Source: Catajapyx aquilonaris (lineage: Eukaryota). From it: a stretch of 64,000 bases of DNA. The stretch lies in assembly GCA_000934665.2 (NCBI GenBank), contig KZ537968.1, positions 1-64,000 on the forward strand, in the 5' to 3' direction. The position numbers were made by a program, and so were the translations under genes. This document shows, in pieces, positions 1 to 64,000 of this stretch (the first letter of the stretch is position 1; every line of letters begins with the position of its first letter). The notes beneath the pieces were generated by a model. That model ran no database searches and was not told the DNA's origin. It saw only the letters and a list, made by a program, of their open reading frames with translations.

Positions 1-459
1 CTCGGGAAAGTCAGCACTAGGACCCTATGCACTCAGTAGAGCTGTAAGTACCATCGCGAACGCTGTAGGCCGCGGCCCCCTAAACTAGATAATTACCATA
101 CCCTCTTGAAAATGTCCATAAGTCAGATCGCTGAGGAACAGAGCATTATATACAGCATGAAGATGCTGCTCCAATGAACTGCTTACGTTGTGTGTTTGTT
201 TACCTGGGCAGAAGAACATGGTTTCCCAATTATTTATTCATTATACAAATATACAGTATTTGTTTTGAAATTGGTGTTGTTCAACATAGGCAAAAGGGAT
301 TTTAAGTGGATGAATAATTATAAATGATCCGTATGGAGAGCCTTAGAGACCTTTCGTAAGTACGGATCGCCATCAGTGCTGGATAATTCCGCTGTACCAC
401 CATTGACATTCTAATAATTTACCGATTGCAAATGAAAATGGTATGTTTTACACTTGCAG

Positions 460-2411
460 TGAGGAACCTGAAAAGACTGACCCTTCCCAATCTCAAGGTT
501 AGTTTTTCTTCCAGTGTGTGTTCTCAGTTAAATGAGCTGCTGTGTGACTAACAGTTCTTATTTTGCCTTAGTAGTACCGGTAGCTCAAACAGAAGAGGAA
601 GTGAAGAAAGCAGAAATGTAAGGATTTTCTTTTTAATCTTTAAACTGGCATGCGTCATGGCTTACCGATGTGTTGATTATTCAGGAAAGCCAAACTCAGC
701 ATACTGAAGAGGAAGGTGCTAAATGACAAGCACACAATGTCATATTATGAAATGGCCAAGGACATGGGGATGGACAAAGAAGAAGATCAAGAACAAGAAC
801 AAAAGGGTGAAGAAGTAATTATTGAAGAAAAGAAGGGCAAAGAAAAAAAGGTTGAAGAAATTGAGTTGGTCTCTTCTGATGAGGACTTTCCTGATGATAA
901 GCCAGAAAAGGGGTCGTCCATAAAGTCATCATCTACAACAGGTGAGTCTTCTTATCAGTAAAGAATGATCAAATCATGGACCAAATTTTGAAAGGTTGGC
1001 TCTGGATTTTGAGTAATATCAGATAATTCTGACATGCAAGGTACAGGGCATCCCAGTCACAAGTTTGCGTGATGTGCGTATCAGATGCCAGAATGAGACG
1101 AACTTACATCAATAGCTGGGGAGGGTGGGAAAAAAGCATATATGAAGGGTGATGTGCTACAACGTCTCAAGTACCAAAATAGAAACTTTTTTGGAGAGAG
1201 CTTTATTGGTTCCGTCGGCACATCTATATAAATAATAATGGATAATGGATACCCCGTGATAAGCCTGCTTGGCCTTTTTAGGGGATCATCTTTTAATTGA
1301 CCAACTTTAACCATTGCCTTTGATGTGATGGATTTTGATAGTGGGAGGAAACGGGAGAACCTCGAGAAAACCCACGCGAACACGGAGAGAACCCATCGAA
1401 ACTCTATTCACATAAGTAATCCTCTGTCTGATCCGGGAATCGAACTCGGGACCTTAGAGGTGGAAGGTTGCGGCGCTAACCACTCCGCCACTGCGTCGCC
1501 CGGCACATCTATATTATTAATACCTTACTGTGATGGCGATTTCTCCTGCTGTGGACGGCCTACAGAGTTGGGAATGGCCTCAAAATTTAGCCCGTGTGTT
1601 CTATATTTGCCCACCACTTTTGTTTTTTTGCAAAAAGTGACCAAGGAATTTGTAAATAACAAATACCGTGAGGCTCAAGGTCACGACGCCACGCGGCCAA
1701 CTCCACGCAATTCCCCATTCTGCCGCTCGGCTCTCAGATCGCCTGCTCACCAGCTCGCCTACTTCCCAACGTTACCGCCAGATGTTACGGTCGCATGTCG
1801 CTTCGATGTTGCTGCCTGCTGAACCTCTCTCTCTCTCCCTCCCTCCCCCCGCTCCCCTCTGTCCTGCTCATGGCCTTAGAATACTCAGGTCTGTACACTA
1901 CCCTCTTATCGCCTGTGGGGGTCTAATGGGGTGGTTTGTGGGGGCCGTGAGGTGACCGCATGAGAGCGCTTTGCCCGCTTTTCTTCAAGGGCTACACCAG
2001 TGGCGACACCACCAGACTTAGTAGAAGAGAGGCGACTCGCTTCTCTTCTACTGAAGTTCGCAGGAGTCCGGTGAAGTCTTAAGTAAAAGAGAAGCGAGTC
2101 GCCTCTCTTCTAACGGGTTTGGTGGTGTCGCCACTGGTCTAGCCCCTGAAGAAAAGCAGGCAAAGCGCTCTCAAGCGGTCACCTCCCACAAACCGCCATG
2201 CTAGACCCCCAAAGACGATAAGAGGAGATAAGAGGGTAGTGTTCGGCGGCTGCTCCAGTCCTGCTGTTTGACAAAATAGCCTTACCGGAAGATGTGGTAG
2301 AGAGGAAAACAGGTGCGGCCAACATACAGGAAACCTGATCATGAACACCATCCTCAACACCGGGGCAAGATGCCTTCCAGGCAGAAGGAAGGAGGGAGGG
2401 AGAGGGAGGGA

Positions 2412-2446
<35 letters not shown>

Positions 2447-4375
2447 GGANNNNNNNNNNNNNNNNNNNNNNNNNNGAGAGAGAGAGGGAGAGGGAGAGAG
2501 GGAGGGAGAGGGAGAGAGGGAGAGAGAGAGAGAGGGAGAGGGAGAGGGAGAGGGAGAGAGAGACTAACCATTTTTGACAAATTTTGGCAACTGGCTACCT
2601 AGTATAACCTTATTGCAGAACAACCCTAAGCAGTCCCAAAACAACGCTTCCACTTCCATCTAGCAAGTGAAACTACAGTAGTACTATTCTGTGCAGAAAG
2701 TCACGCTGAACTCAAAACACCAGAAAAATGTAAAACGAGGCAGATGGCACTTAAACCTTGTTGCAGATCACCCATCATATATGGGGTTGTGGAGTGGCGC
2801 TGCGGTAATGTATGCACCCATAGATGGAGGGGTCCTGGGTTCGATCCTAGTCCCGGGCCTCCCCCTTCATCACGTGCAGAGTTGGGTCGTTCTGGCTTCA
2901 TCTTGGGTGGAATCTCCGCTATACTAATCCATCCAGGGGAGTTCACAAAATGTACCGTTTGAGACATTGCACATCCCCTCCCAGTCACCCTGCCTGTGGA
3001 CCTGGGTGTTAAGCAACTAGGTCCCAATGTAGGTACATGGTACTCAGGTTCCCCCGAAGACTACGTAAGGGGTAGCAAGGGATAAACATTTTTTTTAAAG
3101 ATATGTTTTTAAATTACTTTTTTTCTTGCCCAACTGACTTGAGCAGCAGTTCAATTAGACCTCACACTTTCTCTTCAAATTGCATTGGCGACCATTCATG
3201 TAATGAATTGCAAATTGCGTCTAATTTAATATTGTATGTGATGATCTTTTCAAGCTTCACAGCTATTTTCCACAGCATAAAATGACTGTTGAAAGGTAGC
3301 CCAGACCTTTTGAATACAGGAGATCCCATCACACTGCATGTTTAATCTTGCAAGGCTTTGATTTTCCTGAGCTGCAGTATATTGCACTGTAGCAATAATT
3401 GAAGTTGTCATAAAGGAAACAGATGCTGTAGTCGTATCATTTTAGTTGACTGTGGCATACTGCTTCTGAAATAACAAGACCAGGTTGTATTTTGAGGTTG
3501 TTAAAGCTCTCACTGACCACTTTCATTGGTTGTACACCTCAGGAGGCACCAGCAAGAGGCCTCGTAGTGAGAAGAAGACCACCTCTACCTCGGGTGTTCC
3601 TAAGCCCAAGAAGGCCAGATCACGCTCTCCCCGGAAGACAACAAAGCGATCTAAAAGTCGCAGTCCAAAGCGTCGCAGCCCAAGTCGTCGCAGCAACCAC
3701 AGCAGCCATAATCGCAGTAGAAGTCGATCCCGGGAGAGGGTTCACCCACGTCGTAATTACCGCACTAGATCCCCCGTGGTACCCCTATCTGTCCTGCGGG
3801 AACAGCGACTCAGGAGGAGCAGGAGCCCCAGGCGCAGTCGGAGTCGCAGCCCAATCCCCCTTGGTCGCAGGAGGCGACTATCTAAGAGCCCAATTGATCT
3901 AAAAGATGTCAGAGGTAGGTCCACTGTTATGAATAATATGCTGCATCATCCCTTGCATGCTGACACAAACCTGTCTTATCCTGCAATGTGTAAGACTTTC
4001 TGTATTATTAGGACTTTGCAATTATACTGTGATAGTTGCAATCGTATGATATTCTGTGATATGTGAGTTGCAATACTTAAAATACAGTTCTATTTGCAAG
4101 GCACATGCACTGTAGTTGTTGGCATATAAGACGCCCCCNCCCCCCCGTACCCCCATTTGCCGTACGCCATATATGCAAAAATATGCTAGAACATTTTTCT
4201 CTGAATATAACAACAATATCATGACATTTCCCTGTAAGGGGTAGTCAGAAATGAAGGGAGACGGAAGTTAACCCCACATATGAACTAAATTAAAACTTGT
4301 CAAAATAAAACCATAAACTCCCCGTCCCATTTCCCCCAAAAAGGGTTATGCCCTCGAAAGGGGCTACATAATAAA

Positions 4376-4407
<32 letters not shown>

Positions 4408-7400
4408 ACTACCCGTCCCACCCCCACCCCCCACCCCTGCCCATCTCCGACGATGGACAGGGTGGCAGGTACCCTGAGCCGCCACGTGCCAGTCTCCATC
4501 ATTCTCCATTCAAGTATTATAAAACCCCTCTCCCAGGAGGAGGAGGATATAGGATGATATAGGATGGAAGAGATCTTGCACTTCCCGGCGTTGCAGAGAC
4601 CTTGGACTCACACCTTTGGATTCCTTGCCCCTGCTTTACTATTTCCAAAAATTCTCATACTCGCAGAATTCTCAGCCGTTTTTTGAGATAAAAAATTAAC
4701 TGTATCCCCACCCAGCCGACAAACGAGAGCTGCTGTCGCCTCCGCCACCCACATCCTCCCACTGCCCCTGACCCCTCGACGACTCCTCCCCTACTCAACT
4801 CTGCCACTACGTCATCTGTGCCGGTTATCGCATCATGTTGCCTTTTTCACGATGCGTCACCTAGGGCGCATTCTGATACTCCACACCTTTAGTCATAATG
4901 TCACGCGTGTTCTGTAAACGGATGCCACCTCGCTCCGACCAATTTTTGAGTAAAAAGACTTGCTGTGTTCGCATCGGAGAGTGGGGGAAGTGTGGGGCAG
5001 CCGGGTGCACTTGCATCGGGCCTCGGAGAGTTATGGAGACCGAGGAGGACCTGCGTGCGACCCGGCACAGCCCCATGGGCGGGTGGGGGGGAGGGGGGGC
5101 GAGGCCCTCCTGCGCCTCGCAAAGCAAGTCTCTTAATATGATCTGCTGAAATGGGGGTATGTCTTATATGCCATCAAATGGAGTATAGTCTTGCTTATCC
5201 CGAATGGGACTTGGAGATGTCCCGGTAATCAATAATGCAGAAAATACATGGAGGCTGGTACTGGATGATGGAGGGAATGATAATCATCACATAATTATGA
5301 GAAATGGACCTTCAGGTACATTTACAATACAATAGCATTTATTAACTATACAGTACCCATATCCACACCAGTGCTTTGTCTCTCAGGCATATATGCATTC
5401 AAAGGATTTATAACGAATATTTGCTGCATTTGTGTAAAATATTTTTCAAGGTGTGTTTTTTCCTCACCTGTCTCTCATAATTATGATAGTTACATTCATA
5501 GTGTACTGACTGCTATGTTTTTCTCCAGCGAGAGGTGCATCACCCTCTCATGCTCGGAAGCGGTCCAAGTCCCCTCTCCCTGAAAAATCCTCTCGTAGCA
5601 GCCGCAGCCAGAAAAAGTCAGAGTCAGGCACCATGGCCTCCGAGTTGGAAGCGCTTGCCAGAGACAATAAGGACTCTCTTCACAAGGAAGAGCACCACTT
5701 TGAGGATATGTTCACACGTAAGAAGGAATACTACAAGAAAAGGCCAGAGGCTCACCCCAAATATGCAGAAGAGTGGAAGAGTTTCTGGGAGCGACGCTAC
5801 CGGGAGCTCATGCAGGAAGGGAAAGATCCCAAGGTACATGACTACACTCCTGAGTGGATAGGGGTGTGGAGTAAGCGAATGGAAGAGATCTTTGATGCAG
5901 AGCTGGATACAAAGCGCAAGGAGCTGAAGGAAAAGTACGAGCGGGAGTATGACATCAAGAGGAAAGAAGCTGAGGAGAAGTATCGAAAGCTGAGGCAGGA
6001 GGAGGAGGAGAAGGAACGTGCTCGTGAACAGGAACGGCAACGAAAGCTGGATATGGAACGGGAATACGTTCGTGCACGGGAGAAAGAAGAGGAAAGGCAG
6101 CTCAAGTTAAAGTTTGACCTTGCTGAGGAGACTAAAGTGAGTTGGCGTTCGTGCAATGAACGTGCGCGAAGATCGCCGTCACCATGGGAATCTGAAAATC
6201 CAGGTCGGGAGTTTGCAAAGAACCCTTCCCCTCCTGCTAAGTCTATCCAGCCATTTACCCCAACCCCGGCAGGCCCTCGACCTGATTCATTGGTGTCCAT
6301 TAGTTCAGCTGGCAGTGAGAAGTCAAGCCTGCCACAGCGCAAGCCAGTAGAAGACGTGGTTTCTGTGTTGAGGCTGGTGACGGCACTGGAGGATCACTTG
6401 GGATCACTTGGTCCAAGAGTCAACACAGCCATGAGTCATGCAATTAGCATGGAGCGTACTAGAGCTGGCGCATCCATGGCAATGATGGAGGAAACTACCT
6501 ATAACATAATGCTGGAGACAGTGAAGGAGAAGCTTGTGGGTCAACTTGAAGCAGGGCTTATTGATGGGCGTAAAGTGGATGCTGTGTCCTACACTGTGGA
6601 ATGTCTGAATGCTCTCCTCAAGAAGATAGCTGCATTGCCACCAAGACCAGCACCAGCCCCAGCCCCAGCTCCACCCCCACCCCCAGCCCCAGCCCCAGTC
6701 ATGGCACCTGTGGTGCAGGCGGCAGTACCTGCAAGAGTGCCAGCACCAATTATATCACCCACCATTGATCCAAAGCTAGACAAGATGGCAATGGCACAAC
6801 AGATTGCCTCGACACTCCTGGCACAGGGAAAAATGAACATGAGTGATCAGGAACTCAAAGCACTGCTTTCATCTGTTGTTCCGGTTCAGGCTCCTAGCTT
6901 AGCACAATCTGTTGCAGCACTAGCCACACCTGTGGCTCCAGGAGAAATTTCGAATCCACCTGTTGCTCCTAATGTGTCAGCAGCTCCGATTATCAATACG
7001 GCTCCAATCATGTCTACAGGCCCATTCACTCCAGCAATTTCAGATATGAACTTGGTTTCCGCTCTGTCCACTGCTTCTGCAGCGGCCCTTTTGTCAACTT
7101 TAACAACAACTTTTGCAACATCTACAGCTCCTACTACATCGACATCAGGGCTTGAGATTCTCCAGAAAACCTACCAAGAGCCACCATTGCTCCCAGCGGT
7201 ATCTGCGCCAGTTAGAACAGCCACACCAGTTGAGACCAAAGAACCATCGCACATTACCAGTTTCCTTCAATCCATGAATAGCACTCAACATACAGTTCAG
7301 GAGAGTTCTCCGAGCAAGCCTGGAGAAGAGTCACGGGACTTGAGCCTGGAGGAATTGAAAGCCCTGGTATTGAACTTCAAGCACTTGTCCCGCAGCGAGC

Positions 7401-8296
7401 AGGATGATCTGATCACGTACATGAAGAAGTTGGAATCGACCCAGCCAGACAAAGTGAAGCGACTGCAGGATATGATCATACAGAACAATGCGGGTGGATT
7501 GCCTGGCACAGCTACACCCACCTCCACTCAGCCACAAGTGGTGCTACAGCCAGTACCACAGCCAGTGCCGCAGCCTGTGCCGCAGCCAGTCCCTAAGCCA
7601 ATAGGGAGGGAATACGCGTCAGCCTCTGGTCGGTTCTCTCCATTTTCACTCCGGAATGAGGATGGGTCGAATCCAATTAATCCTGAAATGGTGGAGATGG
7701 AACGGCAGAAACATGAGTTTGTGAAGAGTGAGAAGGAACGAGAGAAGAAAGAGAAACAGGAACAGGAACAAGACCAGAAACGCAAGCAACGTGAGCAGCA
7801 AAAACAGCTAAAACAGCAGCAGCAGCAGCAGCAGAAGAAGGTGGGGGGACCTCCAAAAATAGATCTCAACAAGCTGTACGTTGACCTCATGGAAACAGCC
7901 AAACAGAAGCACCAAATGATACAGGAACGTACTGAGAAAGCGGAGGTCAAGGTAAGGCCAATAGAGACATTAAACACAGTTGGAAAGGCAATTGCGACTG
8001 CTTCTTCTGTCCAGCAAGCATACCCATCATACCAGACATACACCGCGGGTTATGTGCAGGGAGCAGAGGCGAGTTATAGGGCAGCAGAGTCGTATGCAGG
8101 TTATTATCCGGGGTACCAGGCACAGGATCAGCAACAACAAACCCAACAAACGCAGCAGCAAATGCCACAGTACATGGGTTACGTGTATAATTATGCTACC
8201 GGTTCTTATGAGAAGGTACCACAAGGTACCTACCCAGATAATAGTGTGCCTGGTACATCTTCGCAACATGATTACCACAGTGGTAATCAATATTGA
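460..8296 (+). CDS. 5'-partial multi-exon gene for an RS-rich/coiled-coil protein resembling the uncharacterised insect CG7065-like family; exons 460-497, 572(or 575)-617, 685-941, 3543-3914, 5529-8296
   Basis: Canonical AG/GT boundaries join all five exons in one open frame (EEPEKTDPSQSQ...MKAKLSILKRKVLNDK...GGTSKRPRS...RGASPSHARKRSKSP...MASELE). Arg/Ser-rich segment at 3543-3914. The Trp-rich block HPKYAEEWKSFWERRYRELMQEGKDP..DY.PEW..W..RM matches my recollection of CG7065-like proteins (not searched). Pro-rich and Gln-rich C-terminus. Confidence 0.8.
1230..1501 (-). mobile_element. tRNA-derived SINE with a V-domain-like core and an intact target-site duplication (TSD)
   Basis: Minus strand: A box TGGCGGAGTGG (1480-1490), B box GAGTTCGATTCC (1436-1447), core GTGGGTTTTCTCGAGGTTCTCCCGTTTCCTCCC (~1343-1375) and a TTA-rich tail. 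Direct repeat GGCACATCTATAT at 1217-1229 and 1502-1514. Confidence 0.85.
1895..2242. mobile_element. Long fold-back element / MITE (~350 bp imperfect palindrome)
   Basis: Termini ACACTACCCTCTTATC ... GATAAGAGGGTAGTGT. The arms pair almost to the centre (TAGAAGAGAGGCGACTCGCTTCTCTT / AAGAGAAGCGAGTCGCCTCTCTTCTA). Ends read CACTA...TAGTG, but no matching TSD was seen. Confidence 0.75.
2385..2562 (+). repeat. (GA)n/(GGGAGA)n simple repeat spanning an assembly gap (N at 2450-2475)
   Basis: Directly visible. Confidence 0.95.
2783..3097 (+). mobile_element. Second, different tRNA-derived SINE
   Basis: A-box-like TGGCGCTGCGG (2795-2805) and B box GGTTCGATCC (2838-2847); ~300 bp body ending in a T run. 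3' boundary approximate. Confidence 0.65.
4110..5183. mobile_element. Non-autonomous DNA transposon relic (Tc1/mariner-pogo-like terminal inverted repeats, TIRs) in an intron
   Basis: Left TTGTTGGCATATAAGAC...TACCCCCATTT pairs with right AAATGGGGGTATGTCTTATATGCCATCAA; no transposase ORF; contains (TAAA)n at ~4372-4408. Confidence 0.6.
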
Positions 8297-8463
8297 TAGG
8301 CATTTTCTGAACCCTTCTCAGTTTTCGGTGTCCCCTGTTGTCACTTTATTTCCTTTAATATGCTGTGATCCACTGTGTTACAAAGAATGGACTGAGATTT
8401 CTTTGTATTATTATTATTATTTTTCATTATTGGGCCATGACTTGTGCTTTGTAAATACAGTTA

Positions 8464-8469
8464 AATAAA
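8464..8469 (+). terminator. Candidate proximal polyadenylation signal of the CG7065-like gene
   Basis: AATAAA 168 nt after the stop, preceded by TGTAAATA and followed by T-rich sequence. Confidence 0.55.
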
Positions 8470-9480
8470 ATGTACACACTTAATTTGACTTTTTGTAGAT
8501 CAGCTATGTATTATTGGTGCAGGCATGCAACCCTAAACTAAAATCATTTGGTCTAAGAGTTCCGTGTCTTGGACAAGTGCTTTTAGCAAAGGGTACATAT
8601 GCCAATACTTTGTTCAAGTTGTTCCAGGATTGAGCTGTTAAGCGGTGGAAGAAAATATGTCATCTTCATCACTGCCATGGCTTTCCAGTGTCGGTACAAC
8701 AGCAGTTTTCTTCCAATCGTCTGCACGGCATAGTGCATTTGCCACGGAAATATTACCTCTGAGGCCCCAAGTTTGATCCACAAATCGGATGGAGGATTTT
8801 CTTCTGTGGGTTGTAGGGACCACCACTTCACCCCACTTTCAATCACTGTCATCAGTGCAGTGTTATTCATGTCCCACATCTATTAAAGGGATCATATTCT
8901 CCCATTCATCTCGCTCCTGTTGGGATTAGTTCACCTTGATTCCGTATTTGAGCATTGGAAGTGACTTGTTTTGGAGGGTCCATGAGGAGGGAAGTAATGC
9001 CGCATTATCCTGAAACTTGGGCATGTGCTTAAAAAGTACAGCCAACTAGTTTTTAGAAGTGCTCAGCCAATCTTGGATGGCTATGCTGCCAGCGTATCAG
9101 TATGCACATGCATGTCAGCTGCAGGATTACGTTGATATTGGGTTTTGTCAACTTTCTATGATCCATGAAGTCACATATAGACCAGCAGTTACTTGAAATC
9201 TCTGCAGTGCCAATGTAAAGTTGCAGTATTTTAATGACTCCATTACTGTATAGTGGCTTGTGTGGAAGTGTGCGTGAAGTGTTTCCTTGAAAGACACCTG
9301 CTGTTGCAAGAGGATTCCCATCTGGTAATCCAAGAAACAATGAAGGACATTTGAGTGACATGCTGACAATTTTGCTGTGGTCTTCTGATTTGTTTTTGCC
9401 CTTATGTTATTATTTGCACAGTAATGGATAATGTACATATTTTGCTGTACCTGTTCATGTCCACAGGTGTTAGTAATTAC

Positions 9481-9580
9481 GATGGGTGGAATTTTCGTCT
9501 CGCTGCTAGTTACTACTAATGTAGCAGTACCAGTGTTGGTACTGGCAGTAACTAGCAGAGGACGAAAAATTCAACCCATC
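9481..9580. repeat. Imperfect 100-bp palindrome (probable decayed MITE)
   Basis: GATGGGTGGAATTTTCGTC..CTGCTAGTTACT pairs with AGTAACTAGCAG..GACGAAAAATTCAACCCATC. Confidence 0.6.
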
Positions 9581-10553
9581 ATTTCTCACATGTGACACTG
9601 TTAATGTTATCAACTTAATGTGGAGTAAAGACCTATATCTTGTATTTTGCATGGACATTATTTGCCTGAGCTTATATTCTTCAGATACTTACAGCTAGTG
9701 TCACAGCAGTGCAGTCATGTGCGTGGAATCTGGCAGCAATTGCAACTTAAAGCATGGCCGAGTACGTGGAAGCAAGATTAATTTGCGGTCCGAAATTCAC
9801 TAGGATCAATTCCAATTGTTAAAACTGGAATTCCGAAACGATTGAAGAAAGTACTGCCAGGTCAACTAGTCTGTGCCCTCACAATGTCATGCAGCCATTT
9901 CTTCTGGCACTGTATGACACTCGCATGAGGGACAGTTAGTTGAGATGGCAGTGAGCTGCAAAGAGACATCCTACATAAACATCAAGCTTCAAAGTTGTCC
10001 CAGTTTGAAACTCGGAAGTGGAAGGTCGTGTCACCATCAGCACTTATATGCTTATTACTGCTTCTGAAGGATCCTGCCCGATTGTTCACCTATTGCGAAG
10101 ACAGTCATTCCGTGAGTGCTGCATGTCACTAATTAATATCGATGTAATTTTCCTACCAAATTATTTATTGTGGTAAGTAGCCAGTTGAATTTACTGACTA
10201 TCACGAGTGGGTGAGAGAAGAATATTGCCCGAGTTACAGTTGCAATGTTTTAGTCTGTTACTGAGAATGTGTGCTGATCTCTTATCAGGACTATTTCTGG
10301 AGCGCAGAGAAACCCAAACCCATTTCTGATCATCCACTACTTGTGGCAAAGTGCACCAATGCCAACTTGGATCATTTGTCATCTATTTCACATTGACGAG
10401 GATGACTTATGTTGTGTAGAACCTACAACATTCATCCTTGTTGGAATGAAATCATATCGGTATTATCCATAACCTGGGTTTGCAATATTGTGCTTTGTAA
10501 CAAAATAGTGGACTGGTTCTAGAATGGGTTTGGGTTCCTCAGTGCTGCATAAA

Positions 10554-10699
10554 TCTGCCATCCTAAGGTAAAACACCCTAACTTGAAAACTAGTGCACAC
10601 CCTGCACTAATCCCCCCTGACTCGGAGGGGATTAGTGCAGGGCATGCATGCAACCTTCACCCTTTTACTAATTTTCAAGTTTTACCTCGGGACAGCAGA
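10554..10699. repeat. Imperfect palindrome with a perfect inner stem (probable MITE)
   Basis: Inner stem CCCTGCACTAATCCCC / GGGGATTAGTGCAGGG; outer arms TCTGC..AGGTAAAAC..CTTGAAAA / TTTTCAAGTTTTACCT..GCAGA. Confidence 0.6.
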
Positions 10700-11500
10700 A
10701 ATGAGGCACATTGATGGGTCAAGATTAGAAGTGCTTTTCAAATAATGGTGATGGGCATTGTGCAATTTCGATTCTTACTCCTAGTTCACTGAAGTTCAAC
10801 CCACGTGCAGGACTGATTTTGAAATGGCATGCTTTATTACTGAAGTCCTTGATATTTGATGGTATCACGTCAGTCTGTGTCTTTTCAGCATTGCAACTCA
10901 GACAGTGGGGACAGTCCTCCAGTGATCTCCAAAAATTGCATTGACGCTTCAGTGAGTTAATCCGTACCTGTGCAGGATGGACTGAGGTGCACATGTGAAG
11001 TTTATAGTGATGCCACACTTACCGCAAGTTGTGTAAGCCATGCCAAATGAGGAAGTGAATGAACATTTTTTGTTAGTGAAAAGTTTCTAGTGCTGCGTGA
11101 AACTGGACTATTTGTACTGTATAACATAAGGACATGTGTGATGCATCCAACATCATCATAAACAAGACATTTCAGAATTGTTACATCTTTAGACGTAACT
11201 CAGATGTGAGCAATATTTATTGAATCATTTTTGTAATCATGTAAATAAATTGGTGACACCTAAGCCACTGTACTGTATAATTTTTTTGTTAGTGCTAAGT
11301 ATCTGCAAGCAAATTCACAAAAACTGTTTCCATTTATGCCTCCAGTATATGCAGTATTATATTACTCGTAAATGCCATGAAATTGACAATAGAAAAAATA
11401 TTTCATCGCATGACCACAGCATGCACTGTGGTACTTTCCGAGATGTTGATCCATGGTTCTCATTATTAATTCACAGAGCCTGGTATATAACACTCAAGTA

Positions 11501-11662
11501 CAGTACTGGCCAATAATCGAGGCAACAACTAGCGACATTTTCCCGAAGCGGCAGAAGAAGGAATCGAAGATAAGCATGCTAGAAGCCGGGCGAGCAAGAT
11601 TCCTTCTTCTGCCGCTTCGGGAAAATGTCGCTAGTCGTTGCCTCGATTATTGGCCAGTACTG
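11501..11662. mobile_element. Tc1/mariner-family MITE with TA TSD, near-perfect ~65-bp arms
   Basis: TA|CAGTACTGGCCAATAATCGAGGCAAC...GTTGCCTCGATTATTGGCCAGTACTG|TA; the terminus resembles the Tc1 TIR start CAGTGCTGGCCAA. Confidence 0.9.
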
Positions 11663-12283
11663 TACTTCTCAGATTTGTAAGGAACTACTTCAGTTCAATC
11701 TTCAAGTCAATTCAATTGTGATTTGCAGGTCAAGTTGTGAAGTAGACATCTGGGCCATAAGCATGTGACAATATGTTGCATTTTCATCACTGTTCCACAA
11801 GTACCACAATTATGCAACAAAATGAAAACTGCAATGACTGAAAGTTAATGACTTGTACATTAGAGAGATTGTTCATTGAGCCGAGATGTCCATTTTCGTT
11901 AGGGGATTTTAAATATATGGCTTGATAAGCAAGAATCTTTTGCAAGGTGTTAGAAAAAGTGCCGTATTGTAGCACAATCATTACAATATTACAACAGGGC
12001 AGTACTTTAAAATTACAGTACTACCAAAATATGCAACCAGTAGATCGTTGGAAATTCTTTTAAATGCTGCCACGGCTCTGTAACCAACTTGCAGAAAGTG
12101 GAGCAGATGGAAATAACTAAAATGCATTACTCTGGGCTCGAAATACTTTACTGGTACCAAGCAACATTGCAAAAAGACACCCCACTTTAATTACAAATCA
12201 TAAGTACAATTATTGGCTTTACAAATGCTGCTAAAATATTAGTCAAAAGTCATTTTTAAATCTGGTAGCATTTCAAGTAAAAG

Positions 12284-13517
12284 TCACACCTTCCCCTCGG
12301 CCTTGACTATGAGATCAACAGTTCTCTCCAGCACAGTGTGGATGTACGGCCTCTCCTGCGGGTCGACCCGAAGCATGAATCGGATCAGGTCATGGACACC
12401 TTCTGAGTATGGAGAATTCTCTGCGATGGCAATGTTGGCGCTGACTACTGCCAAAGCCACACTGTCTCCCCTTTCGTACACCATGTCAAATGGAGACTTG
12501 AAGAAGCACATGGCATACAGGATGCAGCCCAACGACTGGAAGAAGGAACGGCTCTGTACACATGGACAAATCTTGAGAGAAATTCATGGCAGGTTAGTCG
12601 TTAGTGATTGCAGGCCCATTCAGACAAGCTGCATTCGACATGACCTTTCTTACCCAGATATCAGTGCGCTCATCCACGCAACCATCGCTCTCCACATGGA
12701 ACAATTCGGGTGCTCTGTATGGCATGGACGACCTCTCCGCAGCCTGGTCCTGCAACCGCCTGGCTTCGGCCGCACTGTTGATCTCCACTCTCGCCTTGGC
12801 CATGGAACCCAAGTCCATGATCACAGGTGAATAGTCGTCCCCAACCAGGATGTTGGCTGTCTTCAGGTCACGATGGGCCACCCTATGAGGCTTAGTCTCA
12901 TGCATAGCTTTGACGCCCTCACATATCTGCCGGAACATGCTCAGCAAGAAAGCCTCTGGCATGTGATCCTTGGTCTTGCCTCTTCTTTCCAGGTCGGCCG
13001 CAAGGGTACCGCGCTCGTAATACGGAAGGACAATGAGGACCTCACTAGTGCTGTTCTGCATCAGGTCCGGCTTGCCCACCAAGGAAGAATCCACACACGC
13101 AATGACATTCGGGTGCTGGACCAGCCGGTGGTACTCCACCTCCGCCATGGCCGTCTTCTGATCCTCCAGGCTGTGGCAGGTCACACGCTTGACTGCGTAC
13201 AACTTGTGGTTACGCGTGTCTTCAACCAGCTCAACCGTGCTGAAGCCACTGGTGGTAAGAAGTACCATTATAGCTGATGACATTACTGGTTGGAAGCCGA
13301 TATTACAATATCATTCAAGTTCTAGTTGACGTAACATTAGGATACCTGAAGCACATTGTACAAAAATGCATTAAGGTATGCTACTTTGAAAGTGCATTGA
13401 CCATTACCCGTCAGCCAGATGCCCCCTGATGCGGAATCTCCTGTCGTTGACCACCAGCGTCTTCTTGGTGCACAGGCAGCCCATCTTCAGGATGAGGCTG
13501 AGACCCAGCGAATTCAT
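12284..13517 (-). CDS. STK16: Serine/threonine-protein kinase 16 (NAK family), 318 aa; exons 13517-13408, 13248-12654, 12535-12284
   Basis: Spliced frame reads MNSLGLSLILKMGCLCTKK...GHLADGGFSTVELVED...YAVK...HRDLKTANIL...MDLGS...YRAPELF...DERTDIWSLGCILYAMCFFKSPFD. DLG in place of DFG and an MGCxC lipidation motif are typical of STK16. GT/AG phases are consistent. Confidence 0.95.
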
Positions 13518-13845
13518 CCTCCTGAACTACAGAACCAAGGACCTGAAGTCTTCATACCATCTGGAATCGAATATTACGCAAGGGAAAAGAGATGACACCT
13601 GCTGACAACACCTCACGAAGAATCGGGGCAATGGAGCTATTATCTTGTGCAGCTACATTAGCTATATCGACATGCCATGATGTGCATGCGGCCAGTTCCG
13701 TCTTTTTTTCAGTGATAAGGACGTACTGCTTTTTATTATTATAATTAGTACAGCACAATTTAATTAGTTGTTGCACATATTGCAGCTAATGTGCGAAGTA
13801 GCTAATATATACGCAGTAATAGCTAATATATACGTAGCGCCTTAC

Positions 13846-14171
13846 TTGACGCCGTCGACGGAACATATTACATGAATGTACGCCGTTGACGCTTCCATTT
13901 TTTGGCCGTATGTTGCGTTTCGGCTGGGTGTGCACGCCGTCGCCGCTGCTTGTTTTGAACGTGCAGCGCCGTCGACGCTTGACGTATGTTGTTACACGTC
14001 ATGAATTTTGCGGCGTTTTATTTTCCCCTGGATGGCGGGCGGCTCGAGTGCGCAGGCGACCCAAAAGTCTTCCCCATTTCCGGTGTCCCCAATATTATCG
14101 GCAGGTCCTACCTACTGATAGCTCCTTCTCTTTTTCAACACTTATTTTTTAAAACGGTGGGCTAAACGGAG
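13846..14171. promoter_or_regulatory. CpG-rich bidirectional promoter with non-coding first exons of STK16 (-) and G1 (+)
   Basis: Minus-strand donor CAA|GTAAG (GT at 13845-13844) and plus-strand donor GAG|GTGAGT (GT at 14172-14173), ~330 bp apart around CpG-dense sequence; G1 acceptor TTTCAG ends at 14380. Confidence 0.6.
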
Positions 14172-14438
14172 GTGAGTGGTCCATTGTTATTTGTTTTTAA
14201 CTGTATGAAAATTGTGTGTGGGTGTTTTTGTTTTTTTTACTATTATAAAGGCTACGTTGTGTCTAAGGCCAGTTGATCAATATGTGCAAATCAGTGTGGA
14301 ATGGTCCATGTTTGGCTCGGATTGAATGGAAGGAGCAGGGAGCACGCGGAAATTTCAATTTTTGAATCCTGAACTTTCAGAGATTTGTTGGCACTCGATT
14401 CTTCTGCCATCAAAAATTGCCAACCAGACTACCTCAGG

Positions 14439-15122
14439 ATGGCCACTTTCGAGATCTCCCCTGAAGGGGAAATTGTGGGTTCGAAGGACGGTTTCCGCTA
14501 CGTGACTGCCGAAGAGAAGTACTGGCCTGCAATCATGGAGCACCTTCGAGAGCACTACTTCAGAGAGGAGGTCCTGTGCAAGTCCTTGGGTTGGCCCGAG
14601 GATGTGCACCAAGGGCTGATCCTGTACGCTGGGAAGGGTCTGACCGAGGGCCGTGACCTGGGTCTGGTGGCCATCGACGAGGCCACGGGCAAAGTGGTGG
14701 GGGTTCGGATCACACGGGTGGCCAGACGCGACGAGGAACGGGCAGTGAACAAGTTCAACTTCGGTCCAAACACCACCAAGATCATCAAGCTGTTCGACGA
14801 TCTGCAGGACGGACTGAACCTGTTCGACAAATACGCGGTGGACGAGATTGTGGAGTTCATCCTGGTCTCGGTGGACAGGGGCTATCGGAGGAGGGGTCTG
14901 GCCACTGAGCTCATCTTACGGAATCTGAGGCAGGCTAAGAAGTACGGGCTGTCTGCTTCTAAGGGCATCTTTACGTCGCTGTATTCGCAGAGGGTCGCGG
15001 AGAAGCTGGGTCTGGAGACGCTCAGGGAGTACCGGTATTGCGAGTACAGGTCGGACGACGGACCTGTCTTCCCTAACACGGATCCGCATCCTTCGGTCAA
15101 GCTCATGGGAAGGAGGTTTTGA
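14439..15122 (+). CDS. GNAT acetyltransferase, iAANAT/dopamine N-acetyltransferase-like (G1), 227 aa
   Basis: Motifs YFREEVL, VSVDRGYRRRGLA (acetyl-CoA motif A), FTSLYSQRVAEKLG, VFPNTDPHPSVKLM; intronless CDS. Confidence 0.92.
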   Translation: MATFEISPEGEIVGSKDGFRYVTAEEKYWPAIMEHLREHYFREEVLCKSLGWPEDVHQGLILYAGKGLTEGRDLGLVAIDEATGKVVGVRITRVARRDEERAVNKFNFGPNTTKIIKLFDDLQDGLNLFDKYAVDEIVEFILVSVDRGYRRRGLATELILRNLRQAKKYGLSASKGIFTSLYSQRVAEKLGLETLREYRYCEYRSDDGPVFPNTDPHPSVKLMGRRF

Positions 15123-17249
15123 AGCAGGGCACAATAATTATTAAGCCAACAGTCATCACTCCCAGTTACATCCTGTACCCTGTTTTGTAATGACACGGAC
15201 TAACTTCTAGGGTTAACTTTATGTAGAGGTGTTCTGGGTCTTCGCAGCCTCAAGGTGTGCCAACATGCCATTTAAAAAAAAGTAAGGTGTTGCCATGTTG
15301 TTGTATCTGTGGCATGTAGATGTTATAATGCTCTCTTTGCTTAATGATAATTATTTCAGTAGCGAGGGTGCGAAAACTAATCGAAGGTACTGTCTGATTT
15401 ATTCAGCTCCGGACTTCACACGTGGTCATTGCTGTCACCATTAACGCAATATAATTATAGCCAACGCCTGTCCTGTCCATGACAAAGGAATGCGCAGAGT
15501 GTCAATGAACACTCGCATTAATAATTTATATCACACATGTATGCAGTATGATTTAATTACAACATTGTTTGTGATACCACATAATTATGTTAGGTTAGTA
15601 ACAAGCGGTAACAAGTACAGTTCATGGAGGGGTGGACGGGTGAAGAGGGGGCTTGGTGACGTGGGTCCGGAGTTGAATAAAGCAGGTACAGTATGTTCTC
15701 TTGAGCTTGTGAACACACCTTGTCACCTCAACAGGTGAGCTAAGAACTCTGCTAGATGTTAGTCTGAAGCAGTACAAAACACACTGCACTAAAGGTCAAT
15801 CGGAGGATATTAATTTTTGGTAGCAATTATTTCAATCCAACACTTGATGTACTTACTTTGTACTCTTTATGTGCAGGGGTGCACTGGAGTAGTGATGACT
15901 TTAAATTAGACTTTTCTGATTGGATGATTATAGTTCAAATTGAAAGGTTTTATCGGCACCAGGGTGTGATGCTACTTCACCTGTTTAGTATACGTAAACA
16001 TCATTGTAGCATATCATTGTCGACTTTTAAATAATAATAAAATTGCGACCTTGCTTCTTCCTTGTCAAGTGTGACGCAATGTCGAGTGGAAATGGGCTTA
16101 TGCTTCGTGTCAAAAAAAAAGGAGCGACTGTCAAAGTGTGTTCATGGTCATTAGGAAGCAGGCATTAATCACCGTCAGAGTAGAAATTTTGTTCGTCATC
16201 TCCGCTTCAAACGTGGCTCAATTTTTATTTACATGATTGTTGACAGCATTGCTCGAAAGCGGGTATGTCATGTAAATATGCGCAGTAATCAATATATTGC
16301 CGAATGATTTTTATTTTTTATTTTTACTTAAATGGCCATCCCTTATCAGCTGGGAAATGACCATGTCATGCAGTGCAATGTTTGAAAAAAAAATGTTTAA
16401 TGTTCATTACGTCGTGCATATCAGATCTGGGTTGTTTGCCAGATAATCATATAAAAAAATGAGGTAGCCTATTATCATGCGATTGACGTTAGTGCACGCC
16501 AATGCTTTGTGCGTTTGATGTAGGCTGACCTGTTTGTAACTTCCTGAATAATCAGCTTGAGAACTTGACGTGACGCTTGCAATCTTCAACGATCTTCAAG
16601 CTGACAAAATGTGCCAACGTGGGTACTTGAGTGATACTGTACATTAATTTTAATATCGTTCGGTACTAATAGAGAAAAAATGAAGCCAGCTGTGCTGCAT
16701 ACTATTTCCTACACATTTGTCAAGTTTGTAATAACTACAAACGCTTCTTTTCAATTTTCTGCCCAATTATATTCTAGACATGCTTGTTCATGTAATGGTA
16801 CTGTAAGCAACTACATATTGCGTTAAACAAGCAGCAGGAAAACTATTTATTGTTCCTAAGCATGTGTCCAGCACGTGTGTACAACGTGCAATATTTGCCA
16901 AATTTGTGTTTTTTTTTCCTGGAATTGTCACTGCCGTGTGTTCCACAAAATAAAATTAGTTAATCATTTCATATTTTTTACTACTGGGGAGGGTTTGTTC
17001 GCCCTGGGTATTTCCACAGAGTGCAAAGTTCAGTCGACATGGAGGTGGAGCCGTGCTAATCTTTGTGCTGATATATGAACTAGAGTGAACCAGACTTCAC
17101 CCACTTTTTGGTCTCAGACTCCGAAAGGAACCTGTCAAAACAACATTGTAGCTCCTGCTGTTGTATGAAGAGCAATAGTGTAATTTTGAGGTAAGTAACA
17201 CGTTGAAAACTTGGTCACAGGTGATACTTAAACTGAATTTTTGTTCCAG

Positions 17250-17939
17250 ATGTCCGCCACTGTAATCAATATTGAAGACGAGGTTACTGGAGTTCAAGAT
17301 GGCTTCAGGTATGAGATTCTGGAGGAGAAGCATTGGCCTGCTGTTTTGGAGCACACTCAAAAGTTCTTCTTCAGGGAGGAACCAATGATGAGGTCTTTAG
17401 GTTGCACCGAAGACATGCAGAAAGGGTGTGTCCGATGGATTAAAGATGGGTTGGAGAAAGGGAAGCATTTGTCTCTGGTCGCATTTTGCGAGCAGACTGG
17501 TCAACTGGCAGGGGTCAGGGTGACCAAGATGGTTTACAAGGACCAACCGGTGCAACTACCAGACGGAGCAGTCAGAGGACCTGAGAGGATGAAGCTGGTG
17601 CGGACTGTTATGGAGTTGAACGAAGCAGCTGGAGATCTGTTCGCAGTGTACGGAGTGACAACAATCCAGGAGTTCCAGCTAGTATCTGTTGACCCTGCTT
17701 TTCGAGGCAGAGGACTGGGACGTGAGTTGATCCTGAGAAGTATGCGGTTGGGTAAACGGTTCGGTGCAGAGGTGTGTAAGGGAGTCTTCACGTCCATTTA
17801 TTCGCAGAGGATTTCAGCTGATTTGGGGTTCTACACCAAGGCCGAATTTTGGTACAAGGACTATTGTCAAGATGGAGAATTAGTGTTCACAAACGTAGGG
17901 CCACACACCAATGCATCACTACAGACAAGAGTGATATAA
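17250..17939 (+). CDS. iAANAT-like GNAT (G2), 229 aa
   Basis: FFFREEPM, SVDPAFRGRGLG, FTSIYSQRISADLGF, VFTNVGPH; acceptor TTCCAG abuts the ATG; upstream donor GAG|GTAAGT at ~17190. Confidence 0.92.
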   Translation: MSATVINIEDEVTGVQDGFRYEILEEKHWPAVLEHTQKFFFREEPMMRSLGCTEDMQKGCVRWIKDGLEKGKHLSLVAFCEQTGQLAGVRVTKMVYKDQPVQLPDGAVRGPERMKLVRTVMELNEAAGDLFAVYGVTTIQEFQLVSVDPAFRGRGLGRELILRSMRLGKRFGAEVCKGVFTSIYSQRISADLGFYTKAEFWYKDYCQDGELVFTNVGPHTNASLQTRVI

Positions 17940-18792
17940 TTTGGTAGCTCATATTATACATGCATGTGACAAAAACTTCCATTATGTAGGTATTCACATG
18001 TATGCATAATATTCGTCGAGTTGATAAACTGGCCCTGCATATTCTCAATAAATACTCCAGTTTGCACAACTGGTCTGAAAAATATGTACAGCGTCGTTAG
18101 CAATTTAATGCACTAGTTATTACACCTGGTGATTGATTTCAGTGCAAGAGGAAGTCTCGACATTCGACCTTCCCTTACAGCGAACAATAGATTTATGTCG
18201 CTCGGAAAGGCCATGTTTTATTCAGGAATGAATAATAAAATCTCTTGCTCCACTTTGTGCAATTTGCCTCATACGTCCTTGAATTAAAGCAGGATGGATT
18301 TGATCTGAGAGACGGAAGCAGCAGCGGCCGGTTAGTAATTATGACGCGAGAGTGGGTCCGTATGCATATTTCACAGTTTGACTTGTGCCTGCTTTCGCTT
18401 CCTCCAACCCACCTCCGACACTGAAGCGCACTTTTCCCTTCCTTCTAACTAATTAAGCCGCTCGGAATCTTTCATGAGAGATTCTGCTTCCTCTTTGATG
18501 AATTCTTCAAAGCTTCGATCCAAGATGGTGCTGCAGATATGACAAGCAGCACTCTATTTTCACCAGAAATTGAACATGTAACCAAGCAGTTTGGATATTT
18601 AAAGGACATTTATAATTGGACATTGAGCAGTTGGCTGAATTATAAAGTTGAGAATTACTTGATTGGAAAGAAAACGGGTTACAATATTGAGGAAATTATG
18701 TTTATTTCACTGTTTTCAGGCACAGAGCCTATAAATATAGAATATGTAATTTGCATTATATGGCATGGAGGACTGGATTAACCCACTTCCTC

Positions 18793-19491
18793 TTACAGTA
18801 CTTTGGACATAAGAGTGCAGGTTTGATGTTCTCCCATGTTCTTGAAGGCCATCTTTCCGCCGAACGTGTAGTCCTCATACCTTATCTGCGATTCGATCTG
18901 GAAGCCCAGCTTCTCCCCAACCCTTCTGGAGAAATTGGACGTGAAGTAGGCAATGACCAGCTTGACCCCCTTCTGCTTGGCCAGCCTCAGGCTCCTCAGG
19001 CACATCTCCAGAGCCAGCCCTCGTTGCCTGAACTTTGACCCGACCGAGAGGACCCTGAACTCCAGCACTCGGTCAACCCCATGCTTGTCGAACACGTTAG
19101 GTTTGACCATCTTGTCCAGCTGTGCCATGATGTCCACTACAGGCAGGTAGTCTCCGTAGTACTTGTCCATGCAGTGTCCGTCACTCAAGGCCTGCTGTCT
19201 GGTTAGTACTCGAGAGATTCGGATGCCTGCCAGGTCACCGGTGACCTCGTCGTAGGCTGCCAGGGACATGGTGGTGTCCGGGTTAAGTCCCATCCGGCCG
19301 TACTCTACGTTGCCCTCTACAATGCTTTGACTGGCATCGAAGCAGCCGGATGTAGGTTCGTCTCTGCTGAAGTCGCCTCCCAGTTGGTCCAACATGGCCG
19401 GGTAGTCTTCTGGGGTGGCCACTTTTATGCGGAAACCGTTCCAGATGCCCTCAACTGGGTCGGTGGCCGATATGGCCGGGGTGGTGGTCAT
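18793..19491 (-). CDS. iAANAT-like GNAT (G3), 232 aa
   Basis: DPVEGIWNGF, FSRDEPT, LSVGSKFRQRGLA, FTSNFSRRVGEKLGF; acceptor 3 nt before the ATG; donor CAG|GTAAGG at ~19756; TATAAAA at 19852-19846. Confidence 0.92.
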   Translation of the reverse strand: MTTTPAISATDPVEGIWNGFRIKVATPEDYPAMLDQLGGDFSRDEPTSGCFDASQSIVEGNVEYGRMGLNPDTTMSLAAYDEVTGDLAGIRISRVLTRQQALSDGHCMDKYYGDYLPVVDIMAQLDKMVKPNVFDKHGVDRVLEFRVLSVGSKFRQRGLALEMCLRSLRLAKQKGVKLVIAYFTSNFSRRVGEKLGFQIESQIRYEDYTFGGKMAFKNMGEHQTCTLMSKVL

Positions 19492-21723
19492 CTTCTGGTT
19501 AAGAAAAGTGAATGAGCACACTGCGTTTGGAAATACAGTGAGGCTTTAAACGCAAAGTGTAAAATATCCTGGCAGGTATGCTTCCCTCCGTGAGACCTTC
19601 ACATTTTTCATTTACAATCAAAATGCGAAGTTTCGACTTTAGAACAGATTTTCAGTCACATTTTGATTCATTCACCTGTTGCCAGGCCTTGAATAGATGT
19701 CAAGATTTTTGCAAGCTACTTGCATTACTTTCAATCATGTAATTATTACACCTTACCTGATTTTGAGGCATGGCTTAAGTCTCGGAAAGTCTGTGCTGAT
19801 GGTCGAAGAGAGTTACTTCTGCTTAATTAAGCGAGAACACACGTGTTTTATACACACTCCTTTTAGAGTGTCAGTCTCAAAGATAGCAGGTGACGTTTTG
19901 CCATAACGCCTGTAATTTCCCCATGGTGATATGTTACATCCTGTGATACGTTATCGACTGCCTAGTTGCCTGGTTTTTGATGTGACCTTGAAAATTCCGT
20001 GTTATTACGGCGATATTAAAGATACAGTGTGAGAAGAAGCAACTTAGATTGAGTTTTCTATGATACATGAAGTGCCACGCGATTTTTTTTTTTGTCTGCG
20101 AACTTTGGTATCAATCCATCGATATTTCCTTGCTGCCAGTATCTCAGGTTACATCACACCCTTTGTGTTTTATCAGCGACACTTGGTCTACGGCCGTACT
20201 TGAACTTGAACTTCAGATTTACCATGAAGATGTCAAGGGTGTTCTTCAAGGATGTTGCAGAAGAGACAGACCAAACTCCAGCACACTTTATGCTACAATG
20301 CACAATGCAGCTTAATATTCCAGATGTACTGTACTCACCGATGAATAGATGTAGGTTGTCTGTGTCCCAGCTCCCTCTGTGGCCATGTAGCTGTTGTGTA
20401 ATCAGCAGGGTGCACGGCTGTTCAAGGACAATGTTCTGCGAGGAATCCGCGACCGCGAAACAGAAATAGACATACGTATGAAAGGCGTATGCTTGCAGTA
20501 TTTGTCCCCAATATTTTTTTAAATAGTTTTGAAAAATATTGGTAATTGTGTACAGTTAGGTCGCATTGTTAAAGAGAGACGCTCTAGTATTACACTTTCG
20601 CGAGAATTAAATACTTTTTTTTGTCCGAATTAATACGTGAAGCGAATATCCTGGCAGTTGTGCAACTCTTCAGCCATCCTTGAAGGCAAGTTGTCTAATC
20701 GCCAGGATATGTTCCCTATCATTCTTCGTGAGAATACAACACTTGGTCAGCATATTCTATGAATTCTCTACAACGGCACAATCAAAAGTGACGGATAGAT
20801 TATGTATCAGTTTTGAAATTATTGGTTAAAAATCTCCATAATTATGCAGGATTTTATTTTACGTGTAGTTGCTGTTTGATGTATTTCGTACCTGGTCTCA
20901 GCGGAATCCGTCCTTCGCACGGCGTGTTTCCATGACAATGTAATCAACAATAATCAATCATTGTTAATACCATAGTTGCCATAGTTCCCAAACCTGGACA
21001 AGCAAACAAACAAACTTTGCATATATTTATGCATATAGACACGAAACGGGTATGGAATGGACAAACTTTGTATTATACTTTTTATATATACTGTACATAA
21101 GGTAGCCTATAACAAACCTACACGTGTTCCGTACTCTGCCAAAAAAAACTTTCAGCCATACGATTAACCAGAGTCATCATCTTTTTCTTTTCTCAGTTTT
21201 CATATTCACTTTGGGTATATGCTGACGGTAGTTGACATAATTATTATACACTAGTATAGTCCACTTTCTACCATAGTGGATGCTGCAGTAACACTGAAAT
21301 ATATTTACCGAATGAAAAAAGGAGGAAGTTAACTTTCTTAAATGCCAGCAAATTTTATTGAGTCAATCCTCTACTTTCAGTTGTCATAATAATACGTACT
21401 CGTACAGGTCAAACATGAATGCTCCGTTGGGAGCTTTTTGTGCAGATTTATAAGGCAGCTTGAGTACGATATGGTAGTACAGTATCGGATATTACTCATA
21501 CATGTTAGGTATATGAGATAAAGGACCGATGCATATACTCCGCATAATGAAATAAAGACTCCGTAGAAATAATCCCAGAGAAAGACTTGGGCGAGAGATT
21601 GACTTGAATATTCACCCTGTGCGGCACATCTCCGGATAATTATGTACAGTACTGTACTTTTAGAGTAGACATTTTGCAACTTATGACTTGGAATGAATGT
21701 GCTTTAAGAGATCATTTTTTAGA

Positions 21724-22431
21724 TTAAAGGGTTTTGGACATCAAGGTGCACATCTCATGAACCCCCATGTTGGTGTACACAATCTTGCCATCCTGCTCGT
21801 ACTCATCATATTTGATCTCAGCCTCCACCTGGAAGCCCAACTTGACTCCAACCCTCCTGGAGAACTTGGAGCTGAAGAAGGCCGTGGCCAAGTGACACCC
21901 TTCCCTTTTGGCCAGCCTCAGACTCCTGATGCACAGCTCCAAGGCGAGGCCCCTCTGTCGAAACTTGTCCCCAACGGACAGGATCCGGTACTGGTATATC
22001 TTGTCCACCGAGTGCTTCTCGAACAGATTGGCCACCGGCTTGACCTTCTCGCTGATGCGGTCCATGAAGACGAAGACTGCCGCGAAGTCCCCGTAGTACT
22101 TGTCGCTCTTCTCGTGTCCAGCGGCGTCCGGTTCGTCTTTCCTCAGCATCCGTGAGATCCGAACCCCGGCCACTTCCCCTGTGCTCTGGTCGTATGCCAC
22201 GAGCGAGTGTGGACTTGCGGACATGCCAATCCGACCGAACTCGACCACTCCGTCCACCGCGCTCTGGCTGGACTTGTAGAAGTTGCATAAGGGCTCGTCC
22301 TTGCAGAACTGGTATCGGACGTGCTCCAGCATGGCTGGAAAGTCAGGCTCTCGGGCGATTTGGAACCGGAAACCGTTCCAGGTACCCTCGATTGGGTCGT
22401 CGCCGGATATGACGATGTCTGCTGCCGGCAT
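21724..22431 (-). CDS. iAANAT-like GNAT (G4), 235 aa
   Basis: DPIEGTWNGF, FCKDEPL, LSVGDKFRQRGLA, FSSKFSRRVGVKLGF; acceptor at 22443-22442. Confidence 0.93.
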   Translation of the reverse strand: MPAADIVISGDDPIEGTWNGFRFQIAREPDFPAMLEHVRYQFCKDEPLCNFYKSSQSAVDGVVEFGRIGMSASPHSLVAYDQSTGEVAGVRISRMLRKDEPDAAGHEKSDKYYGDFAAVFVFMDRISEKVKPVANLFEKHSVDKIYQYRILSVGDKFRQRGLALELCIRSLRLAKREGCHLATAFFSSKFSRRVGVKLGFQVEAEIKYDEYEQDGKIVYTNMGVHEMCTLMSKTL

Positions 22432-23149
22432 TATGGAAATCCTGGAAAGTTTAAATAAATCATATAATTACGAGAGCAGCACAGAATACGTATAGGTATG
22501 CAATATTGCAGGCCCCGAATCAGTCAAAAAGGGCAAAACTGTCACCCAATTCCTTACACACTTCCCCTCCTCAGTGCTGACTAATTGAGATCAGGCAACA
22601 TACAGCAAATTATTCAAATTTAGTTCCGCCAGTGTGCATTCAATGGCAAGCTAATTAGCATTAGATAACCTGTTGGGAAACTTGTAATTAAATTTACCTT
22701 TTGTAGCACCGATGTAAACGTCAAGCGGAGGGTATGGCGACACGAGTCAGTTTCTCCGCCGCACACCTCGGTTAAGTGTTTCTCATTGACACTGATCTAG
22801 TACCCCCTGTGTCGTGACGTTCGTTCAATGCACGGGATCAGATTAGCACGAACTTTGGACATCAGCCAGGTGGATATATTGACCTTGAGGGCGGAAGAAT
22901 TATGCAAGCGGAGCACATGCTAAACCCGTAGTCGGACTACCATATGAGACCTTCGCATGTCAGAAAATAAATGCCCAGAAGGAAAGGTAAATATTGCCCC
23001 GATCGATTGATACTAGCGCTAGTTTTATTTCACAAAACCTATTGGCAGTTACTAATATTGCACATCAGTAGGTTTATTATGCTTCGTCATATGTAATAAC
23101 TAGTACATACATTGTGATTGAAACGGGGGAATATTTTATTGCAATATTT

Positions 23150-23854
23150 TTACAAGAGTTTAGTCATTAAGCAGAATGCTTCATGCACCCCCATGTCGTC
23201 ATACACGACCTTACCATCTTCCTGATATTCGTTGTACTTAATCTCTGATTCCAAGTAGAAACCCAGTTTCTCCCCGACCTTCCGTGAAAATTGGGATGAA
23301 AAATAAACCATGGCCAACCCGCACCCTTCCCTTTTGCCCAATCTCAGGCTCCTCAGACACATCTCCAGAGCCAACCCTCTCTGCCGATACTTGGTGCCAA
23401 CAGACAAGATGCGATACTCGTATATCTTGTCCACGTTGTACTTTTCGAATAAATTGCGTGGAGGCTTGACCATTTCGTTCGCTTGGTTCAGAATCCTGAA
23501 GACGACCAGATAGTCTCCGTAGAACTTTTCACTTTTCACCAGTGCTTTATCTGCATCTTCCTTCTTGAGGAGACGAGATATTCTGATTCCTGCCACTTCT
23601 CCGGTAGCTTCGTCGAATGCGACCAAAGAGTGCAGACCACCTGAGTACAAGCCAAGTCGGCCGTACTCCATCATTCCGTCGCACATGCTCTTGCTGCGCT
23701 TGTTGAACTTGGTGAGAGGCTCGTCCTTGCAATACTCTTGGAAGAGATGGTCCAGCATGGCGGGGAAGTCCTTCTCCTGAGCGATCTGGATCCTGAATCC
23801 GTTCCAGGAACCCTCGATGGGGTCGCTCGCTGATATTACCAGTTCGCCGGGCAT
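23150..23854 (-). CDS. iAANAT-like GNAT (G5), 234 aa; recent paralog of G6
   Basis: DPIEGSWNGF, YCKDEPL, LSVGTKYRQRGLA, FSSQFSRKVGEKLGF; acceptor at ~23876; AATAAA at 23140-23135. Confidence 0.93.
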   Translation of the reverse strand: MPGELVISASDPIEGSWNGFRIQIAQEKDFPAMLDHLFQEYCKDEPLTKFNKRSKSMCDGMMEYGRLGLYSGGLHSLVAFDEATGEVAGIRISRLLKKEDADKALVKSEKFYGDYLVVFRILNQANEMVKPPRNLFEKYNVDKIYEYRILSVGTKYRQRGLALEMCLRSLRLGKREGCGLAMVYFSSQFSRKVGEKLGFYLESEIKYNEYQEDGKVVYDDMGVHEAFCLMTKLL

Positions 23855-24652
23855 TGTCGGTTTCTCAAAATTAGCTGGAGAACAAAAAAAGCACTAATTA
23901 TTAAGAAGTTTACAGCAGTTTTACACCAACAATGTCGCCAATAACGCCAAAGTGGTGAAGTACAATACCAAGTACAATACGATACATTAGTTGATGAAAA
24001 ACGACAAGAAGGGTACTAAAACTAAACATAATAAAGTAGCTGACACATAAATGAGTTTATCCTTTTTTTACAGCTATTATTGCTGAGCAGACATCCTAGA
24101 TACGATATCCTGTAATTCAGCTGGAGAGTTACATAAGATTCTCAAACCACCTTTGCGGTGCAGTACGTTCGTTAATAGGCTAGATCAAATTAAAGAGACA
24201 AGGGACACTTGAGATAAAGAGCCTACGTATAGTGGTATTTTCATAGAGCAGACATTACATAAGCCACTTATTGATCCAATAGCAATGGTTATTCTTTAAT
24301 CTATAAAACTCTCAATATCCTAAGTGCATTTGTTGTGTAACAGAGCCAAGAAATGAGCTAGTTACACTTCTTTATCAGTGTACTTAAAATGCGTGTACTT
24401 GTAAGTTATTAAAGCATTATTATTACTAAGCAAATACCGTAACGCAGGTTTAAAGAAGACGCATGCATACATTGCGACCTTGTGATTTTTTTTTTGCATA
24501 ATTACTTTTTCATGTTAGAGTAAACAGTTATTGCGCCGAATTTTTAAACCAATGGGTTTGCCGATGTGATTCCGGTACCAATTACACCATCACATCTATA
24601 AATATTGAGTATTTAAATGTGCAGTACTATTACATAATTATGGTGTACTCAC

Positions 24653-24785
24653 GACAAGCAACGGAGAGGTGTCGACGAAATAGTACCCGTCGGATGACAA
24701 TGCTTAACGTAGCGAGTTGCGTCAGGGTCGCAGTCCACGAAGCTTATGATCGTGAAGGACATTCTACTCAATACCACTTGCTGAA
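24653..24785 (-). promoter_or_regulatory. Putative non-coding first exon of G5
   Basis: Donor GTGAGTACACCA (GT at 24652-24651) is identical to the donor upstream of G6; exon body is similar (GAAGC..GTGAAGGAC..AATACCA). Confidence 0.55.
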
Positions 24786-24926
24786 ACATAGCCGACGAGA
24801 CATCCACAGATGGCGCCAAAACTCAGTCAAAATCACGGTCAAAACCGAAACGTTTGTTGTAAATGATCGGCACTCACTGTTATGCTTATGAAAATTAGGA
24901 TTTATTGTCGTCTGTTTGTGTCATTT

Positions 24927-25631
24927 TTACAAGGCCTTAGTCATCAAGCTGACCGATTCATGCACCCCCATGTCAGTAAACATAAGTTTACCATCCTCCT
25001 TGTACTCGCTGTATTTAATCTCCGATTCCAAGTAGAACCCCAGCTTATTTCCAACCCTTCTCGAAAAATTACCCGTGAAATAAACCATGGCCAATCCGCA
25101 CCCTTCCCTTTTGCCCAACCTCAGGCTCCTCAGACACATCTCCAGAGCCAATCCTCTTTGTCGATACTTGGTTCCAACAGACAGGATGCGATACTCGTAT
25201 ATCTTGTCCACGTTGTACTTGTCAAACAAGGTTCCAGGTGGCTGGACCATCTGGTCCAGCTGACCCAAGAGTCTGAAGACAACCTCAAAGTCTCCGTAGT
25301 ACTTATCGCTCTTCTCGTGTGCTTTCTCAGCCTCGTCCTTCGTGAGCAGACGGGATATTCTGATCCCTGCCACTTCTCCAGTGGCTTCGTCGAATGCGAC
25401 CAAAGAGTGAAGACCACCTGAGAGCAGGCCAAGTCGGCCGTACTCGACCATTCCGTCGCAGATGCTCTTGCTGTGCTTGTTGAACTTGGTTATGGGCTCG
25501 TCCTTGCAGTACTCTTGGAAGAGATGGTCCAGCATTGCGGGGAAGTCCTTCTCCTGAGCGACCTCGATCCTGAATCCGTTCCAGGAGCCCTCGATGGGGT
25601 CGCTCGCTGATATTACCAGTTCGCCGGGCAT
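24927..25631 (-). CDS. iAANAT-like GNAT (G6), 234 aa
   Basis: Start MPGELVISASDPIEGSWNGF as in G5; YCKDEPI; LSVGTKYRQRGLA; FTGNFSRRV; acceptor at 25642-25641; AATAAA at 24906-24901. Confidence 0.93.
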   Translation of the reverse strand: MPGELVISASDPIEGSWNGFRIEVAQEKDFPAMLDHLFQEYCKDEPITKFNKHSKSICDGMVEYGRLGLLSGGLHSLVAFDEATGEVAGIRISRLLTKDEAEKAHEKSDKYYGDFEVVFRLLGQLDQMVQPPGTLFDKYNVDKIYEYRILSVGTKYRQRGLALEMCLRSLRLGKREGCGLAMVYFTGNFSRRVGNKLGFYLESEIKYSEYKEDGKLMFTDMGVHESVSLMTKAL

Positions 25632-26382
25632 TGTTATTGGCTGAAAATTAGACAGAAAATTAATGATGTGCAATATAATATCTAAGACCTGAAAAATGCA
25701 GAACGATTTGAGGAGTGACATATATTTTTAAAAAGTGACCTGTAATCTATATTGGAAAATTGATGACTAGACTATATCAGAATAGACACCCTTCCTGAAT
25801 TTTGAATACCATGTGGCATTTTGAATTTTAGGTCAATATGTGGTAGACGTAATAATATGTAGAACGGGCACGTGTCTGGAGGTCGGAATGCAATGCATGC
25901 TTGTTATGAATAATATTACTCAACTAGTGCTTTTAATGGATGTGGTAAGCCCTTTTTGTTGTCATTCACGGCATCGCAACTCGATAGCAAAATAAAGATA
26001 TGTGCATATCTACGGTTGAGTGTTACCTTATGTAAGGCCCTGGAATTATCAATGATGATAATGCTAAATGTGATTAGTTGTAGGTAACAATAATTATTTA
26101 GTTATAAAACAATGCTGCAACACTTCTACTGATTCTGCAATAAGATGGAAGCAGATATATTCTGCAGCTTTGTTCTGCGCTTCTATTATGTAGTTTTGAC
26201 AAACGTTAGGAATAAGTGTCTGCAGTACTGCGGAAAGCTTATTGTGACATTACCTATTAATATGTACGACCATGCGGCTAATAAGTAGAATAATTCATTC
26301 AAACGATCTTTGTTACCTAAGTTAATGAATGTAGAATGTTCATACTATTACTACAAACGTACTAGAATAATGGTGTACTCAC

Positions 26383-26540
26383 CTTACAATTAGGATTTCG
26401 TAGTAAAGCAATACCTGTCTGCTGCAGTACTTTGCTGAAGGCCAACTAATGTTGAAGCGTGTTATGTCAGGACCACACACAATCTGCGGAGAAAGCTCGT
26501 GTGAAGGACGTTTGCTACGTCACTAAATACCATTCATTGA
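26383..26540 (-). promoter_or_regulatory. Putative non-coding first exon of G6
   Basis: Donor AAG|GTGAGTACACCA (GT at 26382-26381); TATA-like TATTATAA at ~26585-26578. Confidence 0.5.
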
Positions 26541-27519
26541 GATATCTGCAGCCTCTCTGTGCGTTCCAGCAGGTGCATTATAATAGCTTGCGGTAGTAAT
26601 TTACAGCAATAAAGCCACAGTACTGTACATGCTATCGACGATGATTACGCGGTACTAATTGTATAGGGAAATAAAATATCAATACGTAATTCTACGTAGC
26701 TTTAAGCATCATGTACGAAGAGTCTCTCTTTTTATTTGGAAACATTGGCCATCTTCTTTTAAGTGTTGATATGCATTTTATGTAACACATGATTGTATTT
26801 ATCCGCTCCTTTACTCATCACAAGTCAGTTATTTACAAAACACTTGGCCCTCTCCTTTAAGATTGAACCTGCTGCCTCTCTCCCTCTCCCATGACCTTTT
26901 CCGAGGTGGTACTGACCTCCGGATTCTGCGAGACCTAATTTGGCTCATTCCTGAATTCCTCTCACGCCAAAGAGGATGGTGCCCTGAAAGGCAGTCACCC
27001 TCACTCGCACTCTAATAAATGGACTCTCAAGTTATATAACCCCCATCCGGCTGCTGCTGCACCCGCCAAAGGGAAACCCTTAAATGGGGGGTTTGCACAA
27101 GAGGGAAATGACGTGAAGGGTGTCATCCTGGTGCATCCCTGTGTGTGCATTGGGTGTAATACGTACGTGTCATTATTATTAGCAATGTGTTTTACTTCTT
27201 TGAAATATAGGGGAATTACCAGGTATCTCTGCGACACACTTTTGCAGGCTGCGCATATTGGCTAAATTAGGTATGAAAATGCAGGGCTTTGTCAGAATAT
27301 TTAATCCGTTCATACAAATGGCAATCACTTATAGGCCGAGCAGTGAACATAGACATATTGCATACATCTGTCTATATTAAAAGTAATGATAAAAGCTAAC
27401 AAGTACTGCGGATGGGCGCATCTTATCTGTGAAAAAATAGCACGAATTAAACCTTGATAAGCCCCGTAGCATTTTTATTTATGTACATGTTTCTAACACC
27501 TTGTGAACGTAATATGAAG

Positions 27520-28224
27520 TTACAAGCATTTGAACATCATGACGCATGAAACATGAGGTGGCTTCATATCCTTAAAGACAATTTTCCCATCCTTCTCCCA
27601 CTCTAGATATTTGGTGTCATCGTATGCCTGGAATCCCAGCTTCTCTCCAATCCTCCTGGAGAAAGCAGACGTGTAGCAGACCTTGACCACCTTGATCCCT
27701 GACCTTTTGGCCAGTCTGATGGCACGCAGGCTGAGCTCGTATCCCAGGTTCTTCTGCCTGTACTTGGAGTTGACCGAAAGGAGATGGAATTCGACCACTT
27801 TGTCCACCCCAAACTTGTCGAACATGTTGGGCTGCATCTTGTCCCCCATGTCGTACATCATGTCGTAGAAGTACTTGAAGTTTTTGTCCTGCATCTTCGG
27901 GTTGGGTTCCTGTGGCTTGAACGCCGTCTCTTTCTGCCACAGGTGAGAGATCCTGACCCCTGCGACCTCACCTGTCACCTCGTCGTAGGCCACCAGAGAC
28001 TGACCTCCAGATTCGCTTAGGCCCAGCTTGGCATACTCATCCAGGCTTTCCTCTAGACCCGGGGTCGTACCCAAACAGTTGCACATGGGTTCGTCTATCA
28101 GGAAGTAAAGGCGGATGTTCTCCAGCATGGCGGGGTGGTCCTCTTTTGTGGCGATCTTGAAACGGAGGCCATTCCAGGAGCCCTCGATGGGGTCGTCTGG
28201 TGAGATGGTCGGGCCGTTGCTCAT
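27520..28224 (-). CDS. iAANAT-like GNAT (G7), 234 aa
   Basis: DPIEGSWNGL, YFLIDEPM, LSVNSKYRQKNLG, CYTSAFSRRIGEKLGF, FKDMKPPH; acceptor at ~28237. Confidence 0.93.
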   Translation of the reverse strand: MSNGPTISPDDPIEGSWNGLRFKIATKEDHPAMLENIRLYFLIDEPMCNCLGTTPGLEESLDEYAKLGLSESGGQSLVAYDEVTGEVAGVRISHLWQKETAFKPQEPNPKMQDKNFKYFYDMMYDMGDKMQPNMFDKFGVDKVVEFHLLSVNSKYRQKNLGYELSLRAIRLAKRSGIKVVKVCYTSAFSRRIGEKLGFQAYDDTKYLEWEKDGKIVFKDMKPPHVSCVMMFKCL

Positions 28225-29678
28225 TTTTTTTTTGACTGGAAGTCAGAAACAATCATTATGACCAAAAAACTTTGTTACGAAAGAAGCCAAAATTTTAAAT
28301 TGAGATTGACATTCCGTGACAGCGACTCCTAATGACTTTCAGAAAATACAGCCTGATAAGCTCAGCAGACAAGTGTTTCTCAACGGCTAAGATAATAACG
28401 GGACGTGACACTCAAACTCTTGGATTAGAAAAGACAAAGTTTTGGCAGGTCCAACAGATAATGCGATTAGGGAGGCTGCACGTGAAACTTTGGGTTACTA
28501 TGAGCGAAGTGTCAGCTAATTTTACAATATTTTGCATAGTAAACAGTTTTGAAGGGTATAGAAAAAACTATATAATTTTTTGAAAAGGCCAGATAGTGTG
28601 GCTGGACATTCTTCAAAATTTTAATAGGCTATGTATAATCAAAATGAGTAATTGATGCGGATATTTTTTCATGTGACATATTTGGCTAGTGTACTGTACA
28701 GTATAGCTATCCTACGTAGTTATAAGTACTTATGAGAGTAATACCTTGCCTGCTTTTAACGGGACTCGTAGTAGGTCACGTCAGTCACCTGTGGAGTGCT
28801 TCACCAGAGTGAAGTATTCACACTCTTGTGTACGGTGCATTATCTGATGTCTGGTCCGTCGCATGGGCAGCCAATCAAGGCTACCAGGATTACGTCCTTC
28901 GAATGCTGAAGAGGCTTCACTTCCGTGATGAATATTCATTATGTTCATAATTGAATTATTCTGATTTCCTGCTTGCTTACGGGAAGCTGTTTTGTTCGAA
29001 TCTGCCTTTTGTCCGCTACTTTTATTGAAGAGTTTGTGGATATGCCAGTGAAAAATGAATGGAGCTGGCACAACTTGACACGACATCCGGTTAAAAAAGT
29101 GTGCAATAACAGTTATTAAGTTTACTTTTCAGGCACCCAGCCAGCCTATTAGCTAATACCGGTTCTTAATTGAGGTGAAGGTTTATTTGAACAACATGCA
29201 ATTTTGTTTACTCTCACCATCAGCTTAATATGTAATTGCACTCTAGAATATTAGCGTTATTTTAATAAACGTGGGTTTGATAGTTCAAAATATAATTTTG
29301 TGGCTGTAATTAACCTGTCACATTCTACCTCATTCACCGGATAAGTATAGGCGTGATATGTATACAATACTGTATAGTAATAATTCCGCACGTGAAGTTG
29401 GTTGCCTACGTGCCAGGATTCAGTTCATTTATGGCCGTATTACTCGATTGATGGACACAACTTTTATGAAATGTGGATTTCAACATTCCTGACATACTCT
29501 GAGAAACGGCCTAAAATTCGTGACAAAGTCTTACCTGTAACAAACCACAGCGACGATATGCAAAACCTACTGTAGAAAAAAAGAGAAAGAAAAGTCTACT
29601 CCTCCAGCTCTGGTCAAACGTGCCAAAAACAGTCACATTTATTTCATACTGTCCACAAGCATAATATAGCACACCCTG

Positions 29679-30386
29679 TCACAACATCTTGAACATAAGC
29701 ACTGCATGGGTATGAGGTGGCTTCATGTCCTGAAAGATAGCTTTCCCGTCCTTCACATACTCAGAGTACTTGATCTGATCATACAGCACGAAACCCAGCT
29801 TCTCTCCGATCCTCCTGGAGTAAGCGGATGAGTAGCAGACCTTGACCAATGGCACCCCGTTCCTCTTGCACAACCTGAGGCACCTCAGGCTCATCTCGTA
29901 GGCCAGATTCCTCGACCTGTACTGCGCAGCAACCGACAAGAAGTGGAACTCCACGTAAGAGTCAACGCAAAAGGCCTCGTAGATGTTGGGCTGGAGTCCA
30001 GACCCAAGCTGGTCCATCAGCTCCAGGACCAAGGAGTAGTCCCCGAAGGACTGCTGAGGCTTGCTGTCCTCCATCAGGGAAGAGGACTTCTCCTTCAGGC
30101 AGGCGATGCGAACTCCGGCCAGGTCGCCAGTCACCAGGTCATAGGCCACCAGGGAGTGACCTTTGGATTCCTCCAGGTATAGACGGGCCTTCTCCAGGAC
30201 GCCTTCCATCAGGAGGGTTGGATCCTCCTGGATGCTGTGGCAGAGGACGTTGTCCCTGCAGTAGTGGACGCGGATGTTCTCCAGGATTGCGGGCACATCC
30301 TCCTCTCTGACGATCTTGATCTGGAAGGTGTTCCAGATGCCTTCTACGGGGTCGTCCCCTGAGACTACGGGCCGGAAGTTGTCCAT
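29679..30386 (-). CDS. iAANAT-like GNAT (G8), 235 aa, with Asn at the conserved catalytic-Glu position
   Basis: DPVEGIWNTF, YCRDNVL (others DEP/DEV/DEI/EEV/EEP), LSVAAQYRSRNLA, CYSSAYSRRIGEKLGF, FQDMKPPH; acceptor CCACAG 2 nt before the ATG. Confidence 0.92.
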   Translation of the reverse strand: MDNFRPVVSGDDPVEGIWNTFQIKIVREEDVPAILENIRVHYCRDNVLCHSIQEDPTLLMEGVLEKARLYLEESKGHSLVAYDLVTGDLAGVRIACLKEKSSSLMEDSKPQQSFGDYSLVLELMDQLGSGLQPNIYEAFCVDSYVEFHFLSVAAQYRSRNLAYEMSLRCLRLCKRNGVPLVKVCYSSAYSRRIGEKLGFVLYDQIKYSEYVKDGKAIFQDMKPPHTHAVLMFKML

Positions 30387-31436
30387 CTCTGTGGAAAGAA
30401 ATAATCAAAGATCTATTGAAAAATGGATTTAATTGTGACACGCGATAATATTCGTAGTGCAGGGTAATCTTTGAACACAATTATTTTTACTACAGATTTA
30501 AAGTGGTGGATCTTCGCTTCGGATAAAATATCAGATTTTTGCAAACATATTCCGAACGGTTTCGGAAAACACTGTGCAAGTGTGCAGGAATTTATCAGCG
30601 CGATTTCTCGATGCTGGAAATATTTGTGTTAATTGTTATTACACTAACTTATGAATCACAGCAGCGTGCAATAAAAGTTAATCCCAACGTTTTGAAGATG
30701 CATGCAACATTGCATTTGATATTTCACAAAATATTAATGCATAAGTGGCATTGTCACTGTATGGCATGGTCTTCCAGCACCGAAAAAATGCAGATAATTT
30801 TTGCATGTTAAATTATTATTTTTGGCAATATCAAACCTAAAGTAGGACATAATGGCATATCATTACAATTCGAGGGCTCAACAGGTAAAGAAAGTATTAT
30901 TAATATATTACGTACAATAAATAATTAAAATCAAACATGCAGTAGGGGCCTTACTCATAACTGAATTGAAATAATATCGCTGTCGCGGCGGGCAGCTGTA
31001 GAAAACTAAGAAAAGTGATTCAGTTTTGAAACATTTTAAAAAGTCGTAGGCCTAATGCAACGGATAGTCTACCGGCAATACTATAATTATTCACTCTACG
31101 GCGCAAGAGAGAAGGTGCAGGGAATTAATCAATATCACATTAATTACACCCGCGAGAGTCATCAAAGAAAATACTTCGCTGATAAGCAAATAATATAGGA
31201 CACGATTGATGAATAAGCACTCCTGATTATTGAGCGTTGCCACTTGCCTGTGATTCATTGGTCCGCCACGTTAAGCGATCACGGCATCACGCAAGGTAAT
31301 GGTTGATTTGCGCATATGAAACATCAATCTCACTTTGTGCGAAGTTCAACCCGTTTTTAGCTGACATATTGTGTCAAAAAGTCTCCTAAAATGTGACTAT
31401 ACAGCGTGAATAATTTCTATCATTCCGAACAGTCAT

Positions 31437-31586
31437 TGAGTACGTTGCTCAACTCAACCGCTACCGCAACGAAACAAAAGAGTAACAATAAAATAACAAT
31501 AATCTATTACTTATTGTTATTTTATTGCCATAATTGACAATAAAATAACAACGCTGCGGCAGCAGCTGAGTTTAGCAACGTACTCA
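31437..31586. mobile_element. MITE-like element with terminal inverted repeats (copy A)
   Basis: TGAGTACGTTGCTCAACTCA ... TGAGTTTAGCAACGTACTCA; AT-rich interior with ACAATAAAATAACAA repeats. Confidence 0.7.
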
Positions 31587-33015
31587 TTGTATAGACACCG
31601 TGTAACAGTCACATGCCACGCTCGCAATGACTCTCCCAAAAATTAGGCCCTTTCCAACCCAAAAAAATTAGCTTCCAGATTGTTAAAATAAATAAAATTT
31701 CTGGAACTCTCGCATCCTAGACATATCGAGCAACTCACGTCCTTCAATCAAAACATGCACCAAAACACGCTACAACAAAAGGTGCGGTTCAATCTATGAA
31801 TAATTGTTGAATAAGTTGCTCCAATTTAATTGTTGAGTAAATAATGCTTAGCGAGACAAAAGGGGGGGGGGGGCTACTAACCTTGGCCGGATGTCTGGTT
31901 CCTTGTGGCTTCTTTCCTTCCTTGACCAAATGACAGAAGTGAACTGGAAGAGTCCAAAAGGTGGAATGTTGAGTGTCTTTCATTCATGTCCCCTTCCTTC
32001 CTATGATGCACCAGAGGGGTGAGGAAAGGTGAGTCAGAAGCGGGCCACGAATAGCGACGACACCAAACTGTTATCTGTAGGCGCCAGAGGTACTGACCAG
32101 TAGGAACAATGTCCCTCCTATTTACAGAATGCAAGCGATGCACTGCTGGAAGGTGAAAGTTGCTTTACACAACCCGAAACTGGTTCGCTCCAGACTCGAA
32201 AGATGATGCCGGATGATTAACCCATTATTTTAGGCGCCTGACCCTCCTGGGCTTGGCTGGGCGGGACACTGCCGCCGTATGCAACCCTACCTGGTGGCCC
32301 ACCGGTGTTTGTCATGGTCCCAAGGGCACCCAATTTATTCCGCCCTCCTGTTTCCACCTTTACAAAAATTTTCCCACCCGAAATTCCCCCTAACCACAAA
32401 GGTCCGAAATTCCGGGCTACCCTTCCGGTTGCTACATGATTCGTAGCTATAGTGTCTGACTGTCCTGTCCAGTTTTAACAGGATACGGTTGGACATTTTA
32501 TTTGAAAAAATGTGACGCTTGTGATGCCGGACTATAGCCATCAGCATGATGGTATTGGATAAATCGGATATGAAGTGATTACGTTTATGATATTTCAAAA
32601 TAAGACGCCTCTAAAAACACTATTTTTCGCATTGGCTAACTCTCATATTAAAGTTTCATTTCCATTAATAATGTGGATTTTTTTTAATACTTTAATGTAA
32701 AATCCAAATGAAATTCAAAAATTTTATAGGACATTATTGCTTCTCTGGTGGTTCCATATAATATACGTAGTTACTTTACCAAATAGGCCAGTATGTTTCA
32801 GCCAGACATAATTATTATAGCAGTCAGCCAAATTCTCACCTGTTGACTCCGCGGTGGTGTGCTGGAATAATAGAAGGTATCAAACTACTCTTGCTGTTAA
32901 TTCAAGGTTAGGCGATAAAGTTGTATGGGCCCAGATGGGAGCAATTGTACATAATATAGTGACTTCCTAAACCAACATCTGCATGTTACAGCCAATCACC
33001 CCCAATCGCACTGTA

Positions 33016-33102
33016 AACGTTGCTAAACTCATCAGCCGCTGCCGATTTATTGTTACTCTTTTGTTTCGCTGTGGCAGCGGCTGAGTTTAGCAACGTACTC
33101 AT
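33016..33102. mobile_element. Shorter, inverted copy B of the 31437-31586 MITE family
   Basis: ACGTTGCTAAACTCA...TGAGTTTAGCAACGTACTCA; interior TTATTGTTACTCTTTTGTTTCG is the reverse complement of CGAAACAAAAGAGTAACAATAA in copy A. Confidence 0.7.
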
Positions 33103-33550
33103 AAACCTTGCATACACGTTCAGGTTGCATAATACTTGGATGTACCAACCTGTAATTTTGTGTCACTTTTTGAAATAAGACTCAAGTGTACTTGTGTGCA
33201 ACTGTAATAAATAAATAAATGATTACTTAATTGATAGTTCAGTAATTATACGAAATGTTTTTAAAGAATGTGCCGCATCGATGAGAAATCATCAATATAA
33301 TTTTTGCTAAAATATTTTTTGAAAGTTATTTTCATTGCCATTCCAAATTATTTGGGCCCAAGAAGGAGAGAATGGCCGGAAATCGTCGGTTCAGCATCAG
33401 GGTTGTAGATCTTGATACGTTCCTTTTCCTCAGGTTGAATAGTTGGTAAGTACGCAAAAATACACTATTAAGTTATCAACACATCATTTTATTTATCCAA
33501 TTGACATGTAATATTGCAGATTCAGGCCATGTTAACCCGCCCAATAAAAA

Positions 33551-34255
33551 TTATGTGAGACGCTTAATCATCATGATAGCAGCTTTGTGAGGAGCGTCCA
33601 CCTCGAATACCACCTTCCCGTCCTTCTTGTAATCAGTGTACAAGAACTCGGTGACTGGTTCGAACCCCAGCTTTTCCCCTACCCTCCTGGAGAATGCCGA
33701 TGTGAAGTAGGCCTTGACCAAGGGCACACCAATCCTCTTGGCATGTCGTAAGCTCCGGAGGATCATTTCCTGAGCCAGATTCTTCCGACGGTAAGTCCGA
33801 TCCACCGAGACCAACCGGAACTCCTCAATCAGGTCAACTCCGTACTTCTGGAATATGCTCGGGGTAACGGAGTCGCTCAGGTCGTAAAATACGTCCAGAA
33901 GAGGCTGAGCTTCCTGGTACTTTTTCTCTCGTTCCTTCAGCGCCTCTTTCTCCAGCTCGGGTGTGAGTTGGACGGAGATTCGAACCCCGGCCACTCTACC
34001 GGTGTCCTGGTCCAGTGCGACCAGACTGACCTTCTGCCCAGGGGTGAGCCCGGGCCTGGCCCAGTCCAGGATGGATTCGACCACGTTTGGGGTGTATCCG
34101 ACGTGGTGGCAAAGGGGCTCGTCACGGCAGAAGTTTTCTCGGACGTGGTCCAGCATCGCGGGGAAGTCCTCCTCTCTAGCTATGCGGATCGTCAGCCCAT
34201 TCCAGGGACCCTCGATGGGGTCATCGGGGTTTATTGGGGGCGCCTCGTCGGTCAT
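33551..34255 (-). CDS. iAANAT-like GNAT (G9), 234 aa
   Basis: MTDEAPPINPDDPIEGPWNGL, FCRDEPL, VSVDRTYRRKNLA, FTSAFSRRVGEKLGF, VFEVDAPH; acceptor at 34266-34265. Confidence 0.93.
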   Translation of the reverse strand: MTDEAPPINPDDPIEGPWNGLTIRIAREEDFPAMLDHVRENFCRDEPLCHHVGYTPNVVESILDWARPGLTPGQKVSLVALDQDTGRVAGVRISVQLTPELEKEALKEREKKYQEAQPLLDVFYDLSDSVTPSIFQKYGVDLIEEFRLVSVDRTYRRKNLAQEMILRSLRHAKRIGVPLVKAYFTSAFSRRVGEKLGFEPVTEFLYTDYKKDGKVVFEVDAPHKAAIMMIKRLT

Positions 34256-35839
34256 GGCCAATCTCTGGAGAACACGATTAATAGTGAGGGATATTTAATT
34301 TTACCAAAAAAAAACAAGCCTAATCATAATATACAATACTAATCATTCTAGTGTGATTCTGATTGTTATGCATTTTGGGTCAATGTGTGACACCAGGGTG
34401 ACACATAATGCAATCTCAGATTAGCAGCTAATAATTTTGATAGCTGGTAAAGGTTAGTGCAGATTATTGCAAAAAATCGCTAACTAACATTATGGTATAT
34501 GTTACTTAACTTCTACTTTCAGTGCCTATGCATCCTATTTGTTGCAATAATTGCATTTTTATCCTCTCTGTATTCGCAATTGTCAATATCCTCTGTCACT
34601 TCCGAATAATTAAATGTCGCATCACGCAATCACGAAGCCTTCCAGTCAAAAACTATTATAAGTTACAGCAATAGTATTCTTCAATTTGAGCAGGTACATA
34701 AATACCATACTGGCTTCCCTGTACGAAAACTGGCAAGAATATTTACATAAGCACATGACTCACAATGTAAATGCTCATTGCATGTAGCATGTGTCATTTA
34801 ATCAATTCGAAGTATGAATTACCTCTTTCAAGATTATAGGACTGATGTTAGACCTTTTATTTGTTCACAACAGGTTGCTGGATTCTCATGTAGTAATATA
34901 ATGGCCTTTTACATTTTTACGCACTTATGAATCTTAATAAACTGCATTACCAGAGAAATATTACAACCATGAATCAAATAATTGTTCACCATTTATGCAA
35001 CTGCTGCGTGCAGGTACAGGATAGCGAGGTATGACTTATTCCGTCAGACCCATTCGGACTCCCGAAATATAAACATAAATAATAACACATTTGCTACAAA
35101 AAATTCAAACATTAAACAGCATCACATACCTTCAAATGCAATCCCAATATTATTGCAGCGTATGGTTTTACGACACAAAAGGCAAGTCTGTCCACCACTA
35201 GTCTTTCTAATTGGCCTCAAGTCTCTGGGACACCTAAAGGAGGGCATCCCCGCTTATATACTGTCCTTGGTGGTCTTAAAGTCAAGACCCTCTTCGTTTG
35301 AACAGGTGACAAACAAGTCCGAGTGGGTCTGTTGATTTACTCCTTTATGAGACACGCATGCTAATTGATTAAATTGGAGGACAGATATTTATATATACTC
35401 CATGCTTAAGGCATGCGCATGTACGCAAGGATACCACGAATACAAGTTGCGTGTTATGCTTTACACGCATTGTCTCACAGATCTAATGTGATTCGTTAAT
35501 GTTGGAAGTACATTTCATTTGGTGTCAACGAAACAATTAGCGGTTATCTCCCTTGAAGCGACAGGACAGAAGCAAAGCTTGCAAGTTGCGGTGCACTTAG
35601 GTTACTGTCAGTTGAAGCCACAACCGCAGAATTCTAAGAATCTAATGGGGGAACAGTAGGGGGTGGCGTGGACTGAATAGAGTCGAAGGCCTTGCAGCCT
35701 CCGCATAGAATCGATTTTGGCATCTTCCTAGTTTACACTGCTACCTTTATTCTCCAACTAAGTAAGAATATGTGTAAAGATTGAGCATCTCCGCCTCTCC
35801 GGATGAAAGCTCTGTCTCTTGCAGCCTGATGTCATTGTC

Positions 35840-36340
35840 CAAAGAGAAACTGACCCACTAAGTTAGGGGTCGGCCATATTTGTCACCAGCATTCTTCGAG
35901 TGCAATGCTAGCATCCTTGGACGAGGACAATGGTGCTCATCTCCTCTTCCTTCTGATATCCGTCTGGAGAACTCAATGTCATTTAAGGTCAAGCTACAAC
36001 CTCTGTTTGTACAAGCAGATTTCTCAGAACTGACATAGTCTAGCTGTAATGTACAATTGAATATTTAGTGACAAATTTTGTGTAATTTTCTTCTGTATCG
36101 TGACTCAAGTCACGTCAAAGTGCAACTTGATCATTCCATCTCTTAAGATGAGCTTCATCTCTCCGACACCTTTCCTGCAGCGCCCAGCATCCTTCCCAGG
36201 CACATTTTGCAGGTTGCCAGATAATCCCCAGCTCAAACACAAAAAAACCAAGTCCTACCTGACTAAGGCCACGTAGGCTCTTCCGATTTTCCCGGAACGT
36301 CCGGGGCTACAGCACAGAAGCGTGATGGTGGGGAATGGTG
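35840..36340 (-). pseudogene. Possible heavily decayed GNAT copy
   Basis: Collinear fragments across frameshifts on the minus strand: REN..EEP (~36300-36275), ATCK..RML, KY..MSV, LRNL (36027-36016), GCSL, FSRRISE..G (from 35971), TNM (35883-35875). The FSRR-to-TNM spacing is within 2 nt of G4. By-eye alignment only. Confidence 0.35.
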
Positions 36341-38152
36341 GGGGGATGGGGGGTAGATAGATATATAGGGTGGTGGGCATGGGTGGTGGGGGTGGCTGGA
36401 ATTGATCTTCGTCGCAGCAGCTCCCTATTTTGTGTGGAGCTGGAGCAGCGTTTTCCAGGAATCAGTCCGGAACAGGTTCTCCTGGCGCTAGGAGGGCGCC
36501 TCTAACTACTTACTTAAAAGAATAATAACACTGCTTGTACCATATAGGTTGGTTGCTGGTCACGTAAGTTCGTTTTGTGGTGTGGTCGTGACCCTTTTTA
36601 TTGTGGCAGCATGTCCGTTTGATGTGGCTTGTTGTCTGGTAAATAAGGCCGGTTTCATGTGCAGTTGTAAGCAACAGGTCAATACTGAATGGGGAAGATT
36701 GCAACAGGCTGTGATAGGCTGGTTATAGTGGACAAAAAATAGTAAACTACTAGTCCCATCGCGCATGATTGCCTTACTATCCCTATAAATCGGGTTAGCT
36801 CGTGTTATTACTCACGTAGGATGAGTGGTAGTTAATTTTCCATTATAGCCTTATGGCAATGGGATTTGGAGCTGTAGTACATTGCTGGTGTAAATGATAT
36901 TGGAGAATATTATACAGCATCAGCACAGGGGAGTAACGATCGCCCTCAGCTGCTGCATACGTGGCGTAAACAAACTAATGGAATGAGGGGGGATGGAGAT
37001 CCTTTTATGGACAGCAAATACCTGCGGTTTTTCATTTCCAGCCGGTCACTTTCCAACGTGTAATGAGGCCGGGAGAAGTGGAGAATAATTGAATTTCTTT
37101 TTTGGAAGTCGTGGAATTCTGCTGATTAATTATGCCATTCATTCAATCTCAACTTGCAGCGTGGAATTAGCGGTTTTTGCATCTGCTTTTAATGGTGTAA
37201 GGCGATTTTTTGGAGGGTTTATATAATGGAAAGGTGCTGGTGTGAATTGGTCTGGCAGATGCACTTAGCAAATCATTATAATATTTCATTATCTACCTGA
37301 AATTGTCCTCATTGTTTTTTTGTAAAATTATCTTTCAGGCGGCTGTTGATTTAAACCGCAATTTCCTAAGGAATTATTTGCTTTCTGAAAATTGATGCTC
37401 AGAAAATATTTTCTCTCATGATGAGTAAGTATAGGTCTACCGTTTCAATAAATGCAGGAATCTGAGTCTTACCGTAAATATTATACATTTGCAATCTCAA
37501 TTAAGGTAACAACTTAGGGTCAAGCAATCTATCTGCAGTATATAGTAGCGTCCATGCCTATGGATGTGCAGAAAGTATTGCGTACATAAATGCATCGCAC
37601 GTGCAGCAGAAAGCACACATGTGTATTAGCATATAGTGCAATTGTGCACAGCTGCATTCATTATAATTCGACTAAAATTTAACAACATGTGTCCTTGCAT
37701 GTTACACGTCGCATGGAACATCTTAATAAGTCATTTTAGATTTCCATCTCCGCCCTGGTTATGGTTTTTATCCCAATAAAAATTCAAGTGTCACGCACTC
37801 TGCTTCAGGAGCTTGATTCGAAAATGACGAGTATAGCGGAGTAGGTGTGTGCAATATTTGTGTACTATATTGTGTATTGAACAACTGTATGTTCATGCAT
37901 ATAACCGTGTCAGACAAGTGTAGGTTACGGAGAAAAAAGTGCTTCCCCTTGCTGAAGAGTCATCACTTATGGGCTTAAAGGAATGGTTTTGTCCCAAAAA
38001 TATACTTTGCAACAATGACTTTTTCCCTTGAAACATGCAATCTGGCCCTATTAGCCTTCCGTGCCACAATAAAACCGGCTTCCACGAACTTTCATAATAT
38101 ATTGACTATACCAATGCCTTATATTCCCCACAGCCAAAAATCGTCCCCTAAG

Positions 38153-38839
38153 ATGAGCGACACACCCCCGGAAATCCGGGGCAGTGACGAAGTAGAGGGC
38201 CTCCACAACGGGTTCATGTTCCAGATCGCCCAAGAGTCTCACTACCCTATGATCTACGAGCAGATCCGATCGCAGTTCTGTAAGGACGAGGTGACCGGCA
38301 AGTCCCTGGGATACTCGGAGGCTCTGGCCACCAGCGACGAGATATACTCCTCGCACATCCTGAGGGAAGGAGCCGGGATGTGCCTGGTGGCCATCCACCA
38401 GGAGAGTGGTCAGCTGGCCGGACTTCAGCTGGCCTGCGTGCTTCGAAGGGGCGAGAAGCACCTGGAGGACCAGCGGTACGACACGCAGTTCCGGAAGATC
38501 CTGGGTCTGCTGGCTTACGTTGATGCACAGGGAGACCTGTTTGGGAGGTACCAGGTGGACGAGGTCTTCGAGCTGAGCATGACTTCGGTGGACAGTCAGT
38601 TCAGGGGAAGAGGACTGGCCCCTGAGCTGGTGCTGAGGAGCCTGCGTCTTGGGACGAAGCATGGGCTGAAGGTGGCGTGTGCCATTTGCACAGGACTGTA
38701 CTCCCAAAAGGTGATGGCCAAGCAGGGGATGGTGGACGTGTACGAGGTCAAATACGACGAGTACAAACCAAATGGAGAGGTGGTGTTCACTAACACGCAT
38801 CCTCACACGTGTGTCAAGCTGATGGCCAGAGAGATATAA
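38153..38839 (+). CDS. iAANAT-like GNAT (G10), 228 aa; by eye the most Dat-like C-terminus
   Basis: FCKDEVT, TSVDSQFRGRGLA, ICTGLYSQKVMAKQG, YDEYKPNGEVVFTNTHPHTCVKLMAREI; acceptor CCCCACAG ends at 38133. Confidence 0.93.
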   Translation: MSDTPPEIRGSDEVEGLHNGFMFQIAQESHYPMIYEQIRSQFCKDEVTGKSLGYSEALATSDEIYSSHILREGAGMCLVAIHQESGQLAGLQLACVLRRGEKHLEDQRYDTQFRKILGLLAYVDAQGDLFGRYQVDEVFELSMTSVDSQFRGRGLAPELVLRSLRLGTKHGLKVACAICTGLYSQKVMAKQGMVDVYEVKYDEYKPNGEVVFTNTHPHTCVKLMAREI

Positions 38840-40089
38840 GTCGTGGTGCGATGCAGAATGATCAAAGTTGAAATTAAATCAGAAAAATGACTTAACGATT
38901 TAAAAGGATCCGAAATGTCCAGCTCAACCAAATGTAACTATGATCATTCTACATAAGGATTTAAAATGTGTCCCCTCCCCGTAGAATTGTGTCCATGCTA
39001 CCACAACTGCCAGCTTTATTTTTCTATCAAGTATGGAGAATTCATGTGATTTATATCCCTTCCCATACCCTGATAATCATATATTTTAAAAACATCAACG
39101 ATATCTTAAAACCTCACCAACCATGCATCGCACCCCCGATCAAACAGCTGATGTTGTCTTATTGTTAGCACACACTAAAAAAAAAGACTGAAATACAGTG
39201 CGAGGAGACTAATGAAAAGATGGTGTACATCATTTTCTGACAGGTCTCCAATCGCTGTGACTCATACCACACAGTATTATATTTGTGGCATGTCGTAACG
39301 AATGTATATTCAACCCGATATAATAATAAAAACAGATATTTTGATCTCGCACCTTCCTATCAGCCTCAGAAGCTTCGACCTTTTCCGATAATGACGTCCC
39401 CCATTATTTCAGAGTGGCAATCAGCGATAAGGTCACATTATTCTCCCCGCCCATTCTGCACCGTGACACTTGACACACGAATATGCGCCGATATCATTTG
39501 ATCACGTGAACGACGTGAACCCTAGTGCCAAAGCCATCATTAGATAACCAGTAGTAGGTCGTCCGAAGCGCAAGTCGATAGGTTGGAATACTCCAGAGAT
39601 TACGTTTAATTGAGCGCCAAGGCCATCTGTTGAATCCAGGGGATATATTCCGATCGAACACCCGTATTACTTGCAAGGTAATAGTGACCGGACATTTACA
39701 CTGGGGTAAGGGTAGTATGGATTTTCGATTCTGGTATTGGTCAAGTTGTCGCGTATATAGTTAAAGTGGCACTTTCAGTCCTTGAAAAGGGACTGGCCTT
39801 TAAAATGTTACGCAATTTGTGAATCATTGGTGGATGAAGATGGTGTAATCATTAGATAATCGTTCAATTCTATGCCGGAAGTTGGCATTCAAAATTTTTG
39901 TATAGTCAACAGATAGTGTTCTTGGAAGAGTCGCGTTCGTACACTATATTGGCATTATCATCGGATAAGGTGAGTTCCAAACCCAATTGGAGCCATTGCA
40001 GCCTCTTTAATCACGAACAGTCGAGTATTAATGTCTTTATAATTTGAAAGAGATTCTATATTGTAGTGATTTTTCTCATATCCCATCCC

Positions 40090-40199
40090 CAGGGATGGAA
40101 AAAGAAGCGCTTCTTGGAAGGAAGCGCTTCTTTTTTCCATGTTCAGGGTTGGAAAAAAGAACCGCTTCCTTCCAAGAAGCGGTTCTTTTTCCATCCCTG
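40090..40199. mobile_element. 110-bp hAT-superfamily MITE with a perfect 8-bp TSD
   Basis: CCCATCCC|CAGGGATGGAAAAAGAA...TTCTTTTTCCATCCCTG|CCCATCCC (TSD at 40082-40089 and 40200-40207); almost wholly palindromic. Confidence 0.92.
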
Positions 40200-41028
40200 C
40201 CCATCCCATATCTTTAAGTTTGTCAATATTAATCTCAACTCCTGGTAGTACTATCATAGTGAAGTACCGGAAAAACCACGGAAAATCCCACAACTGCAAT
40301 GTATTGATATCGTAAATGAGAAACCCATCTAGATATCTCCAGTGTGCTGTCGTTAGAGTGCATGTCCCTCATCACATCATGCAGAAACACAAGCAGATTG
40401 TGCGCCCATCCTAACAACTGCGCAACCATTCCACTGTGCAGTCTGCCATACACCCAGGATACATTCCACTACCCATCACCTCCAACAAAGGATCCATCTT
40501 GCTAATTCAACTCGGAGATGAAAGTGATGCACCCCCCCCCCCCCCCACAGGCCCTCAATTTTATTTGGCCCCTATCCTATACCCTTTGAGGTGAAACCCG
40601 TGCTTCATCCATAATACATGCACCGCCTGTAGCCATCATTAAAGCCCCTCTGTCTGGCTTGTGGAACACTCGAGTGTTGGCCCGTGTGACGAACAGACAT
40701 TTGTCCTTGACTTATCCACTAAAACGGAGCCTGCCTCCTTTTGTGATATCAATTGCTTTTCGTCTATTGGAGAAGGCTTTTGAGATACTTTCCAACAGCA
40801 GTTATTGACTTTTTCCAGCTGAGAGATTTCAACGTAGCAGGAAATTGAACTTTTGTCAGTAGTGTTGAGTCATGTTGACTCAAAAGATGCTGCTGAGTGC
40901 AAAAATGTCCAACCCATTTTTCCAACCAACCCATAGCACACCTAAGCGTGTATCATTGCCAGTAATACACGATACAGCGAATTTATTGACAAACTGTGTG
41001 TACAGAGTGTGATAAATCGGCTTTGCAG

Positions 41029-41495
41029 TCAGCCCTCCAGTGAAAAAGAGTCTCTGAATATGCAATATTTGGCTCCAAAAGCGGATTACCGGTATAGCTC
41101 AAGGGAATGAGCGAACTGTAGAGAATCCAATTTTTGTCCGGGTATGGTGGGTGGTGGGTTGAGAGCATCATGGAGCTAGGGAGTTGCGTTTTATGCAAAG
41201 CTCCTTGGATACAGCGATGCCAGGAGTTAAAAGGAGGGTTTGAGTTGAGAGGATATTGCTGAAGCTACGTAGAAAATTTAATCTTCTGGTACATTTAAGC
41301 CAAGACGTAATTGAATTCCCGTCTGGAGGTAGTAGAGCCCTTGAGACTGCCAAACAACGACGTTTCTTTCTCCGTCTCCGAGGAACGCACCATGGAGCGG
41401 AACATTCGATTTGGTGCAGCCAGAATGAGACATTATTACAAGATTGCTGGAGGCTAAGCTACTCAGGTGTCGACGCTTTTGTGCGCAAGTTGTAA
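41029..41495 (+). pseudogene. Possible heavily decayed GNAT copy between G10 and G11
   Basis: After acceptor CTTTGCAG (ends 41028): IFGSKSGL/RY (cf. G1 IVGSKDGFRY), VLCK/LGYSDA (cf. VLCKSLG, KSLGYSEA), NL..EF, FSVS, RNIRFG (cf. RNLRQA/RSLRLG), then YS 44 nt later (45 expected). Needs several indels. Confidence 0.3.
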
Positions 41496-41960
41496 TAAGG
41501 CCTTTTGCCACCTGCATGTTGCAGAATTTGTATGGAAACTGCGAGTCAGGACCATGCTCGAATGTATGCTATGTGACGCATTTGAATAATTAATAAGAAC
41601 GGTTTAGGTCGGTGCAAATATGTGTCATTGATTTTCATGAATTTTGCACGCTCGTGTGTAATTTATTGTAGGCCTACTGCAGAAATTATTATGAGAGAAA
41701 ATGTCACACCTGTAATCATGCTAGCCGATCTATTAAGTGTGCTGTGACCTATTTATTGGCGTCTGTTTTCGCAACCTGAGTACATAGCAAACATTGTGCC
41801 AAATGGCAAACACACGCAAATATTATTCTGACTCAAATCACACTATGGGTTACTGTTATGACAACAAGAAGCACGTGCTTCCTTCTCGTCTGTCAATATG
41901 AAAAGGAAGCCAACGCAGTACCTACGCAACCTAACGTAACGTTACTATGAATAACTCATT

Positions 41961-42140
41961 GGGCCAGATGCCCCAAGTGTTCGTTGCCAATGGAACTGGG
42001 CCAATTTCCATCAACCCATCCCCCCACCCTTTGGTCTATCGTGTGCGCAGGCATCAGAAGTGGACAGATCGGATCCGACCTTCAGTAATCCCAGTGTTCA
42101 TAGACCATTGTTGGATATTGCAGTGATACCGTTTGTAAGT
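41961..42140 (+). promoter_or_regulatory. Putative promoter and first exon of G11
   Basis: Block GTTGCCAATGGAACTGGGCCAATTTCCATCAAC is shared with the G12 upstream region; initiator-like TCAGT at 42082; donor GTAAGT at 42135. Confidence 0.6.
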
Positions 42141-42963
42141 GTTGACACTCTTTCAATATTAGTGTGTTTGTAGGTGTTGTTGTCGCATTTATAAAGGCAA
42201 TGTGACGTAACATTTTTAAAAAAGTAAGTTGAAACATGGTGCATTGTTCAACATCATAAGTCGCCATTGTGATAGATAGAACTGTCAAAAACTTTGTGAA
42301 AAACAATAGCAAGAGGACAGCATCATCTGAAAGAATTGTTCACTAGTTTCTTCTTTTCGTCGGAACTTGTTTGTGTCCTAATGACTTTTCCTTTTTCCAA
42401 ACTTTTTTCTTTTGTCGCTCTTCAGCAGGAAAAGCCCATTATGAGATGTAATTAGCTTCTCTACCTAGAGAGCGCTAGCTCCCGGTAGTAAGATGTTCAA
42501 AAAAAATCTCGTTAGAAGATGCCAAGAGTTTCTAGGAGAATACAAGTGGGCATAAAGAGTCTATCGATTTGGGACTGCCCTGAGGATATAAGCTTGCTGC
42601 AATTTGAAGTACAAAGTTGAGAGGATAAGACATTTTGACTTACAAACGATATTAAAGAACTAGTTAGCGCTGGGAATATTTATTATTTTCTTGAAAAATA
42701 TTTTTGAATTCGCTAATTTAGCACAATATCTGCAAGCATTATTTCTTGGACAATTTATTTGGGAAAAATTAATATCCTGCCATAGTGCATCTACTCTTTA
42801 TGCTATGTCTAACAATGGCCTGACAATGTCGCTGGGCCGAACACCAAAAACTACTCAGTGCACTGTATGTGAAAAAATGGCTTAATTAGAGTCCGACGCG
42901 TTACTGCGAGCAGCACTATTATAGCATTTTCTGAAATCTTGATTGTTGCAGATATCGTCCAAA

Positions 42964-43635
42964 ATGAACAACAACATCCAAGACGATGGCATCTACGGCT
43001 GCTCCGACGGGATCAGATACGTACCAATGGAGGAGAGCATGTTCCCAGAGATCCTGAAGCACATGAGAGAATACTTCACCAGAGACGAAATACTTGGAAA
43101 ATCCCTGGGATACACAGAGACTCTGGCTGACGACATCTGCGATTTCACCAAGAACAACATGACCGCCGGAATTGGTTTTTCTGTAGTGGCTCTGGACGAC
43201 AGCACTGACGAAATAGTCGGAGTCCGGATTTCCAAAGTCGGGATGAAGTCCGACGATCATCCGGAACTAGTGTGCGGACCGGATTTCCTGAAGGTTATAA
43301 CCTTCCTGGGGTTTCTGGAGTCTCATGGCGATGTGTATGCAAAGTATGGAGTGGACGAGCTTTTCGAGTTTGTCCTGGTCTCAGTTTCGTCCAAGTACAG
43401 AGGCAGAGGGATAGCTTCACAACTGGTGGACAGAAGTCTACGTTTGGCCAGAAGCAAAGGGTTCAAGTTGGTTAAAGGAACGTTCACGGGGCTGTATTCG
43501 CAGAAAATTGCGAACAAATTTGGGTTTCAGGTGGAGTCGGAGGTTTTCTATAAGGATTACAAGGTGGACGGAGAGGTTGTGTTTAGCAACACTGGCGAGC
43601 ATCCTTCGGGGAAATGGATGGTCAAAGTTTTGTGA
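42964..43635 (+). CDS. iAANAT-like GNAT (G11), 223 aa
   Basis: GIYGCSDGIRY, YFTRDEIL, VSVSSKYRGRGIA, FTGLYSQKIANKFGF, VFSNTGEHPS; acceptor TTGCAG ends at 42951. Confidence 0.93.
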   Translation: MNNNIQDDGIYGCSDGIRYVPMEESMFPEILKHMREYFTRDEILGKSLGYTETLADDICDFTKNNMTAGIGFSVVALDDSTDEIVGVRISKVGMKSDDHPELVCGPDFLKVITFLGFLESHGDVYAKYGVDELFEFVLVSVSSKYRGRGIASQLVDRSLRLARSKGFKLVKGTFTGLYSQKIANKFGFQVESEVFYKDYKVDGEVVFSNTGEHPSGKWMVKVL

Positions 43636-44037
43636 TATAATATGTGATAAAATAGTGCCTCATGATGATTCCACTACTCATGAAGCATGAAATATTTTAT
43701 TATATTCCATAATGTATTTACAGTTTCATAATGCTGCTTTGGTAGTTCACAGATGTGCCTCATTGGGAATATTCCTGCCAATATTTTGAATGCATTTATG
43801 GCTGTAATTGAAACGCGATAAACGAATAAATTATGACATATCAATGATATAATTAGGCTGATTTATTCCTTAGTGTCTTAGCTTTTATGCCAGAGGCTTG
43901 CAAAAAATTGTCTCCTGCTCTTATGCAAATATGACGTTTGTAATATGTAGTTCACACTTGTTCGCGACTGGGCAATCAATCAGGAAAGGAAACGGGACAT
44001 CCCTTGGGTTAACTACACGTCACTTTACGACCTCATG

Positions 44038-44244
44038 TGGGCCAGCTGCCCATATAGCCCCCCCACAATTTTTTTGTTGCCAATGGAACTCGGCCAATTC
44101 CCATCAACACGCCAACTGTGTGCGCATGAACAAGAGGAACACCGTCGGCTCCTATCGTCAGTAATGCTGGCGTTCCTTGCCAATTCGACATTGTTCTGAG
44201 CTGCTGCCGAGAGCCGCACTTCTCATATACTCAGTACTGTAAGT
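44038..44244 (+). promoter_or_regulatory. Putative promoter and first exon of G12
   Basis: GTTGCCAATGGAACTCGGCCAATTCCCATCAAC; TCAGT at 44158; donor GTAAGT at 44239. Confidence 0.6.
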
Positions 44245-45168
44245 ATAAGCAGGGAATTATGTATTCATTTATATTGCAGCTTAATTTACGTAAGGTATAG
44301 TTATATGGGCTTTGCACGTTCATGAACAAATTTGCACGTTTTCATAATATATTCGCATTAATGAATGTAATTACTGCATAATTAAAAGCACTACTTGACG
44401 TCAAAACCTCCATCGATAAATGACTGGCCTTCTACTACAGAATATGAGGCACAGCTATGGGCGATACTAAAAATCAGTGCTCTTTACATCCTAAGCCTCT
44501 CGAGGCATGCTTGAGCCTAATTATTTTTTTTTTCGAGCTGACAGGTTCTTACTGGGTCTATACTTTGAGGAAGTGTACAATTATGGGGATTGGTATTATT
44601 ATAGGCTAGTTCTGTATACAATGTATCGGATCAGCAGGGGGATTTTAAAAACTCGTTAAAAAGATAGCGTTTTTTTCGATGTAGGCAACAAGAGAACGGG
44701 GGGAGTATAATATCGATTTTCTTGCCTGAGGATGTACTGCATAGAAGTACTCTACAAAGTTTGAACAGAATCCGGCCGGTTCCAACTACTAGTGCCTGGA
44801 GTGTTACATTATTTTGTATGCCATTTACCGAATGTTGCATGATCTCATGGGCGAATAGTGCACAAATTAATATTAGCTTAAATCAAAAATTGATATGCAA
44901 TTTGGCGATATTTTAAATTTCCGGGTTTGATTGCACTTTTTTATCATATAACTAGAACTAGTATTCTTACTCTAACAAGTTCGCTGTGCCCTTTAAACAC
45001 TCACTATTTCTTACTCGGTCGGGATTTCTTGCGGTTCAGCTCATTACACAGTTAATGAGCGCGAACCGACCAGAAACCCTGCGCGAATAACAACACTATA
45101 TCCGCTGACTATTAAAAATGTCGCACATTATGCATTTTTCATTCTTTTCAGAATATGAGCTGCTAAAT

Positions 45169-45840
45169 ATGAATAACATTGAAGATAATGATATCTACGG
45201 ATGCTCCGATGGAATTCGGTATTCGCCAGTAGATGAGAGCATGTTTCCAGACATACTCCAGCACATCAGGGAATACTTCAGTGCGGACGAAATACTTGGC
45301 AAGTCCTTAGGCGTCACCGAGGCTTTGACCGACGACATTTGCGACTTCGCCAAGAAAAATCTGGCCGCCGGAAAGGACCATTCCATCGTGGCTCTGGACG
45401 AAAGCACTGGCGAAATAGCCGGAGTGTTCATATCCAAAGTGGCTATAAAATCAGAGCATCATCACGACTCCAAAGTGTACGGACCTGATTTTACCAAGAT
45501 TTTGGACATCATGGATTACTTGGAGTCACAGAGCGATGTGTTTGAAAAATACGGTGTGGACCGGTGTTTCGACATTAGCATTGCGTCCGTGTCCACAAAG
45601 TACAGAGGGAAAAGGATAGCTTCTCATCTGGTGTCCAGGAGTCTTCGTGCGGCCAAAAGTAAAGGGTTTAAATTGGCCAAAGGGACTTTTACTAGTCTGT
45701 ACTCGCAAAGGATTGCGCACAAGATGGGGTTTCAGGTGGAGGCTGAAGTCTTGTACAAAGATTATGTGGTGGACGGACAGGTTGTGTTTTCCAATACGGA
45801 GGAGCATCCTTCTGCTCAGTGGATGGTCAAAATCATGTGA
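45169..45840 (+). CDS. iAANAT-like GNAT (G12), 223 aa; paralog of G11
   Basis: DIYGCSDGIRY, YFSADEIL, ASVSTKYRGKRIA, FTSLYSQRIAHKMGF; acceptor TTTCAG ends at 45151. Confidence 0.93.
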   Translation: MNNIEDNDIYGCSDGIRYSPVDESMFPDILQHIREYFSADEILGKSLGVTEALTDDICDFAKKNLAAGKDHSIVALDESTGEIAGVFISKVAIKSEHHHDSKVYGPDFTKILDIMDYLESQSDVFEKYGVDRCFDISIASVSTKYRGKRIASHLVSRSLRAAKSKGFKLAKGTFTSLYSQRIAHKMGFQVEAEVLYKDYVVDGQVVFSNTEEHPSAQWMVKIM

Positions 45841-48800
45841 TGTGTGACATATGTGTAACCGAAGGGGTGGACGGAGAAAAATAACTTTAGGAATTTCCAC
45901 ATATTCTGATTGGCTTTTTAATGACCTGTTCTAATCAGTTTAAATTAAATAGAAAGCAGATTCGATGTTTTTGCAATGCTGATATTATCATTTTCTAAAG
46001 TTACAAAAGGAGATAAATTAGCCGTCCGCTTCTTTAATTAATTAATTATTGGCTATATCCAACGAATTTGTTATGTTACATGCTACGAGCTATGTGTACT
46101 TAAAGTAAATATGCTGACAAATTAAAAAGAGCTTACCGATAACATCTTTCCTGATGCCATTTTTTTCTACAAAAAGTGTTGATTTCAAGAGTCACATTAA
46201 CTGTAAAGTGCTGGGTATTAAGGCTAAAGTGAAAGTCAAATTGGAATGAAAATGATGTTCCTAATGAGGTTAGTAACACAATGGCTAGTCGATAACATGT
46301 TTATTGAGTCACACATATAACCGGGAGCCCGGTCAATTTTACAGTTGACTTTGGCAGCTTCTCACTTGGCGGCGTACGAGCCAGACGTGATTGGAGTTCC
46401 TGTTTTGTTGCGCCGCCTACCATCTGACTGAGAACTGCTTGCTATCACGGTACGTACCTGGTACGGCACTCCACTGTAAGATAACATATTATTATTTTAA
46501 ATATTTCAGTACTGAATAATTGAATATGAGTAACATACAAATTAATTAGCGTCTAATCGACGTTCGCCTCCTCTGGTATTATTGTCGTTTCATTCGAAGA
46601 ATTGATTTGCAGAAACATTATGTTAGGCATATGGTCCTTGACTTTTACTAAACGGTCACGTCCGTTTTTTATATAGAAAACTTATATCCCATTAAAAAAT
46701 TGAAGAAGAGAAAATTCAATATTTAAAAATCCAACATATGATTCGGATAGTCCTGTCTCTCATATTTTCACTGCAGGTATCAATTTATGGTGTGAAATAT
46801 TTAAAATTTCCACCTACTGTCACTGCTGATGGTATGGTATTTCCTCCACTAAAACCAGCCTGACCTCTCTTTTAGTCAAATTGTTTCCCCGCCACCAGCT
46901 AAAAAGTGATCCAATCATATTATTGCCCACTGTTAAATGACCGTCATTAGTCCTTTTACATCCTTCAAAGTACAAAGCTCGAGCAAGAGTGACGCAAGTT
47001 CGTCAGTGACCCCCGCCGCTTAAAGACACGGCACCCAGGGGCGAGGAACTAAGCGCGTAAATCGGTAATGAGAGGTTAAGAGCAGGTGCTTGTCCGCCTG
47101 TAAGTCGAACGTGACTCTACGGCCATAACAATAAAAGGTATAAATCCGAGCCTCAAGAATTTGGCAGATACCATCTCATGGCAGTTCGCACGGCAATATC
47201 TCCCGAAACAATGGCAAGTCGCTGACAGGACGTCATCAATTCGGGGTCTCCTATATATCCGGGACACTTATCTATCAATCCCTAGTATAGCAACCTTTTA
47301 CATGCTTCCTGTTCAATAGACTGGCGCAAGGTCGCGTATGCTCAGCACACTTCACCTTTTTTTCCCCTATTGCATTAGGTGCACTTGGGGTCGTTATTTC
47401 CTCGATTTGTATTCTGTTAACGTTGTTAATTAAGATTCCGGACGCATGCGCGTATCAGGCTATCTGGGAGCGAAGACTCCTGCAGGGTTGTTATTATGTT
47501 GCAGAAGGATCAACTATCATATGGGGGAACCCCTGTAGTTGATGTGGAACGGACTGGCATTTGTCTTTCTGAATTATTTTCTTGAGGGGGACAAAGATTG
47601 ATTGGTAATTGCGATCGGAATTATGCATATTGCCTGCTGGGGATATTCGCGCTGTTTTGCGTTAAACACAATGGGTCATCAGGGACGTTCATTTAGATTG
47701 TGTGTCATGTGTAGACGTTGCAACATAATGCAGCATGTGCGATTGTTGGACTCTTAGTTGTAATATCGCGGTTCAAATGAGATTGCGTATAATCGTATTA
47801 ATATATTCTAGATCAAACTGTAAGGTAAGCATGACATCAGAATCGAATAATTTGAATGGAGATAGCAATGAATTCAAAGTGGACCAATGTAATGGTTCAA
47901 TCAGAGGTGTCTCCGATGAGCAGGTTTTGCAAAAGTTCAGTTATGATCTGCAAATATAAATGCAGAAAAATGTCAACGGAGTGATTGATTTATGCTGATA
48001 CTGTATATATATATAGTGTCTAGTAATTAGTGTATTAGGCTACGTTAGCAATTACGTCGTTCACCTAGCATGAAAAATCCTCATTCCTCAATTTCCAATT
48101 AACATAAGCTTCAAAATTGCATATTAATGAGTGCCATCGCTCGAATGTCAAGGTACCATAAAAAATGCAACCATACGAAAACGTGAAATGTGAAAGAACA
48201 TACTATTTCAAGGCCTAAAATTTTAGCATCCTCATCCAACACATAAGGGTCAATCACCAGAAGTCATTACGAGTAAAGTAAAGTGTGACCAGCTAAAACA
48301 TTGTAATCGTAAAGTCCTTGCAACCATACTCTCCAGCAGCACTCGTACATATCCGCTTCTGACGTATGTGACACGTGTACGTAAGCACGAGCCTTGAACA
48401 TATTAAACTATGGGCGTAACATGGCCCCTAAGTTTTAAAAAGAAAAAAAACCCTCTCTTGCTAAAACGTGCGAATCTTTAATATCTGCTGAGATCAACCG
48501 TCTGATGAGCAAGTTGACACCCTTTCCGTGAAGGGGTGAAGGAAACGCGAAAATGAGTGTTGGGATGATGAGGAAGGAAAGTCAACCCCAAAGTTGGCCA
48601 TTGTTACCCAGGATGCCTCTTGGGGTCAGAAGGAACTGTCATCACATCCTTCTAACGAATCACGGTTTCCTCATCAGGGAAGCTGCTAATTAAACAAAAA
48701 TAATTTTCTTAATTGCACCTACCCGTTTTTCTGATTGCAAGCAATTTTTCAATGAAAAGTGTACATAAAGATCAGCGCCCTGGCCTTGAATTAGGCTGAA

Positions 48801-51800
48801 CCCATGGCAGGGTGAACAGCCCAGCAAATAAACTGGATGACCTTCGACGCCATGGTGGGAATCCTCAAGTTATTAATTTATGGACCTTCAACCTGAATAG
48901 TTGGAAAATATTGATAGTAATCTTTGTGACGCACTGTTTCATTCAGGGCACCCCCTTTTTTGTAGCGTATACACAACGTCATACATGACGTACAATATTC
49001 GCTATTGACATAATTTTAGATCACATTTTAATTTTTTTTTCTTCATTTGAATTACCTCTGTTTACGAATACATTCATGGCACGCCCTATCCCACGATGGA
49101 ATTCGGTTGCTCAATATCCAGTTCCAATTATATCCTAATTGGGAAGCGGCTTACATCCGGGATGGGCCTGATGTGCCCACGTTTTACCCACAAAAAATTC
49201 TGTGTGGGGTCAGTCGGAATGAGCTCCATTCACGACCAGGAGCATCAACTTCGTGAGCAATGAGTGGACACTGGAGGCGAAGACAGCTCAGTGCTAAAAA
49301 TTGCCCAAGAAGACCTTGTGCCCACGATTAGTCTCGTGAGCGGAAAATTTTCGCCAAATCGTGATCCGCAAAACTGGATAACATATATTTTTTTTGTGTA
49401 TGTACGGAAGGAAATACCGTTCGTCTTGTGCTTGAGTGACGCGTGGCATTGGGTTATTCGGTGTGGTCAGGATCGACTTGACCCCTAGAAGGATGACATT
49501 ACGACTCAAGGAGATCCTCCTTTAAGATGGCATCAGAGGCGGCACTGTCTGAAGATGGTACAAGACATTTGGTAGGTCGTTAATTAAAGATCGGATTGGA
49601 TCGTCTTTCCGGTTTGATTAATGGGGGGTTTTGTGAGAGGATTATTTTGATTAGATGCAAATATATGTGCCCCGAGAGGGCATCTGAAGAGGCAACCTTG
49701 GCAAATATTATTTTAGAATGGCCTCTACCGTATCGCCAGCTGCCTTATGTGACGTAATTATTTATGTTGTTATCGTGCCAATAATGGACAGTATTTTCTA
49801 CCGGTGTTTGTTGTCGCATGCATTAAATTCATGGAAATGAAAAATCAGAGAACATAAAAGATTCTGATCAAATTCGGGAAATTTTATTTTGAAAGTTCAT
49901 ATTTTATAACTAGAAAAACCCTACGCTGTGGGGGAACTGGTTGTTGGGGGTGGGGAGAGAGCGAAGTAGACCCTCCAGCCAACAGCGTTCCAGTGGGCAG
50001 TGTCTCCTCCCACCCACCAGAGGCGCTGCCTACACCAACTGCGCATGCGTAGAACGCGGGCCAATAGGACGCGTTGCAGTAACAATATGCGGCTGACCAA
50101 TCAGAAGGCTTCTCCAAACATGCCCACTACGATTTTAATATTATAGATTCACAATGTAATTCACATTACAAGTCATAATACTGGACACAACAAACACGGG
50201 TCAGTCTAATCACGTTCATTGCATTTTTTAACATTGTCGTAATGTATACTGACTTAATCCTGAGCAGGGTACACCACAGCAAGCATTACGGTGTATTGCA
50301 ACACACTACCAGATGACCTCGAGTGTTAACCTGCTCAAAAATTATAGCCCGCATAAAAACACAAGCGATGCTCACCCCCGAAACATTTACTGCAACAGTA
50401 AAACTCCAAGTAAACCGCATTATTACAGCCTCCAGGTGTCAATGTTAATTACAAACCTGCAAATCCGCCACACTGGACACATCCAGCATTTTTTTCCCCC
50501 CTCGCAGACACATCCGTACTTTATAAAGTCATTACACGTCTAATCCTCAAGTCCAGCCAAGGTAATGACCAAGGGGATTAAAGGCACGCATCACCTCCTC
50601 CGATCCGAACTTGGTCAGAGGCAAGATTTACAATCAAGTAGGCCTACCAAAAAATCCTCCACTGATAAGGTGAAGGCGACAATACCATACATTGTTAGAG
50701 GGACAACGCCCTTTACACAGTATACCGGTCAGCCGACCTTGTCTCTTTCAGTTTTTCGAGAAGACTTAGGGGCTGACGGAAGCTCAAAAAGAAAACGAAA
50801 TTAATGTGCTCACTAGTCATGGACGAGCAAGGAAAACCGCCGGTTTATTGTGGCCAATATTATTGGGGGGTGTCATTATGTACCGACGTCAGAGCAATTC
50901 CTCACTCAATTCCGATTCTTGTTAAAACCTTGTTGCAAGTGGGCGTAATTGGTCTTAATGATGTTGGAGATATGAGTTTTATTATCGGTGGCGGAAGTAT
51001 GGAGTTGTTGCCAAAGTGATTGAAACTGTATCGTACTTGTTGGTTATTTTCCAGAATATTAGAGGTCCGCTGGAGTTTGTGGACTCTAGGTTATTGACCT
51101 CCAAGGTTAAGCGGGACCGCTCCTTTATTTTAGGGACAGTTGGTCTCTGCAAGGACCTAATCTTTTGAAAGTTCCGGAGAGATAATGGCTCTGATTGGGG
51201 GCAGTGGAAAATTTCAGATGTGAGGACGCTTGTGACGTGTGGTGGGCGACAAAGGTTATTGCCATTATAGGAAATTGGTGCGACTTTTTTAACAGTTACT
51301 GTTTATTATGATGGACACTAAGATAATATAAATTGTTGCACCTGAAAGTACTGGCGACCAATATTATTCGACTTGGCGCAAGACTTGGTGGTATGATTGT
51401 ATCCAAGCCTTTAATATTCCAAAATAATATTATAATGTACAAAGAATCGACAAAGTCATGAATTACTAAAGGTGAAGTAATATTACTATTTTTTAGTATT
51501 AAGTTTGGAATTTTTATGTACATTTTAAAACATGGTATCTGCATATTTCGTTGTCAAAAATTAACGGCAACGTTGATTGGCATTTTTGAAATTTCAACAT
51601 GACTTCTGAGTCAACAGAAATTGACAAATGTGTCTGCAATTTTGATGCTGTGTAATCCTCGAGGCATGATAATTCTTAATTTTCATTTAAAGTCTTAAAT
51701 ATTATAAATTGTTTATGTCTTTGTCTCACATATTCTCTATGGGTGGGTACAGATGTATGTTGCATCATAAAGGCGTGTGTCATGTAGCATTCATGAGTCA

Positions 51801-53686
51801 TGTGAGTTGTTACCCTTCATAATTCAATAGCTAAGTCAATTTCACAATATTTATACGCACCCGGAATATTAGTTCATTATGTTAGGTAACTTACCCTGCT
51901 TTGTCCTAAATCATACCATGTAATAACGCATTCCAGTGTATATCATGTAACGTTTTTTTTAAAGGTCACTGACGCAGGCACTTTACATATAAACCTTCAT
52001 TCTTCTTTTTTTCCATTCATACCATTCCCTTATATAAAATTTTATAGGCGTAACAGGTGTGTCTCGATGGTGTTATAATACACGAAAGATGACGCAAATT
52101 AGCACCGATCGGGGTTAATTAGAACATTACCTCGGCCATAAAACGGCAACCGATTATAAGAAAACCGCAAAGAAAAGTTGTCCAAACCTTAGTAAATATT
52201 TCACCCTCAATGGATGTAAGAGACATTGCACATGAACATGCATGGGAACTCTTCACACCTGCCGGCATACCTTTCCCACACATGTAGATACCTTCAAAAA
52301 AAAGTAATGTATCGATACATCAATCGTTACATGCGCGCAAGTTTCATAAATTCGCACATGGCCTCATTATCTTTTAAGTGATCACGACCTGTGTCGTTGA
52401 CTAATTGCAATGCAATGTACCCTCGAGACATACCATCTTTACGTCATATGCCGGGTGGACCAGAACATGTATACAAGTACAGGTATACAAGTAGTGTAAT
52501 CAGAGTACCAAGAATAAAGGCTTTGTTACGGCTTTTAATGGCCTGACATTTCCGGTATCCGAGTGTGACCAGATAAGTCACGCTTAATTTTTCTATTTGT
52601 GTACACCAGGAATCGCAACGGGATAAAAATCATTGCATATCCTCCAGTCTGAAGGTTGTGGACACCAGTCGGAAACAAACGTCCGAGTGTTGTGGTCAGC
52701 TTGTGAATAGAAAAAGAGAAAGCAGGATACCATCGACAATAGCAACAATTTTTTTGCAATTGGAAATTGGCATTATTTTTTTTTACGCCTTGACTGAAAG
52801 CAGGTCGGTTTGGAGTGATTGTCCACCCTTAAGTGTGAAGTGACATCAAGAATAAGAAGGTGACGAATGCGTCATAGTGAGTGACATACGACAAGGTCGA
52901 CGTCCACTTCCGTGATTTATTTTGTTGCGTCGGTAAATAACTTGAATTAACATAGTGGTGCTAGAAAATAAGGAACTGGATGAATGTAACATGCAGTCTG
53001 TCAAATTATCACCACCTTTCAGGTGGACCAAGTGTCCGGGTCGTAACTATTCAAGGACAAGGAGTATATGTTTTATTCGAAATTATGGTCAAAATTTTGA
53101 AAATCACATGTGACATGATAGGACGTGATTAGGTTCAAGTAGTGCATGCTTCAATCAGTAAGGACATTCCACCAATTTAAAATTAATTAAGGGTTAATTT
53201 ATATTCAAAATAGTGCTAGGAATTATTTAGAATTGGCTTGGGCCTCTGTTTGTCCACAGTGAGTCATCAGTAGTGTGCAGCTATGTGATGCATATGGTAC
53301 TACGTCCACATCCTAGTTTTAAACAATATATTAGTGCACAAAATTTGAGCACCAGTCAAATGCACGAACCAATTTTTCCCCTCCTTCCTTCAAACTATGA
53401 TGTAAGCTCAAATGCGATAACAATATGCACCCAATCTAACTTTCCCTCTCTCAAACGAAGAAGGACCAGTTTTTACCCCCTCCACAGCTTTTGTCATGAG
53501 GTCAATAATCTCTCTCTCTCAGCATTGTCAGGTTTTATCCACTCGAAATGAAACACTGTAAAATTAACACCTTACTAATTCACTCACTCTATTCGTGCTG
53601 TCCAGTCACGACCCTCCAAAATCGGACACCCATTTATTTTTCCGGTCTCGCCCAAGGGCCGACCCTGGGTCCAACAAAAATTGTAT

Positions 53687-54105
53687 TGACGTAACTGGTC
53701 AGTACTAACACCCCCCCGGAAACTAGGGGGTCATCCCTGTTGACCTCTGAAGATTTTTTTTTTAACTTTCCTTCAACCTTCTTCTTCTTCAAGCCAAGCA
53801 CCGTTTGACGTCACGTCATGGTCCAGATTGCAGTTGCGCTTATTGGCCTCCAGCTGGTGCTTGAGTCGCAGTCTCAGGTGAGAAGGTGGGCGAGGCAGAG
53901 TCTGTGGAGAGAAGCTCTAGAAGGAAGGTGTTTCTTGTGCGGGTGAAGAAGTTACAGACAATTTTAATAAGGGGGGGATTGGTGTTTAGTGCACCCCCCC
54001 AATTATTAAGAACTTGAGGAATGGCCATGCCACCGATGCTTCGGAGGCTGTTGGGAGGACTTCTTCTGGGCCTGCTAACCGGTGCCATTCACTGTGCTGG
54101 TAAGT
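53687..54105 (+). promoter_or_regulatory. Candidate promoter and non-coding first exon of a gene continuing downstream
   Basis: TGACGTAA at 53687, perfect CRE TGACGTCA at 53806 with an adjoining CGTCA half-site, initiator-like GCAGTT at ~53831, strong donor CTG|GTAAGT (GT at 54100). Confidence 0.35.
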
Positions 54106-56132
54106 TGCAAATATTATATATTTTTTTAAAGGTGTTTACGGTTGGAAGAGCTAGCCATGCGCGATGGCTTATGTAGGTCACTACGATGCTAGTCGAAAGT
54201 TGGCTGCTGCAACACCTGGATGGAACGTCTTGAGAAAAATTATTTATTTAAAAAAAATTGTTGTCAGTCCTTGGTTGTCAGATGTGTTAGGCCAATGGCA
54301 AGGTGACTGTCGATACATGGGAAGGACTGATCGGAATTTTTTGAGGCGTGTTTGATAGAAAGTGGTTTGCACATCCTGTAGCTGGAAAGTTGCCACTTTT
54401 TTTTTGTCAGAGTGGAATGGGAGGGGAGTGTCTTTAGGAATATGTTGGTGTAATGATTGTTCAGGTGGGATAATTGTGTGGATGTTTATTTACGGTCTTA
54501 GTGGCAGTGTGATAGGTGTTGCTTTCTTACTCGTGCGTTCAAGTCTCCGCCTTGTGTAATTTCACCTGCTGGGTTTAATGTCACCTGTAGGTGTTATTTA
54601 TATATTTGGCGCTGATGCCAATTTTTGCACGCCGTATGAGCCATCGATTGATGAAGGCTCTTGTGTGTGTCATATAAATGCAAATATCTGCACCTGTTCG
54701 TATTATGTATGTGCTACACGTTTTAACATACACGTAAGAGTAAACGGTACTTGTAATTTTTTTTGCTACCGTTCCTAATATAGCTTATGCCGGAATACCA
54801 GTAGCTAATGACTCAGTACAGTTACATCAATTTTTAAAATATTCATCCGATGATGACAGGCTGTGCAATAATGTGGCTATTTCGATGTGACATATCTAAC
54901 CGAAGCTGATGTCCGGTCATTTTCGGAACAAATGCCACTTCTCACTCGGGTAGTCGCTTTCTACAAGCTGCCAGACCAATCGTCTGACCTTGCCAATGCT
55001 CTGTTTGTCGTGGAAATATTCCACCGTTGCCAAATATGGGTATCGGGGCGGTAGAGCTGGTACCCCCATCGTAGGATGTTGATATCCGCGTCATTTGTCA
55101 AATAAAGTGTGTAGACATTGGGCGAAGGACAATGGTCCAGTTTCCAGCATTGAGAGGCTGGATATGAGTGGAAAAGAGTATTTGCAAGGTCGACGGATGC
55201 AGGAAGGAAAAGCATTTTTTTTCTTAAAGTGTTGGCATACACAGGTGGCATCGGTCAGCCTCGATTAATGGAGTATAAACATCTTCGATAAGGAAGGAAG
55301 AACTGAAGGACACAACTTCTGTGTACATGCTGGTATTTGACTGTTTTTTTTATCCCTTTCTACGTACCATTTTTCCTGCACGTGCTATTAGTCACTCATC
55401 AAAAATAACAATGCCACTGGCCCAGCAAGTCTCTTGAACTGCTGAATTATTTTCATTCCCCCCCAAAAAATGGAAGGGTTGACATTAATAATCACAAATG
55501 TTACAAGGTTTCACGCCATGTTCGTGACGTTTCCCACGCTTTGGACGTTTGGCCGACAATAATTTTGTAGCACGTGAGGTATAATATCCGATTCGGGCCA
55601 GGAAATGAACAATAATCTCATGACGTACGATGTGCCTTGAAACATTTAGAATGAATGTAAAAAAACAACAACAACATGCATGTCTAGATAGGACCTGTCG
55701 CATATTTCTTCTACCAAAGAAGGCGTATGAAGATGCTCGCACGCACAATAATTTTTTGAGAGAATTTTTCCACCGTTCAAGGATAGCAACAGAAGACGAG
55801 TAAATGTTATGCATCTGTGTCACGACCCTTTCTGTCCAAAAGGCAGCTGGTGCCCACATATCCCCCACCGAGTGACCAGCACCGGATTCTCTGGGAGAAA
55901 TCCGGAAGTTCGCGCAACTTCTTGGAATCCCATTAACGACTCCTTCGACTGTTTTCATTATGAAAGAAAGGGGACTCCGACCTGTTGTAATTCCTCCGCC
56001 ATGAGGAGCCCAGCACTTTCCACTTTGCTCAAGGGGAAGAAACACACGGATGTTTTTTTTCCCCCCCAGTCTATAGAATGGGCGATTTGATTTTAATGGG
56101 GCTATATCCAATCGGACTGAAGTGGGAGATGC

Positions 56133-56195
<63 letters not shown>
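56133..56195 (+). repeat. (AAT)~21 microsatellite
   Basis: Directly visible. Confidence 0.95.
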
Positions 56196-59100
56196 GGTTA
56201 GCAATGGCAGGATATCAGAAAATGAATATTGTGCAATATGTTTGCATAATGAAGCATTACCAATTTATGCAATATAGGCATCAATAATGAGAGCCAGACA
56301 TGTCTTACAGGTTGAATGCTCTTTGTTACTGTATGATATACCGGTAACAAAAATGTGAAGCGTGAATTATGCAAAAGCGACTTATTTTATTGTCAGCTAA
56401 GGCACAACAGGCTGGATTTTACAATGAATGCAAATTTATGTGCAGCACATTTATATGCATTTGGGCTGCTCGTCACAGTGTATTAACAATGGTAATTAAG
56501 TTTTGTTTATTGCGGGAAAAAATCTCGCCTTCTCTACTTGCGAGCATTAATTTCTAAATTAATAGCCTATTGTGTCTACGTAAGCCCAGAGGAAAGGTGT
56601 AATACTACGGCGATAATTAATGCCGCCCATCTTTATGACCGATTTCAGGTTGAATTGCAATCGCAATACATTACTAGAAATTAACATTAAGTGCAGGTAC
56701 AGGTCCTCAAGGAGGTTCCTTAAGCATGTATTTTAGATACATATGCACAGTTATTGTCACAGCGTAACAAATGTACCAGATAAGCACCCTGCCATTATTA
56801 TTGAATCCCTCGAAAAATATAGTCCCTCGATACCACTACCGATAAAACTATGAAACACGAAAGAGCACCATCACTTATCCGGATATTGCTTCTCACGAGA
56901 CAGGCCCGGGCAGTAGACATCAGGCCAATGTGCTAATAGGCCCTGCTAATTGGCAAAAGCTTGAAAAGATATGGATCGTAAGTCAACAGTCCCAGCTCGA
57001 GACGAGTGCCCCACGAAAAATTCCCACACGAACCAGTTTCAAAATATTTTTTTTTCTTCTCTCCATTAAGTAATGGTGGTAGCCACGCATTAAAAATAAG
57101 CGGAATGCTGGGCGTGTGAGCGCCCCGTGGCAGCCATTAAATGATTAATGTATGCACAATTTTTCCTCCTGTTGACAACAAAAAAATGGACAGTATGATA
57201 CGCATCCCAATGTCCCAAGGACAACGATGGGCATCCGGGATCGAATAATATCAGCATCCAAAGAATGTAGGAGTTGCATTCCTTTCCGGGCAGATGAGGC
57301 GTGTGACATTGTTATTGTAATGTCCACGAGTCGCATGCAACATATTTGACAGGGCAAGGTGTCCGACCTTGTGTGGTTTAGTATGTGTGGGTTGAGAGGA
57401 AGAAAGAGCTATTCGAGCGGAGCTGCTGGTCTGGAGGTTGTCACTAGATGGACCACCAGTCTTCGATGCTGTCTTTTTCTTGAAAGCTCGTTGACCTTTT
57501 TGGTTTTGTAGAAGGGAGTTTAAAAATCGTGAGGGTGGCAAGGTTGGGGCAGGATTTTTCTGTGTTGTGGGTTATAATGGGCGTATTATGCAGTATGCAT
57601 ATTGGATGTAGGGTACATCATGTTAATTGGCAGTAGCCGAGGGCAAATGGAGTAGTAAATAAAAGGTTAAAAAGAATTCGAGGACTTCAAGCGGTTGGGC
57701 ATTGACATTGCTCTTTTCATGGACGAATAGTAAATTACGATCCATTGGATTTTTCCCCCCTTCTGGCAGTGTCTGCAGGAATTCAGACCATAACCTGCAG
57801 GCTATTTTTGTCTACAAAGTTATACTGAGCATTGACGTTATTTCTCTAATAATAATTAGCACAATGGTGATGTAAGTTACTGTACACGTTGTATATTGGT
57901 CCACAAATTTCTATCCTATTTTTTATTAATTACATATTTATCACTTCACTTAAATAGGCTGTTATTTCCCATCTTACTGTCAAATTCTGACTACAGAATA
58001 CAAATTTAGCGGTTCGTTAAAAAAATGAAAATTTACAGTATATTCAAAATATCATTAGCATCACTGTACATAACGTAAAACCTGCAAACTTGTCACTAGA
58101 CATTATTTGTGTTCGGTCTGAACAGAACAAGTTGAACTCGTGACACCTTCACTGGCAGGTAATTGTTTAGCAAACTTCCAAGGCACACACACATCTCTGC
58201 TTTCCATGTCCCCATGTCAGCCAGGTATGTACAGTGCGTGTGTGTGTGTACAATCCCTAGCAAACTGACCTTCTTCCCAGAAGATTTCGAAAAGGAAAGT
58301 AGGCTCTAGCTTGCAAGTAACTCCGTACGCCCCTGGTTCGTAAGCACCGATTAGTGGTATCCAATGGCGCAAAAGTCGTCCCGAAATCGCGTCCGAATTC
58401 ACACCGATGCTGCATCTGGATCGAGGTTAATCCGGATCTAGGTTAAAGCCAAACCTTCCATATAATTAAATGTAAAAAAAGGACACATCATGCGTAAGCT
58501 GGGAAGCACTGACGCAATAAATTGTGACATCACCAGATTGGTCGAAGGTTGAATCGCTTAATTGCTGGCACAAAATATTCGGGATATGTTTTTTTTTTGT
58601 AGTGTGCAAAAATCTGCCTGGAGCACGAAAGGTGTATTTTTCTGCGAGGAGACTTCTTTTCGCAACATCTCCCGTGCGTGTCGTGAGCTGTGGAAATGCT
58701 TTCTAAGCCGTAATTTTTTGGCCACTCGCCTGACCCCGACGGATAGGGAGAGGTCACGAACCGTCGGGATCTCTTAGCGGCTTGCCCAAGACTCGAAATT
58801 GAATAACGCCTAAAGTGAAAGATGACTGTCATTCTACACTCGCTTCTGCTCGAAATTGGATAGGAATTATGCTTATAATATAGGGGCCGATGAGTATTTT
58901 TTTCACTCTACTTTCTAAATATGAAGGCTTTTTTGATTGAAGTGTGTTTGTCTCAATTGGCTTTCTAAATCCTTAATATTTGAGTAACATTCCAAATTAT
59001 ATCGTCTGAAAGAATTGAGTTATTGAGTCAAATTAAAGCGAATTGGTCAAAATAATTTTAATATTTGTACACTGCAGTGTTGCCGGAAACCCAATGTTGC

Positions 59101-62100
59101 GTATGACATCAGACGAGTGGTCAAAAATGTGAACTCCTATCATGCTGATGTCATCACAAGGCCTCCAGTGCAACCTGTTGCACTCATGCATACAAAAAAC
59201 CCACCACATTAATTACTCTCACCCACAAAACAAATCATAGCTGACTCATTGAGGGAAAAAAAAAGAAAAACAGGTCATAAATCCAGTAATGATTGAAGCC
59301 TGTCGACCACTGAAGTTGACCTCCATGCTTCTGTGTTTGGTCACCACCACGTGGGGTTAGTGTGCGTCAGAGATTGACTTTGCACAAGTCCCATTGCCTT
59401 AATTACATGAGTCATTAAAATGTGGAATTGGGTTAGGAGCCAATTGGTCAACTGCTTCAAAATCTGGGTCAAGAATGGAGGAGGGGCAAAAACTGGCTTG
59501 CAGATTTTGGGACAACCCCCCACCAAAAAGTCTAAAAAGTGTCCACTACTTAGGTGGCACCTCTGTTGTGATGAGAGGAGACAAATTGAGGAAACCCGCG
59601 TGTGGGAGGACCACCTGCTTGGGACCAACGATTTGCCAGGATTTACGAGCAGATAGCGTGTCCAGATGACGCAAGATGGGAAAACTTTTATCTCAAGACA
59701 CCCCCTTCTTTTTTTATAACAAAAAGTTGGTTGTCACGGCATTTTGGATCAGTTTTAGTACAGCTGAAAAAATATATAAAAAATGAATGCATTCTTTGGC
59801 ATGTGGCCTCAACACTAACAAAGCAAATTTGTCCTCTAATATTGGGCTGACATGTTAACGAGAGAATGACAAGGGTAAACTATAATTTTGCGGAATGTGG
59901 ACATTACTGACCCGAATTCTTTGATTGGTTCTTGTTGCCAATTATGGAGCATCTGAGTGTCACAAGTGTAAAAAAATAATAAATTGAGTTGTCGCATACA
60001 GTAGCCCACAAGGTGGATGATATAAAGTCATATGTCGTTGATATGTCATTGATTGATTGACATAACGTGACGGATGGCAGGAATGTCATACATTATCAGT
60101 AAGGGGGTGCACATTTTTTGACAGGCCATTGGAGTGTAATTTTGCATTTCAAACTCTCCCAACATTTTTATTGATTACAATTTAACAAAATTATGGACCA
60201 TCAAGTTGTAACCTATAGTAATGGCTCACGAGCCCCGTAAAACAGTTCTTGTTTCTTCGATATACACCCAGCATTTTAGTCACGCGGTATGACCTCAAGT
60301 TCACAATGGACACCGCAAGCTAACCGCTGGTTTGGATAATAGTCTCCTGTGTTTTGACAGCCCCTGGAGACCATGTTTGCACAGCTGTACCGACGAATCC
60401 CGTTGGAAAGCTCTTGAGGAACGTAACTCACGGCTTGGAAAACAATGGGTGACAATGATGGCCGGATTGAGACATTCCCGCAAATGGAGCCAGGTGTTTA
60501 ACTAATGATCACGACTTGTTTCAGGACGACTAATGGGGAAGAAAAGGAGGTGGGGTTTAGGCAAATGTGTAGAGGCACATATATACACACATGTGGGCAC
60601 CTCCCTGACAATTAGTCCCTTTTGCCCACAGGTGCCTTGGTTCGAAAGTCGCCTCATTCGCAGGCCGTAAACGTTAGGGGATCCAGAGAAGAAACGTGAG
60701 GTGAATTGTTGTATACAAAAGTGCGTGGGTGGGAGGGCAATTTTTGCGTAATGTTTTTGCACTTTTCACTGGCGGGTCAAGGCGGCCGATAGGGTGCAAA
60801 CTCTTGTTTTTTTCCAAATGGAATGATCAAAATTTGATCCTTCCATTTAAAAAAAAAAACACGAGTTAATGAGAAGCTACAAACCACAGCGTACCTTTTA
60901 ATAATTAAATGTCAATTTGAGGCCCACATATGTTATTTCATGAAAATATATTTGCGCCTTTTGTGAAAAGAGTGTAGATCAAATGTGATTGCGAAAATCC
61001 AATGGCGGTCATCGCTCTGTGAAGGAACGCGACACCGAAATAATCAAGATAGGAGGAGTTGTCCCCCTGGCTTTAGCGACACTCTTTGATTAGTACACCT
61101 TACAGGCGGCTAATTTGCCCGGGTGAGCACAGAACCTGATCTCGGCTCCTTTTGATTTCACAGGACAAGGTCGTAAGTGCTTGGAAAGGGCCATATTGGG
61201 TATAAATATGTCTTTGAAATACGAGGGCGATTATCCGAAAGGAAGAGAACGTCCCTCGGGAGCATTATAAATCTGTGGCCGGTCTTAATTGACGGTTGTC
61301 AGCTATTTTTTTTTGTCATTCCGCCAGTTCCAATTGGTACATTTGGAACTGCCCGTCTCTGTGTATGACCATAAAAGTGTCCCCGCAGTCAGATAGCAGA
61401 ATGAAAGTTGAATTAGAAGCCATCTTCTGCACGATCGCGAAAGGGTGTCTCTCTGGTCATTCGTAAGTGCAGGTTTTATTCGTTTTCGGATATAAAATGA
61501 TTTCTAATGGTACGTAAAGCCAGCACTTTGTCTACAACCATTTGCATGTGTTTGGAAGAAACGCGCCGTTATTAATAAACTATACAAATACAGGAGGCTA
61601 ATGGCCATAATTCAATTGTTGTGACAAAGCTGTAAAAGATGCTGGAAAAGCAATGACAAACACATGCGAGTCATTTTATGTGCAGCGTGAGAAATTAAAC
61701 AGGTTAGTATGCGTTTGAGCAGTTAATTTTTTTGCTATCTGATTAGCTGCTGTGGGTTTTCGTATATAGTGACACTGGGAATGCTGAATCAGCGTTCTGA
61801 ATGTGATTTACAGCCGTTGTTAAAAATGCCGCTGGGATGTTAGGAGTATATGTCAGTACTTGATTATCAAGAGGTATCAATAAATTGTTGTATTATTTCG
61901 AACAGAAAAATGTGGTCAAAAAAGCTTTAAAAAATTAATAGGAAGTGAATCATGTGGTGAATGCTTTACATTCTTGGCCAGAGGTTCTAAAAGTCCTGCG
62001 AAATCTGAGTGCATGCTGGCAAACTGTCACTTACCCTTCTCACAATTGCTTACAGTAGCTTACACACCTTCTCATTGTTACTTTGTGAAGAAGGTACAGG

Positions 62101-64000
62101 TGCTGCATTTCTCCTGAGGTTAGAAGCCGTCATTGTCTTTCGGCACATTTCTAAACAAGTTGTTCAGAGAAAGCTATTTAAATTGCAACGGCTCTTTTTT
62201 TAAGCGCTTCTTCTGCTACAGTCCGTTCTAGTTTATGGCGCTTTTAAATGAGACGCAGCGTTGAATGCACCCTTTTTGCTAAGCCAGACGGTAGAGCTGT
62301 TACTTCTGCATCAGTACCCAGATTTTGAAATATAGTTTCGCAGACAAACCCTGTTAGAGGCAAAGGACAAGCCTTAACAATTAGTGTCTGAGAACACCGT
62401 CCCCATCTATCTTTGGAGGTCCAGAAAATCGGGTTTTAAAAATGATTTGCGAGGTCTCGCCTAATTTTTTTTTTGTTACATTCTCTGTGTCTCCAAGAGC
62501 TGGTCCTTCCCTCCGATTTTATTCCGCGGGTATAATGCCAGGTAATTGCCAAGACCACGGCTGTCACCCATCCCTGCATCACAAATCCTCGTCCATCTTC
62601 GTCACAGATCACGCTGCGTTAGTTAGAGGAACCAGCCCTTTGGAACATATAAGGTGGAAAGAAAGTCACTCTCCCGCGACTGAAGGCCCTTTAATAATTC
62701 CTCGCTCGTTGTCGGTCCTTGCTTTAATGGCATATATCATTCGAGAGAGGGGACACTTTACATACAGGTAATATATATAGTGCGGTGGAATATATTCAGG
62801 GAGCAATTAAGGTTGGAGTGCTTTTGCATCTGTCGTTCTGGAATAACTTGATGGGTCCACCTCTTGTTTTTTTTATAAAATGGAAGTCCGAGCAACCAAT
62901 TACATCGCCGTAAAGTGGAATTAGAAGTTCTCTGTTTTTCCAACTTGGGCAGAGTATGTAAATAAGTGTGTGATTGGAATACACCGGTTTAGACAAACGT
63001 AAATATTGGGATTGACGCATGTGGTTTGAAGGGAGCAACATGCAGGATTACACGGGTGATGATAAAAATCGAGTTTGCGTTTTAAAAATGTTAAGTCCTT
63101 GTAGTGCGTATATAGCAGCTCTTTTGTTGTTACTACTTTAAAGTGGTTTCAATTAGCACCTGTGTGGACCAATAAAAGCGGTATGAACAATACACAGCTA
63201 CTATTGATGGACACAAATCACGGCTATTTTAGTACATATCAGTGATCACCGTTATTTTTTAAAAAAATCACTCTCTAGGCCCGCTGAATTGTGAGACAAT
63301 GAAAGATGCTTCAGTTACTTTATAGGTTTTCACCGACAGGTATTTTGAAGCGTGGGTATTATTGATGCATATAATATACCTGTACCATAAAACTGGTCCC
63401 AATAATGCCTTGATTTTTGGCAAATAGAATACTGGCAGTAAAATGAAGGGCGAGAAGCCAGTCAAACCAGAACCCCACGTCAATAATGGCACTCCAACAA
63501 TACCATAGATGGGAAATCGCGGCGAAGCGAAAGGAAAAAGCCAGGCCACGTCGCCTTGGACTCTCCAATGGGACTCCCAGGCATCAATACCTGCTGCAAA
63601 GCCCAATCCGCGGGTGCCCAAATTTCACTCAGGTGGTTGTTCTTGATGTCAATTTGCTCCAGATGCTATCGGCGGCGTTCAAATAACTCACGAGGGGCAC
63701 AGATTGCATCACTGGGAGTCAGTCTGGACATGCAGAGGTGTCGTTTTGGAGACAGCAAACGAGTTCTTGCCCCCCCTCTTTGTTGCACTGCCCCTGGGAC
63801 TGACTTGTGAGAGACCTCCTCGCATCCAGAGCTGCCCTTAAGGATCGCGAAGGGAAATTAAGGTCCATTAAACCGTCCGCCTTCATTGTTTTCGAAAACT
63901 CGTTTCTCTGCGCATGGTGATCGCGGTTAATTAAATTATCATTTTACAAGCGATGATGACAGGGCAGAGTTAGGTTCTAGCCATGTTTTCTCCTTGGCAT

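Follow-up and report, generated by a model that had tools for sequence, protein, structure and literature searches.

Twelve clustered insect-type AANAT-like genes in Catajapyx aquilonaris with putatively diversified amine pockets

Introduction

Does a compact run of related acetyltransferase genes encode enzymes for different amines, or many copies of one enzyme? The question is raised by a 64-kb stretch of Catajapyx aquilonaris DNA (the window), in which an earlier note had recognised twelve insect-type arylalkylamine N-acetyltransferase (iAANAT) genes and had read them as a single-locus radiation pointing to a lineage-specific, possibly undescribed amine-acylation toolkit. According to PMC6070697, Aedes has 13 putative and Drosophila 8 putative iAANATs, with paralogs differing in substrates. 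Those totals are genome-wide and span several old clades, whereas the array described here comprises 12 genes in 31 kb, belonging to one or two local lineages.

Results

The window contains 22 ATG-started ORFs of at least 150 aa (translation table 1), and 12 of these, at 14439-45840, are GNAT paralogs (Table 1). Each is a single coding exon of 223-235 aa, with g06, g10 and g12 counted from the homologous Met, and pairwise identity between paralogs ranges from 28 to 82%. Five plus-strand genes enclose seven minus-strand genes, and head-to-tail order does not hold throughout. A profile search of all six-frame segments of at least 15 aa found no 13th copy in the window (extra scraps at E 1.7 and 4.2 were non-significant), tblastn of the window outside the 12 genes gave E 0.2 or worse, and no pseudogene debris was seen in the window. 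The ORF list and the six-frame search thus bear out the count of twelve intact ORFs of this length within ~31 kb. An Rfam search gave no match. A separate 887-aa ORF in the window had an atlas lead of 0.86 only.

Table 1. Genes of the array and the flanking kinase gene (window coordinates)
Feature	Position	Strand	Remarks
g01, iAANAT-like, 227 aa	14439..15122	+	ORF; PF00583 over cut-off; Glu, Thr, Ser, Arg, His all kept
g02, 229 aa	17250..17939	+	ORF; sister of g01 (97/87); Lys192 position is Asp
g03, 232 aa	18793..19491	-	ORF; 75% identity to protein P0001
g04, 235 aa	21724..22431	-	ORF; non-coding first exon ~22697-22876
g05, 234 aa	23150..23854	-	ORF; non-coding first exon from ~24653
g06, 234 aa	24927..25631	-	ORF; with g05 the youngest pair, 82%
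g07, 234 aa	27520..28224	-	ORF; sister of g08; Gly156 position is Asn
g08, 235 aa	29679..30386	-	ORF intact; catalytic Glu47 position is Asn
g09, 234 aa	33551..34255	-	ORF; deepest branch of the minus-strand block
g10, 228 aa	38153..38839	+	ORF; longest terminal branch in the array
g11, 223 aa	42964..43635	+	ORF; PF00583 over cut-off; sister of g12 (66%)
g12, 223 aa	45169..45840	+	ORF; Gly156 position is Arg
STK16 kinase gene, flanking, outside array	12284..13484	-	By eye, three coding exons; oriented divergently to g01

Pfam alone identified the family weakly: the curated cut-off was reached by 2/12 copies, and 5/12 had no match at E 0.01. A profile search of the PDB was more telling, with 12/14 matches being AANATs of the insect type (E from 3e-42 to 3e-13, and 8e-07 for the match after these), the best of them aaNAT2 and Tribolium 6v3t (E 3e-42 and 1e-40). 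PMC4394704 gives as the iAANAT hallmark a GNAT fold in which strands 3 and 4 are separated by inserted helices. The insertion was sought in a model of g01, where AlphaFold (pLDDT 90.9) places two helices (110-123 and 128-132) after strand 86-96 and before strand 136-145. Foldseek with the same model returned insect AANAT entries at all of ranks 1-13, and for g09 the top atlas clusters were aralkylamine N-acetyltransferase (score 0.98). The PDB matches and Foldseek ranks support the assignment to the insect-type family that the earlier note had made. Word-index protein searches returned P0001 as the only relative, and none of the 601 pattern matches obtained by scanning metagenome contigs with alignment A2 was a relative.

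The solved enzymes of Aedes aegypti (aaNAT2, 4fd5/4fd6) and Tribolium castaneum (6v3t) have the same length, fold and catalytic positions as the array (TM 0.79-0.88), but identity is ~28%, and in the array Dat position 88 is Arg in 10/12 copies and position 90 is never Asn. Drosophila Dat/AANAT1 (3te4, 6k80, 5gii) is 24-26% identical to the array and belongs to a separate clade, yet its Asp46, Glu47, Arg153, Ser182, Ser186 and His220 positions are common to all copies except for Glu47 in g08; residue roles follow PMC3429931 and PMC7427786. By residue presence in the alignment, Ser/Thr182 and Ser186 from the putative triad, Arg153 and His220 are each found in 12/12 copies, as is Asp/Glu at the Asp46 position. 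Column identity in the array is 0.85 for catalytic, 0.64 for CoA-contact and 0.39 for all columns. Phe/Tyr43 is kept in 12/12 and aromatic 64 in 11/12; the DEPLN motif is otherwise loose (Pro 7/12, Asn 0/12).

The motif order had been attributed to every copy, KLGF to most. This stands for the four invariant positions, but the first motif, (F/Y)xx(D/E)E, is present in 11/12 (the exception being g08) and the SV...R..G motif in 8/12, with Asn at the Gly156 position of g07, g08 and g09 and Arg in g12. The same Asn occurs in 8/66 other rows and may therefore be tolerated. Literal KLGF is found in 7/12 copies, and Lys192 in 11/12, g02 being the exception.

The Asn of g08 is the sole Asn in the Glu47 column (160/169 rows with a residue there). 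This copy natively bears the Glu47Asn change engineered in Dat, aligning to the E47N chain 5gii. Its Tyr64 position is also non-aromatic, Lys or Ala depending on the alignment. Drosophila AANATL2 is largely active without its Glu (PMC6070697), so the Asn in g08 does not establish inactivity; our literature search turned up no publication that describes Dat E47N. In a neutral-mutation simulation, an ORF of g08 length was open in 1/500 cases at 0.2 changes per site, and a Tajima rate test of g08 against g07 was non-significant with 5/5 outgroups. Single-sequence folding of g08 gave a pLDDT of 47.7, too low for use. We regard g08 as probably an atypical retained copy whose chemistry may be weak or altered.

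Selection was assessed with a simple NG86 estimate, for which third positions are saturated or GC-biased: dN/dS was 0.16-0.54 in 11/11 pairs tested, with an upper bootstrap bound <1 in all. These values indicate purifying selection and agree with the claim that the copies are retained. The g05/g06 pair carries signs of gene conversion over ~codons 1-82 (permutation P 0.003).

Contigs were compared from run X1, one run of unrecorded kind that is possibly the source sample, with g09-g12 outside the stretch compared. GT-AG-spliced contigs reveal 5' UTR introns of 256 nt in g04 (joint 22440-22697) and 778 nt in g05 (joint 23874-24653), whose acceptors coincide with a CAG upstream of each ATG. The longer ORF starts of g06, g10 and g12 sit upstream of a splice-acceptor-like CAG. 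Every gene seems to be equipped with a separate non-coding first exon, and there is little similarity among the upstream regions. Contig pieces were also found for g02 (17313-17904) and g07 (27340-28233); contig cover was missing from the bins at g08 (28772-31427) and at the 5' half of g01, which is not evidence of silence. The spliced contigs for g04 and g05 speak for the earlier note's reading. Editing of g06 was rejected, as five letter differences in run X1 all equal g05 letters and reflect a g05 contig placed on g06; a 1.55-kb joint at 31497-33047 was rejected as a splice, as it lies between inverted-repeat arms.

Phylogenetic analysis recovered two array subclades that match strand and gene order. 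The minus-strand block (100/98) nests g05+g06, then g04, then g03, and contains g07+g08; g01+g02 and g11+g12 pair on the plus strand. Such agreement of the tree with strand and neighbour order is what one would expect if an inverted duplication came early and local duplications then followed step by step. Neither the clade with Anopheles AANAT1 (P0066) and the Dat-like P0054 nor the P0008-type clade of aaNAT2 and 6v3t includes the array, which argues against one-to-one orthology with the known dispersed AANATs. The array groups instead with a springtail radiation (SH 93; 93/96). On the best tree the minus block joins the springtail clade, weakly (78/63). Array membership requires 2 changes on this tree and one change in 16% of bootstrap trees; constraining the array to one clade costs 2.1 log-likelihood units (p-AU 0.36). 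These sequence comparisons neither recover a common origin for the twelve genes nor reject it: of the proposed single-locus radiation, the local multiplication apart from the dispersed insect genes holds, and one origin for the twelve does not follow.

The springtail clade (100/99) is separate and comprises 28 rows, of which 8 are named, all Collembola; it includes Allacma (CAG7824551.1, CAG7833343.1, CAG7829192.1, CAG7727827.1) and Orchesella (CAL8134422.1, CAL8111442.1, ODM97598.1) proteins. Like the array it has Arg at position 88 (19/28) and a variable pocket, but identity to the array is 30-34% and the His220 column is not kept. Two-domain AANAT gene models occur once in Allacma and in several insects; together with the springtail radiation, the insect models indicate that local AANAT multiplication recurs among arthropods. 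The word 'acetyltransferase' is absent from the main texts of two springtail genome papers, whose supplements may list the family. Further afield, PMC2897805 reports seven intronless amphioxus AANATs on three scaffolds (30-86% identity), with detoxification proposed and two members assayed, both with broad amine ranges; these belong to the non-vertebrate AANAT subfamily rather than the iAANATs, and are backed by assay where the array is known from sequence.

Insect AANAT pocket residues are termed highly conserved in PMC3429931, but across the 12 array copies they vary: the ten-residue pocket strings are all different, and most changes are hydrophobic swaps. The pocket was defined by 10 columns borrowed from Dat, five of them in loosely aligning helices. 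Pocket identity fell below the column mean in the minus-strand block (0.30 vs 0.49, P 0.03) and in the springtail clade (0.19 vs 0.31, P 0.02); for the full array the difference was not significant (0.30 vs 0.39, P 0.14). In the insect clades the pocket was above the column mean (AANAT1 0.45 vs 0.34; aaNAT2-like 0.46 vs 0.36); the comparison clades sample representatives at 50% identity and take their labels from a small number of named members. At Dat position 90, Asn is found in 18/19 aaNAT2-like and 21/27 AANAT1 rows and in 0/12 array copies. The pockets of g03 and P0001 are identical at 10/10 positions with 75% overall identity (chance 0.06). These patterns are suggestive of pocket diversification across the array.

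Discussion

We give an even chance to a model in which the locus is an old, selected tandem expansion of an uncharacterised iAANAT branch with diversified amine specificity. By analogy with Dat biochemistry, 11/12 copies would be soluble acyl-CoA:amine N-acyltransferases with an ordered mechanism: acetyl-CoA would bind first, the Asp46-Arg153 switch would shut the site, and Glu47 would serve as the general base, next to Ser/Thr182 and Ser186. The amine pocket would have been rebuilt in each copy, and the array would then span a wider amine range than one Dat-like enzyme. The job that seems most likely, a guess by analogy, is to inactivate or clear amines of endogenous and dietary origin in different tissues. 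The evidence singles out no role among cuticle, secretion, detoxification and signalling. Of the toolkit proposed earlier, diversified pockets are suggested by the data; its novelty is reduced, since AANAT multiplication recurs in springtails and insect two-domain models, and multiple putative genes are published for Aedes and Drosophila.

The copies might instead be birth-and-death isozymes: promiscuous amine acetyltransferases with overlapping biochemistry, retained for dosage or for use in different tissues and stages, with pocket change as tolerated drift. We consider this rather unlikely, although the non-significant pocket test over all 12, the mostly hydrophobic swaps, the apparently separate first exons with dissimilar upstream regions and the g05/g06 conversion all fit it. 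Against drift, pocket conservation is above average in the insect single-gene clades and below it in the array, g03 and P0001 share a pocket, and the window is free of pseudogene debris. A dedicated biosynthetic cluster for amides particular to this lineage (long-chain N-acyl amines, glandular secretions or cuticle agents), with some enzymes using non-acetyl acyl-CoAs, appears distinctly improbable: no gene of an amine or fatty-acid pathway could be recognised in the window and the CoA-contact columns are still conserved overall, even though the CoA loop is altered too (at Gly156 in g07-g09 and g12, and at Lys192 in g02), g08 is retained without the general base, and long-chain-amide-making iAANATs are documented in PMC6070697.

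The position of the array outside both insect clades, together with the missing Asn90, makes it highly improbable that it is this lineage's multiplied Dat/AANAT1 or aaNAT2, serving N-acetyldopamine sclerotisation or neurotransmitter turnover; the closest solved relatives are nevertheless aaNAT2, the Tribolium enzyme and Dat, and the aromatic positions 43 and 64 are largely kept. An assembly artefact or decaying pseudogene cluster has a negligible chance and, taking the whole array together, is refuted by the divergence between copies, the lack of N letters in the array, dN/dS well below 1, the rarity of neutrally open ORFs of g08 length and the spliced g04 and g05 contigs, only the atypical g08 pointing the other way.

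A bolder reading, speculative and unlikely, is that the array and the springtail genes form an undescribed third iAANAT branch, which expanded independently in two pancrustacean lineages that branched early, as a conjugating family akin to GSTs or UGTs or as a factory for lineage-specific amides. Its pockets might accept amines beyond arylalkylamines and polyamines, and g08 might be a selected pseudo-enzyme or binder, or use another acceptor chemistry.

The enzyme family and its multiplication are already known, so the textbook picture is unchanged. Taken together, these results describe a compact natural series of twelve small, single-exon enzymes, predicted to be soluble and to combine one catalytic scaffold with twelve different pockets. 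In a family with few assayed members, such a series could link pocket residues to amine specificity, and g08, as a natural Glu47Asn variant, would offer a test of the disputed general-base role. The locus also points to an unassayed iAANAT branch that would be common to the array and the springtails.

Array content and family assignment

With translation table 1 (eukaryotic), 12 of the 22 ATG-started open reading frames of at least 150 aa in the window are paralogous, and all lie within the array. The genes (g01-g12, left to right) can be aligned along their full length in 239 columns, with pairwise identities of 28-82%; the plus strand carries five of them (g01, g02, g10-g12), and the other seven form a single inner minus-strand block (g03-g09). 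No thirteenth copy or fragment was detected in the window, either with a 12-paralog profile against six-frame segments of at least 15 aa (next E 1.7) or with tblastn outside the 12 genes (best E 0.2), and the only Ns are at 2450-2475 and 4139. The 12-gene array proposed in the earlier note is real and well kept.

Among solved structures, 12 of the 14 matches of the array profile are of the insect arylalkylamine N-acetyltransferase (iAANAT) type, the best being Aedes aaNAT2 (E 3e-42), Tribolium AANAT (1e-40) and Drosophila Dat (4e-33). Pfam matches on the array genes are weak. An AlphaFold model of g01 (pLDDT 90.9; TM 0.79-0.88 to these structures) shows the extra helices between strands 3 and 4 by which the insect AANAT family is recognised (PMC4394704, excerpt).

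Coordinates of the array and neighbouring features
Feature	Position	Strand	Observation
Array g01-g12	14439-45840	both	12 full-length paralogs
g08	29679-30386	-	intact frame
Intron, acceptor upstream of g04	22440-22697	-	skipped in X1 contigs
Intron, acceptor upstream of g05	23874-24653	-	skipped in X1 contigs
g05 stop to g04 first exon	22697-23150		~450 nt
g06 stop to g05 first exon	24653-24927		~270 nt
Element	31437-33101		non-coding, 1.67 kb; 56-nt inverted repeats (91%) at ends; no ORF >95 aa
Long near-perfect inverted repeat	11496-11667		70 nt at 99%
Long near-perfect inverted repeat	1949-2185		108 nt at 90%
Long near-perfect inverted repeat	40090-40199		50 nt at 96%
887-aa ORF	5633-8296	+	no Pfam match
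Arg/Ser-rich frame accompanying the 887-aa ORF	3470-4066
Right of array (18 kb)	45841-64000		no coding gene recognised among long frames, which look non-coding

Catalytic residues and the divergent copy g08

Dat numbering was carried over through alignments, with residue roles from parts of PMC3429931, PMC7427786 and PMC6070697. The motif set ascribed to all copies holds in part: Asp/Glu46, Arg153, Ser/Thr182, Ser186 and His220 occur in 12/12 and Glu47 in 11/12, being replaced by Asn in g08. At this position g08 aligns letter for letter with the laboratory E47N chain 5gii, making it an intact natural counterpart of that Dat mutant; of the 169 tree rows, 160 have a residue there, and no other is Asn. 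The gene also lacks an aromatic residue at the Tyr64 position. Glu-to-Ala substitution nearly abolished activity in four iAANATs but not in Drosophila AANATL2 (PMC6070697, in part), so g08 could be an inactive enzyme, a slow one or one of different build. The gene is not decaying: despite a long branch (0.67, LG+C20 tree) its frame is intact, acceptor and polyadenylation signals are both present, dN/dS against g07 is 0.54 (0.40-0.72), and its rate shows no significant excess over g07.

Selection and probable gene conversion

NG86 dN/dS was 0.16-0.54 in 11 pairs tested of 66 possible (g05/g06, 0.20; g11/g12, 0.21), distant pairs being near saturation. These codon-based ratios show purifying selection on the array, rather than the neutral evolution named in the earlier note as grounds for rejection. 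Of the same-residue codons compared between g05 and g06, the 75 that precede codon 83 hold 6 synonymous differences and the 118 that follow hold 38 (permutation P 0.003), a sign of partial gene conversion, probably over about the first 82 codons.

Gene structure and splicing

Coding sequence is a single exon in 12/12 genes. In every gene the homologous ATG is preceded by a CAG no more than 20 nt away, and in 11/12 this CAG follows a pyrimidine tract clear by eye; the arrangement suggests a non-coding first exon. Contigs of X1, a single public run of unrecorded kind from one study, were compared over 13500-33400, covering 8/12 genes. They skip two intervals with CT..AC ends (minus-strand GT-AG introns); the CAGs that precede the g04 and g05 start codons serve as the acceptors, showing both genes to be spliced in this run. 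Difference-free X1 pieces fall in g02, g04, g05, g06 and g07 (among 7 of 22 records); X1 is possibly the source sample, and its contigs carry no expression level. Shortly downstream of the g05 and g06 stop codons lie the ends of the g04 and g05 non-coding first exons, respectively. This tight packing leaves little promoter room, and read-through or dicistronic transcripts of g04-g06 are possible.

X1 contigs also join arms similar to those of the 1.67-kb element with short spacers between, so the element is probably a member of a MITE-like repeat family; the three long inverted repeats are probably foldback or MITE-like as well. The 887-aa ORF gave no Pfam match and no firm protein-atlas match, and may resemble arthropod CG7065-like proteins.

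Origin of the array

The array profile at E 0.001 gave 3271 matches among 1.84 billion representatives. The best 150 plus seven cluster members, less seven proteins with short matches, yielded 157 domain rows from 150 proteins, seven giving two rows. Trees were built with FastTree (169 rows) and LG+C20 (47 rows). The minus-strand genes form a clade with the fetched protein P0001 (100/98) and the plus-strand genes another (90/75); both join a 28-row clade at 93/96 whose eight named rows are all springtail. In this phylogeny, as the earlier note had proposed, Dat/AANAT1 relatives were included, and the array falls outside both the Anopheles AANAT1/Dat and the Tribolium enzyme/aaNAT2 clades, in a relative search seeded by the array itself, so that nearer unsampled relatives may exist. 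Within the array, sister genes are physical neighbours, as expected under stepwise local duplication; one origin for all 12 was neither recovered nor rejected (p-AU 0.36).

The springtail radiation (P0002, P0003, P0015, P0018, P0026, P0030 and 22 more rows) is large and AANAT-like, with variable pockets and a non-conserved His220 column. It is apparently undescribed, no description of this branch being found in the paper listings searched and the papers cited here.

In crustaceans, insects and springtails the best matches of the flanking STK16 kinase share 58-66% identity with it. Its 34-row one-gene tree leaves it outside the clades of winged insects (98/96), of springtails (100/100) and of sampled malacostracans (99/97), pointing to an early-branching pancrustacean, which would explain the lack of close relatives.

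Amine pocket and proposed function

Ten amine-pocket positions were fixed before testing from excerpts of two Dat papers (PMC3429931, PMC7427786). Across the array, mean identity was 0.30 in the pocket vs 0.39 over all columns (P 0.14) and 0.85 in catalytic columns. Pocket identity was also below the column mean in the minus block (0.30 vs 0.49, P 0.03) and the springtail clade (0.19 vs 0.31, P 0.02), and above it in the insect AANAT1 (0.45 vs 0.34) and aaNAT2-like (0.46 vs 0.36) clades, the tests on the five groups being uncorrected and half the columns lying in loosely aligned helices. The evidence for pocket diversification in the array is suggestive, the full-array test not being significant. 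P0001, 75% identical to g03, keeps 10/10 of its pocket residues (chance 0.06); it could be either a related species' orthologue or a paralog located elsewhere.

Eleven copies would perform ordered acetyl transfer as in Dat, and the paralogs would differ in amine preference and inactivate or clear amines, a reading we hold at about even odds; the clearing role is modelled on insects, which have limited monoamine oxidase activity (PMC6070697, in part), and on amphioxus (PMC2897805, in part). The copies could instead be overlapping isozymes, which seems rather unlikely. That the array is dedicated to amide synthesis is less probable still, and a Dat-like role, for an array branching outside the AANAT1/Dat clade, appears very unlikely.

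Multi-gene iAANAT families are already published (Aedes 13, Drosophila 8; PMC6070697, in part), as is a lineage-restricted moth aaNAT with its own function (PMC13248844, in part). Two AANAT domains occur in seven of the fetched proteins, including Allacma, Abscondita, Ampulex and Asbolus models, and Drosophila pandora has two consecutive AANAT-like genes on one contig; these would be merged or adjacent tandem genes. No 12-gene single-locus iAANAT array was found described in the paper listings searched and the papers cited here; the present one adds to already known multi-copy iAANAT families.
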